DNA from: Clostridiales bacterium
Lineage (GTDB): Bacteria; Bacillota; Clostridia; Christensenellales; UBA1242
DNA length: 59,526 nt
NCBI GenBank assembly: GCA_015069335.1
Contig: SVIU01000002.1
Coordinates: 1 to 59,526, forward strand
Reading direction: 5' to 3'
Every line of letters starts with the position of its first letter. Positions within the stretch are counted from its first letter, which is position 1. The position numbers and the translations under genes were made by a program. The notes under the pieces are model-generated. The model made no database searches. It was not told the origin of the DNA and saw only the letters and a list, made by a program, of their open reading frames with translations. This document shows positions 1 to 59,526 of this stretch, piece after piece.

Positions 1-4
1 TAAC

Positions 5-74
5 GCAACCGAGCAAAGCGAGGGTTGCCCTTAACTATTAACTATTAACGCGACGCAAGTAAAGCGAGTGTCGC
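5..74. repeat. Degenerate copy of the hairpin + heptad-repeat intergenic element. Hairpin 5-28 is GCAACC/GGTTGC, heptads CTTAAC-TATTAAC-TATTAAC lie at 30-49, and hairpin 50-74 is GCGAC/GTCGC.
   Basis: Both stems are perfect and read directly from the sequence. Both loops contain AAAGCGAG. The heptad tract resembles the TCCTTAAC...CACTATT tracts at 3446-3487 and 6119-6151. Confidence 0.5.
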
Positions 75-95
75 TTATTAAAGGGAGAGAAAATT

Positions 96-1580
96 ATGAA
101 AAAAAAGTTTAGCTTATTACTCAACATTGCCACAATTTGTTTGTGCGTATGTGCCATTGCCATTGGTGTATGGTCGGCAAAAAGTGCGCAGATGGCAGTA
201 AGTGGTAACATTGGCTTTACTGCACACAATTGTGATGTTGTTGCAACCACTTACATTCAAAATGCAATAAGAAAAGATGCAAACGACGAGTGGGAGAAAA
301 TAGTTGGCACTCAAGCACAATGGTCAAGTCAAACAGACAATACAAATGCGTCAATATATGTATCAAACAATGACTCATATACCTTTGGTTCGATATATTT
401 TGATGATTGGTTTGAAGATGTGGCAACTACCATAAGAATAAAAATAAAAGTAGCCAACTACTCATTATTCCCAGTTTCAGCAAGGGTAAAAACTTTAAGT
501 GTTGGTGGCACACCGGTAGCAGATTTTGATAATATTTACGAAACAGATAACTACGCTCTAGTAGCGCTTCATAATGACTACATTAGGGCAGCAACAAAAA
601 GTGGAGATACAATAACCCCATTTGAAGATCAAATGGTTATTGAAATCACCCTATTAGACCACCAAGAATCATTTGACCTACAAGCATTTTCTTTTGGCGT
701 AGAGTTTGCTCAAACCCAGACACCAAGTGTTAATGATGGGTATACTTTTGAGGATGCAGAATGTTCCGGCGAAACATTTGGTTTGGCAGGCGTACCTGAA
801 TGGACAGAAGGTTCAAGTAAGCACATTACGCTTCCATCACAGGTAATTGATGAAGAGGGTAATGTAGTTAGCTTGGATTATTATATAGCTTGGAATAGTG
901 GTTTTCCAGGTATTGATGAATATACAACATTTACAATATCGGCTGGATTATATGGCCATATTTGGAGCCAAAATGAATTTGACAATCTTGAAAACCTAGT
1001 AGGTGCATTACTCCCAGAAGATACTACCTACCTAAATAATACATTTGTTGGTTGTTATAACTTGCTATCAATTACAGTCCCTAAAAATGTTGAACTTATT
1101 GGTATGTCTGGTGGTAGTGACATATTATCTGAGCATAATTTGGACTGGGGTGCTAAACATCTTTATGTAGAAGAAGGTAACAGCGTTTATTACTCAAAAA
1201 ACAACTGTATTTTTAAATGGGATGGCCCAACCACACTTTTTCAAGGCTGTGAAAATAGTATAATACCAGAAGGAACAACTACAATCGGAGTTGAAGCCTT
1301 TTTCTGTGTTCCAAGATTAATCTCAATCACACTCCCAGATGGGTTAATGACGATCGGAAGTTATGCATTCAGTGGCTGCCCAAATCTAACCTCAATCACC
1401 ATCCCAAGCAGTGTAACGAGCATAGGAGGCTTGGCGTTCGATGATTGCTCGAACCTAACCTCAATCACGTACCAAGGCACAAAAGCACAATGGAGTGCTA
1501 TTGATTTTGGAGATCGTTGGAACAATGGTACCGGCAACTACACAATCCATTGCACTGATGGAGATATTGCAAAAGGTTAA
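96..1580 (+). CDS. Membrane-anchored or secreted surface protein with C-terminal BspA-type leucine-rich repeats
   Basis: 494-aa ORF with an AGGGAGAG RBS just upstream. The N-terminus is MKKK plus a hydrophobic segment. The C-terminal repeats LISITLPDGLMTIGSYAFSGCPNLTSITIPSSVTSIGGLAFDDCSNLTSITY are typical of BspA-like LRR surface proteins. A terminator follows. Confidence 0.85.
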   Translation: MKKKFSLLLNIATICLCVCAIAIGVWSAKSAQMAVSGNIGFTAHNCDVVATTYIQNAIRKDANDEWEKIVGTQAQWSSQTDNTNASIYVSNNDSYTFGSIYFDDWFEDVATTIRIKIKVANYSLFPVSARVKTLSVGGTPVADFDNIYETDNYALVALHNDYIRAATKSGDTITPFEDQMVIEITLLDHQESFDLQAFSFGVEFAQTQTPSVNDGYTFEDAECSGETFGLAGVPEWTEGSSKHITLPSQVIDEEGNVVSLDYYIAWNSGFPGIDEYTTFTISAGLYGHIWSQNEFDNLENLVGALLPEDTTYLNNTFVGCYNLLSITVPKNVELIGMSGGSDILSEHNLDWGAKHLYVEEGNSVYYSKNNCIFKWDGPTTLFQGCENSIIPEGTTTIGVEAFFCVPRLISITLPDGLMTIGSYAFSGCPNLTSITIPSSVTSIGGLAFDDCSNLTSITYQGTKAQWSAIDFGDRWNNGTGNYTIHCTDGDIAKG

Positions 1581-1601
1581 TTAAAAAGAAAATATAAAAT
1601 A

Positions 1602-1638
1602 CAAACTAAATCCTGCTTTGGGTTTGGTTTGTTTTTTT
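1602..1638 (+). terminator. Intrinsic terminator after the LRR protein gene
   Basis: 12-bp stem CAAACTAAATCC / GGGTTTGGTTTG (two G-U pairs), loop TGCTTT, then a T7 run. Confidence 0.8.
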
Positions 1639-1670
1639 GTGTAAAATTTTTAAACAAACAAACAAAAATC

Positions 1671-1699
1671 TTGACAACAATGGTTAGTGTTGATATAAT
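1671..1699 (+). promoter_or_regulatory. Consensus sigma-A type promoter about 375 nt upstream of rpsL
   Basis: TTGACA (1671-1676), 17-bp spacer, TGaTATAAT extended -10 (1691-1699). Confidence 0.75.
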
Positions 1700-1705
1700 T
1701 GGTGG

Positions 1706-2060
1706 CGTATACCACTAGAAAGCGGTGTTTTTTGTTGCGGAAAATTGGGCAATTGTCTTTGTTTACAACAAAAACAGCAATTTATGGTCTGCATCAATTT
1801 GTCGGTAGCAAACAAATTGATTATTTACACTAGCACAGGTGGAAGAACCATAACCACCGAGTAAGATGTTTATGTGCTCGCAAAATGCTAATGCTATCAG
1901 CAGGGTGCATGGGCATATGTAACTTATCGACTAGGCAATAAAATTAAGACCTATATATAGTTGTGCGATAAGGTGTGTTACTGTAATCACAAACGCTAAA
2001 AAAATGAAAGTCAGATTTGTCTTTAGGGGTTAAAAGGCTCGCTTTCAAAAAAATCTAAAC
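1706..2060 (+). ncRNA. Long structured rpsL leader or unclassified RNA
   Basis: No credible ORF or RBS lies between the consensus promoter and the rpsL RBS. Perfect 10-bp hairpin ATCAATTTGT/ACAAATTGAT (1793-1821). Additional stems TTTTTGTTG/CAACAAAAA (1729-1774) and GGTGG/CCACC (about 1838-1858). Confidence 0.3.
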
Positions 2061-2073
2061 AAGGAGGAAAAGA

Positions 2074-2451
2074 ATGCCTACAATCAATCAGTTGGTTAAT
2101 AAAGGTCGTAAAACTTTTGACAAAAAAAGCAAATCTCCACTTTTAGAGAACTGCCCACAAAAACGTGGTGTGTGCTTAAACGTTAAAACAACTACACCTA
2201 AAAAACCAAACTCAGCACTAAGAAAAGTTGCCAGAGTTAAATTAAGTAATGGTACAGAAGGTACTTGCTATATCCCAGGTATAGGACACAACCTTCAAGA
2301 GCACAGTGTTGTTTTAGTTCGTGGCGGAAGGGTTAAAGACTTGCCAGGTGTTAGATACCACATTGTTCGTGGTGCTTTAGATACAGCCGGTGTTGCAAAA
2401 CGTAACCAATCGCGTTCTAAATATGGTGCTAAAAGACCTAAGAAACAATAA
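2074..2451 (+). CDS. rpsL: 30S ribosomal protein S12
   Basis: [13 protein letters not shown]...[19 protein letters not shown]...[39 protein letters not shown]. Confidence 0.98.
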
Positions 2452-2662
2452 TTTTGGGACAAAATTATTGTTTCTAGTGAATAGTGAATAATGAATAGTG
2501 AATAGTTAAGGATTATCTTAATTATTTGTATCGTTTAAATCACTATTTACTAAACAAACTTTTATTTGTGAGTTGAATTATTTGTTTAGGATTATAATTG
2601 TCAACAATTATTCACTATTCACTATTCACTATTCACTTAAAAGTTTTTGTTAAAAACTTTTA
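2442..2662. repeat. Composite intergenic element A, filling the whole rpsL-rpsG spacer
   Basis: Hairpin 2442-2474 has a 14-bp perfect stem and loop GGGAC. The forward heptad tract GTGAATAGTGAATAATGAATAGTGAATAGTTAAGGA lies at 2477-2512. The inverted tract ATTATTCACTATTCACTATTCACTATTCACTT lies at 2607-2638. Hairpin 2638-2662 has an 11-bp perfect stem. Confidence 0.85.
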
Positions 2663-2705
2663 CATGGAGTCGATTCCATTAAAAATCTATAAAGGAGAAA
2701 TTACA

Positions 2706-3179
2706 ATGCCAAGAAGAAGAGGTTCTTTTAAACGTGAAGTTTTACCAGACCCAAAATATAAATCAGTTTTGGTTTCTAAATTTATTAACCAAGTTATGTT
2801 AGACGGTAAAAAAGCACTTGCTCAATCTTTGGTTTACAGCGCTTTTGATATGATCGCTGAAAAAACTGGTGCAAATGCACTTGATGTTTTCACTCAAGCA
2901 GTAGAAAATGTTAAACCAGTTTTAGAAACCAAAGGCCGCAGAGTTGGTGGTGCTACTTACCAAGTTCCAATGGAAATTAGACCAGAACGTCGTCAAACTC
3001 TTGCTATCCGTTGGATAGTAGACTTTGCTAGAAACCGTAACGGTGAACGCAATATGGACGAAAAAATCGCTGGCGAACTTATGGATGCTTACAACAATAC
3101 TGGTGCATCAATCAAACGTAGAGATGAAATGCACAGAATGGCTGAGGCTAATAAGGCTTTTGCTCATTACAAATGGTAA
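2706..3179 (+). CDS. rpsG: 30S ribosomal protein S7
   Basis: [18 protein letters not shown]... matches the canonical S7 N-terminus. AAAGGAGA RBS 7 nt upstream. The tracked ORF start at 2598 is an in-frame read-through of the heptad repeat. Confidence 0.97.
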
Positions 3180-3305
3180 AATTGAAAATTTTTACGGGTT
3201 TATGCTTTAGATTTTGCTAAATTCTCCGGTAGTCATTTAGCTTACTAAACTCCCACCATCGAATTTCTTAAATCTTCGCCTAAACGCTCGTAAAAATCTC
3301 CAATT
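3180..3305 (+). other. Large imperfect inverted repeat or compound hairpin immediately after rpsG
   Basis: Arm 3180-3214 (AATTGAAAATTTTTACGGGTTTATGCTTTAGATTT) pairs imperfectly with arm 3270-3305 (AAATCTTCGCCTAAACGCTCGTAAAAATCTCCAATT). An inner 7-bp hairpin is GCTAAAT/ATTTAGC (3216-3241). No T-run follows. Confidence 0.5.
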
Positions 3306-3445
3306 TGTCTTAATTTAAAATCGCAAAAATGGGGGAAATTCCCAATTTATCATCATTAGAAAATTTTAGTTGCAAATACTAAATTTCCTAAAATACAAAA
3401 TCAGCTTTTGCTAAAATAGGTTCACATAATTAATAAGAATATAAG

Positions 3446-3507
3446 AATAGTCCTTAACTTTTCACTATTCACTATTCATTATTCACTGCAAAATTTTCAA
3501 ATTTTGC
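3446..3507. repeat. Half-copy of the heptad/hairpin element (inverted orientation) upstream of the 100-aa ORF
   Basis: AATAGTCCTTAACTTTTCACTATTCACTATTCATTATTCACT (3446-3487) is the near reverse complement of the 5993-6034 tract. It is followed by an 8-bp hairpin GCAAAATT/AATTTTGC (3488-3507). Confidence 0.8.
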
Positions 3508-3522
3508 GAAAGGAGGTCTAAT

Positions 3523-3825
3523 ATGTTTATTGAAAGATTATCGGAAAAACAAATTGAAGGCTTTTTGAAAACAGTAAAAATGCCACTTAAAGATGTTAAA
3601 TATTTAGATGACGGAATATATGTTCGTTTTGGTGGCGAAGAATCTGACCTAGAGTTCTTTTTGTATGATTTTGACTGCAAAGGCAAAGTAACAGACATTA
3701 TGTCAGTTGCTTGCGAGGGCATACTAAAAGACAGATGGATAGATTATCTTGATGCTCAGTTTGGATATGAATATCGCTCTGCAAAAATTAAATATATTAG
3801 AGAACAAAATCAACTAAATAAATAA
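3523..3825 (+). CDS. Hypothetical 100-aa protein inserted between rpsG and fusA
   Basis: Strong RBS AAAGGAGG 6 nt before the ATG. The ORF is uninterrupted and has no motif I recognise. Confidence 0.6.
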   Translation: MFIERLSEKQIEGFLKTVKMPLKDVKYLDDGIYVRFGGEESDLEFFLYDFDCKGKVTDIMSVACEGILKDRWIDYLDAQFGYEYRSAKIKYIREQNQLNK

Positions 3826-3896
3826 TTTTTTAATTCGGGTTTAAGTGTTTGTTCCCACACAAAAACGGACATAAATTTAATAAGGAGAAAATAAAA

Positions 3897-5966
3897 ATGG
3901 CAACCGATCTTAACCTTACAAGAAACGTTGGTATTATGGCTCACATCGATGCTGGTAAAACTACAACTACAGAACGTATTTTGTTTTATACCGGTATAAC
4001 TCACAAAATTGGTGAAGTTCACGATGGTGCTGCAACAATGGACTGGATGGCTCAAGAGCAAGAAAGAGGTATCACAATTACTTCTGCTTGTACAACTTGT
4101 CAATGGAAAGGTAAAAAAATCAACATTATCGACACTCCTGGACACGTTGACTTCACAATTGAAGTTTTGCGTTCGTTAAAAGTGCTTGATGGTGCGGTTT
4201 TAGTGCTTAGCGCTAGAGACAAGGTTCAACCTCAAACTGAAACAGTTTGGAGACAAGCAAATCAATGTAAAGTTCCTGTTATCATTTATGTTAACAAGAT
4301 GGACAGAGATGACGCTTACTTCGACAAATGTGTTGACTCAGTAAGAGACAGACTTAAAACAAATCCACTTCCACTTCAAATGCCAATTGGCTTAGCTGAT
4401 ACATTCCAAGGTGTTATTGACCTTTTAACAATGAAGGCATATATCCCTGAGGATGACATGGGCAAAATTATTGAAGCCAAAGAGATTCCTGCAGAATACG
4501 CAGAAGAAGCTCAAAAACGTCATGATGCTTTAATCGAATCAATCGTTGAACTTGATGACGCATTGCTAGAAAGATATTTCGAAGGTGAAGAAATATCACT
4601 TGACGAATTGAAAAGAGCAATTCGTAACGCAACAATCGACAAACGCATTACACCTATGCTTTGTGGATCATCTTATAAAAACAAAGGTGTTCAAAATCTA
4701 TTAGACGCAATGGTAGACTATTTACCATCTCCACTTGACATCGAGGCTATCAAAGGTATAAACCCAGACACCAATCAAGAAGAAACTCGTCAAGCAGATG
4801 AAAATGCTCCATTTGCAGGTTTAGCATTTAAAATTGCAACTGATCCATTTGTTGGTGGCTTAACATATTTCCGTGTTTATAGCGGTGTGTTAAAAGCTGG
4901 TAGTTATGTTTATAACTCAATCACTGGCAAACAAGAACGTGTTGGTCGTTTAATTAGAATGCACTCTAACAACAGAACAGAAATTCAAGAAGTTGGCGCA
5001 GGCGACATTGCTGCAATCGTTGGTTTAAAAGACACCATCACAGGACATACTCTTTGTGATGAGAAAAACCCAATTCAACTTGAAAGCATGGTTTTCCCAG
5101 AACCAGTTATTCAACTTGCAATTGAACCAAAAACAAAAGATCAACAAGAAAAAATGGCTTTGGCTCTTGCTAAACTATCTCGTGAAGATCCTTCATTTAG
5201 AGTTTCAACAAACCAAGAAACAGGTCAAACAATTATCGCAGGTATGGGCGAATTACACCTTGAAATCATCGTAGACAGACTTTTAAGAGAATTCAAAGTT
5301 CAAGCTAACGTGGGCGCGCCACAAGTTTCTTACAGAGAAAGACTCAAAAAGACTGTTGAAGCAGAAGGTAAATATGTTCGTCAATCCGGTGGTAAAGGTC
5401 AATACGGACATTGTTGGGTTAAATTTGAACCACTTGAAGATGACGGCTACGAATTTGTTGACAAAACAGTTGGTGGCTCAATTCCAAAAGAATTCATTCA
5501 ACCAATCAACAACGGTATTAACGAATCAAGAAAAAATGGTATCCTAGCCGGATACGAAACAGTTGGCTTTAGAGCAACAGTTTATGACGGTTCATATCAC
5601 GATGTCGACTCATCAGAAATGGCGTTTAAAATTGCCGGCTCTATGGCATTTAAAGAAGCTGCTGCAAAAGCAGAAACAGTTTTAATGGAACCTATTATGA
5701 AAGTTTCGGTAGAAGTACCAGATGACTACCTAGGCACAGTAATGGGCAACATCACTTCTCGTCGTGGATTACTTCTTGGAACAGAAAGCCTTTCAGGCAT
5801 CCAAAGAATCAATGCCGAAGTGCCTCTTTCAGAAATGTTTGGTTATGCAACCGACCTTCGTTCACAAACTCAAGGTCGTGGTGTGTTCGTTATGGAACCA
5901 CTTAAATACGCAGAAGTTCCAAAATCTATTTCCGAAAAAATTATGACTAGCAGAAAAAAAGATTAG
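3897..5966 (+). CDS. fusA: Elongation factor G
   Basis: [33 protein letters not shown]...[19 protein letters not shown]. The tracked start at 3849 is an upstream extension. Confidence 0.98.
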
Positions 5967-6177
5967 TAAAAATTTGCTCGCAAATTTTTACAGTGAATAG
6001 TGAATAATGAATAGTGAATAGTTAAGGACTATTATATTCATTATTTACCGTTCAAAAAACTAGCAAAACTCAAATAGAAGTGTAAAAAGAGCATAGAAAA
6101 TTGTTAAAAATTGACAATCACTATTCACTTTTCACTATTAACTATTCACTTAATAAAATTGTCCCAGCAATTTTGTT
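5966..6177. repeat. Composite intergenic element B in the fusA-tuf spacer
   Basis: Hairpin 5966-5991 is GTAAAAATTTGC/GCAAATTTTTAC. The forward heptad tract 5993-6028 is identical over 36 nt to 2477-2512. The inverted tract CACTATTCACTTTTCACTATTAACTATTCACTT lies at 6119-6151. Hairpin 6152-6177 has loop TCCCAG. Confidence 0.85.
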
Positions 6178-6185
6178 AAATCGTT

Positions 6186-6213
6186 TTGAAAAAAAAATTG
6201 GATATGCTATATT
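6186..6213 (+). promoter_or_regulatory. Candidate internal promoter for tuf
   Basis: TTGAAA (6186-6191), 16-bp spacer, TGcTATATT (6205-6213). Confidence 0.55.
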
Positions 6214-6251
6214 ATATCCGTAAACTAAAAAAATTAAAGGAGATTAAAACA

Positions 6252-7454
6252 ATGGCTAAGGAAAAATTTGACAGAAGTTTAACCCACGTTAACGTTGGAA
6301 CAATCGGCCACGTTGACCATGGTAAAACAACATTAACTTCAGCAATTTGCCAATATTGCGCTGCTAAAGGTTTGGCTGCCGCAATGAAATACGAAGATAT
6401 CGATAAAGCCCCAGAAGAAAAGGCTAGAGGTATCACAATCAACACTTCACACGTTGAATACAAGAGCGCTACTCGTCACTATGCACACGTAGACTGTCCA
6501 GGACACGCTGACTATGTTAAAAACATGATCACTGGTGCAGCTCAAATGGACGGAGCTATCCTAGTTGTGTCTGCAGCTGACGGTCCAATGCCTCAAACTC
6601 GTGAACACATCTTACTTGCTCGTCAAGTTGGTGTTCCATACATCGTTGTATTCATGAACAAAATGGACCAAGTTGATGATCCAGAACTTGCAGAATTAGT
6701 TGAAATGGAAATCAGAGATTTATTATCTTCTTACGATTTCCCTGGTGATGACACCCCAATCATCAAAGGCTCAGCTTTCAAAGCTGGTGAAGCTTGCCAA
6801 GCAGGCGACCCAGAAAGCGAATGGTGCAAACCAATCCAAGAGTTATTGGATACTTTGGATACTTACATCCCAGACCCAGCACGTGCAACAGATCAACCAT
6901 TCTTAATGCCAGTTGAAGACGTATTCACAATCACAGGTCGTGGTACAGTTGCTACTGGTAGAGTAGAACGTGGTGTTGTTCATATGAACGATACTGTTGA
7001 AATCGTTGGTCTTGGCGAAAAGAGATCAACAGTTGTTACTGGTATCGAAATGTTCCACAAATTATTGGACAGTGCAGAAGCTGGTGATAACGCTGGTATC
7101 TTGCTTCGTGGTATCAACAGAACTGATATCGAAAGAGGTCAAGTTCTTTGCAAACCAGGCTCAATCAATCCACATACTAAGTTCACAGCTCAAGTATACG
7201 TATTGAAACAAGCCGAAGGTGGCCGTCATAAACCATTCTTCAATGGTTACAGACCTCAATTCTACTTCAGAACAACTGACGTTACTGGAACAATCGAACT
7301 TCCAGAAGGCACAGAAATGGTTATGCCTGGCGATAACATCACAATGACTATCGAATTGATCAAACCAATCGCTATCGAACAAGGTTTGAGATTCGCTATT
7401 CGTGAAGGTGGCCGTACAGTTGGTTCAGGTGTTGTTGCTTCAATTATTGAGTAA
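6252..7454 (+). CDS. tuf: Elongation factor Tu
   Basis: [29 protein letters not shown]...[37 protein letters not shown]. The tracked TTG start at 6186 is an extension. Confidence 0.98.
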
Positions 7455-7527
7455 TAAACATCTTTGCAAAATGCAAAAATCAAAATTTGATAACTAACCC
7501 ATATCAAATTTAAAATTTAAAAATCAA

Positions 7528-7562
7528 ACACACGATCATAACCCAATCGTGTGTTTTTTTTG
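7528..7562 (+). terminator. Intrinsic terminator after tuf
   Basis: 9-bp stem ACACACGAT/ATCGTGTGT followed by a T8 run. Confidence 0.85.
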
Positions 7563-7662
7563 GCTCGCAAGAATAATACAAATATTCTAAAAGCGTGCCT
7601 TTATTTTTTTATTTATGGGGAAAAACATAAAATGTTTTTTTCTTTTGAATTTTGATTTTTTT

Positions 7663-7692
7663 TTGACGAGCAAAGCAGAATTTTGTTATACT
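7663..7692 (+). promoter_or_regulatory. Promoter for rubrerythrin
   Basis: TTGACG (7663-7668), 18-bp spacer, TGtTATACT (7684-7692). Confidence 0.6.
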
Positions 7693-7721
7693 ACTTTTGA
7701 ATATAAAAAGGAGAAAAAATT

Positions 7722-8255
7722 ATGGAACTTAAAGGTAGCAAAACCGAGGCTAATTTATGGAAAGCCTTTGCTGGCGAAAGTCAAGCAAGAAACAAATATA
7801 CATACTTTGCGTCAAAAGCAAAAAAAGATGGCTACAATCAAATTTCGGCAATTTTTGAGGAAACTGCAAAAAATGAAATGGAACACGCAAAACTTTGGTT
7901 TAAACATTTAAATGGCATTGGCAACACTTATGACAACTTGTTGGCTGCAGCTGCTGGTGAAAATGAAGAATGGACAGAAATGTACAGAGTTATGGCACAG
8001 GAAGCTAGAGCCGAAGGATTTGAAGCAATTGCTAAACAATTTGAAGGTGTTGCAGCAATTGAAAAACGTCACGAGGAAAGATATTTAAAACTTGCAAAAA
8101 ACATTCAAGAAGCAAAAGTGTTTGTTAAAGAAGGACAACAAGTTTGGATTTGTACAAATTGTGGACACGTTCACGTTGGAGAAGCAGCTCCAGAAGTTTG
8201 CCCAGTTTGTGTTCATCCACAAGCTTATTTTGAGTTGTTAAGAGAAAACTATTAG
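7722..8255 (+). CDS. rbr: Rubrerythrin
   Basis: N-terminal ferritin-like diiron domain (ANLWKAFAGESQARNKYTYFASKAKKDGY...EMEHAKLW). C-terminal rubredoxin motif CTNCGH...CPVC. AAGGAGAA RBS. Confidence 0.95.
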   Translation: MELKGSKTEANLWKAFAGESQARNKYTYFASKAKKDGYNQISAIFEETAKNEMEHAKLWFKHLNGIGNTYDNLLAAAAGENEEWTEMYRVMAQEARAEGFEAIAKQFEGVAAIEKRHEERYLKLAKNIQEAKVFVKEGQQVWICTNCGHVHVGEAAPEVCPVCVHPQAYFELLRENY

Positions 8256-8292
8256 TTATAAGGGGGCTGTAAAGAAAAATATTCTAAGGCTC

Positions 8293-8341
8293 AAAACAAG
8301 GCAAAACTTCACAAAATTTTAAAGTTTTGCCTTGTTTTTTA
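8293..8341 (+). terminator. Intrinsic terminator, probably bidirectional, between the convergent rbr and small membrane protein genes
   Basis: 17-bp stem AAAACAAGGCAAAACTT/AAGTTTTGCCTTGTTTT with T-runs on both strands. Confidence 0.8.
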
Positions 8342-8395
8342 GTGTCAAGTTGTTTAAAAACCAATTAAAGAAAATATTTTTCCTCACAACTCCTT

Positions 8396-8617
8396 TTACA
8401 CATTTATCAATCTGCAAATTGATTTATCTTTAATCATAAAAATAAGGTCTAAAAGCCAAATAATGTTAAAGCCCAAGAACAATCTCACAAGACCTGCAAA
8501 AATTTTGCCCTCTTGAAGGCGTGTAACCACTCCACATAGCCAAGATGTAATGGGAATTATTGCTAGAATTAAGCTAACAACAAAATCAAGACCAAAGTAA
8601 TCGCTATTTTTTGCCAT
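8396..8617 (-). CDS. Small integral membrane protein (two predicted TM helices), function unknown
   Basis: 73-aa ORF with an AAAGGAGG RBS on the minus strand (8620-8640). Hydrophobic segments are VVSLILAIIPITSWLCGVV and LFLGFNIIWLLDLIFMI. Confidence 0.6.
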   Translation of the reverse strand: MAKNSDYFGLDFVVSLILAIIPITSWLCGVVTRLQEGKIFAGLVRLFLGFNIIWLLDLIFMIKDKSICRLINV

Positions 8618-8794
8618 AAATAAAAACCTCCTTTAAATATACTATTAAGAAAGAATAAAAAGCTTTACAAAATTTCAAAAAATTACATTATTGGAAGTTT
8701 TGTCTGATGCACGCGAAACGTATATTCAAGCAAATTGGGGATTGACATCTTTAATTATTTATGATAAACCTATTAAAAAAAGGAGATATATTAT

Positions 8795-9394
8795 ATGCCT
8801 AAATTAAAACTTATTCAAAATAAGAGAACTGACATGGATTTTATTGCACCTATTTACATTTATAATACCGAGCTGGGTAAATATGTAACTACAGCTGGAA
8901 TCCAAGGCCGCGAGAAGTATAAATGTCTTAATGCGCATGATTCTGCAACTACACTTTTAGAAATAAATAATGATACAAAATTGATAATAGAATACAAATT
9001 TATGCCAGAAGAAAAGTGCGCAACTTATGAGCCTTTATGCGACAAATGGGAATTTCCTTATAAAAGGATTAATGGATCTCTTAAAAATATTATACCCATT
9101 AAGGATATTGTAACATATGCTAGCGATATAACTATATATACAACAAGTGGGAAAAAAATTTTTAGTGTTTCAAGAGGCATGCCTTGGGATAATGCTGTTT
9201 TTGATTTTGGCATAAAATTTTACAATGATTATTTTGTATTAGTTTCATCAAGTTCTTCATATGATACTATTAAGGTAGAGAAAATTATTTATAGCTACAG
9301 CGGAAAAGTATTAAGTAAAAAACGTAAGACAATTAAGGCTACGGACTTAATCAAAGAAGAAATCAGACAAGAAGATTTTGAAGCAACAAAATAG
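8795..9394 (+). CDS. Hypothetical protein (199 aa)
   Basis: AAAGGAGA RBS and a terminator immediately downstream. No recognisable motif. Confidence 0.6.
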   Translation: MPKLKLIQNKRTDMDFIAPIYIYNTELGKYVTTAGIQGREKYKCLNAHDSATTLLEINNDTKLIIEYKFMPEEKCATYEPLCDKWEFPYKRINGSLKNIIPIKDIVTYASDITIYTTSGKKIFSVSRGMPWDNAVFDFGIKFYNDYFVLVSSSSSYDTIKVEKIIYSYSGKVLSKKRKTIKATDLIKEEIRQEDFEATK

Positions 9395-9401
9395 TTAATC
9401 A

Positions 9402-9436
9402 AAGACATTCAAATTAAATTTTGAGTGTCTTTTTTG
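9402..9436 (+). terminator. Intrinsic terminator
   Basis: 12-bp stem AAGACATTCAAA/TTTGAGTGTCTT (one G-U pair) followed by a T-run. Confidence 0.8.
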
Positions 9437-9565
9437 TTTAAGACACTTTTGAAAATTTTTTCGTGTCCACCAAATGTCCACGCTGAGTAAATGAAAACTA
9501 GTGATTGTAGGTGTTAAAAATGTTTTGCTTGTTTTAAAATGTACGCTAGTATCAAGGGAAAAATC

Positions 9566-9613
9566 ATAATAAATGAAACCTAGTGTTGCAAAATGTTTTT
9601 TGTGTGGTATAAT
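9566..9613 (+). promoter_or_regulatory. Promoter module with A/T-rich upstream box, driving the SGNH hydrolase gene
   Basis: ATAATAAATGAAACCTAGTG box, TTGCAA (9586-9591), 16-bp spacer, TGgTATAAT (9605-9613). Confidence 0.6.
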
Positions 9614-9665
9614 TGTTCTATAAGAGTTTTAAGAATGATAAAAGTATTTTTTATGGAGATGGGTT

Positions 9666-10376
9666 ATGAAAAAATACAAATTAGTATTAATTAGCAGCAT
9701 TATAGTAATATTAATTGCATGCAGTGCAATTGCCGTATATTTCTTTGGATTTTATTTTCCCGAAAAACAAAAAAATAAAGAAATCGAACAAATATTTAAT
9801 CAATATTATCAAACCAAACTTTCTATTTATCAAACGGAAAACGAAAACTACGATGATTATCAGGTTGATGTTGCTTTTTTAGGTGATAGCTTAACAGATG
9901 GCTATGATCTTTCAAAATATTATCCGCAATACACGACGGCGAATAGGGGAATTGGTGGGGATACCTCTTTTGGCTTAGAAAATAGGCTGCAAATTTCTTT
10001 ATATGATTTAAAGCCAAAGGTTGCAGTAATTCTTATCGGTGGAAACAATTTAAACACAATGTTTGAAAATTACGAAAGAATGTTACAAGATATTAAAAAT
10101 AAATCACAAAACACAAAAATTATACTCTGCTCTCTTACAGCAATGGGGAAGGATTGGGCAAATAAAAACCAGTTAGCCGCATATAATAACGTAATAATAA
10201 AGAAACTTGCAATTAAATATGATTATGCTTTTGTAGATCTTTTTACTCCGTTATTTGATGAAGTGGCCGGCCAAATATATTCTGTTTATACAACTGACGG
10301 GGCACACTTGACTAGTGATGGTTATCAAGTTCTCACAAATTCCATTTTGCCGCAAATTTCTGAATTGATTAAATAA
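9666..10376 (+). CDS. Membrane-anchored SGNH/GDSL-family hydrolase
   Basis: N-terminal TM segment. Block I FLGDSLTDG, block II GIGGDTS, block III IGGNN, block V TTDGAHLTSDG. Confidence 0.85.
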   Translation: MKKYKLVLISSIIVILIACSAIAVYFFGFYFPEKQKNKEIEQIFNQYYQTKLSIYQTENENYDDYQVDVAFLGDSLTDGYDLSKYYPQYTTANRGIGGDTSFGLENRLQISLYDLKPKVAVILIGGNNLNTMFENYERMLQDIKNKSQNTKIILCSLTAMGKDWANKNQLAAYNNVIIKKLAIKYDYAFVDLFTPLFDEVAGQIYSVYTTDGAHLTSDGYQVLTNSILPQISELIK

Positions 10377-10453
10377 ACATTAGTTTTTGTTTTTGCTATG
10401 GTTATTTAGATAAAACCGCACGATAATAATTTACGCCAGCATTAAGCAAAATG

Positions 10454-10501
10454 ATAATAAATGAAAACAGGTGACACAAACTGCAAAAAGTGTGATATAA
10501 T
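10454..10501 (+). promoter_or_regulatory. Paralogous promoter module ending 6 nt before the ATG of the pseudouridine synthase gene
   Basis: ATAATAAATGAAAACAGGTG box, gTGACA, TGaTATAAT (10493-10501). The box-to-TATAAT distance (42 nt) equals that in 9566-9613. Confidence 0.6.
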
Positions 10502-10507
10502 GCTTTT

Positions 10508-11350
10508 ATGAAAAAAATAGAAATTGTTGCAAAAAAAACTGATAGAGTATTAAAAATTTTAGAAAAACAATGTCCGGATGTGGTTTATTCGGCATTTGCT
10601 TCGGCGCTTCGCAAAAAAGATGTTTTGGTGGACGGTGCAAGAATAAAAGAAAATATGGTCGTTCCTCAAGGGGCAAGAGTATCTGTTTTTGTAACAGATG
10701 ACGCCATAAAAAAAGATATGTTTAAAATTGTTTATGAAGATAATAATGTTATGTTTATAGACAAAAACAAAGGCATTGAAACAAGTGATGGCGAATATAA
10801 CGTTGTTGACGAATTAATAAAACAAGACAAGCAAGCCTTTGCTGTGCATAGACTAGATCGCAACACTTTGGGTTTGGTGATTGTTGCAAAAACAGTTGAC
10901 GCTCAAAAAGAATTAATCAAAGCGTTTAAATGTGGAAATGTGGATAAGTTTTATTATGCCGAAGTTGTAGGTGTGCCAGAAAAACAAAGCGCTGTTTTAA
11001 AAGGCTATTTAGAAAAAAATGCTGACGAAAGTATGGTTAAAATTTATAACAACAAAACAGGAAATGCGGTGCCAATTACCACAGAATATTTTGTTATTAA
11101 ATCTAGTGGCAACACAAGCCTTTTAAGTGTAAAAATAAAAGAGGGTAAAACTCATCAAATACGTGCTCACCTTGCCTACAACAAGCTATACATCATTGGC
11201 GATGGCAAATATGGCAAAAATGAAATAAATAGCAAATATAAGGCAAAAACGCAGCACCTAAAGGCCTACAAAATGCTTTTTAACTTGCCAAACAACTCAC
11301 CGCTTGCATACCTTAACGACTTAAAAATTGAACTTGACAATAAGTTTTAA
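10508..11350 (+). CDS. RluA-family 23S rRNA pseudouridine synthase with an N-terminal S4-like domain
   Basis: HRLDRNTLGLVIVAKT catalytic-Asp motif and GKTHQIRAHLA motif. There is no SD sequence; see the leaderless finding. Confidence 0.9.
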   Translation: MKKIEIVAKKTDRVLKILEKQCPDVVYSAFASALRKKDVLVDGARIKENMVVPQGARVSVFVTDDAIKKDMFKIVYEDNNVMFIDKNKGIETSDGEYNVVDELIKQDKQAFAVHRLDRNTLGLVIVAKTVDAQKELIKAFKCGNVDKFYYAEVVGVPEKQSAVLKGYLEKNADESMVKIYNNKTGNAVPITTEYFVIKSSGNTSLLSVKIKEGKTHQIRAHLAYNKLYIIGDGKYGKNEINSKYKAKTQHLKAYKMLFNLPNNSPLAYLNDLKIELDNKF

Positions 11351-11353
11351 TCA

Positions 11354-11390
11354 AAAAAAATATTGAAATGAAAATTTTCAATATTTTTTT
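11354..11390 (+). terminator. Intrinsic terminator
   Basis: 13-bp AT-rich stem AAAAATATTGAAA/TTTCAATATTTTT followed by a T-run. Confidence 0.6.
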
Positions 11391-11548
11391 GATTTTTTTT
11401 TGCGGTTAATGTATTATATAAATGTAGGAAAATAATATTTTTTGGTTAATTTTAAAAAATGCCCAAAAATAAAGGGAAAAAATATATTTTTTAATTAATT
11501 ATTTTTTAATTTTTAATAATTAACACAAAATATTTTAGGAGAAAAATT

Positions 11549-14275
11549 ATGCATATAATTCCAAGAAATACCAAAGTAAAATCAGAAATCATAAAGGGTA
11601 TAACGCTTTCTGATATTATATTTATTGTAATTTTTGTTGCGGGAGCAATTGCATTGTTTACTGCAAACTTTGCTTTTCATGCTTATTTTGGTTTTGCGTG
11701 GCTTGGTTTTGGACTGGTGTTTTTCTTTACCAAAACAGGTGATGAAACAAGGCTTTATCAAACACTAGGCTATTTGTTTAGGTTTTTTGCACAAGGCAAA
11801 TATTACACCAGCGAGGCAAAAAGGCGTGCTGCACCAATCAAAAGAATTATTCCTTTTGAGGGTTTATATCAAGACAGATTTATAGATTTTGGCGAATATT
11901 ATGCCCAGGTTATTGAAGTTAATCCAATTGTTTTTGGGCTGTTGAATGCCGACAGACAAGATTTGGTTATCAACTCGGTTACAAAAGCTCTTACAAGAAT
12001 TTCTAACGATCAAACTGCAAGCATAATCAAAATTAACAAAGCCATGATTTTGGACAACTATATTTATGGCGAAGATAAAAAATATAATAAACTTATGGAC
12101 TTACAATCTGAGGGTGAAATGTCACAATCCGAGGTGGAAGTTCGTGCTGGCGTATTTGAAGAGCGTGTTGCTTTTATGGAAAGACTAAACCGCCAAGAAA
12201 AAGTTTATAAAGACTATTTTTATATTGTTATCTATGACAAAGACAAAGAAACTCTTGAAACAACTACAAACGGTATTATCAACACTCTTCAAAATGCAGT
12301 TACTTCAATAAACTGTACTTTGGTTAGAGGTACTGACCTTTTGGTTTTCTTGCGTGCAAACTTTGGCAAAGAATTTGACGAAAGAGAACTAGAAACAATC
12401 TCAATGAAACAATATTTTGATTGGGTTGTTCCAAAAGAAATAAAATTTCAAGCATCAAGAACAATGATAGATGGCAAGCCATACAGACATTTTGCTGTCA
12501 CCGACTATCCAATTCATGTTGGCAATGCGTGGGGCTCAACCTTTTATTCATTAGACCGTACAAGAGTTATCACCAAATTTAAACCAATTCCTAGATTACA
12601 ATCAGAAAAAACCATAGACAAGGCAATTATGGAAATGGAAAGCAAGGTTATGCGTGGTGGCTCAACCAGTAGACAAATCGAAAATCAAACCCACTTGCAA
12701 ACACTTCAACAATTGCTTCTTCAATTAAAAAACAACAACCAACAACTTTTTGAAACGAGTGTGTACATCACTTGTGAAGAGCCTGCAAGAAAAGACGTTA
12801 GAGCCATTTTAAAACAAGAAGGCTTTAAATATTCCGAAATGTTTGGCCGTCAAGTTGATGCGTTTATCAGCAGTAACATTTCAATGCGCAATGTGTGCAA
12901 AGAGGCAAAAAGAGGCATTCCAACAACTTCGATTGCGGCAATGTTCCCATTTATTTCGTCAGCACTTCAAGACAAAAACGGTTTTTATATTGGCGACAAC
13001 GAGTTTCCTGTGTTCTTGGACTTTTTCAAAAGAGATAGAGAAAGGGTTAACAGCAATATGATGGTTATTGGTAAATCAGGTTCTGGTAAATCTTACGCCA
13101 CAAAAACTTTGCTTGCAAACTTTGCAGCAGACAATTCAAAAATCTTTATTCTTGACCCGGAAAACGAGTATACCGACCTTGCACTAAACCTAAACGGAAA
13201 AGTTGTTGATGTTGGATCATCGGCAATGGGTATTATCAATCCGTTCCACGTGTTTACTTCACTAAATGACGAATCGTTATTATCGCAAATTAACAAACAT
13301 TCAAAATCTGCAGAGCAGATTGAAGAAGAAAGATATGCGGCACAAATGGAAGGCAGAGAATATGTCGAAGAAGAAGAAATTGAAGTAGACACTTCTGACA
13401 CCTTTGCGCAGCACTTGCAATTTTTAGAGCAGTTCTTCCGTGTTATTTTGGGCGGTATATCAAGCGACGCGTTTGAAACACTAAACTCTTGCGTTGTTGA
13501 TGTTTACAAGAAAAAAGGCATTGGAGATCACTCCGACTTTGTTAATATGAAACCTGAAGAATTCCCAACCTTTGACGACCTATATGCTCTTGTTTCAGAA
13601 AGAATTCAAACAGAAACAAACGAATATCAAAGAACAAACTTAATGAACGTAGAAAACTACATCAAAAAGTTTGCAAAAGGCGGAAGAAACAGCAAACTTT
13701 GGAACGGTCCAACAACGCTAGAAACAAAAGAAAACTTTATTTCGTTTAACTTCCAAAGCTTAATTGCCAACAACAACCAAATTATCGCCAACGCGCAAAT
13801 GTTAATCATTTTTAAATATTTGATGAACGAGGTTATCAAAAACAAAGACTTCAACAAAAAATATAACGCAAAACGTAACATTATTGTTGCCGTCGACGAA
13901 GCCCACGTGTTTATTAATCCGGACTATCCAGTTGCGCTTGACTTTATGGCACAAATGGCAAAACGTATTCGTAAATATCAAGGTATGGAAATTGTTATTA
14001 CGCAAAATATCAAAGACTTTGTCGGATCGCCAGAAATCGAGCGTCAGTCAACTGCGGTTATCAACGCGTGTCAATATTCGTTTATTTTCTCTCTAGCTCC
14101 GTCAGACCTTAACGACCTAGTTGAGCTTTATAGAAAATCGGGCGAAATCAACCAAGAGGAGCAAAACAGCATTGTTACCGCCCCTGTTGGTCAAGCGTTT
14201 GTAATAACCAGCCCAATGAGCAGAACAACTGTTCAAATTGTTGCTCATCCATATATTGTAAAAATCTTTAGTTAA
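11549..14275 (+). CDS. VirB4/TrsE-like type IV secretion ATPase fused to an N-terminal PrgI/VirB3-like membrane segment
   Basis: 908 aa. The N-terminus has two hydrophobic helices (IIFIVIFVAGAIALF, FGFAWLGFGLVFFF). Walker A is VIGKSGSGKSYATK. Walker B is IIVAVDEAHVFI, followed by RKYQGMEIVITQNIKDF. TAGGAGAA RBS. Confidence 0.85.
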   Translation: MHIIPRNTKVKSEIIKGITLSDIIFIVIFVAGAIALFTANFAFHAYFGFAWLGFGLVFFFTKTGDETRLYQTLGYLFRFFAQGKYYTSEAKRRAAPIKRIIPFEGLYQDRFIDFGEYYAQVIEVNPIVFGLLNADRQDLVINSVTKALTRISNDQTASIIKINKAMILDNYIYGEDKKYNKLMDLQSEGEMSQSEVEVRAGVFEERVAFMERLNRQEKVYKDYFYIVIYDKDKETLETTTNGIINTLQNAVTSINCTLVRGTDLLVFLRANFGKEFDERELETISMKQYFDWVVPKEIKFQASRTMIDGKPYRHFAVTDYPIHVGNAWGSTFYSLDRTRVITKFKPIPRLQSEKTIDKAIMEMESKVMRGGSTSRQIENQTHLQTLQQLLLQLKNNNQQLFETSVYITCEEPARKDVRAILKQEGFKYSEMFGRQVDAFISSNISMRNVCKEAKRGIPTTSIAAMFPFISSALQDKNGFYIGDNEFPVFLDFFKRDRERVNSNMMVIGKSGSGKSYATKTLLANFAADNSKIFILDPENEYTDLALNLNGKVVDVGSSAMGIINPFHVFTSLNDESLLSQINKHSKSAEQIEEERYAAQMEGREYVEEEEIEVDTSDTFAQHLQFLEQFFRVILGGISSDAFETLNSCVVDVYKKKGIGDHSDFVNMKPEEFPTFDDLYALVSERIQTETNEYQRTNLMNVENYIKKFAKGGRNSKLWNGPTTLETKENFISFNFQSLIANNNQIIANAQMLIIFKYLMNEVIKNKDFNKKYNAKRNIIVAVDEAHVFINPDYPVALDFMAQMAKRIRKYQGMEIVITQNIKDFVGSPEIERQSTAVINACQYSFIFSLAPSDLNDLVELYRKSGEINQEEQNSIVTAPVGQAFVITSPMSRTTVQIVAHPYIVKIFS

Positions 14276-14280
14276 AAACA

Positions 14281-14312
14281 AAAATGTACAACTTTATGCT
14301 GTACATTTTTTT
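14281..14312 (+). terminator. Intrinsic terminator after the VirB4-like gene
   Basis: 10-bp stem AAAATGTACA/TGTACATTTT followed by a T-run. Confidence 0.75.
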
Positions 14313-14321
14313 AATTTGCTA

Positions 14322-14350
14322 TTGAAATTTTAAAAGGCATATGCTATAAT
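14322..14350 (+). promoter_or_regulatory. Near-consensus promoter for the 642-aa ORF
   Basis: TTGAAA (14322-14327), 17-bp spacer, TGcTATAAT (14342-14350). Confidence 0.7.
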
Positions 14351-14373
14351 ATTAAAAAAATGGAGGCAAATTT

Positions 14374-16302
14374 ATGGTTAAAAACGCTCAAATGACACCA
14401 CAAATGCAAGAACAATTGGATTTTTTGGTTAAAAACAAAACAAACGGTTTTGATTTATTAATAAAAAATTATACCGCTGGCGGTGAGACAGAAATAGACT
14501 CCGCTAGGGTTGTAGCACGCTTGCAAGCGCAATATTTTGCATTATCGCCTGAAGAAAGGTTTTTAAAAACAAAAAAAGACTGGGATAATAATGAATATTT
14601 TGAGCCAAACGAAGTCAATTTGGATATTCCTCCAGTTATGGGAGACAAATACTCTGCATTTGCCCTTAAAGATGTTTTTACTATTTATCAAGTAGAGTTG
14701 CCTCTTTTTGATTTTGGAACTATGTCGGCAACGCCTTTTTCTTCAAGAAAAATGCCTGATAGTAGTTATACATATTATATTAACTTGCTTCAAGAAAAGT
14801 TGGGTTTTAAGGTTGCAGAAATTAACGGCGACAATTTGACTCAACTAAAAAAAGGTGGCTATATGTCGCGTGCTTTGGCAAAAGTTAAAAATGCGGCACT
14901 AAGAATTGCCAGAAAACAAAAAAGTTTGGTTGTTTCTTGCAAGGGAAAGGTTTTGGTAAAAACCAAATCTGACAAATATACACTTAGCAATATTGAAAAA
15001 TTAATTTCTGTTTATGATATTGCACTCCGTCAATTTATTGATGTCGCTAGCAAAACACTAGCCAAAGAAGGCAAAAAACTTTTAACTCCACAATTGAAAT
15101 ATGCTGCCCAACTTATGGCTGATATATATATGGTTAGGGCAACAAATATGGGTGGGGCTCAAAATTGTCAATTGGCAGAAAAGTGTCTTTGGTTGCAATT
15201 TGCACAATTGTGCAACACATGTGGCTTTACATCACAAGAATTAAGCGTTATTGTTCAGTTGGCAACAAAATCGGCAGTAGACTTGTGCAAAAAGTTAGAA
15301 CTTACTCCTCAAAAAGTTGTGGCATGTATGACACTAAATGGTTTTACCCATTCAGTTGTACCAAAAACACTAGAAGAAACTTTTATACGAGTAAAAGAAA
15401 AAGATTATACAAAATATGCGGGTGCCAAAGAGCAAAAAAGCCACACTTTTGGTTTTGCAGATCAATCTGGGGCGTTGGACGGTGAACAGGCAAAGGGTCA
15501 AGCAACACAAAACGGCAAACAGGTTCAAAGTGTAGATGACACGGCAGATAAGGCGAGCTCAGACAGTCAAGGCACAAAAAAAATAGAACCAAATGCAGAA
15601 GATCACATTGTTATTCCTCGCTCAAAAGCAGAATATCAAGTATTAAGTGCCAAAAAGGTAGAAGCAATGATTGATGAAATCATTATGAAATATCTTTCAG
15701 AACAACTTACTAAAATCGCCAACCAACTAGAACATGGTTGCTCAAAAAATAAAAAGGCAGTTTACGAAGCACAATCTAGATTATACGGTTTGATTTTGGG
15801 TTATTATATTTATACAATAAAAAACAAAAAATTGCCTGGCTTTGAACAAGGCTGTTCAAAATCAGAGATATCAATGGCAAAAGCTGTTTGCAAGGCTTTA
15901 ATCACAAGAAGAGACGATTGTGTTGCAAAAATATGCTCAAAACATATAGACCGCGAAAATAAGCAAAAAACAACAACAGTTGCAAACGCAATTTGCAGAG
16001 ACATTACTGGCAAAACTGTTAGAGAATATTTTATATACCTAATAAAACAATGCGCTAGTGTTTGCCTAAATCAACAATTTGAAACACAAAAAACAGAAGC
16101 CGAACAAGCGGCTGAAACGCAAAGGCTACTTAGCGAAAAGGTTGGCACTTTTGAACAAAAAGAAATCGTGGGCGAAGCCACAAGTCAAGAACAACCGCAA
16201 GCAAAACAAGATTACTATGTTCCAGATTGGGTAATGCTAGACGATCAAGGTGAAATTTTAGAATATGACTTTGGAGCCATCGACGATTCAAGAGAAAAAT
16301 AA
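14374..16302 (+). CDS. Hypothetical soluble protein (642 aa), Cys-rich core with a Gln/Lys/Asp-rich low-complexity linker
   Basis: TGGAGG RBS, its own promoter and its own terminator. No TM segment or catalytic motif recognised. Confidence 0.7.
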   Translation: MVKNAQMTPQMQEQLDFLVKNKTNGFDLLIKNYTAGGETEIDSARVVARLQAQYFALSPEERFLKTKKDWDNNEYFEPNEVNLDIPPVMGDKYSAFALKDVFTIYQVELPLFDFGTMSATPFSSRKMPDSSYTYYINLLQEKLGFKVAEINGDNLTQLKKGGYMSRALAKVKNAALRIARKQKSLVVSCKGKVLVKTKSDKYTLSNIEKLISVYDIALRQFIDVASKTLAKEGKKLLTPQLKYAAQLMADIYMVRATNMGGAQNCQLAEKCLWLQFAQLCNTCGFTSQELSVIVQLATKSAVDLCKKLELTPQKVVACMTLNGFTHSVVPKTLEETFIRVKEKDYTKYAGAKEQKSHTFGFADQSGALDGEQAKGQATQNGKQVQSVDDTADKASSDSQGTKKIEPNAEDHIVIPRSKAEYQVLSAKKVEAMIDEIIMKYLSEQLTKIANQLEHGCSKNKKAVYEAQSRLYGLILGYYIYTIKNKKLPGFEQGCSKSEISMAKAVCKALITRRDDCVAKICSKHIDRENKQKTTTVANAICRDITGKTVREYFIYLIKQCASVCLNQQFETQKTEAEQAAETQRLLSEKVGTFEQKEIVGEATSQEQPQAKQDYYVPDWVMLDDQGEILEYDFGAIDDSREK

Positions 16303-16313
16303 AAATAATATAT

Positions 16314-16345
16314 AAAAATGCCCCCGCCCACAAGGGCATTTTTTA
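16314..16345 (+). terminator. Intrinsic terminator
   Basis: Stem AAAAATGCCC/GGGCATTTTT followed by a T-run. Confidence 0.75.
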
Positions 16346-16377
16346 ACGCTTGCGACTGATATTTCATATATAAAATT

Positions 16378-16839
16378 ATGCAAAAAATTTTTATAAAACA
16401 AAATGGTTACTACGAGGGGCTAATAAAAGAGTTGTATGCCGGCAACGAAGGTGAGGTGTTGACCTTTATGCAAGAGTTATATCAAGCTAATCTTGTTTAT
16501 CATTTTGATAAAGAGCAATATGAATTTTTGCAAAAATTATATAAAGACGATTTAACACACGCGTCAAGGCTAGCCGAAATTATTGTGCTTATGGGTGGCG
16601 ATCCTAAATATTTAAACAATCAAAAAATTTGGCTTAGCGGGAAAAGTGTTGATTATGTAAAAAGTTATAAACAAATCCTGTACACCAATTTAGAACTTAA
16701 AGAAAAAACAATAATTGACTATAAGACCACCATAAACAAAATAAACGACAATAATATAAATTTAATTTTATCACTTAACCTAGAAGATGAAATTCTGCAC
16801 AAAAATATGATTCTTAGGCAGATAGAAAAACTTAGATGA
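16378..16839 (+). CDS. Putative ferritin-like four-helix-bundle protein (function uncertain)
   Basis: 153-aa ORF with predicted helical repeats carrying E/H residues (EGEVLTFMQELYQ, DLTHASRLAEII, LELKEKTIIDY, EDEILH). No clear SD sequence. Confidence 0.45.
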   Translation: MQKIFIKQNGYYEGLIKELYAGNEGEVLTFMQELYQANLVYHFDKEQYEFLQKLYKDDLTHASRLAEIIVLMGGDPKYLNNQKIWLSGKSVDYVKSYKQILYTNLELKEKTIIDYKTTINKINDNNINLILSLNLEDEILHKNMILRQIEKLR

Positions 16840-16979
16840 AAACATTGTTGAAAAAGAGTAAAAAATGTATAATTTTTCTTTCATAGAAAAATTTGCACAT
16901 GTTAATTCGACACATAAAACACTCGAAGACTAGTGTCGATTTGTTAAATAAGGTATTTAAAAAGTTGAGCAATATAAAC

Positions 16980-17008
16980 TTGACTTTTTTTATGTTTTTC
17001 AATAATAT
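16980..17008 (+). promoter_or_regulatory. Promoter ending 6 nt before the ATG of the GlmU-like gene
   Basis: TTGACT (16980-16985), 17-bp spacer, TAATAT (17003-17008), then ATAAAT and the ATG at 17015. Confidence 0.6.
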
Positions 17009-17014
17009 ATAAAT

Positions 17015-17824
17015 ATGGAAAACATTAATCAAACTGAAGGCATTTTAAGCGATCATACATCTTTATTGGACGGCGACCAACTTAATCCATTAAGTGATGT
17101 GCTTTTTATTGTGCTTTTATACAAAAATGAAGAGTTTAAAGCAAGAGCCCCATATGATATTGAAATTTTGGGTAAAAAAATGTGGGAGTGGGTTGCGCTT
17201 GCCGGTGATGGCGCAAAAATCAAAACAACACCCTGCACTAAGGACACAGATATTGTCGCAATGGTAAAACCGTTTGTTAACAATGAGAAATATACGGTTG
17301 TTTTATATTCCGATACACCACTTATTTCACGTGCTAATGTTTTGGAAATTTTGGATTATGTTAAGGCAAGAGATTTAAATGTATTAAGACTCAAACGCGG
17401 TTTTGTTTTTAATAGTAAATATCTTTTAAACTGCGAAAGCGTGCTTGCCTCAGAAAACAAATTGTTTGACGGGCAAGAGTTTGAAATGGTAAACAATTTT
17501 GATAAAGTGCAAAATGTTACAAAAGTGTTAAAAAATATGATACTAGATTTTCACAAGGCTAACGGAGTGCAAATTGCTGATGATGTGTCAACCTTTATTG
17601 ATGCCGATGTTGTACTTGAAAAAAATGTAACAATTGAGCCAAACAATCACTTAAAAGGCAAAACTTACATAGGCGAAAACACAGTTTTAGAGCCAAACAA
17701 CATTATTAAAGACAGTATAATTTCAAACAATGTTGTGGTTAAGGCGTCATACATTTCAAACAGCCGAATCAGCGAAAATACAATTGTTGGGCCGTTTGAT
17801 AAAATAATTGACAAAAATATTTAA
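17015..17824 (+). CDS. Truncated, motif-degenerate GlmU-like protein (nucleotidyltransferase fold plus the start of a left-handed beta-helix)
   Basis: YTVVLYSDTPLISRANVLEIL and NGVQIADDVSTFIDADVVLEKNVTIEPNNHLKGKTYIGENTVLEPNNIIKDS align by eye with B. subtilis GlmU. LLYKNEEFK replaces the LAAGxGTRM signature. The ORF stops after about 3 hexapeptide turns. Confidence 0.6.
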   Translation: MENINQTEGILSDHTSLLDGDQLNPLSDVLFIVLLYKNEEFKARAPYDIEILGKKMWEWVALAGDGAKIKTTPCTKDTDIVAMVKPFVNNEKYTVVLYSDTPLISRANVLEILDYVKARDLNVLRLKRGFVFNSKYLLNCESVLASENKLFDGQEFEMVNNFDKVQNVTKVLKNMILDFHKANGVQIADDVSTFIDADVVLEKNVTIEPNNHLKGKTYIGENTVLEPNNIIKDSIISNNVVVKASYISNSRISENTIVGPFDKIIDKNI

Positions 17825-17847
17825 AAAATTATAAAAAGGGAAACAAA

Positions 17848-18372
17848 ATGAAATTAATTGTTGGACTAGGCAATCCCGATAGAAAATATGAAAGGACATA
17901 TCACAATGTTGGCTTTAGGGCTGTAGAAAAATTTGCAGATGTCATTGGTGCGTGTTTTACAAAAAGAATGTGTGATGGAGTTGTTGCCGAAAGTTATTAT
18001 AATGGTCAAAAACTTTTGCTCTTGAAACCTATGACATATATGAACTTAAGTGGCATAGCAATAAGGCAAATTATGCAAAAGTTTAAAATTGCAATAGAAG
18101 ATGTTTTTGTGTTTGTGGATGATATTGATTTGCCACTTGGCAAAATTAGATTCAGAGAGTCGGGTAGTGCGGGAACGCACAATGGCCTTAAAAGCATTGT
18201 GAATGAACTTGGCGACACAAACTTTAAGCGCATAAAAATTGGAGTTGGAAGGGATGAAAAGTTTGTCGACCTTGCAGACTTTGTGTTAAGCAGAATACCA
18301 GACGATAAGTTGGAAATAATTGATAAAGAAATTGAAGAGGGGATTGAACTTTTAAAAAGCAAATTAAATTAA
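17848..18372 (+). CDS. pth: Peptidyl-tRNA hydrolase
   Basis: MKLIVGLGNPDRKYERTYHNVGF...GTHNGLKS. Confidence 0.97.
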   Translation: MKLIVGLGNPDRKYERTYHNVGFRAVEKFADVIGACFTKRMCDGVVAESYYNGQKLLLLKPMTYMNLSGIAIRQIMQKFKIAIEDVFVFVDDIDLPLGKIRFRESGSAGTHNGLKSIVNELGDTNFKRIKIGVGRDEKFVDLADFVLSRIPDDKLEIIDKEIEEGIELLKSKLN

Positions 18373-18416
18373 TTGTAAAATAGAAAGTTTTGCGTTAGAT
18401 TAATCAAAGGAACAAA

Positions 18417-21400
18417 ATGAAAACAATAGATAATATTTTGCAAAAAACAAGCGTAATAAAAAAAATAAACGAGGCGGTGGAAAGCGGTCTCGTTTTGTCA
18501 CTTAATGGGGCGGACATTGGCGAAAAAGTTTTGGCAATTTATTCTTCTAAAAAGCAATGCGTGGTTGTTGCAAAAGATGATGTAACAAAATTTTTATATA
18601 AAGAAAGTTTAAACGAGCTTGGCATAAAAACAAGTGAATTTATTACCGATTTAACACCACCCATTTTTAGACAAATAAGAGACAAGAGTTTGCAAAGTGA
18701 AATGATAAAAGCGCTTTATGATTTTATAAGTGGCAACTCAAAAGTTTTATTATTATCACCCGAAAATTTGCTTTATAAATTCCACAAAAAAATTGATGAA
18801 AAAAATGTTTTAAAATTACAAAAAAATACTGATTATAACTTTAATGAAATTATTAAAAAATTAGTTAAAAATGGCTATAAAAAATGCGAAAAAATTGAAA
18901 AAACAGGTGATTTTTCAATAAAAGGTGATATTTTAGACATTTTTATGGTTAATTATGAAAATCCCGTAAGGCTTGATTTCTTCGGCGATACGCTAGAAAA
19001 AATATATTTTTTTGACGCACAAGAAATGCAAAAAATTGAAGATATAGAAAATATTAATATTTATCCAAATAAATTATATATTTTAGATGAACAAGAAAAG
19101 AAAAATATTATTTGTAATTTGCAAAATACAATATTAAATTCCAACTTGCAAGGCGATGCGTTAATTAAAAATCATATGCTTATAAAACAAGTATGTGACG
19201 GGCTTAATGAAAACATTATTGATGACGATATTGAATTCTTGGCTCCATTTTTGCAAGAGGAATATAGTATTTTTGATATGCTAGGGGGCGAAGTTTCAAT
19301 TTATGTAGACGAGCCCAAAAAACTTTATGATGAACTATCCGACAATTATAAAAGTGTTTCGGCAAGCTTGTTTGATTTTTACTCGGGTGGAGACCTTACA
19401 AGTGAGCATTTAAACTACTATTTTAATCCGTTTGATGCTTTAAAGTTTAAGCCAAACATTGTTTTTTCAAACATAAAGCAAGACATTTATAAAGTTGATG
19501 TAAACGACACAATTAGAACAATCGGCTCATTTAATTATTGTTATGACTACAAAAAATTGGTCAACGATTTGTTTATTTACGAAAAGTCAAAATACAAAGT
19601 GGTTTTGTTTGCTGGTAGCGAGGAGTCAAAAAAATCACTTTGCGAATTTTTAACAAATTACAACATTTACACCAGTGATGATGTTTTGTTTATTAGCAAC
19701 AAATTTCAAGTGGTGGTAACCAGCGATTATTTTTCAAAAAGTTGCAGTTTTTTAGATTCTGGCTTTGTACTAATTGGTACTGACGATTTAATAAAAAAGT
19801 CAAAATCTGCAGTAAAAAATATCACCAATAAAAACAAAAAACGCAAGGTGTTTTATTTGCCAAAAGTCGGCGACTATGTTGTTCACGAAACGCATGGCAT
19901 TGGCAAGTGCATTGCTCTCACCAAAATGAATTTAAACGGCACAGAAAAAGACTATTTTGTTATTGAATATTCTGGTGGCGATAAACTTTATTTGCCAAGC
20001 GAACAAGCCGATTTAATCTCTGCTTTTATGGGTGGCGATGCCGATCCAAAACTCAACAAAATTGGTGGTGAGCAGTTTGCAAAAGTAAAACAAAAAGTTA
20101 AAGAAAGTGTAAGCAAACTTGCCATAAATTTGGTGGAAATTTACGCAAAGCGTGAAAAATCCAAAGGTTTTATTTACTCACCTGACAATTATTTATATGA
20201 ACAGTTTGAAGATGCCTTTCCTTATGAAGAAACCGAAGATCAACTCTCAGCCATTGCTGAAATAAAAAAAGATATGCAAGGTCCTAAAATTATGGATAGG
20301 CTCATTTGCGGAGATGTTGGTTATGGCAAAACCGAAGTGGCACTTAGGGCAATTTACAAAGCCATTTTAGACGGCAAACAAGTTGCATTCTTATGCCCAA
20401 CAACCATTTTAAGTGAGCAACATTATAAAACAGCAATCGAGCGTTTTTCGGGCTTTATGGTTAATGTAAAAGTTTTAAACAGGTTTAGAACAAAACAACA
20501 ACAAGAGCAAATTTTAAAAGAAGTAAAAGAGGGCAAGGTTGACCTTTTAATTGGTACACATAGGCTACTTTCAAGCGATGTTGTTTTTAAAGATTTAGGC
20601 CTTTTGGTGCTAGACGAAGAACAACGCTTTGGTGTGGGCGATAAAGAAAAAATAAAAGAATTAAAACAAAATATTGACGTTTTAACTTTGTCAGCAACGC
20701 CTATTCCAAGAACATTAAATATGGCACTTACTGGAATTAGAGATATTTCCATAATAGAGACCGCGCCGAGAGAAAGAATTGCAGTAAAAACCTACGTTCA
20801 AGAAGAAAGCGACACGCTTATTTTAAACGCTTGCAAAAAAGAACTTTCTCGTGGTGGACAAGTGCTTTTTGTGTACAACCGTGTCGAACATATTTACGAG
20901 CAAGCCGAAAGGCTGAAAAGCTTATTGCCAAATGCTAGAATTGGTGTTGCGCACGGTCAAATGCCAGAAAAACTTTTGGAGCAGACCATAATGCAACTTT
21001 ACAATCGAGAGTTTGACATTTTGGTGGCAACAACACTTATTGAGAGTGGAATAGATTTGCCTTTTGCCAACACGCTAATAATTATTGACGCCGACAGGCT
21101 TGGGCTTGGTGAACTTTATCAACTTCGTGGCAGAATTGGCAGAAGTGATAAAGTGGCGTATGCTTACTTTACTTATAATCCGTCAAAAATGCTCACAAGC
21201 GACGCCTACAAAAGGCTTGACGCAATACTAGAATACACCGAACTTGGCAGTGGTTTTAAAATTGCTATGCGAGATTTAGAAATTCGCGGGGCGGGCAACA
21301 TTCTTGGTAAAGAGCAACATGGACACTTAGAAAAAGTTGGTTATGATATGTACTGTAAACTGCTAGACAGTGCAGTTAAAGAGCTAAAAGGTGAAAAAGT

Positions 21401-21854
21401 TAAAGAAATTAAGCCAATAAAAATAGATGTTTCAATCTCTGCCAACTTGCCAGAAAGTTATGTCAAGTCTGAAAGTGAAAGAATTGAATTGTATGCGGGC
21501 ATAAGTTCAATTGCCAATGACGGCGACTATGAAAAAATGCAAACAAAACTGTTGGAAGGCTACGGCGAACTTCCTTTTGAGGCAAAAAATTTGTTGGACA
21601 TTGCCTACATTAAAAACTTGGCAGCAAGCCAAAATGTAAAAAGAGTTTTGATTGATGCAAAAAGTTGTCAAATTTATTTATACAAAGAGCAAAACATTAT
21701 GTCGGCAGGGCTTTCAAAGGCATTAAGCGAACGCTCCAACGGTGTATTAAAATTTGAAGATTTGCCAATAATTGCGTTTGATATGGGCTTTTGCACAATA
21801 TCACAAAAACTTGCCTTTATGTTAAGTTTTTTAAAAGACGCAACAAAGTTTTAA
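18417..21854 (+). CDS. mfd: Transcription-repair coupling factor
   Basis: 1145 aa. CarD-like segment VGDYVVHETHGIGKC. Helicase motifs LICGDVGYGKTEVA, LVLDEEQRFGV, TLSATPIPRTL and LYQLRGRIGRS. Confidence 0.98.
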   Translation: MKTIDNILQKTSVIKKINEAVESGLVLSLNGADIGEKVLAIYSSKKQCVVVAKDDVTKFLYKESLNELGIKTSEFITDLTPPIFRQIRDKSLQSEMIKALYDFISGNSKVLLLSPENLLYKFHKKIDEKNVLKLQKNTDYNFNEIIKKLVKNGYKKCEKIEKTGDFSIKGDILDIFMVNYENPVRLDFFGDTLEKIYFFDAQEMQKIEDIENINIYPNKLYILDEQEKKNIICNLQNTILNSNLQGDALIKNHMLIKQVCDGLNENIIDDDIEFLAPFLQEEYSIFDMLGGEVSIYVDEPKKLYDELSDNYKSVSASLFDFYSGGDLTSEHLNYYFNPFDALKFKPNIVFSNIKQDIYKVDVNDTIRTIGSFNYCYDYKKLVNDLFIYEKSKYKVVLFAGSEESKKSLCEFLTNYNIYTSDDVLFISNKFQVVVTSDYFSKSCSFLDSGFVLIGTDDLIKKSKSAVKNITNKNKKRKVFYLPKVGDYVVHETHGIGKCIALTKMNLNGTEKDYFVIEYSGGDKLYLPSEQADLISAFMGGDADPKLNKIGGEQFAKVKQKVKESVSKLAINLVEIYAKREKSKGFIYSPDNYLYEQFEDAFPYEETEDQLSAIAEIKKDMQGPKIMDRLICGDVGYGKTEVALRAIYKAILDGKQVAFLCPTTILSEQHYKTAIERFSGFMVNVKVLNRFRTKQQQEQILKEVKEGKVDLLIGTHRLLSSDVVFKDLGLLVLDEEQRFGVGDKEKIKELKQNIDVLTLSATPIPRTLNMALTGIRDISIIETAPRERIAVKTYVQEESDTLILNACKKELSRGGQVLFVYNRVEHIYEQAERLKSLLPNARIGVAHGQMPEKLLEQTIMQLYNREFDILVATTLIESGIDLPFANTLIIIDADRLGLGELYQLRGRIGRSDKVAYAYFTYNPSKMLTSDAYKRLDAILEYTELGSGFKIAMRDLEIRGAGNILGKEQHGHLEKVGYDMYCKLLDSAVKELKGEKVKEIKPIKIDVSISANLPESYVKSESERIELYAGISSIANDGDYEKMQTKLLEGYGELPFEAKNLLDIAYIKNLAASQNVKRVLIDAKSCQIYLYKEQNIMSAGLSKALSERSNGVLKFEDLPIIAFDMGFCTISQKLAFMLSFLKDATKF

Positions 21855-21860
21855 AAATGA

Positions 21861-21889
21861 TTGATTTTTATGCAATATTGTTGTATAAT
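21861..21889 (+). promoter_or_regulatory. Promoter for the PrsA-like lipoprotein gene
   Basis: TTGATT (21861-21866), 17-bp spacer, TATAAT (21884-21889). Confidence 0.6.
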
Positions 21890-21963
21890 TCAAAAGTTAA
21901 ATTATGCTTTTGTAAAACAAAAGTCACAAAAATACTAAAAATTATTGCGTATGGGAGAATAAT

Positions 21964-23682
21964 GTGAAAAAGAAATTTAAATTTATAGCACTTTTAATGA
22001 TAGCATGTTGTATGTTTATGTTTGCCGGTTGTGATTTGTTTGCAAGAAACAATGCAGATTATTTCAATCAAATTGTTATCACTGCAACATACAACGATGG
22101 CACAAAAATCGAAATTGACAGAAAAGATTTTATAACCGCCTACAACAACTATGGTCAAAACTTAATTAGTTCTTATGGTTACACCGAGGATCGTGCTAAA
22201 GAAGAAACTGTTAACGCTTTGGTTAATAGAGAGGTTCTTTTAAAAGAAGCTGAAAGGGTTGCCTTAACTCCAGCCGGAGCGGCAATAAAACTTACAGATG
22301 CTGAAAAGCAAGAACTTTATTATCAAACTTACTCGTCATTAATTTCAAATATAAAAAGTTTTGAGAGTGAAATTAGAGATGACTGGGATATGCCACTTGA
22401 AGAAGTTATGGCCGAGGAAACAAAGTCTGGCACTGTTTACAATAAATATACAAAACAAGCAAGGCCACAATATGATGCACTTGCTGGTGAGTTTAGAATA
22501 AAGCTTTTAGAAAACAACGACACTGCTCCAAGAGAAGTTACATTTGCCAATCAAGATCAAATATACAACAAATTTATTGCTGAATCAAAAAATAATAATG
22601 TTGATGCTTTTGCAAAAGAGGGTTACAGAAGATATTTGTCAAACTTGCAAGAATCTCAAGAAATTCTCGGCACAAACTATGGTGAAGGCAAGCTTGTAAA
22701 AGGCGAAATAGATAGAATTTATAAAAATCTTTACGAAAGCAAAATAATAGAAAAATATCAAGAATATTTAGGCGAAAACAACGATTATTCATATATCACT
22801 GTGGATCAAGTTTTAAACAAATACAAAGCAATGGTATATTCATCAAACTTTGTTTATGCAAATGATGCAACAAAATTTAATGACGATATGTTGGGCAACA
22901 GAAAAAATGTAAACTATTTTGTAAATGACAATTATTTTTATGTTGCACATATTTTGGTAAAATTTAGTGATAAACAACAAAAAGAATACAACGAATTAGA
23001 AACAAAAAGCAACAACGGTCAAGGCTATATAATTTCTGCACAGGATTATAAAGAACAAAAAGCTGCTTTATATAATGGCATTATGGCAAGTGTCAGAGAT
23101 GCTGAAACTGGCGAAATCAAAAACGAAGATACAATAAAAGTACAAGATGTTTTGGCTGAAATTCAAAACGAATTGGCTGCTGCACATGATAATGCTGCCA
23201 AGGCAGAAGCTTTTAGAAACTTAATGTATAAATACAACGAGGATGATGGCATTATGAATGCCGAATACCCATATGTTATTGGCGTAAACGACAGCAAGAT
23301 GGTTGAAAACTTTACAAATGCATCAAGAGAATTGCACCAAGCTGGCGAGTATGGTGCAATAAGTGGTCTTGTTGAAAGCGAATATGGCTTGCACATAATT
23401 TTCTATATGGGAGCATGTGAAAATGCATTTGAATTGGATGACAACAACAAATTAAACTTAAGAGCCAACTATCAAATTGAAGACAATGGCGTAACGTTCA
23501 ACTATTCAGATGTTTTAAAACTTGACGAAACATATTTAAACGATTTACACAATAAAACAATATTTGATGCCATTTATGAAACATTAAACAACGATGGTTA
23601 TTCTAAATATGAAAATATGAATATTGATGCATTAAAAAGCCAATATGGAATTGATGTTAATCATGTTGAAAACTTAATTTAA
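21964..23682 (+). CDS. PrsA/SurA-like foldase lipoprotein (parvulin-type PPIase domain)
   Basis: GTG start after a GGGAGA RBS. Lipobox MFMFAGC. Parvulin signatures YFYVAHILVKFSD and ESEYGLHIIFYMG. Confidence 0.8.
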   Translation: MKKKFKFIALLMIACCMFMFAGCDLFARNNADYFNQIVITATYNDGTKIEIDRKDFITAYNNYGQNLISSYGYTEDRAKEETVNALVNREVLLKEAERVALTPAGAAIKLTDAEKQELYYQTYSSLISNIKSFESEIRDDWDMPLEEVMAEETKSGTVYNKYTKQARPQYDALAGEFRIKLLENNDTAPREVTFANQDQIYNKFIAESKNNNVDAFAKEGYRRYLSNLQESQEILGTNYGEGKLVKGEIDRIYKNLYESKIIEKYQEYLGENNDYSYITVDQVLNKYKAMVYSSNFVYANDATKFNDDMLGNRKNVNYFVNDNYFYVAHILVKFSDKQQKEYNELETKSNNGQGYIISAQDYKEQKAALYNGIMASVRDAETGEIKNEDTIKVQDVLAEIQNELAAAHDNAAKAEAFRNLMYKYNEDDGIMNAEYPYVIGVNDSKMVENFTNASRELHQAGEYGAISGLVESEYGLHIIFYMGACENAFELDDNNKLNLRANYQIEDNGVTFNYSDVLKLDETYLNDLHNKTIFDAIYETLNNDGYSKYENMNIDALKSQYGIDVNHVENLI

Positions 23683-23686
23683 AATA

Positions 23687-23725
23687 AAAAGATGAGCAAA
23701 TTTAAATTACAGCTCATCTTTTTTA
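23687..23725 (+). terminator. Intrinsic terminator
   Basis: 11-bp stem AAAAGATGAGC/GCTCATCTTTT followed by a T-run. Confidence 0.8.
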
Positions 23726-23786
23726 ATTGTTTTTTTGGTTATAATTATTGCAATCAAAAAATATTTGTGTTATTATTAATAATAGT

Positions 23787-25112
23787 ATGGCAAAAAAACG
23801 TTTTATATTTAAAAATCTTTTTAAATACAAAAAAGCCTCTTTAAATCAGGGGCAGTTTTTTTCTGATCAACACTTGTTAAAAAATCAAATATCGTTTGAT
23901 GACTTAAAAGAACAGGGCACATTTGACGAGCAAGAAATTGCCAGCAGAATAAGTGAAAATAACCAAACTGTAGTAAAACAAAAATCAAAAAAGAAAAAAA
24001 TTTTAAGTCTTGTTTTCTTTTTAATCAACATTGGTGTTGTTGCCGGCATTTTGATAAACCAATTAACTCACGCAGAAGTTGAACCAATTGCAAATTTGTT
24101 AAACGGACTGAGGTGGGAATATTTATTATTGATTGTTGTGGTATTTGTGGCGGTTCAAATGCTCGATGCGGGCAGAACAACTATGCTTTTAAGGCAGTCG
24201 ACCAAGCGTGAGGGCTTTGCGCTTTCGTACAAAATGGTTGCAATTGGTAAATATTGGGATGCTGCGACGCCTTTATCAGCCGGCGAGCCATTTCAGGTTT
24301 TTTATTTAAATAAATTTGGTGTTGATGCAGATACTGCCATTTCTGTACCCACAGCTAGATATGTTTTGTTCCAAATGTCATGGATGCTTGTTGGTATATT
24401 CAGTATTATTTATGCGTCAAGACAACCGGACGGTGGCAGTCTTGTTTCCATTGCTGCATATGTTGGATTTGCATTAAATACCCTTTTGCTAGTAGGAACA
24501 ATTTTTTTGTCGGTGAGCAAAAAAACCGGAAAGATATTGGTCGTTAAAATATTAAAGCTTTTGCAAAAAATGCGCATAATAAAAAATTATGAGGCTGTGT
24601 ATGACAAGGTGATGGATACGGTTGCGGGATTCCAAAACACAATGATAAAATATACAAAAAAATTGGGTAAATTTATACTAATGATTTTGATGTTTATTTT
24701 TCAATTGATACTTAACTATTCTGGCCCATATTTGATTTATTTGGCGTTTGGCGGGGCTCCAAGTTTTGATTTGTTCTTAAAGATGTCGACATATACTGTG
24801 TTGATTGATTTGGCGTCGTGCTTTGTTCCGTTACCTGGAGGAACGGGTGTTAACGAGATCTCATTTACTTTCATTTTTGCGAGTATGTTTAAAGAAAAAG
24901 TTGTTTGGGCATTGATTTTCTGGAGATTTTTAAGTCACTATATTTATTTAATCCAAGGAATTTTCCTCATGGGTTATGATTACATTTGGGGAAACAAAAA
25001 GTACGAGTGGAAAAAGAAGCAAAGGCAATTAGAAAGCGAAAGCAACAAGTTTAAAGAAAAGCAGTTGAGAGAGTATAAAAAGCGTGTAAGGTCTGGAAAG
25101 ATACGAATTTAA
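23787..25112 (+). CDS. Polytopic membrane protein of the UPF0104 / lysyl-PG-synthase-TM (flippase-like) family
   Basis: Multiple TM helices. The LPGGTGVNEISF motif is typical of this family. The start is uncertain; an alternative TTG lies at 23748. Confidence 0.65.
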   Translation: MAKKRFIFKNLFKYKKASLNQGQFFSDQHLLKNQISFDDLKEQGTFDEQEIASRISENNQTVVKQKSKKKKILSLVFFLINIGVVAGILINQLTHAEVEPIANLLNGLRWEYLLLIVVVFVAVQMLDAGRTTMLLRQSTKREGFALSYKMVAIGKYWDAATPLSAGEPFQVFYLNKFGVDADTAISVPTARYVLFQMSWMLVGIFSIIYASRQPDGGSLVSIAAYVGFALNTLLLVGTIFLSVSKKTGKILVVKILKLLQKMRIIKNYEAVYDKVMDTVAGFQNTMIKYTKKLGKFILMILMFIFQLILNYSGPYLIYLAFGGAPSFDLFLKMSTYTVLIDLASCFVPLPGGTGVNEISFTFIFASMFKEKVVWALIFWRFLSHYIYLIQGIFLMGYDYIWGNKKYEWKKKQRQLESESNKFKEKQLREYKKRVRSGKIRI

Positions 25113-25203
25113 TAAAAACAAAATAAGGCTGATTTTTGGCTTGGCTAAAATTTGACCTTATTTTTTAACGTTTAAAAAATAGCAATTTGACAAAAATTTT
25201 GTT

Positions 25204-25719
25204 ATGGAAAACAAAAAAGAGTCAAAAAAAACAATTATAATTTTATCATCAGTAATAGTTCTGTTAAGTCTAGTTTGTATTGGTAGTATTATATATAATT
25301 TTATGGGTGGGTTTTATTTTGGCAGAATAGCCGAGTATAACACAATTTTGGGGGAAAAATTAGAAATTGAAGTTGGTGGTGAGGGGGCTTTTGCAAAAGG
25401 CTGCAATTTTTCTGGAGAAACGATTTTGGGCACTGATATAAGGCAAGAGGTATCGCTAAAATTTCAAAACGTGCAAGAGCCGCTTTATGTTAGAGCTAGG
25501 GCAAATGTCTCAAGCGTCCGTGGCGAGTGCATTATTTTTGGATTTACCAATTGGGTGCAACAAAATGACGGATATATTTATTTAAACCAGCCAATTATGT
25601 CAAACCAAAGCATTGGTTTAAGTCAATTTGTTAGACTAAGCAACAATCTTAAGATAGAAGGTGATAAAAACTATATCTTAATGTTTGTAGTAGAAGTAAG
25701 CAAAGAGTCTTGGAATTAA
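25204..25719 (+). CDS. Membrane-anchored hypothetical protein (171 aa)
   Basis: N-terminal KKESKK plus a TM helix, then a beta-rich ectodomain. No SD sequence seen. Confidence 0.55.
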   Translation: MENKKESKKTIIILSSVIVLLSLVCIGSIIYNFMGGFYFGRIAEYNTILGEKLEIEVGGEGAFAKGCNFSGETILGTDIRQEVSLKFQNVQEPLYVRARANVSSVRGECIIFGFTNWVQQNDGYIYLNQPIMSNQSIGLSQFVRLSNNLKIEGDKNYILMFVVEVSKESWN

Positions 25720-26804
25720 ATTTTGTTTCTGCTAGAGTCTAAAATTTGCAATGGATTAAAAAACGGTTGTAATTCCTTTCTATTGGCCGTTAGAGTGTTG
25801 CCGTCAATACATTTCCGGTCCATAAATAAAACCTTGTGTCCGTTATTGTTTGGCAGGTATGAAAAAAATGGTTTTAAGCCAACGCCGCAAAAAAGTTTAA
25901 ATCCGGATTGTTCCAAAAGTATATGTTTTTTGGTTTTTTGACCACTTTCAAAAACTTCCCACTCGCCATATGGGTATACATAAACGCTGGTGTTGCCTAC
26001 AATGGGTGCAACTTCATCTTGCCATAAATTTATTTCGTGTTCAAATTTTTCATTGCTGATTGATTTCATATGATAGTGCCCATAACTGTGGCTGGCAAAA
26101 TTCCAGCCGTTTTGTTTTAAAATCGCAATAACTTTTTTAGCAGCTTTAATTTCATTATCTCTGTTTGTGGTGTTTGTGTGACTTGTTCTATAGCCCAAAA
26201 TGCCGTCATAACCAGTAAGGCAAATTGTGCCTTTTGCGCCATTTATAGAAAAATCGGGATGTATTTTTACAAAGTTTTCCAAAATGGGAATAAATTCGTT
26301 GTCATATCTAATGTCCTCAAAATTGTTCATATAAGTGTATGCTGCGAGATTGTTTTGCTCATCTAAAACAATTTTGTCCACCATACCCAAACCTTTTTTT
26401 GTTTGATCATAATTTACATCGTCAAAACTCAAAATCAAAGGTTTTTTGCCAATTGGCATTTTAACTTTTTGTTTTACAACAATGCCCAACTCATTTGTGC
26501 TAAAGCAGCAATTGATGTCGACTAGAGCGTAATTGTTTTTGTATAACTGATCTAATATTTTAATAAATTCTCGTGCGGTAATGCAATCACGGGCGTAGTG
26601 TTTTGCCATATAATTATCTTTTGCAAAAGCTATTTCTGGGTAGGCAATTAAACAGTGTGTAAAAATGTGTTCAATATTATCTGTATAATAATATTTTGAC
26701 TCAGCATAACAATAATTTTTTGTACTAAAAAAATAATTAACACAGCAAATCAAAAGCATTAAAACAAAAGAGATTGCACAATTTTTTATTTTAAAATTTT
26801 TCAT
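25716..26804 (-). CDS. Membrane-anchored polysaccharide deacetylase (NodB homology domain)
   Basis: ILSFDDVNYD (motif 1), HSYGHYHM (motif 2), and an N-terminal TM anchor. Confidence 0.85.
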   Translation of the reverse strand: MKNFKIKNCAISFVLMLLICCVNYFFSTKNYCYAESKYYYTDNIEHIFTHCLIAYPEIAFAKDNYMAKHYARDCITAREFIKILDQLYKNNYALVDINCCFSTNELGIVVKQKVKMPIGKKPLILSFDDVNYDQTKKGLGMVDKIVLDEQNNLAAYTYMNNFEDIRYDNEFIPILENFVKIHPDFSINGAKGTICLTGYDGILGYRTSHTNTTNRDNEIKAAKKVIAILKQNGWNFASHSYGHYHMKSISNEKFEHEINLWQDEVAPIVGNTSVYVYPYGEWEVFESGQKTKKHILLEQSGFKLFCGVGLKPFFSYLPNNNGHKVLFMDRKCIDGNTLTANRKELQPFFNPLQILDSSRNKI

Positions 26805-26917
26805 AATTTTATTATTTGATAAAAATTAATAAAAATACGACAAAAATTGCAAAAAAAATGTATTTTTTTGCATATTTTTTAACAATTTTTATGTTAGCAT
26901 CTTTGCAGGGGATTATT

Positions 26918-28117
26918 ATGGAGTTGGAAAATGCTTATTATAAAAAAATAATTTACAAAAAAAATGCTTTTGAAGAAGTTAAGACTTACATAAAACTAAA
27001 TTACAACAACAAAAACATTATGCTTGTGTCAACAAAAAGTGTGGAGGCGGAAGATGTAACAAGTCTGCTTAATGCCTTGTTTTGTGGCAGTGAAAATGTC
27101 TATCATTTTGTTTCAAGAAATTCGTTTGTAAAAGCGGAGCTGGATTGCATAAATGACAAGCTATCAAAAGGTGACTTTGACCTGCTGGTTGCGCTGGGAG
27201 GTGGCAAGTGTGCGGATACGGTTAAATTTTTTGCCAATCATTATGGGTTGCCATTCATAGTGTGTCCTACCGTTGCTACGAGTTTGGCATACTTTACTAA
27301 TTTTTGCGTGAATCCATATGATTCAACAAAAAGTTTTTATGCAGACTATCCAAAACGAGTTTTTATTCAAGAACAAATTGTTAGAAAAACCAACCCGAGC
27401 ATAAACATACAAGGACTATGCTTGTTGCATTCTTTAAGAAGTGTGTATGTGGAGGGTATGATAGATGACGAGGATGCTGAAAAATATGTCTTTGTTGGGT
27501 TAGAAAAAGTTTTTAGCAAATTGGATGAGGAGCAAACAAATATCTTGCTTTGTGGTGAGGATTCAAACCTAGTGCTTATGGATTTGTTGATTGATTTTGG
27601 TTTTTTTGTGGGACTGTTAAATAGGGAAAAATATTATTTGATCACAACGTTTTTATTGCTTGAAAAAATGGACCACAATAGCAATTTTGCCGGAAAAAAA
27701 ATGTTGCTATGTGCAAAGTCTATATTGTTGATTTTTAAAAGATTTATTGAAATTAATACGGTAAAAACTTTGGAAAAAGTTGATTTTTGTAATATTGCAG
27801 GGGCGATTGCGAATTGCCAAATATCATCAAAAACAATAAAAAATAACAAATATTTTATCAAAAATACACGAAAAATACACAAAAAATGTAAATTTTTAAA
27901 AAATAGAGAATATTATTATAAAATAATTTCGTTCCAGCTTTTAAAAATTAAAGATTTTATAAAACAATTAAAAAGCATTTATAAAAATGAGTTAAGCTTA
28001 GAGCAAGACTTGAACAATGTGTTTAGAGCTTTGGCAATTTCCCCCTTTTTAAATTGTGATAATCTTGTGGTAGATATGGTTGCTGGCAGTGGTGTGTTAA
28101 ATAGTTTTTTGGTGTAG
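26918..28117 (+). CDS. Iron-containing alcohol / glycerol(-1-phosphate) dehydrogenase family protein, possibly degenerate
   Basis: LVALGGGKCADTVKFFANHYGLPFIVCPTVATS is the GGGKxxD nucleotide-binding signature. The usual TDA metal-ligand segment reads TSLAY. I chose the start at an ATG preceded by GGGGA; the tracked TTG at 26816 is an alternative. Confidence 0.65.
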   Translation: MELENAYYKKIIYKKNAFEEVKTYIKLNYNNKNIMLVSTKSVEAEDVTSLLNALFCGSENVYHFVSRNSFVKAELDCINDKLSKGDFDLLVALGGGKCADTVKFFANHYGLPFIVCPTVATSLAYFTNFCVNPYDSTKSFYADYPKRVFIQEQIVRKTNPSINIQGLCLLHSLRSVYVEGMIDDEDAEKYVFVGLEKVFSKLDEEQTNILLCGEDSNLVLMDLLIDFGFFVGLLNREKYYLITTFLLLEKMDHNSNFAGKKMLLCAKSILLIFKRFIEINTVKTLEKVDFCNIAGAIANCQISSKTIKNNKYFIKNTRKIHKKCKFLKNREYYYKIISFQLLKIKDFIKQLKSIYKNELSLEQDLNNVFRALAISPFLNCDNLVVDMVAGSGVLNSFLV

Positions 28118-28154
28118 CAGTTTAAATTTGTTTTTTCTGTCAATCATTAATCTT

Positions 28155-28595
28155 ATGAAAAGGTTAATGATTTTTTTATTAATAATTGCACTTTTTTGTG
28201 GCTTAAATATGTGTTTTGTTGGCAATTTTACTTTAAAAGGCGTTTTTCCTGAAGCGCAGGTTGAAGTTTATACTGCTTCAAAAACCAATTTAAAAAACAA
28301 AATTGACAATGGTATGGGTGAAATTGTTTTTGATTCCATACAAAACTTAAATGAGTTACATAATCAAATTGACGATATTCAGGGCTTTACAATTAAAATA
28401 AAGGGGCAATGCGTGGAGAGGGTGTTAAAAAAACTAAAAGTGACAAACTGTTTTTCTGAAAACAATAGCATATATGGCAGAAGTCAATATTTTAAGCGAG
28501 GTGTGGTGATGAATTCTTTAGAAGTTAATTTTCAAATTGTGCAAAAGGGGGATTGTGTTTTGGTGGGAAGTCCGATAATTTTGGGAGATTATTAA
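28155..28595 (+). CDS. Hypothetical exported or membrane-anchored protein
   Basis: MKRLMIFLLIIALFCGLNMC is signal-like. An alternative TTG start lies at 28128. Confidence 0.5.
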   Translation: MKRLMIFLLIIALFCGLNMCFVGNFTLKGVFPEAQVEVYTASKTNLKNKIDNGMGEIVFDSIQNLNELHNQIDDIQGFTIKIKGQCVERVLKKLKVTNCFSENNSIYGRSQYFKRGVVMNSLEVNFQIVQKGDCVLVGSPIILGDY

Positions 28596-28647
28596 TTTTC
28601 TGTTTAAAATAAAAACATTTGGTCAATAATTCAAGTCGGAGGTAAAT

Positions 28648-29202
28648 ATGGGAAAATTTTTTAAAAAATATGGAGTGTATATGCTTGCGCTATCGCTAAT
28701 TTTGGCGGTTGGCATAATGGCCGGAACAACTCCGGCAAACGAACAATTGCCTGATGTTAGTGAGCCTGCTGGTAGTACTCCACTTGAAATGGTGTGTCCA
28801 ATGAGTGATGCTGAGGTTTTAAAGTGGTATTCTGACACTGAGCTGTTTTACAATTCAACGCTAAAACAATGGGAAAGCCACAAGGCTGTTGACTTGTGTT
28901 CAAGTGCCAGCAATGATGTTTATTCTGTGCTTGATGGTATTGTTACCAATTGCTCATACAGTTATGAAGATGGCTATTGTATAACAATTACTCACCAAGA
29001 CGGACTTGCAACAACATATTGTTCGCTTGCGAAAACTGATGCGATTAAACAAGGCGATATCGTTTCTAGAGGTCAGAAAATTGGCGAAGCGTCAAACACT
29101 TCTTCTAATGAGGGGCTAGAAGGCAATCATTTACATTTTGCTATTAGCCTAAATGGCAAAAGTGTAGATCCGTCAAACTATATAACTTTTGAAAACAAAT
29201 AA
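28648..29202 (+). CDS. Membrane-anchored M23 (LytM-type) metallopeptidase
   Basis: HKAVD (HxxxD) and GNHLHFAISLNGKSVDP (HxH). GGAGGT RBS. Confidence 0.9.
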   Translation: MGKFFKKYGVYMLALSLILAVGIMAGTTPANEQLPDVSEPAGSTPLEMVCPMSDAEVLKWYSDTELFYNSTLKQWESHKAVDLCSSASNDVYSVLDGIVTNCSYSYEDGYCITITHQDGLATTYCSLAKTDAIKQGDIVSRGQKIGEASNTSSNEGLEGNHLHFAISLNGKSVDPSNYITFENK

Positions 29203-29296
29203 TAAAGTGCTTTTAAGCGTCAATGCAAAAATTTTGCTTTACTTTTGTCTTAAATAATGATAAACTTTAATATGTATTTATTATGGAGGAAGATTT

Positions 29297-29527
29297 ATGA
29301 CAATAGATAAAGTAAAAAAACTAATATCTAATCAACTAAATGTGGCAGAAGCAAAAATTACAGAAAATTCTAGGCTTATTGAAGATTTGGGTGCAGACTC
29401 GCTAGATACTGTAGAAATGCTTATGGCTTTTGAAGAAGAATTTGGTATTAGTATTCCAGATGAAGAGGCTATGAATATGAAAACCGTAAAAGATATTGTT
29501 ACTTTAATAGATTCAAAAAATAAATAA
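29297..29527 (+). CDS. acpP: Acyl carrier protein
   Basis: LGADSLDTVEMLMAFEEEFGI phosphopantetheine-attachment motif. TGGAGGAA RBS. Confidence 0.95.
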   Translation: MTIDKVKKLISNQLNVAEAKITENSRLIEDLGADSLDTVEMLMAFEEEFGISIPDEEAMNMKTVKDIVTLIDSKNK

Positions 29528-29548
29528 ATTAAAATAATAAAAAAACAA

Positions 29549-29596
29549 AAAATAAGGCAAAAAATTGAAAAATTATCAAATTTTGCCTTATTTTTT
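29549..29596 (+). terminator. Intrinsic terminator after acpP
   Basis: 14-bp stem AAAATAAGGCAAAA/TTTTGCCTTATTTT followed by a T-run. Confidence 0.75.
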
Positions 29597-29742
29597 ATGT
29601 TTTTTTGTGAATTTATTTGAATTTTTATCAAAATAAAAAAATTAAAAATTTAATTTTTGATCCCTTTTAAATTCAAAAGGCTTGAATTTTTTATTGGTTT
29701 TCGATTTTAATTTAAATTATTATTAAAAACGCATAGATAAAA

Positions 29743-29771
29743 TTGACATTTTTTGTAATTATATATATAAT
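29743..29771 (+). promoter_or_regulatory. Consensus promoter for the giant-lipoprotein operon
   Basis: TTGACA (29743-29748), 17-bp spacer, TATAAT (29766-29771). Confidence 0.7.
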
Positions 29772-29845
29772 ATAATTAAATTTATTACTATTTTGTTGCT
29801 GATAATTTTTAAACAATTTGATCAACATAAATGAGGAGCATATTT

Positions 29846-31240
29846 ATGAAAAAGTTTTCCGTTATTTTGATGGCAATTTTGATTACCGTTTTTGGGGCGT
29901 TTTTTTCAGCTTGTGAAAAAAAAGAATCTAATGCTAAAATAGAGCTAGACAAGTCTAGTGTTTCTATCTATTTGGGGGAAACAGAAAACAATACTGTTGT
30001 AGTTAGGGCAACTACAATTGATTTTTCTACTGAAATGTTGGTTGTTAAATACGACAATACCAACATTGATATTACGCCACGCAAAACATCCGATAACACT
30101 TTTGATTTGATTGTGTCAAGCAAAGTTACTATTGGTACAAATCCAATTATAGTTGAGGTTTCGGCAAAGGGCGCTGAGGCAAACTTTTCTGTAGAGTTGG
30201 TTGTTCCGGTTGAACAAATTGTTGCAGAACAAAACTTGTATGTACCATATGATAATCAATCAACAATGATCAACTTGTATGATCATTTAACCTTTTATCC
30301 AACGGGAACAAAACAAACTGGTGTAACTTTTAGCCTTGCGGAAGAAAGCTCCAATTTTGAAATTAAGGGCAATTATTTAGAAATCAAGGCTGGCTTGCTT
30401 TCGGAAGGTTCTGGACTTGATTTTGGTGAAGAGGTCAGCGTGGTTGTGGACTCCGTTAGCTCCGAAGAGGGTAAGTCAGATGTTGCAACAGAAATGGTTA
30501 TAAAAATCGTTCCAAACATTAAATGGCTTGCCAAGGAGATTGATGTAAAAGTTGAAACTGACAGCGCAAGTTTTAGCAATTTTGAAAACAAAACATATGA
30601 GTTGAATGTAGCAAAAAGCCCATTAGATGGTTCGTATGATTTGGGTACTTTCAAAACACAAATTTTAATTCCAGCAGAATTGGGTATTGATGTGGATGTT
30701 GATAAAAACTTCTCAATTATGGGTGGACAACCAATTCAAAACATTTCCAACATCTTGCAATATGATAGAGAATATACTCAAGAATCGTTAATAAATGGCG
30801 GAGCAACTAGGTTATATGACAAATATGTTTTTATCTTCAGGGTTGATACCTTAAGACAGGGTGTGGGTTGTTTGTCTTTTAAATACACCTACAAAAATTA
30901 TAATGAGAGTGGGTTGGAAACCTCATATGCTTTTTATGACAATACTACCAGTGCAATAGTGTCAAGCATAAATGTTAGTGTTTCTATGCCAATTACCGAA
31001 ATTGATTTTTCAACAACCTGCAATCAAACATCAGTTGGGGCTTCTGTTCAATATCACATTTATCAAAATTATAGTAATGATGTTTTGGGCGGAAAATTTA
31101 TTTTCTCTGCTTTGCCATACGGAACAATTCAAAATAATTTATGTATAAAAATTTTAAAAGGCGGCTATTTGCGCATATTTGACAAAACCGGCAGAGAAAT
31201 TACTGAATACAGCAATCAGGATGCTGTTTATATTACATAA
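29846..31240 (+). CDS. Lipoprotein with Ig-like domains; probably the N-terminal portion of the downstream giant ORF, separated from it by a frameshift
   Basis: GAGGAG RBS (29833-29838). MKKFSVILMAILITVFGAFFSAC contains a lipobox. Ig-like (Big_2-like) segments follow. The 3' end overlaps by 34 nt the open frame of the next ORF. Confidence 0.8.
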   Translation: MKKFSVILMAILITVFGAFFSACEKKESNAKIELDKSSVSIYLGETENNTVVVRATTIDFSTEMLVVKYDNTNIDITPRKTSDNTFDLIVSSKVTIGTNPIIVEVSAKGAEANFSVELVVPVEQIVAEQNLYVPYDNQSTMINLYDHLTFYPTGTKQTGVTFSLAEESSNFEIKGNYLEIKAGLLSEGSGLDFGEEVSVVVDSVSSEEGKSDVATEMVIKIVPNIKWLAKEIDVKVETDSASFSNFENKTYELNVAKSPLDGSYDLGTFKTQILIPAELGIDVDVDKNFSIMGGQPIQNISNILQYDREYTQESLINGGATRLYDKYVFIFRVDTLRQGVGCLSFKYTYKNYNESGLETSYAFYDNTTSAIVSSINVSVSMPITEIDFSTTCNQTSVGASVQYHIYQNYSNDVLGGKFIFSALPYGTIQNNLCIKILKGGYLRIFDKTGREITEYSNQDAVYIT

Positions 31241-31365
31241 ATTTTGAATCCGGTGACACGTTCTATTTTGCTTGCAAGAATGGTTTTGACATTGGTGACA
31301 CTGAAACTTTTTATGTTTCAAGCCTTGACAATTCTCAAATAAGCAATAAAGAAATCACTGTAAAA

Positions 31366-34300
31366 ATGTTGGAGGGAAATTCTGCTTTAGCTTTTGAGCA
31401 GGATGATCCAGCAACTGACAATACAATCGAAGTGGCAGCACAATTGGAAGTAAACATTGTAAAAGGCGAAAGCAAAGAAGTGTTAATATACGCTCCAGCT
31501 GCACTTGTTGAAGATTTTAATGTTTCTGTTACTCCAAAAGAGTTTAATGGCAATAATGATGACTTTTTTGCGTATAGAGTATACGGCAATGAAGTTGGCA
31601 CAAAAGAATATATTATTAGCACCAAAAATGGATACTCTATTAAATTAACCGCTCATACAATTCAAGAAACAACCGAGGCTCAGATAGATCTGGCATCTGG
31701 AGTTCAGTATACTGCGGGAATAGGGGAATATAAATATTCGTCAAGTGGTGATATAATCAATTTATCTTTGCAATTGGGCTATAGCGTTGGATTGAATGTT
31801 ATATTAAATGAAAATGCAAATTTACACGCGTTAACATATTCTTTTTACGAACCAAATGACGCTGCTTATCTAGGCGTTTATGACAAGGACAACCTTGATG
31901 GATTAAAAGATGTCGAGAGTGGCAATTATGATATTGGTGCTGTTACATATTCAAGCTTGAGCACAATTTTAAATACGCAAAACCTTAAAAAAGAAAATCT
32001 TATAACTGGTTTAAAAGAGGGCGTGCTTATCTTATGTGTCCAAATTTATGGACAAACAGTTTTGGCTGATGGAACAATTGGGGCTGATGAGCCTATAATA
32101 AAATATATTTTTATTGAAATATACAATCCTGTAAAAACATTAAGCATAGAAGCGACACATGTAGAGTTAAGAGCCAAAGAAGACTTAATCGACAGTGAGG
32201 CTTCAAAAGAATTATACACTGTTGAATTGGATGCAAAAGCGTTATCAAATGGTGGAGCTGATGCAACTTATGGAAAGATATATATAAACGGTGGTAAAAT
32301 TAACAACAACACCGGGTTATGTACAGTAGAAGTTGGTCAATCTTTTAAAGTTGTTTATGATTATAATACAAACAAAATTACAATAACAGCACAAAAATAC
32401 CTTGCTCCATACAATATTACGTTATTTGCTGGCGATTTTGTTTATTTTACAGATACAATAAATATGGCAAATTTAAAAAAGGAATTTATCAGTGTTCGAC
32501 TTACTATTAGCATGGCCCAAACTGTACAAATGGAAAAAATAAGGGTAAGCAATTTGGATGAGGTTGAGGATAATAACACCAAAGTTGACACTTACGAAAC
32601 ACTTTTCTTAGACACTTTAAAATCCGACATTTTAACTTATAAAATTTTTACAGAAGTTTTGCCAGCGGCAACTTTTAATAAGGATTTAGAATTTGATTAT
32701 GTTTCAACATCAACCAATGCTCAAGCTATTGTCACTATTGATAACTCTGGTTTGATTACTGTTGTTGGCAAAAATGGCGGAACGGGTTATATAACTATAA
32801 AACCAAAATTTTCAACTCAACCAGTAAATATGGTTAAAATACCAGTTGTTATATCAGACGGCAAAACAAGAGAAACGGCATATAAAATCTCGAGTTTGGA
32901 TGATATTGTAGATTCAACAAAACACTATGTGTTAACAGTTCCAACAACCTATGTATTAGACGACAAAACACTTTTTGAGGGCAAAACATTCACTGGTGGC
33001 TTGTACGGTTGTGAAACTTCAGGCGGAGCAAGGGCAACAATAATATTAAAAGGCAAGTCTTTATTTGATAAACTTGGTGCAAATGCTTACGTTGAAGATT
33101 TATATATTTGTGGCGATGTAACAGGTGCTGGCTTTGTGGCAACAGAAAACGCTGGAACTATCAAAAATGTAGAAGTTTCAACATATATTAAAAATGGTGT
33201 TTATGTGCCAAGCTTGTTGATAGCCATAAATAAAGATGGCATCACTTCAGTTGGTGGCATTGTTGGAGTAAACGCAGGAATAATAGAAAATTGTACCTTT
33301 GCTGGTTCTATTTTGATTGAGGACACTAATGCAAATGTGTCAAAATTAGGAGCAATAGCGGGCGAAGGCTCAGCAACCAATTGCGTATTTGTTCAAGCAA
33401 AATTCTTAAGAGTTGCAGAAACAATTGATAGGCTTGTTGCTGACGGCGAAAATTATATAAATGGGTTTATATATACAGGATCAAAATTAGAGAATAAAGA
33501 AGGCATTGCGGAAGCAATATATTCTGCCTACCCATTTGATGGCAATGTAAACATCAAAACGGATGCTGACAAAAAATACAGTTTAAGTATTGATGAAGAC
33601 AAAAAACACGGTATAGTATTCTATTACAAAGCAGAAAATCCACAAAACCAAACAAAAATAGACGACTATAACAAGATTAAAATAACCGATTTATTAAATG
33701 CCACAACATTTGAAGAAGAAGATTTAAGAGTTTTGGCTGTCAACAAGGACGGCACGATTTGCAATTTTATAGAAGTATTAAATGATTCTATTAATATAAA
33801 AGGCGTGGGCGAATTTAAGTTGATTATATCTTCAAAATTCGACTATACAACCAGCTATGAAATCAATATGCTTTCTATGTATTACTTTGATAAATTGACT
33901 TTGCAACAATATGGGCAGGAAATATCTGCTGGCACAACAATATCAATTGTAGATGGTAAAAATTCAATTATTCAATCAACTGAAGGCAACACAACTGAAG
34001 GCATCACGCTTGTTTCAAATAATTTTGAAGTTTTATTTACTTTGGAAAATGGCGGTGTTGCTGTTGACAACAATTTTATAAGCAATAACAGAGTTGGTGT
34101 TCATACAATTTCAATCAATAACAACTGGGATGATTCATGGACGGCAGGACTTACTGTTTCGACTAAAATAAAAACCCCATTTGCTACAAGTTTTAATAAA
34201 ATATTAAACGAGCATAAATTGGGCGAAAATCCAGCTTCTTTCAAAATTATAAAAAGAAACGGAACAACACAAATTACCCCATCAATAACATCTGGCGAAA

Positions 34301-37300
34301 TTGAACCTCAAGATTACTTTAGTTTTGATGTTGTGCTTACTTCGGATGTAGAAGAAGATCAAATTGTTGCTTCAAACATAAAAATATACAATTCAAAAAA
34401 TTATTTAATGAACGATGACGATGTTTTTGACATTTATGTTCAAACAATAGAGGCGGGCAAACAATACAAAATTTATGTTGGCTTGTATGACAGTCAAAAA
34501 GCAAACACTGCATATGTTAACCAAACATACAGAATAGTTGTTCAGGCTTCAAATGGCGGAACTGTTTATGAATGTTTGACAAATGTAAATATGACAATTG
34601 TGCCACAAACCTTAGCAAGCATAAACACAACACTATATAGAGCAACAAGAGTAGTGAATGGTGTGTTGGTGGACAATACAAAACAGGAACCAACTTCAGT
34701 ATTGTTGCCAAGTGATTTTGGTATTTTTGAAATTGACCTTTTCCCATCTTTTGCAACATATGATTATGTAGAAATTGTTGCAACTTCAAACACTATGGCA
34801 ACATTGTCGTTTAGGTTGCAAGAATCAACAAGTGAAACAATTTTCAATGATACAACAACAAGTGGCTCATATGATTCATTAATCAACAAAAACGGTATAA
34901 AAATTTACAACAATGCAAGTTCAAGCACAGACCAAAATGTTGGTAGATATTTTGTTAAGTTGTTTGCAAATTCAACCTATGATCAAGACACGATATTTAC
35001 CATAACCACTACTGCATATTTTGCAAACGAAGCTTTGGGAGCAAAAGCTGTGTTTACATTGTATGTAAGAATGCCAGAAGTGCCACAAGTTAGCATCGAT
35101 GGCAAAACAAAGCACTACACTACACCAACAGAAACTGTAGAAGCAAATGTGTTTGTTTCAAATGATCAAACAAATTTGTCAATTACTCTAGAGGCAAATG
35201 ATCAAAAATCACTAAGCAATGTTGAATGTTTCTACGAAGAAGTTGACAGTACGCAAACTAATTATAAACAATATAAAGTAACTGTAAAATTTGGTGAAGG
35301 ATATGCATTAGATTCTTCAAACAGTTCGTCATTTAAAATTATGGTTGAAAGCCAAAAAATCATAACTGGTCAAGTAGTAACAGTGAAAGGCTATGTTGAT
35401 GTTTATGTTGTGGACTTTATTTTAAATGAAGACAGTGTTGTAATATATGATGCGCCAGCAAACATTTTCAGCATTACATCTTTAAAACGACGAGAACTAA
35501 AATTGCAAATTAATCCAGAAAAAATTCAAGGGTTGGAAGATGCAATCAGTTTGTTTGCAAGTCAATATTATTATGTAAATGATTATTCAAACTTTAATGT
35601 TTGGTCAAGCGAACAAAACCAATACAACTTGCAAAATGATGCGGAGGCTTATGCTCCACAAATAATTTTGGCTCAATCATTGTCTTATGTAAACGGCAAT
35701 TACACATTACCAATCTTAAAAACGGACGGAACCTTTGGCGATTATAATGTTGCAGACTATCAAGAGTTTAGCAAATATGTAATTTTTGAATATGAAGATG
35801 GCAAGTTGTATGTGAAAGGTGGGGATTACGTTGGCGATGTCCAAATGTTGTTAGAAATTAAATACCAAATGCCTGATTTTAGAATATTCACTTACGAATA
35901 TAGATTTACATTAAGCAATAAAATTTTCTACACAGAAGATATGCCAAAAGAAATTGCAACAAATGAAGATTTCCTTGCTTTAAAAGAAGAAACAACGGCA
36001 GAAGATTACATTTTAACAAATGACATCAATCTTTATGAATACACTGCTTTTGAAAATACAGATATGATAAAATCTCTTGACGGTAACAACTACACAATCA
36101 ATATTCACTCATATCAAAAAATCGAAGACGGTGCTGCTAATTATGCGTTGTTCAACAAAATTTCAAGCCTTACAACAATAAAAAATGTAACCATAAATTT
36201 ATACTACTTAACAACTATAGATATTGGTGAAAATGTAACAAGTACAAATGTTGCAGGACTTGCTATAAATAATTCGGGCATTGTGTATAACACCGAGGTT
36301 ATTACTTACAAGTCAATAAATTCACAAAGCGCGACATCTAATACTTATGGCTTAAAAGTCAACCAAGACATTGACGCAACGGTTGCAGGTTTTGTTGTTG
36401 ACAACCAAGGCTCAATCACCAATAGCCGTGTCGGTGGTGACCAAAAGCTCATTACAAAACTTAGTTACAAAACAGTAACAAGAACAATACAAATTGGCGA
36501 AACAACTGAAAATGTAGAATTGGTAGAATTAGACAAAGTTGATCAATATTATCAAGATTTGACAATGTTTTCTATATTGGCAAGCGGAACAATTTCTGCA
36601 TTCTGTCAAACAAACAGCGGAACAATATCAAGTAGTTTTGCGAAAAATATTGAAATTGTAAACAATTACAACCGTGAAGAAACAAAAGCAACCGCCGGAT
36701 TTGTAAACACAAACAACGGCAAAATTACAATGAGCTATGTTCAAGGCGCTTATGGCTCAAGCAGCAATGTTAGGGCTGAATATGGCGGAATTGTTTCTTC
36801 GGGAATTTCTGCAGGCTTTGTATATGAAAATAATAGAATAATTACAGATAGTTATAGTAATATAAAACTTACAAATACAAAACAACAAACAAGTCGTATT
36901 GGTGCAGGTTTTGTTTATCACAATGCCGAAACTGCAAAAATTGAAAGATGCTTCTCTTATTCAATTATTGTTACAAACAATGTTACTCAAAGCAACTTTG
37001 CTGGCATTAAAGATTTTGGCGGCTATAATAATGAGGGAACAATAAACCATAGTTATTATTATGCTGGGGTAGAAGACTCAGGCACTTCAATTGAAACGTC
37101 TTTAAATACAGGCATAAACAAAATAACAAACCCAACAAACAAAGACGAATATTATGGCTTTAGCTTTGAGGGTTTAAAAAATTTTGGAACATGGCAAATG
37201 TCTTTAACTCGTGGCGCTATCTTGGTGAGTGCCGAGGATATAACACATTCAGTAAGAGCAAAATATGAGCAAATTCAAGGTGCCGAAAAAGTTACAATAT

Positions 37301-40300
37301 TTGACTACTGCGAAGGTTTTGAATTGGGTTCAAAATATAATCCAATAATAATTAGAGATGCTCAAGAATTTAATGCAGTGTTTACATCTTCTACAAGTTT
37401 GGCTATTTCTGACAATATATTAAAAGAAAAGCAAACAATAATCGGTGCATATAGGTTAACAAATGATATAGATTTATTAGAACTTGTGCCAGAAGATGTA
37501 GAAGAGGGTGAGGCTACATTAAACCTTCAAACAACACAAATGACATTATCAGGTGTTGAAGCAAACACAACTGGCAGAAATGGTTCTTTAGAAGGTAATG
37601 GTTTAACCATTAAAAACTTGGCAATTACTAGCAGTTTAATCAATAGTGAAAATTTTGGTATGTTTAAAACCTTAGAGTCTGGTGCAAAAATAAGCAACTT
37701 AACAATTGAAGTTGCCGAGGGTGGCGTAGTTTCTAAACAAACAATTTGTGTAGGAACAATAGCTGGTAGCATAATAGATTCTACCGCATACAATATTGCA
37801 ATAAAGGGCGTATCAACTCAAAACGGATCGTCAAACATTATAGGACAAAACATTGTTGGCGGTGCTTTTGGTAGAGTTGTGGGTGAATCTTACGTTGCAA
37901 ACATAAGCATAGAAAGTTTGTCAGTTATAGCATCCTATACTGCAAAAAATGAATTAAGTTCTAGCGAAGCTCAATACAAAAACAACAACAATTATATAAG
38001 AAATTTACAAAAACAAGAAGAAGGCTCTACGCATTATGTAGATTCTGCTTTAACATACAAAAATCGTTCATTGGCGGGTGGTGTTGCAGGTGTTGTAGAT
38101 ATTTACACCCAAGAAATGATCAACGCAGATGATTACTACGCAGAAACCGGCGATACAATTTTGGACATTAGCGTACAATCGTTGTCAATTTTGGGCAACT
38201 TTAGTGTTGCTGCTATGACTGCCGGCGGATTAATCGGTTATGTTGGCGAATATGTAAACGCAAAAGATTTATTAGTAACATTGCAAAGACAATACAATAC
38301 TCAAAAGATTATTGCTTACAATTGTTATGCGGGTGGCATTGCAGGTTATTCAAAAGGCTATTTATCACAAGCAAGAATCGAGCACGAATCAGCTTGGCAA
38401 AAAGAAATCGAAAGCAACATAAGAGCTTATTACACCGGTTCGGAAGCAGATCGCGATCAAATGGATGCGGCTGGTTTAAGAGGTTTAAATACACTTTTTG
38501 AATCAGAATATGATCCTTTAGCAATTGGCGGTATAATTGGTTTTGCATGTGCGGGAAAACTAAGCATTGCATACTCAAAAGTAAATGTTTTAAATCAAAG
38601 GGCAAAATATTTAGGCGGTGTGTTTGGTTTTGTTGCAAGTGCAACAGAAGATAAAAGACTTTATGTCAACGAGGTTTACACCATTTCAGATGTTTATGGC
38701 GAATCAGCAACAAAAATTGGCGGATTTATTGGTCTAAAACAAACAGCAAGCTGCACGATATCAAAAGCAAATGCGCTTAACTATTGGGGTTATGATGCAT
38801 ATGAAAAATTTAGCGTAGTGGATCAAACTGTTATTTATGCGTTTGCACATTCACCAGCAGTTCCAGCAGGAACACCAGCTGATGTGGTAGACGTAAAAGT
38901 TGAATATATTGATGAAATTGAATTTGATGGCGGCAAAAAAGATGTTGGCGGAGAGTCGGGCATAAATTATGCACAATATAAAGGTGTACAAGATGACAAT
39001 GGCGCACTTATGGACACCAATTTTAGAGAAAATGGATGGTATGAAAACAATAACTGGAGTCGAGATATCAACGAGGAATATCCACACATTTTGTTTACAA
39101 ACCCAAATATGGATAGAACAATCAAATCTATAGCAGACTTCCATAAGTTTATAGAAGATGGACACAACCCAAATGTAACTTTCTATGTTATTGATATGGT
39201 GGATTGCAATGGTTGGAATCTAACACTAAATGCCATGAGAGCTCAAATTATAGGAACAAAATCAGAATACGGTTTCAAAAATTTAAGTGTTCCTTTGTTC
39301 ACAAGCGTTCATAATAAAATTTCAAATATGACGTTTGATAACTGTTCTGCTCCAATTGCACAAACGGCAATCTTGGCAACTTTTGAAAATTTAATTTACA
39401 AAGATTGTTCTCATAGCACTGGCAAGGATGGCAATCTTGGTGTGGTGGTTCACAAGGTAGAACACCAAGCAGTATTTAATGGAATTAGCTTTACAAAAAC
39501 AGAAAGAAATTCTTTGACAGCTAGCAATGTTAATGCCGGATATTTATTTGGCTATTCTAGTGGCTCTGTTTCAATAAATGATATCAGGTTCGACGAAGCG
39601 ACAATGTCGGCAGAAATAACCCAATATGGAGAAAAAAGCATTGGCTTGTTATACGGTCAATCAACGGGTTCTGCGACAATAGCCAATGTCGATGTGGACA
39701 ACTCTGGATTAAGTGGAGTTTCCATATCTAACGACGAGGCAAATGTTAATGTGGGCTACTTGGTGGGCTCGTCTGCAACATTAGACATTGTTTATGATAC
39801 GATATCAATTACAGATCCAATATATACATTTGATGATGAGCCTCTTGAGGCAAATCAACTGACTGTTGGTGGAATTGTGGGCAGTGTTTCAGCTAAGCTT
39901 ACAATTTCAATTGGCGACACAACAGCAACAACCTCATCACAATTTATAGCCACAGTAGAAGATTTTAATATTGATGCAAGCGCGTCAAAAACCCTTATTG
40001 CTGGTGGCGTGGTTGGTTGGGTAAAAGAGATTAGTGTGGCAAACACCAACATTATTGTTGGTTATGCTGAAGAGCAAGAAGATAAAACACACTATGCAGA
40101 TTACACTTATACACTAGCAGAAAAAAACAACTACATTGGTGGCGTTGCTGGTCAAGCAGAAAAAATAACAACAAGAGATGAAAAAATTATTGCTTTCTAT
40201 GGCGATATAATAATTGTTGGTGGCAACGCCGAATCAATGAATATTGGTGGTATTGTTGGTTATCTTCCAAATAAGTCAGAAATATCAAATGTATATTACG

Positions 40301-43300
40301 AAGGCACAATTTCGTTTGAACATGCTTCGACATCAACTGAAAATATCGCAATACAAATACAAAATGCAAACATTGGTGGAATAATAGGAAAAACCAATAA
40401 TTCAATCACTCTAACCAATGCTCTTGCAAGTGGCGAAATCTTGCTTGCAAAAGATGGTGATAATGTTATATTTGATACAGGCAATGCAGGCGGCGTTATT
40501 GGTTTGTGTGATGGTTCAACTACTCTAAAAAACATTTATGCTGTTACAACAATCTTTAATAAAATATCAAGCAATAATCTTAAGTTAAATAGTATTGATG
40601 CAATAATTAATATTGTTAATGGAAAAACACCAACCTTTAGCAAAGCAGAAGACGATACGGGTGCTGAAACAGCAAATAGTTCAGTAATCTTTAGCTCGGG
40701 TATCAACCTAGAGCCAACCAAACATCATTTAATAGCAGAAAACAAGGCATTAATTGATAATATAAGCACAACGCATCCAGAGCTTAGTACATTTGTTGGA
40801 AATGCAAAAGGTTTGATAACAAGCGCTGGTGCTACTGGCACAAAATTTGCACCAACAAGCACTGAATCTTGCAATTTTGATGATGCCAAACAAGCATTTG
40901 AATGCAAGAGTGATGATATCAGAAAACTTTATGTGTCTTTACCGAAAGAAGTTGAGCATGCAGTAATTTTAAAAAATGCTTTCTTAATTTCAACTCAAGA
41001 AGTGCATTATTCAACAATCACACCAATTCACGAAATCGACACAGACAGTGTTGTTTCAAATGTTAATGTTGCGGTGTATATTGATATTCAACAAGAAAGC
41101 AATACAACCAATTTTGCAGATCATAATAAAGCTGGCTTTGCAAACGAAAACGCAGGTATAATTTATGGCTGTAGCGTCAGAGAAACACTAAACAAATACT
41201 ATAATGAAACAAAACAAACATTGTTCCATGGTTATATAAACAACGGAGCACCGGCTAGTGGTTTTGTTTATACAAACACTGGTAGAATTTTTGCAAGCAA
41301 TGCAAACATAAAAATTGCAGTAAATAATCAGAGTGTTTCAGCGTTCGTGTTTGAAAATTCAGGATCAATAGAATATTGCTATGTTTCTGGTGAGGCAGAG
41401 GCAAAATTTTTGGGAACAAACACTCTTGATGAATATAAGGCGGATACAACAAAAACAATTCCAAATGTATACTTATTTACAGCTGGAGATAGCCCCGTTG
41501 ACAGTTGTTATACAATTTTTAAATGCAGTTATGCAAAAGATACAATGCCCTCAAGTGGCTGTCTCTACGAAGCGGATGCTTGTGAATGGGGTACAAGCAC
41601 AACCAAACTTTATGGAAATGCACCACAAGGAGCAGACGAAGAGGACTGGAACTACAAAGGCTACTACGATTGCGATATAAACTACAACTACAACTATCCA
41701 ACAATTTCTGCAGGAATGTTTGCAACTATGACAAGCTTAAAACGCGATACAAGAGTTTGTTATGATGGGGCAAAATATGTCAAATATGTTGCAGAAAGTC
41801 CGGCAAACCGCTACTATCAAATTCCAAACATTACGGTGTTTAGTGATATTGACAATAAAATAGTTGATTCAAGGACTGTAAACACTTATGGAACAGATAC
41901 AGACGCTGGCGAGTTTGTAATGATTTCTGATTTGGATTTAAATTATACAAAAACAAGTCCAAACAACAAAGCAAACATATCAGCACTAACAGGCTTAATA
42001 TTAGATGGCAATTATCACACAATAAACAATATTTTCTTGAAAGATCAATCAATGTTTGCTGAGCTTACTAGCAGTGCGGTAAGAAATATAATTTTTAACA
42101 ATATTGTTTTAGACAACTCAACTGGTTTAATAAAAACAATTAGTGATAGTGCTACAACATTAAACAACTTAAAAATCACTGGCAATGTGCAGTTGAAAAG
42201 TATGCCTGAGGCAACATATACCACATCTGAAATAGATGATAATATAGATGGCGACTTTATCAGTATTAGTGACAATACAATTGGTATTTTGGTTGGCTCA
42301 AATGCAGGCATAATTACAAAATGTGAAAATTTTGCAAATATAGTATCTTATGAAATAAATAGTCAAACAAATACTATAGTAAACTATCAAAATACTAAAA
42401 ATTTTGCTGTTGGTGGTTTGGTTGGCACAAATACCGGCACAATTCAAGAGAGCAATTTTGGCGGAAGCGTTGATATACGCGAGAGTGATGTAAACAACGG
42501 TGCTTTTGGTGGAATTGCGGCGGTTAATAACTCAACAATTTCCAAGTGCCAAATAACAAATCCAAATAATTTTATAAATGTTTTACTAGAAGAAGATTAT
42601 GATAATGCAAACCATGCGACAAGAGCTCAAATTTTTAGTGGGCAAACGGGAATTTATGTTGCAACTAAAAATGTTGCAACTGTTGGTGGAATTGTTTCAT
42701 ATCTTCAAGATGGTACAATTTCAGATTTGGTTACTTATCAATCAAATACAAATCAATATGGCATTGTGGTTGGCGATCAAACCTTGCAAAAAATCACTTA
42801 TGTTGGTGGAATTGTTGGTTTTATGTATGACGGAACGGTTCTTGACGCTGCAAACCGCATGAACATTAAAGGTTTGGCAAGGTGGAGGTTTGTTAAAGAC
42901 AATGGGACACCTGAGGACTATGAATATTTTATAAGCGGATACGATAGTACACCTATATCCGCAAGTTACAATTATGATTCAATTTCTAACATGGTTGTTG
43001 TAAGTAAGCCAATGATATACACAGCTTACACCGGAGGCATAGCGGGTTATGGTTTAAACAGTGCAGCTGAAGATGGAACCAATCCTGAGAACACAAGCAA
43101 TAGACTAGCAAACTACGGAACAATAACTGGGGGACAGTTGGATAAATCAAGGCCATTTATGGCATTGGATTATGTAAGCAATCCGAGTGAAAAAGACCTA
43201 AGACAAAAATTGGATGACTACGAAAAATTTACTTTCAAAGATGCGTTAAAAGGCATTTTCTTCGGCGGAGCGGGTGCCGTTGTAGAATGGACACAATATT

Positions 43301-46300
43301 GTGTGCGTGTTAAACGCCATAAAGAAGCTGCTGGTGTCGTATTTGTAAAACCATATTTTGTCTATGGGGCAAGCACTAATTCTTTTGATAGAAATATGGC
43401 TAAAATAATTCCAGAAATTATCGCTTCAAATTTTGGAAGTGCATTTGGAAACAATATAAATACACCTAACGGAAGAGCATATACTAGTATCAATTTCAGT
43501 TATTATAAATTTGCAAACACACTCAACAACTGGTTTGGAAGAGAAGAGTTGGATGATGGAAAGGCTCCGGTAACAGAAGTTAAATGGACATCAAGCACAG
43601 TGGATGCAAGTACAAAACCAATATTGACGGCTGCTGATAGTATTGATTCTGATACTGATTATAAGAGGTATGACGACATTTGTGTTACGCTAGAAGGAAG
43701 CAACCTTAATGTTTTCGTTACGGCTGGCGAAGATAAAAAATATGATACAATTTATTCACCAAGCAACAAGCCTAATTGGAAATCTAAGGATGGTGTGGCG
43801 TGGGCTGATGATGAAGAGTCTAAACTAATTCCAGGTTTTGCAGCACCAAAAGCAATCGAGCGTGGTGTCACAGAAGAACATATCAGAACCGTTGATGACA
43901 ACTATTGTTATACTGTTCATAATACAGAAGACTGGAGAAACATTGTATACACAATAAACAATTGGAATACAAGTGATAGTGATTACAACAAAATAAAAAG
44001 TATGACAATAGACATCCAACCACAAAACGGTGCTACAATACAAGTTGGCAGCAGCGTTTTGAATGAGTTTAATGGAACAATCCAAGCAACCAACAGCGCA
44101 ACGCTTTTAAGTGTAAATTACAAATCTTCAACAATTCCAGATTATACAACAAGTGTTGGTTTAATCAGAAAAACTTCAGGTTGTACAATAAAGAATATTG
44201 CAATAGATGACATAAATATTTCAGCAATAGAAAATGAAGGTACAAATGTTGGCTTGCTGATTGGTGAGGCGAGCGAAAATGTTATAATTGAAAATGTAAG
44301 CATAAATTCTGGAGATAGAAATATTAACAATGTTGACACGTCAAAAATCAACAACTTTGGCGGTTTGATTGGTTTAAACAATGGTGAAGCAACAATCACA
44401 AATGCAAATGTAAGTCTCAACATAACTGGTTACAAAAAAGATATAACCTCGGCAAGTTCTGCCTTTGGTGGTTTGATTGGTACAAATGGAAACAAAGCAA
44501 CAATCACAAATGCATCAGTTTATGGAATTGTTGAACTAGCAACAAACTTTAACAAAGTTGGTGGTTTTGTTGGTAAAAACAATAAAACTTTAATAGCCAG
44601 CGGAACATCAAACATTACATTAAAAATTGCTTCAGTTGACGATGTCGCTGTTGGCGGTATTGTTGGCGAAAACGTGGCTACAGACGGCAACATAACAATC
44701 AGCTCAATAAACATTGCTCAAAACGCAAATATTATTTCGGCTGATGTATATCAACCTGGCGAAAATGCTTATGCTGGTGGCGTGGCTGGTGTAAACAATG
44801 GAACATTAACCATAAACCAAAACGTTACAATTGGTTCGGAATCAGCAAGTTATATTATTGCTGGTTACAACAAAGTTCTTTTGGACAATATGACATTTGA
44901 ATTTGCATCACAAGCTAGCGCAGGCAAGCTTGTTGGCAATGGTAACGATGCAACCACAACAGGCGCAATTGTTGTAAAAAATAATGTAACAATCAAGAGC
45001 ATTATGGCTGATTTATATAAGTTTACATATAGCGATGGGACAAAATATTATCAAACCCAGACTCCTGCAGATGAAATTGAATATTCTGACTTATCTGCCC
45101 TAGCAAACAATACTTATGGTATTAGTTGTGATGATGAGGGTAAACAATTAAAATATAACCACGAAGAAATAACTGGTGGTACTACAACAACACAAACAGT
45201 TTACAATCTTGTAAAAGTTGAAGGAACTGCAGATGAGGGGGTTACAGTTCCTGAAGATACATTCTACTTCCTATCATCAAAGGAATCAGAAAAGGACATT
45301 ATAACCGTATATACAGATTTTGATAATACAACTGGGGCTTTAATTAACAAGGTTGCAACAATCAAAGAAAATGAAACAATCTGTGAAGATGGTACAGGGT
45401 ATACAAGTTTCACTTTGGGTAGCGAAATTACTTACACATATAATGGAACACCATATAAGCTTACTATGCCAGAAGATGGGGGTGAAAAAATCACAAATTG
45501 GCATACCTCTCAAGAAACAATAACCACAGAAGCTCCTGTGGAAACAAAAATGCAATCACTTCAATATAGCATAGAAGATAAAACTATTGTTCCAAAAGGC
45601 ATACAACATGCAGGTGAAGTTGTTTTTGAAAAAACTATTACAACAAAATATAAAAATACAAATAAGTTTAAAGGTGCTGATGATGTAACACATTATTTAA
45701 ACAATATTGATGTTGGATACCAATTGAAGGTTAGAATTGTAAAACAAGATGTTTACATTAGTGGAGAGAACGCTTTCGCATTACAAGTTCTTCAGTTGAA
45801 TGATTATACAAAATCCATCATTAAACACGAAGGCGAAATCAAATATGATGAAGTTATTTATGCCCCTGAATCGATTACACCAAGAGAGTTGTTAAATACA
45901 AAAATCACATTAAACCAAGCAAAAACAATAACTTTGGATTCATTATTAAAAGAGAGTTTTGAAGGCTACAATATCATAAACGAAGAAGAAAAGCACGTTT
46001 TAATGTACAGTCCAGCCGGCATAACATTTACGATTTCTGGTGCAACATTAAAAATGTTCGAAAGATATGACATAATTTGCTCTGATCCGTACTCTGGTTT
46101 AAACGGCGATCATGCAGATGTTGAAATCTTCGAACTAGATCTATTGTCATTAACACAAACAATTTCTCTTGATAAAGATGACGAGGGCGAAGACACCAAC
46201 ATTGGTAGTGTTGTGTGTGGAAGTGAATGGAATGTTGAGTTGTATAAAGACGGCACTTTAGAAGATTTAAATGGAGATGACGTTGACGGTTCAGCAATTT

Positions 46301-47166
46301 CTAAGGCGTTTACTCAAGACACAACAACAGTCGCAGGTGTTCCTGTTGTGTACTTAGGCGACAAAATTGTATTTGCCACAAAGGAATACAATTATGGGCT
46401 ATACACAAACACCTTTGATTATGCTGGCGACAGTTACTTGATGGTTTCTCTTGTAAATAAACAAGCAAGCGGCTATTTAATCGAAGAGTATGTATACCTA
46501 TATGATGCGACAGAATCAAAATTGTACCCTTGTGGAAGCATAAGTTATAACTCTACAAGTGCAAACATAGCAAGAACAAGAAACCACAATTTGTTCCCAA
46601 GTGTTTTAACTGGAATAACAAAAATGAGTTATGACATTACCGCTCCGGGTGTGGCAATAACCTCACTTTCTTATGATTATGTTCATTATGAAACTACAAT
46701 AAGGTTTGATGTGTGGGAAAATAAAGCATACTATCAATACACAGTTACAACAAAACAATTTACTGCAACTGGCACGATAAACAATGCGGGCGCAATTAAT
46801 CAAGATGACCCAATACAAACATCAACTTCAAGTGAAACACCTGTTATAGTTCCTTATTCAAACAATAGTGCAGACGGATTCCTAACTGCAACAAACACTG
46901 GAATTACCCCAAGAACATATTCAAAAGATAATGATTTTGAAAATTTGCCAGTGAGCATTACAGAACTTGATGACGCAACTCAATATGTTGTGTACTCTAA
47001 AGGAACAGACATTTTAGGCTATAAAGTTACATTAACAACTGAAGGTAATGGTTCAATAACAAGAAGCTATTATCTAAAAGATGAAACTTATGTCGAGTAT
47101 GCAAGTGGTTTTGGCGAATTCCACATCTACAGCGGTTATAATGTGAATGCATTACCACAAGAGTAA
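31366..47166 (+). CDS. Giant surface protein (5266 aa from the first ATG; the frame is open from 31207) with Ig-like domains and six GLUG-type beta-helix modules
   Basis: No signal peptide and no RBS at the first ATG. Iterated motifs include AGFVATENAGTIKNV, VGGIVGVNAGIIENC, VAGFVVDNQGSITNS, AGFVNTNNGKITMS and FGGLIGLNNGEATITNA. Module heads lie at about 32860, 35941, 37324, 39070, 41800 and 43900. Confidence 0.9.
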   Translation: MLEGNSALAFEQDDPATDNTIEVAAQLEVNIVKGESKEVLIYAPAALVEDFNVSVTPKEFNGNNDDFFAYRVYGNEVGTKEYIISTKNGYSIKLTAHTIQETTEAQIDLASGVQYTAGIGEYKYSSSGDIINLSLQLGYSVGLNVILNENANLHALTYSFYEPNDAAYLGVYDKDNLDGLKDVESGNYDIGAVTYSSLSTILNTQNLKKENLITGLKEGVLILCVQIYGQTVLADGTIGADEPIIKYIFIEIYNPVKTLSIEATHVELRAKEDLIDSEASKELYTVELDAKALSNGGADATYGKIYINGGKINNNTGLCTVEVGQSFKVVYDYNTNKITITAQKYLAPYNITLFAGDFVYFTDTINMANLKKEFISVRLTISMAQTVQMEKIRVSNLDEVEDNNTKVDTYETLFLDTLKSDILTYKIFTEVLPAATFNKDLEFDYVSTSTNAQAIVTIDNSGLITVVGKNGGTGYITIKPKFSTQPVNMVKIPVVISDGKTRETAYKISSLDDIVDSTKHYVLTVPTTYVLDDKTLFEGKTFTGGLYGCETSGGARATIILKGKSLFDKLGANAYVEDLYICGDVTGAGFVATENAGTIKNVEVSTYIKNGVYVPSLLIAINKDGITSVGGIVGVNAGIIENCTFAGSILIEDTNANVSKLGAIAGEGSATNCVFVQAKFLRVAETIDRLVADGENYINGFIYTGSKLENKEGIAEAIYSAYPFDGNVNIKTDADKKYSLSIDEDKKHGIVFYYKAENPQNQTKIDDYNKIKITDLLNATTFEEEDLRVLAVNKDGTICNFIEVLNDSINIKGVGEFKLIISSKFDYTTSYEINMLSMYYFDKLTLQQYGQEISAGTTISIVDGKNSIIQSTEGNTTEGITLVSNNFEVLFTLENGGVAVDNNFISNNRVGVHTISINNNWDDSWTAGLTVSTKIKTPFATSFNKILNEHKLGENPASFKIIKRNGTTQITPSITSGEIEPQDYFSFDVVLTSDVEEDQIVASNIKIYNSKNYLMNDDDVFDIYVQTIEAGKQYKIYVGLYDSQKANTAYVNQTYRIVVQASNGGTVYECLTNVNMTIVPQTLASINTTLYRATRVVNGVLVDNTKQEPTSVLLPSDFGIFEIDLFPSFATYDYVEIVATSNTMATLSFRLQESTSETIFNDTTTSGSYDSLINKNGIKIYNNASSSTDQNVGRYFVKLFANSTYDQDTIFTITTTAYFANEALGAKAVFTLYVRMPEVPQVSIDGKTKHYTTPTETVEANVFVSNDQTNLSITLEANDQKSLSNVECFYEEVDSTQTNYKQYKVTVKFGEGYALDSSNSSSFKIMVESQKIITGQVVTVKGYVDVYVVDFILNEDSVVIYDAPANIFSITSLKRRELKLQINPEKIQGLEDAISLFASQYYYVNDYSNFNVWSSEQNQYNLQNDAEAYAPQIILAQSLSYVNGNYTLPILKTDGTFGDYNVADYQEFSKYVIFEYEDGKLYVKGGDYVGDVQMLLEIKYQMPDFRIFTYEYRFTLSNKIFYTEDMPKEIATNEDFLALKEETTAEDYILTNDINLYEYTAFENTDMIKSLDGNNYTINIHSYQKIEDGAANYALFNKISSLTTIKNVTINLYYLTTIDIGENVTSTNVAGLAINNSGIVYNTEVITYKSINSQSATSNTYGLKVNQDIDATVAGFVVDNQGSITNSRVGGDQKLITKLSYKTVTRTIQIGETTENVELVELDKVDQYYQDLTMFSILASGTISAFCQTNSGTISSSFAKNIEIVNNYNREETKATAGFVNTNNGKITMSYVQGAYGSSSNVRAEYGGIVSSGISAGFVYENNRIITDSYSNIKLTNTKQQTSRIGAGFVYHNAETAKIERCFSYSIIVTNNVTQSNFAGIKDFGGYNNEGTINHSYYYAGVEDSGTSIETSLNTGINKITNPTNKDEYYGFSFEGLKNFGTWQMSLTRGAILVSAEDITHSVRAKYEQIQGAEKVTIFDYCEGFELGSKYNPIIIRDAQEFNAVFTSSTSLAISDNILKEKQTIIGAYRLTNDIDLLELVPEDVEEGEATLNLQTTQMTLSGVEANTTGRNGSLEGNGLTIKNLAITSSLINSENFGMFKTLESGAKISNLTIEVAEGGVVSKQTICVGTIAGSIIDSTAYNIAIKGVSTQNGSSNIIGQNIVGGAFGRVVGESYVANISIESLSVIASYTAKNELSSSEAQYKNNNNYIRNLQKQEEGSTHYVDSALTYKNRSLAGGVAGVVDIYTQEMINADDYYAETGDTILDISVQSLSILGNFSVAAMTAGGLIGYVGEYVNAKDLLVTLQRQYNTQKIIAYNCYAGGIAGYSKGYLSQARIEHESAWQKEIESNIRAYYTGSEADRDQMDAAGLRGLNTLFESEYDPLAIGGIIGFACAGKLSIAYSKVNVLNQRAKYLGGVFGFVASATEDKRLYVNEVYTISDVYGESATKIGGFIGLKQTASCTISKANALNYWGYDAYEKFSVVDQTVIYAFAHSPAVPAGTPADVVDVKVEYIDEIEFDGGKKDVGGESGINYAQYKGVQDDNGALMDTNFRENGWYENNNWSRDINEEYPHILFTNPNMDRTIKSIADFHKFIEDGHNPNVTFYVIDMVDCNGWNLTLNAMRAQIIGTKSEYGFKNLSVPLFTSVHNKISNMTFDNCSAPIAQTAILATFENLIYKDCSHSTGKDGNLGVVVHKVEHQAVFNGISFTKTERNSLTASNVNAGYLFGYSSGSVSINDIRFDEATMSAEITQYGEKSIGLLYGQSTGSATIANVDVDNSGLSGVSISNDEANVNVGYLVGSSATLDIVYDTISITDPIYTFDDEPLEANQLTVGGIVGSVSAKLTISIGDTTATTSSQFIATVEDFNIDASASKTLIAGGVVGWVKEISVANTNIIVGYAEEQEDKTHYADYTYTLAEKNNYIGGVAGQAEKITTRDEKIIAFYGDIIIVGGNAESMNIGGIVGYLPNKSEISNVYYEGTISFEHASTSTENIAIQIQNANIGGIIGKTNNSITLTNALASGEILLAKDGDNVIFDTGNAGGVIGLCDGSTTLKNIYAVTTIFNKISSNNLKLNSIDAIINIVNGKTPTFSKAEDDTGAETANSSVIFSSGINLEPTKHHLIAENKALIDNISTTHPELSTFVGNAKGLITSAGATGTKFAPTSTESCNFDDAKQAFECKSDDIRKLYVSLPKEVEHAVILKNAFLISTQEVHYSTITPIHEIDTDSVVSNVNVAVYIDIQQESNTTNFADHNKAGFANENAGIIYGCSVRETLNKYYNETKQTLFHGYINNGAPASGFVYTNTGRIFASNANIKIAVNNQSVSAFVFENSGSIEYCYVSGEAEAKFLGTNTLDEYKADTTKTIPNVYLFTAGDSPVDSCYTIFKCSYAKDTMPSSGCLYEADACEWGTSTTKLYGNAPQGADEEDWNYKGYYDCDINYNYNYPTISAGMFATMTSLKRDTRVCYDGAKYVKYVAESPANRYYQIPNITVFSDIDNKIVDSRTVNTYGTDTDAGEFVMISDLDLNYTKTSPNNKANISALTGLILDGNYHTINNIFLKDQSMFAELTSSAVRNIIFNNIVLDNSTGLIKTISDSATTLNNLKITGNVQLKSMPEATYTTSEIDDNIDGDFISISDNTIGILVGSNAGIITKCENFANIVSYEINSQTNTIVNYQNTKNFAVGGLVGTNTGTIQESNFGGSVDIRESDVNNGAFGGIAAVNNSTISKCQITNPNNFINVLLEEDYDNANHATRAQIFSGQTGIYVATKNVATVGGIVSYLQDGTISDLVTYQSNTNQYGIVVGDQTLQKITYVGGIVGFMYDGTVLDAANRMNIKGLARWRFVKDNGTPEDYEYFISGYDSTPISASYNYDSISNMVVVSKPMIYTAYTGGIAGYGLNSAAEDGTNPENTSNRLANYGTITGGQLDKSRPFMALDYVSNPSEKDLRQKLDDYEKFTFKDALKGIFFGGAGAVVEWTQYCVRVKRHKEAAGVVFVKPYFVYGASTNSFDRNMAKIIPEIIASNFGSAFGNNINTPNGRAYTSINFSYYKFANTLNNWFGREELDDGKAPVTEVKWTSSTVDASTKPILTAADSIDSDTDYKRYDDICVTLEGSNLNVFVTAGEDKKYDTIYSPSNKPNWKSKDGVAWADDEESKLIPGFAAPKAIERGVTEEHIRTVDDNYCYTVHNTEDWRNIVYTINNWNTSDSDYNKIKSMTIDIQPQNGATIQVGSSVLNEFNGTIQATNSATLLSVNYKSSTIPDYTTSVGLIRKTSGCTIKNIAIDDINISAIENEGTNVGLLIGEASENVIIENVSINSGDRNINNVDTSKINNFGGLIGLNNGEATITNANVSLNITGYKKDITSASSAFGGLIGTNGNKATITNASVYGIVELATNFNKVGGFVGKNNKTLIASGTSNITLKIASVDDVAVGGIVGENVATDGNITISSINIAQNANIISADVYQPGENAYAGGVAGVNNGTLTINQNVTIGSESASYIIAGYNKVLLDNMTFEFASQASAGKLVGNGNDATTTGAIVVKNNVTIKSIMADLYKFTYSDGTKYYQTQTPADEIEYSDLSALANNTYGISCDDEGKQLKYNHEEITGGTTTTQTVYNLVKVEGTADEGVTVPEDTFYFLSSKESEKDIITVYTDFDNTTGALINKVATIKENETICEDGTGYTSFTLGSEITYTYNGTPYKLTMPEDGGEKITNWHTSQETITTEAPVETKMQSLQYSIEDKTIVPKGIQHAGEVVFEKTITTKYKNTNKFKGADDVTHYLNNIDVGYQLKVRIVKQDVYISGENAFALQVLQLNDYTKSIIKHEGEIKYDEVIYAPESITPRELLNTKITLNQAKTITLDSLLKESFEGYNIINEEEKHVLMYSPAGITFTISGATLKMFERYDIICSDPYSGLNGDHADVEIFELDLLSLTQTISLDKDDEGEDTNIGSVVCGSEWNVELYKDGTLEDLNGDDVDGSAISKAFTQDTTTVAGVPVVYLGDKIVFATKEYNYGLYTNTFDYAGDSYLMVSLVNKQASGYLIEEYVYLYDATESKLYPCGSISYNSTSANIARTRNHNLFPSVLTGITKMSYDITAPGVAITSLSYDYVHYETTIRFDVWENKAYYQYTVTTKQFTATGTINNAGAINQDDPIQTSTSSETPVIVPYSNNSADGFLTATNTGITPRTYSKDNDFENLPVSITELDDATQYVVYSKGTDILGYKVTLTTEGNGSITRSYYLKDETYVEYASGFGEFHIYSGYNVNALPQE

Positions 47167-47252
47167 AAAAAATAAGAAATAAAAAAGAAAAACAAAACTT
47201 AAAAAAAATAAAGAACAAAAAACAAACAAAAAGAGAAAAACAGGAGAGAACT

Positions 47253-50200
47253 ATGAAAAAAATATTAAGCATAGTAACATTTGTAATTTTAATATTTAGC
47301 GGAGTGCTTATGTCGGGCTGCGGTCAGGACTATAGTTCTCTCTCGCTTTCTTTTGACTTGAACAATTCTAGCAAAATAGAGTTGTCGGTTGGCGATGAGG
47401 CAAAAGAATATTTTGTAAAAATAGAAAATTATTACGAGTTTGATCCCGTATTTACTTTTTCTTTTGCCGAAGATGTTGCCACAGTAAAGTCATATCAAAA
47501 AGCGACAAATGATGGGGTTTACAAATTCTCGATAACACCATTAAGGCCGGGCGAGACAACTCTCAGCCTTGACCTTTCGGGCTTAAACAAGCCATTAAAA
47601 ATTCCTGTGAGGGTTACAAATGACATTGTTGGGTTTGCTCCAACAAATCAAATTTATGCAACAAGGGGAAACACCTTGCAACTAAATTCAAGTTTGTTTA
47701 CTTTTACACCACCAGACACTTCTCAAACTGGTTTAAATTTTGATCTTAAAACAGTTTTTGATGGTTTGACATTAGATTCAAACACAAACACTTTGACAGT
47801 ACCAGCAAATTATACTGCGGCTGAAATAGTTTTAAATGTAACAAGCAAGTCAAATGCATCTATTTTTGAAGAGATAACAATAAAAGTTGTTGATCCAATA
47901 GATATTCAAGATTTTCAAGTTGCATACGCAAGTCAAGATATAACCAATCCAGAAGACTTTGCTGCTCAGCAAGATGTTGTGTTTGATAATCAAGAAACTC
48001 CACTTGTTTTTACAATAAGCGAAGCACATAGCTTTCAAAAAAGATTTTATGTTCAAGCCGACGAGCAAACATGGACAAAAAATTATTTGGTTGACATAAC
48101 TTTAGAAAACAATCAATCCACGCCAAATGTGTTTTTGATTGGTGGTGGGGTTTTGCAACTAAAACAACAGGCTTCAGATTTTGATTTTACTGTTGTTGCA
48201 AATGACATTTCTAGTCAGGGCTTGCTTAAATTCAAGTTTTATCAAGCCGACTATCCAGACAATTGTGTCGAACAAATTGTGTATTTAAAAGCAACATGTG
48301 TGCCAACAGCAATAAAAATTAATGGTCAAGATTCTTTGCAACCAGTTGAGTTGTACACAAACAGTGATGACGCAAAAGAATATGCATTTTCGGTTGCACC
48401 AAGCAAGGCTCAAAAAGATGACTACAATTATTCTTTTCAATTTTATAGTGTAACAACCAATACTGCTCCAGAATGGCAAAACATTGTTAGTGAAGCAAAC
48501 ATCAAAACACAAATTCCAGCTGCGCTAGAGGTTAAATATGGCGGAGCAAAAATTGTTGATTGTGGAAATGAATATGATTTGTCAAATTTAAACACAATTC
48601 TTTCACTTAAAGCATTAAACTTTTTGCCAGATACTTACTTTGCAATAAAAATCACTTGTTTCCAACAAGTGGATGGTGTTCGCACAGATCTTTGTGAAAA
48701 TGTTATATATTTTCAAGTGATTGAAGGCGTTATGCATTTTTCTGTCAATTCAGAATACAAAGAAGGCATATATCTAGATTTAAGAACTTTTGATCCAAAT
48801 GGAAGCGGTATCCAATTTGCTGGCTTTGATGCCAATGGTAGCGTAGGAAATCTTACTATCACTCAAATTGGTCAAGGCACAAATGTTTGTCAAATGACAC
48901 AGGTTGGAAAGGACGCAAAATTAAATATTATTCCACTATATGAGGGTGTTTGTGAATATTTAATCACAACCGAAAATGGCAAAGAAACAAGATTAAAAGT
49001 TTTTGTTATCAAAACTATTCAGCAAAAAGATTTTTCAATCACACTTGATCAAAATGGAAATCAAAATATTTCTGCTTACGATGAGATTGCAAAAATAGAC
49101 GGCGGACAAAAAACTCTAACGAGCCTTACAATAAAAGGTTTAAATAGTCAAGCCAATTTAAAAATAAATATAAATAGTGATGCCAAAAATTTGGATTTGA
49201 GCTATGAGTGCGAAATAACAGTTGATGCCACAGCGAGTGCATATTTTGAAATGCAAAATGGCAAAACCATTGTTACAAAAAATAATTTTACTGGAGATAA
49301 TACAACTTATTGGGCGAGCGTCAATTTGACAATATACAAAGTTGACACAGAACCAACCAGTGCAACTTATTTGCAAAGAACAGCCATTCCAATTCAGGGC
49401 AATTACAATATACAACTCAAAAGCGTTAACTATGTAAAAGAGCTAGCACTTTATACCAACAACAATCAACAAAGTGACGATAGAACCAAAATTGTTTCTA
49501 TATACAACAAAAATGAATTGTCGTATATAAACGAGAATTTGGCTACTGTATACTTTTATTTAGATTTAACACTTGGCGAAAATACTGCACAGCTAAATAG
49601 CGAGTTTAATTTAAGCAACTGGAAGTTTTCTTCAAATTTAAATTCAAATTATTCATTAACAGAACTTTCAAGTGGTCAAGCACAAGTTGGCAACGTGGGA
49701 ACATTTGAGTTTTTGCCACAAAGAGAATCAAATGATTTTGTTGGTAGATTTACATATGAATATTCTAGCGTTATGATAATCAGTCAAATTACTGTTGTGT
49801 TTAATTTTAAAGATCAAAACACTGGCGTAGATTTTTCTTCTTCAGTTGAACTAAAAATTGAAAAGTATATAAATGTTGATTCTATTTGGCTAGATAGCCC
49901 AGAAACAAGCATTTATCTTGACAATACAGCGCAATATTCAACAAAAACCATCAGCACCTTTATTTTGCCAGCAAATGCAATGTGCAAAGATGTTAGAGTG
50001 ATGGTTGACACAGTTTACACCAACTGCATAAAGGTGGATGTAAACCAAAATATTATTAAGCTTACTTACCTAAGTGCGGGTGCGGGAATTATAAGAATCT
50101 TCCCAGTTTCAACTATGAAAACCAATTCTTATACCAATGCCAACGGTGATTATTATTATCATTTGGCTTTAAAGTTTGTGGCTGCAGACGGGGCATCTCA

Positions 50201-53200
50201 AGAAACTGCAATTAGGTTAACAAGTTATCAAGACATTTTAAACATAAAAGCGGAAAAGCACTATTTTGTTGATGCAAATATTGATTGTTATGGTCAACCA
50301 ATAGATTTGCCAGCGCTAGAGGGCTCATTAAGAGGAACTACAGAGGCAAAACAAATTAAAAATGCGTCAGGGGGTTTTGAAGCAAACCCAGCGTTTGCAA
50401 CATGCAAGCAATCGGGCAGCATAACCAATTTTGTTGTAACAGCAAACAATAGTCACAATTTTGGTATGTTTAGAGAAATTATGACTGGAGCAGAAGTATA
50501 CAACATAAAACTTTCTGGAACATTCCAATTAAATGGACAAGATTCATATGCTGTTACCAACGAAACAAAAATCGGTTTGCTATGTGGCATAAACAATGGA
50601 TCAATAAGCAATGTTTTGGTGGAAATAAACAAGGCAAACACTTTAACCATAACCAATGATGGAGCAAACAAAAACGTATATGTTGGCATTATGGCGGGCG
50701 TTAATAATGGCAAAATCACAATTGACGACAATGCAAAACTTTATACGCTTTTGGTTAGAGTTGACAAAAATCATTCGTTGCGAGTTATTTTAAACAAAGT
50801 TACTGGTGTGTTTGGTGGAGTTTGCGGTTTAAATACTGGCGAAATTTCTCATACCCGTACTAATCCAGAGCCAATGACAATTGGCGAATATGGAATTTCT
50901 GCACACATAAATGCTTCTGTTGAGGCAAATTATGTGGGTGGTTTGGTTGGAGAAATAGCAAAAGGTGCAAGCGATACTAAACTACAAGGCATTAAAATTA
51001 CGGGAGAAATAACCAACACGTCTACAAGTGGATATGTTGCAGGTTTGGTTGGTAGAGTAAACGACAATCAATCAGAAATAAAAAACAACACAACTCGTGT
51101 GTTTGTTAGAGGTTATAATTCTGTTTCGGGCTTGATTGGTTTTATTAATCTTGGTGTAAGCTGCACGTCTTCAATAACTGACAACAAAGTTCAAGCCACT
51201 GATGATGGAACAAGAAAATCCATAGATGCATCTTTGCTTATTAGACACTATGACGAATTACCTGCAGTGGGTGAAGAAATATATTTGTGTAATGATTTAA
51301 CAGAAGACACAACTCAAATTGCTAATTCCAACACTTTTGAAACATATTTCTTTGATAGAGCGTTAGAGGGAGATGCTGTTGCGGCGGCTAATGGTGACGA
51401 GGTGTCTATAAATATTAACAGAAGCCTAGGTGTTGAAAAATACTATGGTGAAAAAATAACAATACACTCAAACGGATCAATCATTAAAAAGCAAATCAAA
51501 TGGAATGATACAAATTACGGAACAGATGATCAAATAGTTGTAACCTTAAATGAATTTATTTTAGCAGCATTTAAAAAAGCATTAAATTCAAATGATCAAG
51601 TATTTGTTGATAATACATTAGATTCAGTTAGCCTGTTAACTGTAGCAGGTGTTACTGCAAAAGAAGTTCAACTTTTAATAGACAAAAAAGAGTTGGCAAC
51701 AGTAGAAAATTATGGAAGGCTAATCAATCTAAACGGATGTGGAAAAATCATATTAACCATTCAGAGTTCTCTAAACTATAAAAACACCAAAAATGTATAT
51801 ATCACAATAACAAATTACTACAAAGAAATAAATATTTATCAAGACAAAGAAAAAACGCAAGCGGCAGATACAACTGTTCAAGTTGTAAACAAGCAAACAA
51901 CAGTGTTGTATATGGATTGTTCTGCAGGTAACTACAATTACAATTCTACACCAATAAGGCTTGCTAGCAATTTGGATATTGACATTAATGCAAGTGTTGC
52001 AACAAACGCTGACAAAGTGGCTATTGATGTTTATGATCAAACCATATTTGTACAATCAAAAGATTACACAAATTTTACAAGCACGCTAACATTTGAAACA
52101 TATTACAACCAAGAAGGCAACAGATTTTTAAAAGACACATCAAAAATTGTAAACTATTCAGACAACAGTCTTACTGCGTACATATTTGTTCCAGAAAGCA
52201 ATACCATTGCAGAGGAAAACAAAGAATATTTAAGAAAAACTTTGCAGGTTTTAACTGGCATAGAAAATATCAAGGTTGACAAAACAATTATAGAGGCAAT
52301 GCCAACCGACAAAATAGAAATGTCAGTAACATATTATGCATATGGTAGTGGAGATAATTTAAATTATGCGTTTGAATTTACAAATGAGGGGCTCGAAGAC
52401 TATATTTATGCTTTAAACGCCGAAGATAAAGTTATTGACGAAAATGGTAAGGTTTTATTTACAATAATTAAATCAGATAAACAAGCCATAGCTGGTCAAG
52501 CCAACAAATATAAACAACATTTTACTATCTCAATGAATAGTGGTGACTTGAGCGTTTATGAGAAATTAAAAAATTGCAAAATTCAACTAACATTCTCTTC
52601 TGAATTGGCAAGTATGCAAAATGCGAACACAACAATTGAATATGGTCCAGAACAAATTTCTGCCGTTCTCATCAACAACTTTAGTTTTGAAACAAACGAC
52701 GGAATGATTGATGAAGCAAATCGTATAGTTTATGAAGATAGAGTATTGTATTCGGGAAGACAAGTTTCAACTGGTGATCTCAATGTTGCAAATGCCTATG
52801 TTTATACAAAATGTAGCGAGTTTGATTATGTTGATATCACTCTCAATACAGGCTCTACTTTAGGATATTTAGCATTATTAGAAAATGTTGACGATCAAGG
52901 CAATGCGCTTGTTGACGATCAAGATAATAAATATGCTAAAATTTCAACCAAATCAGTTTACACATCAATTTCTGGTGTTGCAACTATGAGGGTTTATAAA
53001 AATAACTTAAACTTAAATGTAGCAGGTGATTACTTATTTATAAGCATTCTTTATTCTATACCACAAGAAATTCCAGATAACACAATAATAAATTTAAATT
53101 ATACCTTCTACAAACGCAATTCAGAAAATATATATGATGTATGCTTTATTGCACAAGAAAATTTAATTGCAAAGGCTGGAAACAAAGTAACATTTGTTGT

Positions 53201-56200
53201 TGACGGACAAAAAATTGTTGAGGGACACTATAATTTGGTTAGAGGCAAAACATACAGCCTTACACCAACAATTGTTGGTTATGAAGAGTCTGAAGTTTGT
53301 TTTGAAGCGTCAAATCCTGCATTGATTAATATACAAAAAACCGGCAGCGAATATTATTTAACAGTTACAAATGCTGGGTTGGCATACGGTGATGATGCTG
53401 ATGCTTATTATACTTCGGTAAATTCTTTTGGTAAAAAAGATAACGACGATTCAAAAATTGGAAGAATAACAACAACCAACTTTAAAATTTTTGAATGTTT
53501 GATGGATCAACAAAACTTGTTTACTGAAAATCAAATTGCGTTAAGGCTTTTAGAAAGTGTTGATGTTAGAGAAGTCCTTGCACAAAAATTAAATATTGAT
53601 TATACAGATGTTGCAAAGGACGGCAAAGAATCAACAATTGAAAGCTTTAAAGAAAATGCAAATTTTTATATTCAACTTGACAGTGGCGAAACAATAGAGT
53701 TACAAACAGGCGAAAGTTTTGAAAGGGAAACATTTAAGGTTGACGGTTTTAACATAATGCCAAAAATAATTTTGCCTGAAAGTGATTTCAAAATTGTTGT
53801 AAACTGTGATATTTCTTATGAAAAAGGCTTGCCAAAAATTGAAGCACTTGAAAACAATTTTGCAACAGTTGATGTTAATGTGTTCTTAAATTCGTTTGAA
53901 GACAAGCCTGCACCAATATTTGACTATCAAGATTTATTAGAAATGGTTGATGATGGCTACTATAGGCTTGTTGACAATATCGACATAAGAGCAAATCAAT
54001 TCCAAATGATAACAGCAAAACCAAAAATGTTGGATGGAAATGGATATTCAATTAATATTTGGGGTGGAGATATAAGTATTGACGAGGAAACGGGTGGCAG
54101 GTTTGCTTTATTTGAAACAATAAATGAAAGTGCAATATTCAAAAATATAAAAGTTGTTATTAAAAACAACTTAAAAGTTTTATACCCAGAACAACAAGGC
54201 ACGCAAGGTGCAAACATTGCAATTTTGGCAGTAAACAACAATGGAATAATCACCAATTGTTCAATTTTGGGTGAGGGCAATTTGCAGGTTGAAGTTCATG
54301 GCGGAGTTTCTGTTATTGAGCAATCATATTTTGGTGCTATATGTACACATAATAATGGATATATAACCAATAGCCAAGTCGAGTGCAACATTAAGGTTGA
54401 CGGTTTATCTCTTGGCGGAATTGCAGCAACAAATGCTGGGCATATTGCTAGCACTTATATTAAAAACTCAAGAATTGAAAATGCAACCAAAACAACAAAT
54501 GAAAACATTGTAAGTGGTGGATTTGTATACAATAATAGTGGTTCAATTTATACAAGCTTTATTGAGGGCATAAATTACAATAGAATCTTTTGTGAATATG
54601 CTGGAGATGACAAGAGTATAAATTCAAAAATAATTTATACTTCAACAAAAGTTGCAGCATTTGCTTATTTAAATAGCGGAACAATAACTGATTGTTATTC
54701 AAATATACCGGTTGTTTCATCAAACCTTTGTTCTGGATTTGTTGGAACAGCGCAAGGTGGTCAAATAACAAGAACATTCTCGTTAAGCCATCTTAATTCA
54801 AACAATGATCTAAATTATGGTTTTGTAATAAGATACGAAAATGCGGTTTTTGAAGAATGTTATTTTGTCATAGAAGACGACTTAATAAATTATGATACAT
54901 CTACAACAAATTACACAATACAAGAAGGTCAATATGTGGGTAAAATTGATGGTGTTGAACCAGCATCAATAAAGGATTTCAACCCGTATAATTCTCGCAT
55001 TGCTCAGTTTAAAAATGATGATTATAAATTTAAAAACTTTATCACAAACGATCAAAAAGCAAATGGTGTATGGTTCTTTGTTTCTGACACAACTCAAGAG
55101 GGTACAGCTCTAGACTATCTAACTTATAGTTTAACAAATGATGAATTTAAAAATTATGATGGAACAAATCAAAGCTTTAGTGCAAAACGCTTGCATTTGG
55201 TTGCTCCAAACATAAAAGCATATTCACAATATGAATTTGTTTTTGAATCAGAAACAGATTTGGCAACAGGCGAATATAATTATGAATTAAAAGATAGTCC
55301 AAATTATGGCTCAAAATACAATCCATATATTATTTCCAACGCTGTAGAACTTGAAGAGTTCTTTAATCAAAGAAACAAAGGTTCTTATGAATACTTCAGA
55401 ATAGTGTCGGATATTGACTATGTCGAAGATGATGTATTCACATCAAAATTATACAATAAATCTCTTGTGGGCAATATTGAGGGAAATGGTTTAACAATTG
55501 AGGGCTATGCTGTAAACACAATAGAAACTTATTTATCAGCAGGTTTTGTTGCAAACTTTGGTACAGAAAGCAATAATGCTTCAGTTATAAAAAATCTTAC
55601 GTTAATTCCAAGATATATAAACTTGCCAAACTGCAGTTATGTTGGTGCGTTTGCTGGTAGCTTTGTCAAAGCTGATGCCTTTAATATTAATATAATTGCT
55701 CCAGATGTGGCAATTGTTGGTAAAAACATTGTAGGTGGCTTGGCAGGCGTAACAACGGACAACAATAACATAAAGAACTGTTTTGTTGATATTAAAGTAA
55801 AAGTTGCTTACTACAACACACAAGTAATAAACCAAAAAGCTCATGACGAAAGCATATTATACAAAGAAAATGGAGTAGATAGAGCAAAAGCTTCTTATGC
55901 TGGAGCAATTGTTGGTTTTGCTGGTGGTATAACAAATGTTTATAATGTAAATATTGGCGATAATGTAATAACCTCAGCAATGATTGCAGGCCTAATGTTT
56001 GGTGGAATTGGAGCTTTTGCAAAAATAACAAACATTGATGCAAATTTAAATTCATACTCTCATCAAGTGGTTGCCTATGTTTATGCGGGTTTAATTGCTG
56101 GAGAAAACCGTGGCGAAATAAATAATATAAGCATAAATTCCACAATTTTAAACAAAGAAATGTTCTCTTGCCATCCAATTACTCCTCTTGCTATTGGTGG

Positions 56201-56939
56201 TGTGGCAGGTCTTGGCAATGGTGGAAAACTTTACAACTTAACATCAACCGATGGCTATGCGGTAATTGGTGCAAAATATTTTGAAGAAAAAATCCACAAC
56301 CCATACATTGCAAAATATGTTGGTGGTATTTATGGCTATGCATACGACATAACAATTGATAATATTGAAATTGGCGGAAATATTACTAAAGATGCAAACG
56401 GCAATAAAACTGGCATAACTTCAAATGACAAAGGCCTTGCAATTGTTGGTGGAAACTATGTTGGCGGTTTGGTTGGAAATTTGTACAGCAAAGTTGCAAC
56501 AAACGCTTCAATAATCAAAAATGCTTATGTTGAATTGCTTAACAGTGTTTCATATATAAATGCCGAAGGAAACAGCACCACAGAAAGTTTAATTTTCTCA
56601 TATGTTAGCGAAGCAACTGGTGAATATCTTCCAAACTTTATCTTTGATGACAACAAAACTCAAAGCTTTGGTACAATTTTTGGTGGATTTAATCAAGGAT
56701 TAAACACTACCAATTATGCAAACAATAAAATTATCACCAATGGCAAATTAAAAGCGGAATTTGAAGAATTTGGTTTGCGTACGGAAGATATAGGAGATTA
56801 TATTGGAGTACATACTACAGCAAAATATAACGCTTTAAATGGTGGAGTGAGTGGTGATTATAAAATTTCTGATAATTTTGATTGGACATTTAAAAACCTT
56901 TCTACAAACACTGTATACGACATAATAGATTATGAATAA
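47253..56939 (+). CDS. Giant lipoprotein (3228 aa), paralogous architecture: Ig-like domains plus three GLUG-type beta-helix modules
   Basis: CAGGAGAG RBS. MKKILSIVTFVILIFSGVLMSGC contains a lipobox. Module heads lie at about 50180, 53895 and 55300. Repeats include IGLLCGINNGSISNV, VGIMAGVNNGKITID, LGGIAATNAGHIAST and VGGLAGVTTDNNNIKNC. Confidence 0.95.
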   Translation: MKKILSIVTFVILIFSGVLMSGCGQDYSSLSLSFDLNNSSKIELSVGDEAKEYFVKIENYYEFDPVFTFSFAEDVATVKSYQKATNDGVYKFSITPLRPGETTLSLDLSGLNKPLKIPVRVTNDIVGFAPTNQIYATRGNTLQLNSSLFTFTPPDTSQTGLNFDLKTVFDGLTLDSNTNTLTVPANYTAAEIVLNVTSKSNASIFEEITIKVVDPIDIQDFQVAYASQDITNPEDFAAQQDVVFDNQETPLVFTISEAHSFQKRFYVQADEQTWTKNYLVDITLENNQSTPNVFLIGGGVLQLKQQASDFDFTVVANDISSQGLLKFKFYQADYPDNCVEQIVYLKATCVPTAIKINGQDSLQPVELYTNSDDAKEYAFSVAPSKAQKDDYNYSFQFYSVTTNTAPEWQNIVSEANIKTQIPAALEVKYGGAKIVDCGNEYDLSNLNTILSLKALNFLPDTYFAIKITCFQQVDGVRTDLCENVIYFQVIEGVMHFSVNSEYKEGIYLDLRTFDPNGSGIQFAGFDANGSVGNLTITQIGQGTNVCQMTQVGKDAKLNIIPLYEGVCEYLITTENGKETRLKVFVIKTIQQKDFSITLDQNGNQNISAYDEIAKIDGGQKTLTSLTIKGLNSQANLKININSDAKNLDLSYECEITVDATASAYFEMQNGKTIVTKNNFTGDNTTYWASVNLTIYKVDTEPTSATYLQRTAIPIQGNYNIQLKSVNYVKELALYTNNNQQSDDRTKIVSIYNKNELSYINENLATVYFYLDLTLGENTAQLNSEFNLSNWKFSSNLNSNYSLTELSSGQAQVGNVGTFEFLPQRESNDFVGRFTYEYSSVMIISQITVVFNFKDQNTGVDFSSSVELKIEKYINVDSIWLDSPETSIYLDNTAQYSTKTISTFILPANAMCKDVRVMVDTVYTNCIKVDVNQNIIKLTYLSAGAGIIRIFPVSTMKTNSYTNANGDYYYHLALKFVAADGASQETAIRLTSYQDILNIKAEKHYFVDANIDCYGQPIDLPALEGSLRGTTEAKQIKNASGGFEANPAFATCKQSGSITNFVVTANNSHNFGMFREIMTGAEVYNIKLSGTFQLNGQDSYAVTNETKIGLLCGINNGSISNVLVEINKANTLTITNDGANKNVYVGIMAGVNNGKITIDDNAKLYTLLVRVDKNHSLRVILNKVTGVFGGVCGLNTGEISHTRTNPEPMTIGEYGISAHINASVEANYVGGLVGEIAKGASDTKLQGIKITGEITNTSTSGYVAGLVGRVNDNQSEIKNNTTRVFVRGYNSVSGLIGFINLGVSCTSSITDNKVQATDDGTRKSIDASLLIRHYDELPAVGEEIYLCNDLTEDTTQIANSNTFETYFFDRALEGDAVAAANGDEVSININRSLGVEKYYGEKITIHSNGSIIKKQIKWNDTNYGTDDQIVVTLNEFILAAFKKALNSNDQVFVDNTLDSVSLLTVAGVTAKEVQLLIDKKELATVENYGRLINLNGCGKIILTIQSSLNYKNTKNVYITITNYYKEINIYQDKEKTQAADTTVQVVNKQTTVLYMDCSAGNYNYNSTPIRLASNLDIDINASVATNADKVAIDVYDQTIFVQSKDYTNFTSTLTFETYYNQEGNRFLKDTSKIVNYSDNSLTAYIFVPESNTIAEENKEYLRKTLQVLTGIENIKVDKTIIEAMPTDKIEMSVTYYAYGSGDNLNYAFEFTNEGLEDYIYALNAEDKVIDENGKVLFTIIKSDKQAIAGQANKYKQHFTISMNSGDLSVYEKLKNCKIQLTFSSELASMQNANTTIEYGPEQISAVLINNFSFETNDGMIDEANRIVYEDRVLYSGRQVSTGDLNVANAYVYTKCSEFDYVDITLNTGSTLGYLALLENVDDQGNALVDDQDNKYAKISTKSVYTSISGVATMRVYKNNLNLNVAGDYLFISILYSIPQEIPDNTIINLNYTFYKRNSENIYDVCFIAQENLIAKAGNKVTFVVDGQKIVEGHYNLVRGKTYSLTPTIVGYEESEVCFEASNPALINIQKTGSEYYLTVTNAGLAYGDDADAYYTSVNSFGKKDNDDSKIGRITTTNFKIFECLMDQQNLFTENQIALRLLESVDVREVLAQKLNIDYTDVAKDGKESTIESFKENANFYIQLDSGETIELQTGESFERETFKVDGFNIMPKIILPESDFKIVVNCDISYEKGLPKIEALENNFATVDVNVFLNSFEDKPAPIFDYQDLLEMVDDGYYRLVDNIDIRANQFQMITAKPKMLDGNGYSINIWGGDISIDEETGGRFALFETINESAIFKNIKVVIKNNLKVLYPEQQGTQGANIAILAVNNNGIITNCSILGEGNLQVEVHGGVSVIEQSYFGAICTHNNGYITNSQVECNIKVDGLSLGGIAATNAGHIASTYIKNSRIENATKTTNENIVSGGFVYNNSGSIYTSFIEGINYNRIFCEYAGDDKSINSKIIYTSTKVAAFAYLNSGTITDCYSNIPVVSSNLCSGFVGTAQGGQITRTFSLSHLNSNNDLNYGFVIRYENAVFEECYFVIEDDLINYDTSTTNYTIQEGQYVGKIDGVEPASIKDFNPYNSRIAQFKNDDYKFKNFITNDQKANGVWFFVSDTTQEGTALDYLTYSLTNDEFKNYDGTNQSFSAKRLHLVAPNIKAYSQYEFVFESETDLATGEYNYELKDSPNYGSKYNPYIISNAVELEEFFNQRNKGSYEYFRIVSDIDYVEDDVFTSKLYNKSLVGNIEGNGLTIEGYAVNTIETYLSAGFVANFGTESNNASVIKNLTLIPRYINLPNCSYVGAFAGSFVKADAFNINIIAPDVAIVGKNIVGGLAGVTTDNNNIKNCFVDIKVKVAYYNTQVINQKAHDESILYKENGVDRAKASYAGAIVGFAGGITNVYNVNIGDNVITSAMIAGLMFGGIGAFAKITNIDANLNSYSHQVVAYVYAGLIAGENRGEINNISINSTILNKEMFSCHPITPLAIGGVAGLGNGGKLYNLTSTDGYAVIGAKYFEEKIHNPYIAKYVGGIYGYAYDITIDNIEIGGNITKDANGNKTGITSNDKGLAIVGGNYVGGLVGNLYSKVATNASIIKNAYVELLNSVSYINAEGNSTTESLIFSYVSEATGEYLPNFIFDDNKTQSFGTIFGGFNQGLNTTNYANNKIITNGKLKAEFEEFGLRTEDIGDYIGVHTTAKYNALNGGVSGDYKISDNFDWTFKNLSTNTVYDIIDYE

Positions 56940-56990
56940 AGAGTAAAAAACAAATAAAGAGTTAGTTTTTTATGATATTTACTTAGAAAA

Positions 56991-57020
56991 AAACACAAGC
57001 ACAGAGCTTGTGTTTTTTTT
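56991..57020 (+). terminator. Intrinsic terminator ending the giant-gene operon
   Basis: Stem AAACACAAGC/GCTTGTGTTT, loop ACAGA, then a T-run. Confidence 0.85.
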
Positions 57021-57072
57021 GGCTTCTTAAATCAAAGAAAATCTCACTTCGCTTAAATTGTTCTTGCTAGCA

Positions 57073-57100
57073 CAAAAAAAGGGCACTAAAAAGTGCCCTT
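57073..57100 (-). terminator. Intrinsic terminator of spoVG
   Basis: Stem AAGGGCACT/AGTGCCCTT with a T-run on the minus strand. Confidence 0.85.
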
Positions 57101-57112
57101 AAAATTAAAAAC

Positions 57113-57376
57113 TTACGCTCTTGGAGTGTTGTGATAAGCCTCAATAATTCTTGTGTTTAACATTTCTCTAATTTCAGTTTTGATTGGGTGAGCAATGTCA
57201 ATATGAGTGCCGTCTGGGGCTTTTTTTGATGGCATGCTAATAAACAAACCGTCTTTTCCCTCAATAACTTTTATGTCGTGAACAACAAAGCATTCATCAA
57301 TAGTGATTTGTGCAACTGCTTTAAGTTTGCTGTCCTCTTTGTCAATGTGTCTGATTCTAATTTCTGTAATGTTCAA
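57113..57376 (-). CDS. spoVG: Septation/regulatory protein SpoVG
   Basis: MNITEIRIRHIDKEDSKLKAVAQITIDECFVVHDIKVIEGKDGLFISMPSKK. AAAGGAAGG RBS on the minus strand. Confidence 0.97.
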   Translation of the reverse strand: MNITEIRIRHIDKEDSKLKAVAQITIDECFVVHDIKVIEGKDGLFISMPSKKAPDGTHIDIAHPIKTEIREMLNTRIIEAYHNTPRA

Positions 57377-57490
57377 ATTTGTATACCTTCCTTTTTTTGT
57401 TTATTGCTATAATTATCTAGCAAAAATATTTTAGCATAACCAAAAATTTTTACAAAACATTTTTTATATTTTTTTCATATATTAAAAGAA

Positions 57491-58903
57491 ATGACAACAA
57501 AAAATTCAAATATTAATCAAATAAATCAAATTTTAATGCTAAAAAACACAAGTTTAACACAAAAAATCAAGGTGCACCTTGCCGGAATTGGTGGTGTGAG
57601 TATGTATTCGCTTGCAATTTTTTTAATAAATAATGGTTTTTGTGTGAGCGGAAGTGATATATCAAATAGCCAAAATGTAAAAAACCTAAAAAAGTTGGGC
57701 GTTATTGTTTATTCTAATCATAGCAAACAAAACATAAAAGATTGTGATGTTGTGGTTTATAGCAATGCTGTGGAAACTTGCGAAGAAGTTGTTTTTGCAA
57801 AAAAGCAAGGCAAAATTGTTGTTTCACGCAGTAAACTTCTAGGCCAAATTTTAAAAGAGTACAAATCGCCAATTTGTGTGGCGGGCGCGCATGGCAAAAC
57901 CACCACAACAGCATTAATTTATCACATTTTAAAATTTGCCAACAAACAACCAAGTTTGCATTTGGGCGGAAATTTAATAGAAAGCAAACAATGTTTTGAC
58001 TACAACAACGGCGAGCATATGGTTTGCGAGGCGTGTGAATATAAAAATTCCTTTTTGGACTTGCAGGCTGGCATTGGCGTAGTTTTAAACCTTGCCAACG
58101 AACATTTGGACTTTTTTAAGAATTTTCAAAACATAAAAAATTCGTTTGCAAAGTTTTGCAAAAACAGCAAAAAGGTTGTAATTTTTGAGGGCAGTCAAAT
58201 AACCAATGATGTTATAAAAACAAAGGGCAAAAAAAATGTTACTACTTTTGGTTTTGAACATGGCGATTTTATTGCAAAAAACATTATATTTATTGACGGC
58301 GAATATACTTTTGACTGTTTTAAATATGGCAAATTTTTTGCAAAAATAAAAACAAGACTCGTAGGCGAGCATAACATTTTAAATTGTTTGGCAAGCATTG
58401 CCGTTTGCGATATGCTTGGGGTTGGCAAAGACCAAATTGCTCTGGCAATTCAAAACTTTTTGGGTGTTGAGAGGCGGTTTGAATATTTAGACAAATCAAA
58501 AATGCTTGTTTTTGACTATGCACATCACCCCGACGAAATCAGCGCAACATTAAAGGAATTTTTTAAACTGGTTAAATCCAAAAACAAAAATCAAAAAACG
58601 CTGGTGGTGTTTCAACCACACACTTACAGCCGTACAAAAAGTTTGATGAGCGATTTTAAAAAGTGTTTTGCCACTTGCCAAGATATTGCAATTTTAAAAA
58701 CTTATTCCGCACGCGAAAAATATTTCAAAAGCGGCAGCGCAAGGACTCTAGCTAAAAATCTTGGAGCAAATGCGGTTTATTTGCCCGACAAAAAATCAGC
58801 AAGGGCTTATATCTTGAAAAAAATTTACACTGGTTACGCCGTTTTGTTCCTAGGCGCGGGCGATATTTACTCTCAAGCGAAAAATATTATCAAATTGTGT
58901 TGA
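57491..58903 (+). CDS. murC: UDP-N-acetylmuramate--L-alanine ligase
   Basis: VHLAGIGGVSMYSLAIFL, VAGAHGKTTTTALI and DYAHHPDEI. The start is uncertain; an alternative ATG lies at 57536. Confidence 0.93.
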   Translation: MTTKNSNINQINQILMLKNTSLTQKIKVHLAGIGGVSMYSLAIFLINNGFCVSGSDISNSQNVKNLKKLGVIVYSNHSKQNIKDCDVVVYSNAVETCEEVVFAKKQGKIVVSRSKLLGQILKEYKSPICVAGAHGKTTTTALIYHILKFANKQPSLHLGGNLIESKQCFDYNNGEHMVCEACEYKNSFLDLQAGIGVVLNLANEHLDFFKNFQNIKNSFAKFCKNSKKVVIFEGSQITNDVIKTKGKKNVTTFGFEHGDFIAKNIIFIDGEYTFDCFKYGKFFAKIKTRLVGEHNILNCLASIAVCDMLGVGKDQIALAIQNFLGVERRFEYLDKSKMLVFDYAHHPDEISATLKEFFKLVKSKNKNQKTLVVFQPHTYSRTKSLMSDFKKCFATCQDIAILKTYSAREKYFKSGSARTLAKNLGANAVYLPDKKSARAYILKKIYTGYAVLFLGAGDIYSQAKNIIKLC

Positions 58904-58968
58904 CAAGTGTATTTTTATATGATAAAATCATTCCGTTAAATCGTTAAATTAAGGAAAGGTGAGTCATT

Positions 58969-59172
58969 ATGAAACAAGAATTACATCCAAATTACCACGA
59001 AGTTACAGTTGTTTGCGCTTGCGGAAACACTTTTAAAACAGGCTCTGCAGTAGCCGGAGATACAATCAAAGTTGACATTTGCAACAAATGCCACCCATTT
59101 TTCACAGGCAAACAAAAAGTTGTAGATGCTAGTGGTAGATTAGAAAAATTCAAAGCAAAACACAATATGTAA
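58969..59172 (+). CDS. rpmE: 50S ribosomal protein L31 (Zn-ribbon type)
   Basis: [26 protein letters not shown]...[24 protein letters not shown]. Confidence 0.97.
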
Positions 59173-59190
59173 TTTGCAAAACAAAAAGTC

Positions 59191-59219
59191 TGCAAGGGTT
59201 TTTACCCTTGCATTTTTTT
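59191..59219 (+). terminator. Intrinsic terminator after rpmE
   Basis: 9-bp stem TGCAAGGGT/ACCCTTGCA, loop TTTT, then a T7 run. Confidence 0.9.
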
Positions 59220-59254
59220 ATTGCTCAACTTATTTCAAAGTTTGTTGACCTTAT

Positions 59255-59446
59255 TTTAAGCCTCCCCCTCTCGTTTTGGGGGAGGTGGCAGCCCTTTCGG
59301 GGACCCCAAAAAGCCCAACATAGTGGACTTTTTGGGGAGAGGAAATGCCAGTCGCAAAGCGAAAATTTTGCTAGTTGCAAAATTGAAGCCAAAAGGCTGT
59401 GCATTGACGAGGAAGGGGTGTTTGACATTATAAAAATTTAATTTAA
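59255..59446 (+). ncRNA. GC-rich, hairpin-dense candidate structured RNA (riboswitch or sRNA; class unresolved)
   Basis: Stems CCTCCCCC/GGGGGAGG (59261-59285) and CCCCAAAAAG/CTTTTTGGGG (59304-59337), both enclosed by TGGCA/TGCCA (59286-59349). Further stems TCGC/GCGA, AATTTTGC/GCAAAATT and AGCC/GGCT. Local G+C is far above the surroundings. Confidence 0.35.
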
Positions 59447-59470
59447 GTCCGCTTAAAGCGGGCTTTTTTT
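59447..59470 (+). terminator. Intrinsic terminator closing the candidate RNA
   Basis: Stem GTCCGC/GCGGGC (one G-U pair), loop TTAAA, then a T7 run. Confidence 0.8.
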
Positions 59471-59526
59471 ACGCCCAGCCTGCATACCTCAAGCCGTATA
59501 ATTAATCCTATCAAATAACCAATCAA

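Follow-up and report, generated by a model that had tools for sequence, protein, structure and literature searches.

A pair of paralogous giant genes in a Clostridiales genome encodes putative lipid-anchored surface fibres with Ig-like stalks and GLUG-type beta-helix modules

The analyzed window, a DNA stretch of 59,526 nucleotides from a Clostridiales bacterium, contains a 27-kb unit (29743–57020), in which a single perfect sigma-70 consensus promoter and a strong terminator enclose two co-directional genes, designated A and B. The products of these genes are probably paralogous, co-transcribed giant lipid-anchored surface fibres of a Gram-positive-type gut Clostridium, with a non-enzymatic function. 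All of the features of this unit described below are located on the plus strand.

The promoter of the unit (29743–29771) is a perfect match to the sigma-70-type consensus TTGACA-17-TATAAT and is placed in a 300-nt gap, downstream of an ACP gene and of the terminator-like hairpin of that gene. Only two such perfect matches are present in the whole window (0.04 expected), the second of which (position 1671) precedes the S7/EF-G genes. The unit ends with an intrinsic terminator (56986–57020) composed of a stem of 15 bp, to which A/U tracts contribute, and a U-run downstream of it (ΔG −17.5 kcal/mol, z −5.1); none of 200 shuffled sequences folded equally well. Genes A and B are separated by an A-rich spacer of 86 nt (47167–47252) carrying the RBS AGGAGA, in which no plus-strand terminator-like site was found. 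The checks of promoter, terminator and spacer thus agree with a preliminary description of this DNA, in which both genes were assigned to one transcription unit with an A-rich 86-nt linker devoid of a hairpin.

In the window, gene A is divided into two parts by a frameshift. The first part is contained within an ORF spanning positions 29831–31240, whose likely true start codon is the ATG at 29846, placed 7 nt downstream of the RBS GAGGAG (29833–29838) and in agreement with the N-terminus of the intact protein P0041. As judged from the ORF and from homologs, this part (29846–31240) encodes the signal peptide with its lipobox (MKKFSVILMAILITVFGAFFSAC) as well as the initial Ig-like units. The frameshift site (31229–31236) was localized by comparison with L096, a 59,317-bp contig of another assembly, which over 23,322 nt differs from the window by one gap only (99.996% identity): the window reads TATATTAC where L096 reads TATAATTAC, one A being absent between positions 31232 and 31233. 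With this additional A, the L096 allele is intact and encodes 5,773 aa in one frame, which bears out the early proposal of a frameshift-split protein of about 5770 aa. The part of gene A following the deletion spans positions 31233–47166 (the frame is open from 31204 and was listed as an ORF at 31366–47166). In relatives, both parts constitute one continuous protein, and the fused A sequence was aligned without gaps across the junction with four intact homologs (5.5–5.7 thousand aa). The split amounts to one base missing relative to a contig that is otherwise identical, and is not a sign of gene decay.

Two candidate interpretations of the split were rejected: (i) programmed frameshifting, since no slippery heptamer of the X XXY YYZ type is present at 31220–31240, the orthologs are continuous and L096 has the extra A, and (ii) a decayed pseudogene, since a 15.9-kb frame remains open past the shift in a genome of ~34% G+C.

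The encoded proteins contain repeats and originate from metagenome assemblies, and the giant ORFs might thus be regarded as assembly artefacts, chimeras or collapsed repeats. This explanation is effectively refuted by the absence from the 27 kb of DNA repeats exceeding 70 nt at 71% identity, by the identity of the L096 contig over 23.3 kb apart from one A, and by the occurrence of full-length colinear B-type ORFs in 45 other loci, besides near-full-length colinear A-type homologs.

Gene B (47253–56939) is a single ORF encoding a predicted lipoprotein of 3,228 aa (MKKILSIVTFVILIFSGVLMSGC). BLASTP aligned A and B over ~1,900 aa (E 3e-40), and hhalign comparison of their N-terminal 1,100 aa produced a colinear alignment of 936 columns (probability 100%, E 2.6e-44), as expected for the paralogs they had been taken to be. 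Scans of both proteins with Pfam and NCBIfam gave nothing significant, and sequence and profile searches of PDB chains gave no match. The names of all relatives encountered in databases are “hypothetical protein”, and no description of the A/B family was found in the literature on GLUG, giant proteins or Christensenellales. Without a single curated Pfam or NCBIfam model significant on either protein, the pair falls into an annotation blind spot.

Both proteins start with a signal peptide, ending with ...VFGAFFSAC (lipobox FFSAC) in A and ...FSGVLMSGC (lipobox LMSGC) in B. A signal peptide and a lipobox Cys were present in all 46 of the 46 assembled B-type sequences and in most A-type homologs, and the lipoboxes noticed initially are therefore a general feature of the family. 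By the Sec/SPII lipoprotein criterion, lipidation and Lsp cleavage are predicted for both A and B; the lgt and lsp genes are absent from the window. A motif search of A and B identified neither HExxH nor a sortase signal of the LPxTG type (LP.[TSA]G), and both proteins lack a hydrophobic anchor or stretch at the C-terminus, consistent with what had been read from the sequence. The Pfam and NCBIfam scans likewise detected no SLH or CWB2 domain, and a protease domain is also lacking, as no significant Pfam match, and none to Peptidase_M26, was obtained.

As predicted by structure modelling and Foldseek, the lipobox of B is followed by a tandem array of ~9–10 beta-sandwich Ig-like units (aa ~31–985; 47343–50207). 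The AlphaFold2 model of residues 1–1100 is all-beta (mean pLDDT 70), and a Foldseek search with this model returned 275 PDB matches at E<1e-3 (best down to E 2e-23), the top ones including NUP210, DSCAM, titin and the S-layer Ig arrays of Sap, EA1 and SbsB. These results support the Ig-like repeats proposed in the preliminary description. The N-terminal region of A (~1,000 aa; 29918–32980) is colinear with the array in hhalign, and an Ig-like fold may be assigned to it on the basis of the B model and this colinearity. The units of the array are too diverged for convincing mutual recognition (self-hhalign probabilities ≤11%), and hhalign against Ig-array profiles gave no match for B aa 1290–2215, the linker between modules II and III, the C-terminus of B or the tail of A. 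A long tandem beta-sandwich array is shared with giant Ig-array proteins and with S-layer proteins (B. anthracis Sap/EA1, G. stearothermophilus SbsB). However, neither A nor B contains a detectable Pfam Big family, an S-layer family or SLH, and their Ig units are highly diverged from one another and are joined to beta-helix rods.

Downstream of the stalks, coil clusters detected with a coil HMM and the GG(L/I/V) motif define ~10 modules with approximate bounds, of which seven belong to A and three to B; nine had been counted previously. The module layout comprises a head (NPY.I...Y.L..DIDL...(D/E)GNG..I) followed by coils of 20–25 aa, with the consensus YVGGFVGTNNGTITNSYVEGNI. A head had also been ascribed to every module, but the head HMM and motif search found explicit heads at ~5 of them. 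In B, module I (50214–51122, approximate) was recognized by coil matches at aa 1106–1265 and by the Head I HMM, while modules II (53901–54872; head FDYQDLLEMVDDGYYRLVDNIDI...LDGNGYSINI) and III (55305–56522; head YGSKYNPYIISNAVELEEF...YFRIVSDIDY...IEGNGLTIEGY) are defined by an AlphaFold2 model (pLDDT 85–93), Foldseek and hhalign, in the case of module II to the protein P0023. In A, module I (32980–33580, approximate) is based on coil-HMM matches at aa 1097–1163. Module II (35950–37180) has a head of the B-II type at aa 2040 (head HMM E 2e-14) and five coil matches at aa 2139–2349, and module III (37324–38920) has the head LGSKYNPIIIRDAQEF...YRLTNDIDL...LEGNGLTIKNL (head HMM E 4e-7, with motif matches). 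An A-specific extension (39070–44965) contains, according to the GG(L/I/V) motif and the coil HMM, about four more coil clusters, corresponding to the approximate modules IV–VII (39070–40690, 40930–41530, 41830–43180 and 43930–44965).

The structure models cover two modules (II and III of B, residues 2190–3228) and one stalk (B 1–1100). With the model of B 2190–3228, the top PDB matches in Foldseek were 3n6z, named “putative IgA1 protease” (E 3e-4, TM 0.53 normalised to the target), followed by L. reuteri SRRP 5nxk as the second-best structural match (E 1e-3, probability 0.99, sequence identity 11–13%), and S. pneumoniae IgA1 protease (6xja/6xjb/7uvl). The Foldseek probability for the IgA1-protease chains was 0.96–1.0. 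As predicted, both modelled modules of B match a right-handed beta-helix of the IgA1-protease/GLUG type. At the level of profiles, B 2190–3228 reached PF07581-annotated proteins at E 9e-13, 6e-10 and weaker, and its hhalign alignment with P0023, an authentic GLUG protein with a Pfam GLUG score of 204 bits, comprised 484 columns with both heads and coils (probability 98.3%, E 2e-14). The Pfam GLUG model (PF07581) itself gave no match to B and at best 12 bits (E 0.31) with A, under its gathering cut-off of 20.5 bits; this sub-threshold match, composed of four stretches in A 3058–5777, falls in module VI. The previous assignment of the repeats to GLUG/IgA1-protease-type helices is thus upheld by Foldseek and hhalign but not by the Pfam score, and the GLUG relationship of the A/B modules appears to be remote, under Pfam's own threshold.

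The organization of modules into a head and subsequent coils is shared with GLUG beta-helix proteins (PF07581), i.e. the N-domain of Gram-positive M26 IgA1 proteases such as S. pneumoniae ZmpA (6xja/6xjb/7uvl) and Bacteroides ovatus BACOVA_03286 (3n6z), whose fold the B modules are predicted to resemble. Unlike the M26 IgA1 proteases, A and B have no M26 catalytic domain, HExxH, G5 domain or LPxTG anchor, and they iterate the module 3–7 times within N-terminally lipid-anchored proteins of 3–6 thousand aa. The SRRP of Lactobacillus reuteri is a surface adhesin of a Gram-positive gut commensal, whose right-handed beta-helix binds the ligand. The likeness of the B modules is to this beta-solenoid binding region; A and B differ from SRRP in their mode of anchoring and in the lack of serine-rich repeats, LPxTG and nearby accessory Sec genes.

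Since right-handed beta-helices are also the scaffolds of polysaccharide lyases and hydrolases, the modules could instead be carbohydrate-active enzymes, forming a surface-tethered multi-enzyme scaffold for glycan degradation. Indeed, the Foldseek list includes fucoidan lyase, PL6 alginate lyases, GH55, pectate lyase and phage depolymerase tailspikes (E 6e-3 to 0.1), and a BFVD search gave pectate-lyase-like phage proteins. However, these enzymes rank lower in the list, with low TM values and probabilities of 0.1–0.6, compared to 0.97–1.0 for the IgA1-protease-type and SRRP matches, and no CAZy-type Pfam family (tested for PL1, PL6, GH28 and GH55) was found in A or B. In the alignment of 46 B-type sequences, 121 positions are at least 93% conserved, comprising 55 G, 18 N, 10 F, 8 Y, 8 I and 5 P, together with one E and one R, both in a head; there is no near-invariant D or H, and the sole K is residue 2, in the signal peptide. 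Almost all of the conserved positions are therefore considered structural, without a catalytic signature, an argument that covers B only. These data make an enzymatic role of the modules distinctly unlikely. The beta-helix of the S. pneumoniae IgA1 protease forms an N-domain without catalytic function, the catalytic His/Glu being located in other domains (PMC7695701). Modules II and III are the best-conserved parts of B, with a mean identity to the window residue of 0.34–0.41, compared to 0.15–0.25 for the stalk.

Protein A ends with a Thr/Tyr-rich tail of 728 aa (44980–47163; Thr 12.5%, Tyr 7.8%), whose composition resembles that of the Ig-like stalk. A phmmer search of 1.84 billion (1.84e9) representative proteins with the tail matched only A itself, BLAST against A orthologs gave no match except a weak one (E 8e-6) over the last ~290 aa, and no Pfam family was detected; the last ~700 aa of A are thus as devoid of recognizable motifs as they had first seemed. 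The tails of A-type proteins differ between species, and Pfam identified Flg_new in three of 39 partner tails, GLUG in another three and nothing in the rest.

A very long filamentous protein with a lineage-variable C-terminus is reminiscent of Rhs, CdiA and MafB, and A might accordingly be a polymorphic-toxin-like effector, i.e. a long delivery filament ending with a variable toxin for contact-dependent competition. The 728-aa tail, unrelated to those of orthologs, is what such an effector would possess. Nevertheless, neither the window tail nor any of the 39 partner tails matched a toxin family, no pre-toxin or cleavage motifs were recognized, and no small immunity-type ORF follows A, as B starts 86 nt further on. 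The tail is similar in composition to the stalk, and A, unlike these filaments, has a lipoprotein N-terminus and no two-partner or type VII context. A toxin function is hardly credible on these grounds, and this reading of the tail was rejected.

Members of the A/B family were identified in 72 species-representative genomes, which belong to uncultured Clostridia. The two genes usually adjoin each other in a neighbourhood of core genes (rpoB-rpoC, S7/EF-G or spoVG-murC); some of the relatives carrying them were labelled Christensenella or Catabacter by depositors. The pair had been called unusual for its setting; its proximity to core genes is indeed the usual arrangement, but it is not peculiar to this genome, being conserved across the clade. 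The design, in which lipid anchoring at the N-terminus is combined with a stalk of Ig-like domains, a series of GLUG-type rods and a tip of orphan sequence, is nonetheless unusual among giant surface proteins of the Gram-positive type. In view of its cost (27 kb of coding sequence) and its conservation (at least 72 genomes at the species level), the pair probably plays a central part in the contact of the cells with their surroundings.

So strict a conservation next to core genes is explained by a structural role in the envelope no less readily than by a function as a classic adhesin. A and B might accordingly build an S-layer-like coat or spacer layer, anchored by lipid instead of SLH/CWB2 and serving structural housekeeping rather than foreign adhesion. 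The location of the family next to rpoB-rpoC, S7/EF-G or spoVG-murC in 72 genomes, a perfect consensus promoter resembling the one that precedes the S7/EF-G genes, and the occurrence of the Sap, EA1 and SbsB arrays among the stalk matches are all consistent with such a role. On the other hand, no SLH, CWB2 or known S-layer family is present in A or B, and proteins of 3–6 thousand aa with a hypervariable tip are atypical of lattice-forming S-layer subunits. Codon adaptation, a weak discriminator between functional hypotheses, is only moderate (0.59 for the first short part of A and 0.62–0.64 for the rest of A and B, compared to 0.78–0.82 for translation genes), which argues against an extremely abundant coat protein. 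We consider the coat unlikely, while attributing appreciable weight to it.

According to the favoured interpretation, that of lipid-anchored, non-enzymatic surface fibres, the precursors of A and B would be exported by Sec, and the lipobox Cys would then be lipid-modified, tethering the N-terminus to the cytoplasmic membrane on its outer side. The tandem Ig-like domains, which occupy the N-terminal ~950 aa, would act as a flexible stalk with a length of a few tens of nm, sufficient to traverse the wall. This stalk would bear stiff rods, formed by right-handed beta-helices of the IgA1-protease N-domain/GLUG type, of which B has three and A about seven. The rods are the best-conserved parts and may offer flat binding faces, and A would end in the 728-aa tip, which diverges beyond recognition between species. 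The likeliest role is binding, i.e. cell-cell, cell-particle or cell-host adhesion, or holding of an outer envelope layer, with catalysis unlikely. We infer export, lipidation, this topology, extended geometry and binding function, as well as any cooperation between A and B, from sequences and models.

The Christensenellaceae are heritable, health-associated gut bacteria. Flocs of Christensenella minuta are colonised by Methanobrevibacter smithii (PMC7002349). Whether or not the window organism belongs to this family, giant adhesins conserved as a pair would be natural candidates for mediating contacts of the floc/methanogen type. In gut Clostridia of the Christensenellales type, the pair may even constitute a hitherto unrecognised envelope organelle that defines the clade. 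Two paralogous megadalton-scale lipoproteins would then assemble into a surface fibre of composite nature or into a spacer layer, with conserved rods for cell-cell contact (e.g. flocculation or partner attachment for methanogen syntrophy), a fast-evolving tip for partner or host specificity, and biogenesis perhaps aided by a conserved membrane VirB4-like ATPase, whose gene adjoins the B-type gene in several lineages. This proposal is speculative and, in our estimation, rather unlikely to be correct as a whole. For studies by proteomics, imaging and genetics, the A/B pair is a well-defined target.

The VirB4-like ATPase of the window (908 aa; 11549–14275) scored 571 bits on NF045975. A large ORF is situated directly upstream of the B-type gene in 39–40 loci, and in ~9 of these it encodes a VirB4-like ATPase instead of an A-type protein. 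Orthologs of the ATPase (55–60% identity) occupy this position in nine species loci and in 3 of 19 metagenome loci; in L045, a fragment of 171 aa (71% identity) was detected. Such adjacency would be expected if A and B were mating or contact adhesins belonging to a domesticated apparatus that resembles conjugation or type IV secretion systems, and were functionally coupled to the conserved membrane ATPase. However, 16 of the 19 ATPase loci contain no ORF of at least 1,150 aa in the available flank downstream of the ATPase gene, and in the window the ATPase is 15.5 kb from the giant genes, with glmU-like, pth and mfd genes between them. Moreover, no coupling protein, VirB6-/VirB8-like gene, relaxase or ICE boundary was seen, and the adjacency may simply reflect common residence in the rpoBC/str neighbourhood. 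A conjugation-like apparatus is therefore a very improbable context for A and B, and the linkage with the ATPase holds in some lineages only. The N-terminal hydrophobic region of the window ATPase, as judged by eye, contains two putative TM helices.

The two giant lipoprotein genes, A and B, are represented in the ORF list by three long plus-strand ORFs: 29831–31240 (469 aa; first part of A), 31366–47166 (5,266 aa; second part of A) and 47253–56939 (3,228 aa; B). The likely start of A is the ATG at position 29846, located 7 nt 3′ of GAGGAG, which gives the N-terminus MKKFSVILMAILITVFGAFFSAC. As stated in the preliminary description, about 27 kb is bracketed by a single promoter and terminator: an exact consensus TTGACA-17-TATAAT (29743–29771, plus strand) precedes A, and a 15-bp hairpin with a U-run (56986–57020, plus strand; ΔG −17.5 kcal/mol, z −5.1) follows B. 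The exact promoter pattern occurs at two sites in the 59.5-kb window, compared to 0.04 expected by chance. The second site (1671–1699, plus strand) is placed upstream of the S7, EF-G and EF-Tu genes, and the giant operon thus shares its promoter quality with this translation-gene cluster. A hairpin with a U-run, recognized by eye 3′ of the ACP gene (29540–29600; aaggcaaaa...ttttgcctt attttttat), supports a transcription unit separate from the M23 peptidase-ACP genes. The G+C content of the 27-kb unit resembles that of the remainder of the window, so nothing points to foreign DNA.

The A-B spacer (47167–47252, plus strand) is an A-rich stretch of 86 nt carrying a good RBS; a search for plus-strand terminator-like sites found none within it, in line with its earlier description as a linker without a hairpin. 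A degenerate A-rich unit of ~11 nt is repeated at 47166–47240 (TRF: 6.6 copies, 66% matches), alternatively reported as two 33-nt copies. Within the 173 nt that separate B from the convergent spoVG gene are two distinct hairpins, one terminator per strand (56986–57020, plus; 57079–57100, minus). The A and U tracts of the B terminator could allow it to act in both directions.

The second frame of A is open from position 31204 and overlaps the end of the first. The fused A protein aligns without gaps over the junction with four intact homologs of 5,527–5,726 aa, and clustering at 90% identity groups the 5,266-aa product with a 5,773-aa protein (P0041). The contig encoding P0041 (L096; JGI 3300031555, 59,317 bp) is identical to the window across 23,322 nt bar one base. 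At the frameshift site (31229–31236) the window reads TATATTAC and L096 reads TATAATTAC; since L096 has one base more, the window bears a one-base deletion in A, attributable either to a consensus error or to variation within the population. The biological gene A is therefore a single ORF of 5,773 codons, as anticipated by the earlier estimate of a frameshift-split protein of about 5770 aa. Programmed frameshifting is unlikely, as no slippery heptamer was seen by eye and the orthologs are continuous.

The concern that repeats had collapsed in the assembly was addressed by a DNA repeat search and by this second assembly, and no artefact was indicated. In the 27-kb unit, direct DNA repeats do not exceed 70 nt (at 71% identity), and the A-rich spacer is the only tandem array; apart from the one-base gap, the two assemblies agree base for base over the stretch compared. 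Moreover, full-length colinear B-type ORFs (homologs of B) are present in 45 other loci, and near-full-length colinear A-type homologs were also found. The probability that the giant ORFs are an assembly artefact is consequently negligible.

Both proteins fit the lipobox pattern noted previously, and a signal peptide ending in the lipobox Cys was identified in all 46 assembled B-type sequences and in most A-type homologs. Curated family searches were far less informative. Neither A nor B matched any Pfam family at E 0.01 (GLUG, PF07581, reached only 12 bits, E 0.31, in the C-terminal half of A), the NCBIfam scan yielded nothing, and sequence and profile searches of PDB chains with the window proteins were also negative. 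An AF2 model of B 1–1100 (built from 8 sequences, mean pLDDT 70) predicted an all-beta region at ~31–985 with about nine or ten units of 90–110 aa. In Foldseek this model gave 275 PDB matches at E<1e-3, headed by NUP210 (2e-23), axonemal Ig-array proteins, DSCAM and titin I65-I70, and further including the Sap, EA1 and SbsB S-layer arrays, contactins and cadherins. The Ig-like repeats placed after the lipobox are thus supported for B by structure prediction.

For B 2190–3228, the AF2 model contains two blocks with pLDDT 85–93 (B 2219–2540 and 2690–3090) composed of 3–4-residue strands, for which an IgA1-protease-type beta-helix is predicted. The best PDB match was 3n6z, a “putative IgA1 protease” of B. 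ovatus (E 3e-4, probability 1.0, TM 0.53 relative to the target), followed by the L. reuteri SRRP beta-solenoid and then S. pneumoniae IgA1 protease; lyases, GH55 and tailspikes matched with low probability. BFVD likewise yielded similar beta-helix proteins, among them a “putative IgA1 protease” from a phage. A profile built from the B 2190–3228 alignment reached proteins with precomputed Pfam GLUG assignments (E 9e-13, 6e-10 and weaker), and hhalign matched it, both heads (conserved module-opening segments) and the coils (20–25-aa turns) alike, to P0023, a protein scoring 204 bits on GLUG (probability 98.3%, E 2e-14, 484 columns). The proposed GLUG-type character of the repeats, hardly visible to the Pfam model itself, is therefore retained at the level of profile comparison.

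The claim of nine modules, each opened by a head, needs correction: about ten modules were counted, and heads are clear at about five of them. An HMM of the coils from the window proteins (consensus YVGGFVGTNNGTITNSYVEGNI) revealed ~7 clusters in A (aa ~1097–1163, 2139–2349, ~2600–3000, ~3150–3600, 3765–3856, 4149–4348 and 4841–5007) and 3 in B (aa 1106–1265, 2321–2517 and 2944–3099). Clear heads were found at five sites (B 988, 2217 and 2685; A 2040 and 2498) and weak ones at A 1077, 4037 and 4767.

The two proteins are paralogous, as proposed: A 1264–2940 aligns with B 1440–3036 in BLASTP (E 3e-40, 22% identity), and the N-terminal ~1,100 aa are colinear in hhalign (probability 100%, E 2.6e-44). 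The A heads at 2040 and 2498 are of the types opening modules II and III of B, respectively. Taken together, these results show that A consists of a B-like core (aa 1 to ~3030) and ~2,700 extra residues, which comprise about four further modules and the tail.

The Thr/Tyr-rich tail, i.e. the last 728 aa of A (44980–47163, plus strand), indeed lacks any recognizable motif or Pfam family, and phmmer against 1.84 billion representative proteins found nothing beyond A itself. BLAST against all A orthologs gave one weak match, between the last ~290 aa and the C-terminus of one ortholog (E 8e-6, 21% identity). Among the C-terminal ends (~1,000 aa) of partner ORFs at 39 further loci, most have no Pfam family (Flg_new, Listeria-Bacteroides repeats, best E 1.6e-56, occurs in three, and GLUG above threshold in another three), and almost none resembles the window tail. 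The tails of some A orthologs are related to one another. These comparisons identify the distal end as the fastest-evolving part of A. Distal parts of A-type partners (upstream ORFs of L006–L057) are swapped or diverged between species. That A might be a polymorphic toxin is most improbable, there being neither a toxin domain nor an immunity gene.

Alignment of 46 B-type sequences showed 121 conserved positions (≥93%), among them 55 G, 18 N, 10 F, 8 Y, 8 I and 5 P. The only conserved charged residues are one E and one R, both in a head, besides a single K at residue 2 of the signal peptide; there is no conserved D or H. Judged from sequence, this pattern is the signature of a scaffold and not of an active site. 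A motif search of A and B agrees with the reported lack of HExxH and of a sortase signal (LPxTG). In the solved IgA1 protease, the beta-helix forms an N-domain that is itself non-catalytic but gates the active site by moving, and the catalytic residues reside in other domains (PMC7695701). A role as a carbohydrate-active enzyme scaffold is quite doubtful, being weakened by the B conservation pattern and by the weakness of the lyase structural matches. Conservation within B is highest in modules II and III (mean identity to the window residue 0.34–0.41, compared to 0.15–0.25 in the N-terminal Ig-like stalk), which therefore probably constitute functional surfaces, not mere spacers.

We propose that A and B act as binding fibres. 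Their N-termini would direct Sec export and lipidation, tethering them to the membrane; the Ig array would form a stalk of a few tens of nm (~4 nm per domain), and each beta-helix module, at ~0.48 nm per coil, a stiff rod several nm long. At full extension B could measure on the order of 100 nm and A could exceed it, both reaching well beyond the Gram-positive wall. The conserved rods and variable tip may recognize ligands displayed by other cells, particles or host material; alternatively, they may keep an outer layer in place. Transcription of both genes from one strong promoter points to a joint use of their products. A structural coat, a reading that overlaps with the binding fibre, is rather unlikely. 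Codon adaptation is intermediate (0.62–0.64 for B and most of A, compared to 0.78–0.82 for translation genes), which argues against an extremely abundant coat protein.

A word-indexed search detected only 8 homologs of B and 9 of A, all unnamed or “hypothetical protein” entries from Clostridia or Clostridiales MAGs. With each GTDB species represented by a single genome, a pattern scan revealed 72 loci, 70 of which are labeled as uncultured Clostridia, Clostridiales, Eubacteriales, Firmicutes, Lachnospiraceae, “Christensenella sp. UBA...”, Catabacter or “bacterium”, and two as non-Firmicutes (Gastranaerophilales and Eggerthellaceae). The source, where named, is gut or rumen (human, Hadza, goat). 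In 39–40 loci a B-type ORF of 2,900–3,700 aa (mostly 3,100–3,400) directly follows another large ORF. B-type genes are followed by spoVG-murC-L31 in the closest relatives of the window and by rpoB-rpoC in many others, directly so in many species among L011–L057 (e.g. L015, 13557–20836). Single A-type ORFs (3,900–6,400 aa) occur in L060–L076, some after M23 and ACP genes as in the window, and in two species (L062 and L071) directly upstream of S7/EF-G/EF-Tu, a cluster found ~22 kb upstream of A in the window. The giant genes seem to stay with the rpoBC/str region as it is rearranged.

Upstream of the window pair lie genes for Mfd, a PPIase, a flippase-like protein, an M23 peptidase and ACP; those for SpoVG, MurC and L31 lie downstream. 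Its setting among core genes, previously called unusual, is real but, with 72 loci, not peculiar to the window. Comparison across related genomes, as suggested earlier, indicated that the pair is kept in the clade and the A tail varies; on these genomic grounds the pair is a core, vertically inherited feature and not an island. Neither the folds nor the general concept of giant surface proteins that combine Ig and beta-helix parts is new. The literature searched contained no description of this family, with its N-terminal lipid anchor, iterated divergent GLUG-type rods, orphan tip, paralogous adjacent pair and clade-wide conservation beside core genes.

In about 9 of the 39–40 loci, the large ORF preceding the B-type gene encodes not an A-type protein but a VirB4-like, conjugal-transfer-type ATPase. 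The window homolog (11549–14275, plus strand; 908 aa; NF045975, 571 bits, cut-off 590) matches P-loop_TraG, DUF87 and AAA_10 in Pfam and has a hydrophobic N-terminus (one segment flagged by the scan, two TM helices by eye); no other conjugation genes were seen in its housekeeping neighborhood. Orthologs (55–60% identity; a 171-aa fragment with 71% identity in L045) directly precede the B-type gene in 9 species loci and 3 of 19 metagenome loci (L036, L039, L042, L044, L045, L047, L049, L052, L054, L089, L090 and L092). A link between this ATPase and A and B, suggested by such adjacency, is nevertheless very unlikely, since the adjacency is absent elsewhere: 16 of the 19 metagenome loci have no ORF of at least 1,150 aa after the ATPase within the flank available.

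In the window the ATPase gene is followed by one for a soluble Lys/Gln-rich protein (14374–16302, plus strand; 642 aa) without a Pfam or NCBIfam family, weak homologs of which (23–28% identity) occur in the closest metagenome relatives, directly after the ATPase in L078 and L079 and with one ORF between in L077. A BspA-type leucine-rich-repeat protein (Pfam LRR_5; 96–1580, plus strand; 494 aa) with an N-terminal hydrophobic segment has similar counterparts near the giant genes or the ATPase in L001 (~25135–25413), L010 (~16457–16864) and L077 (13766–16306), and possibly represents a further surface protein of these cells.
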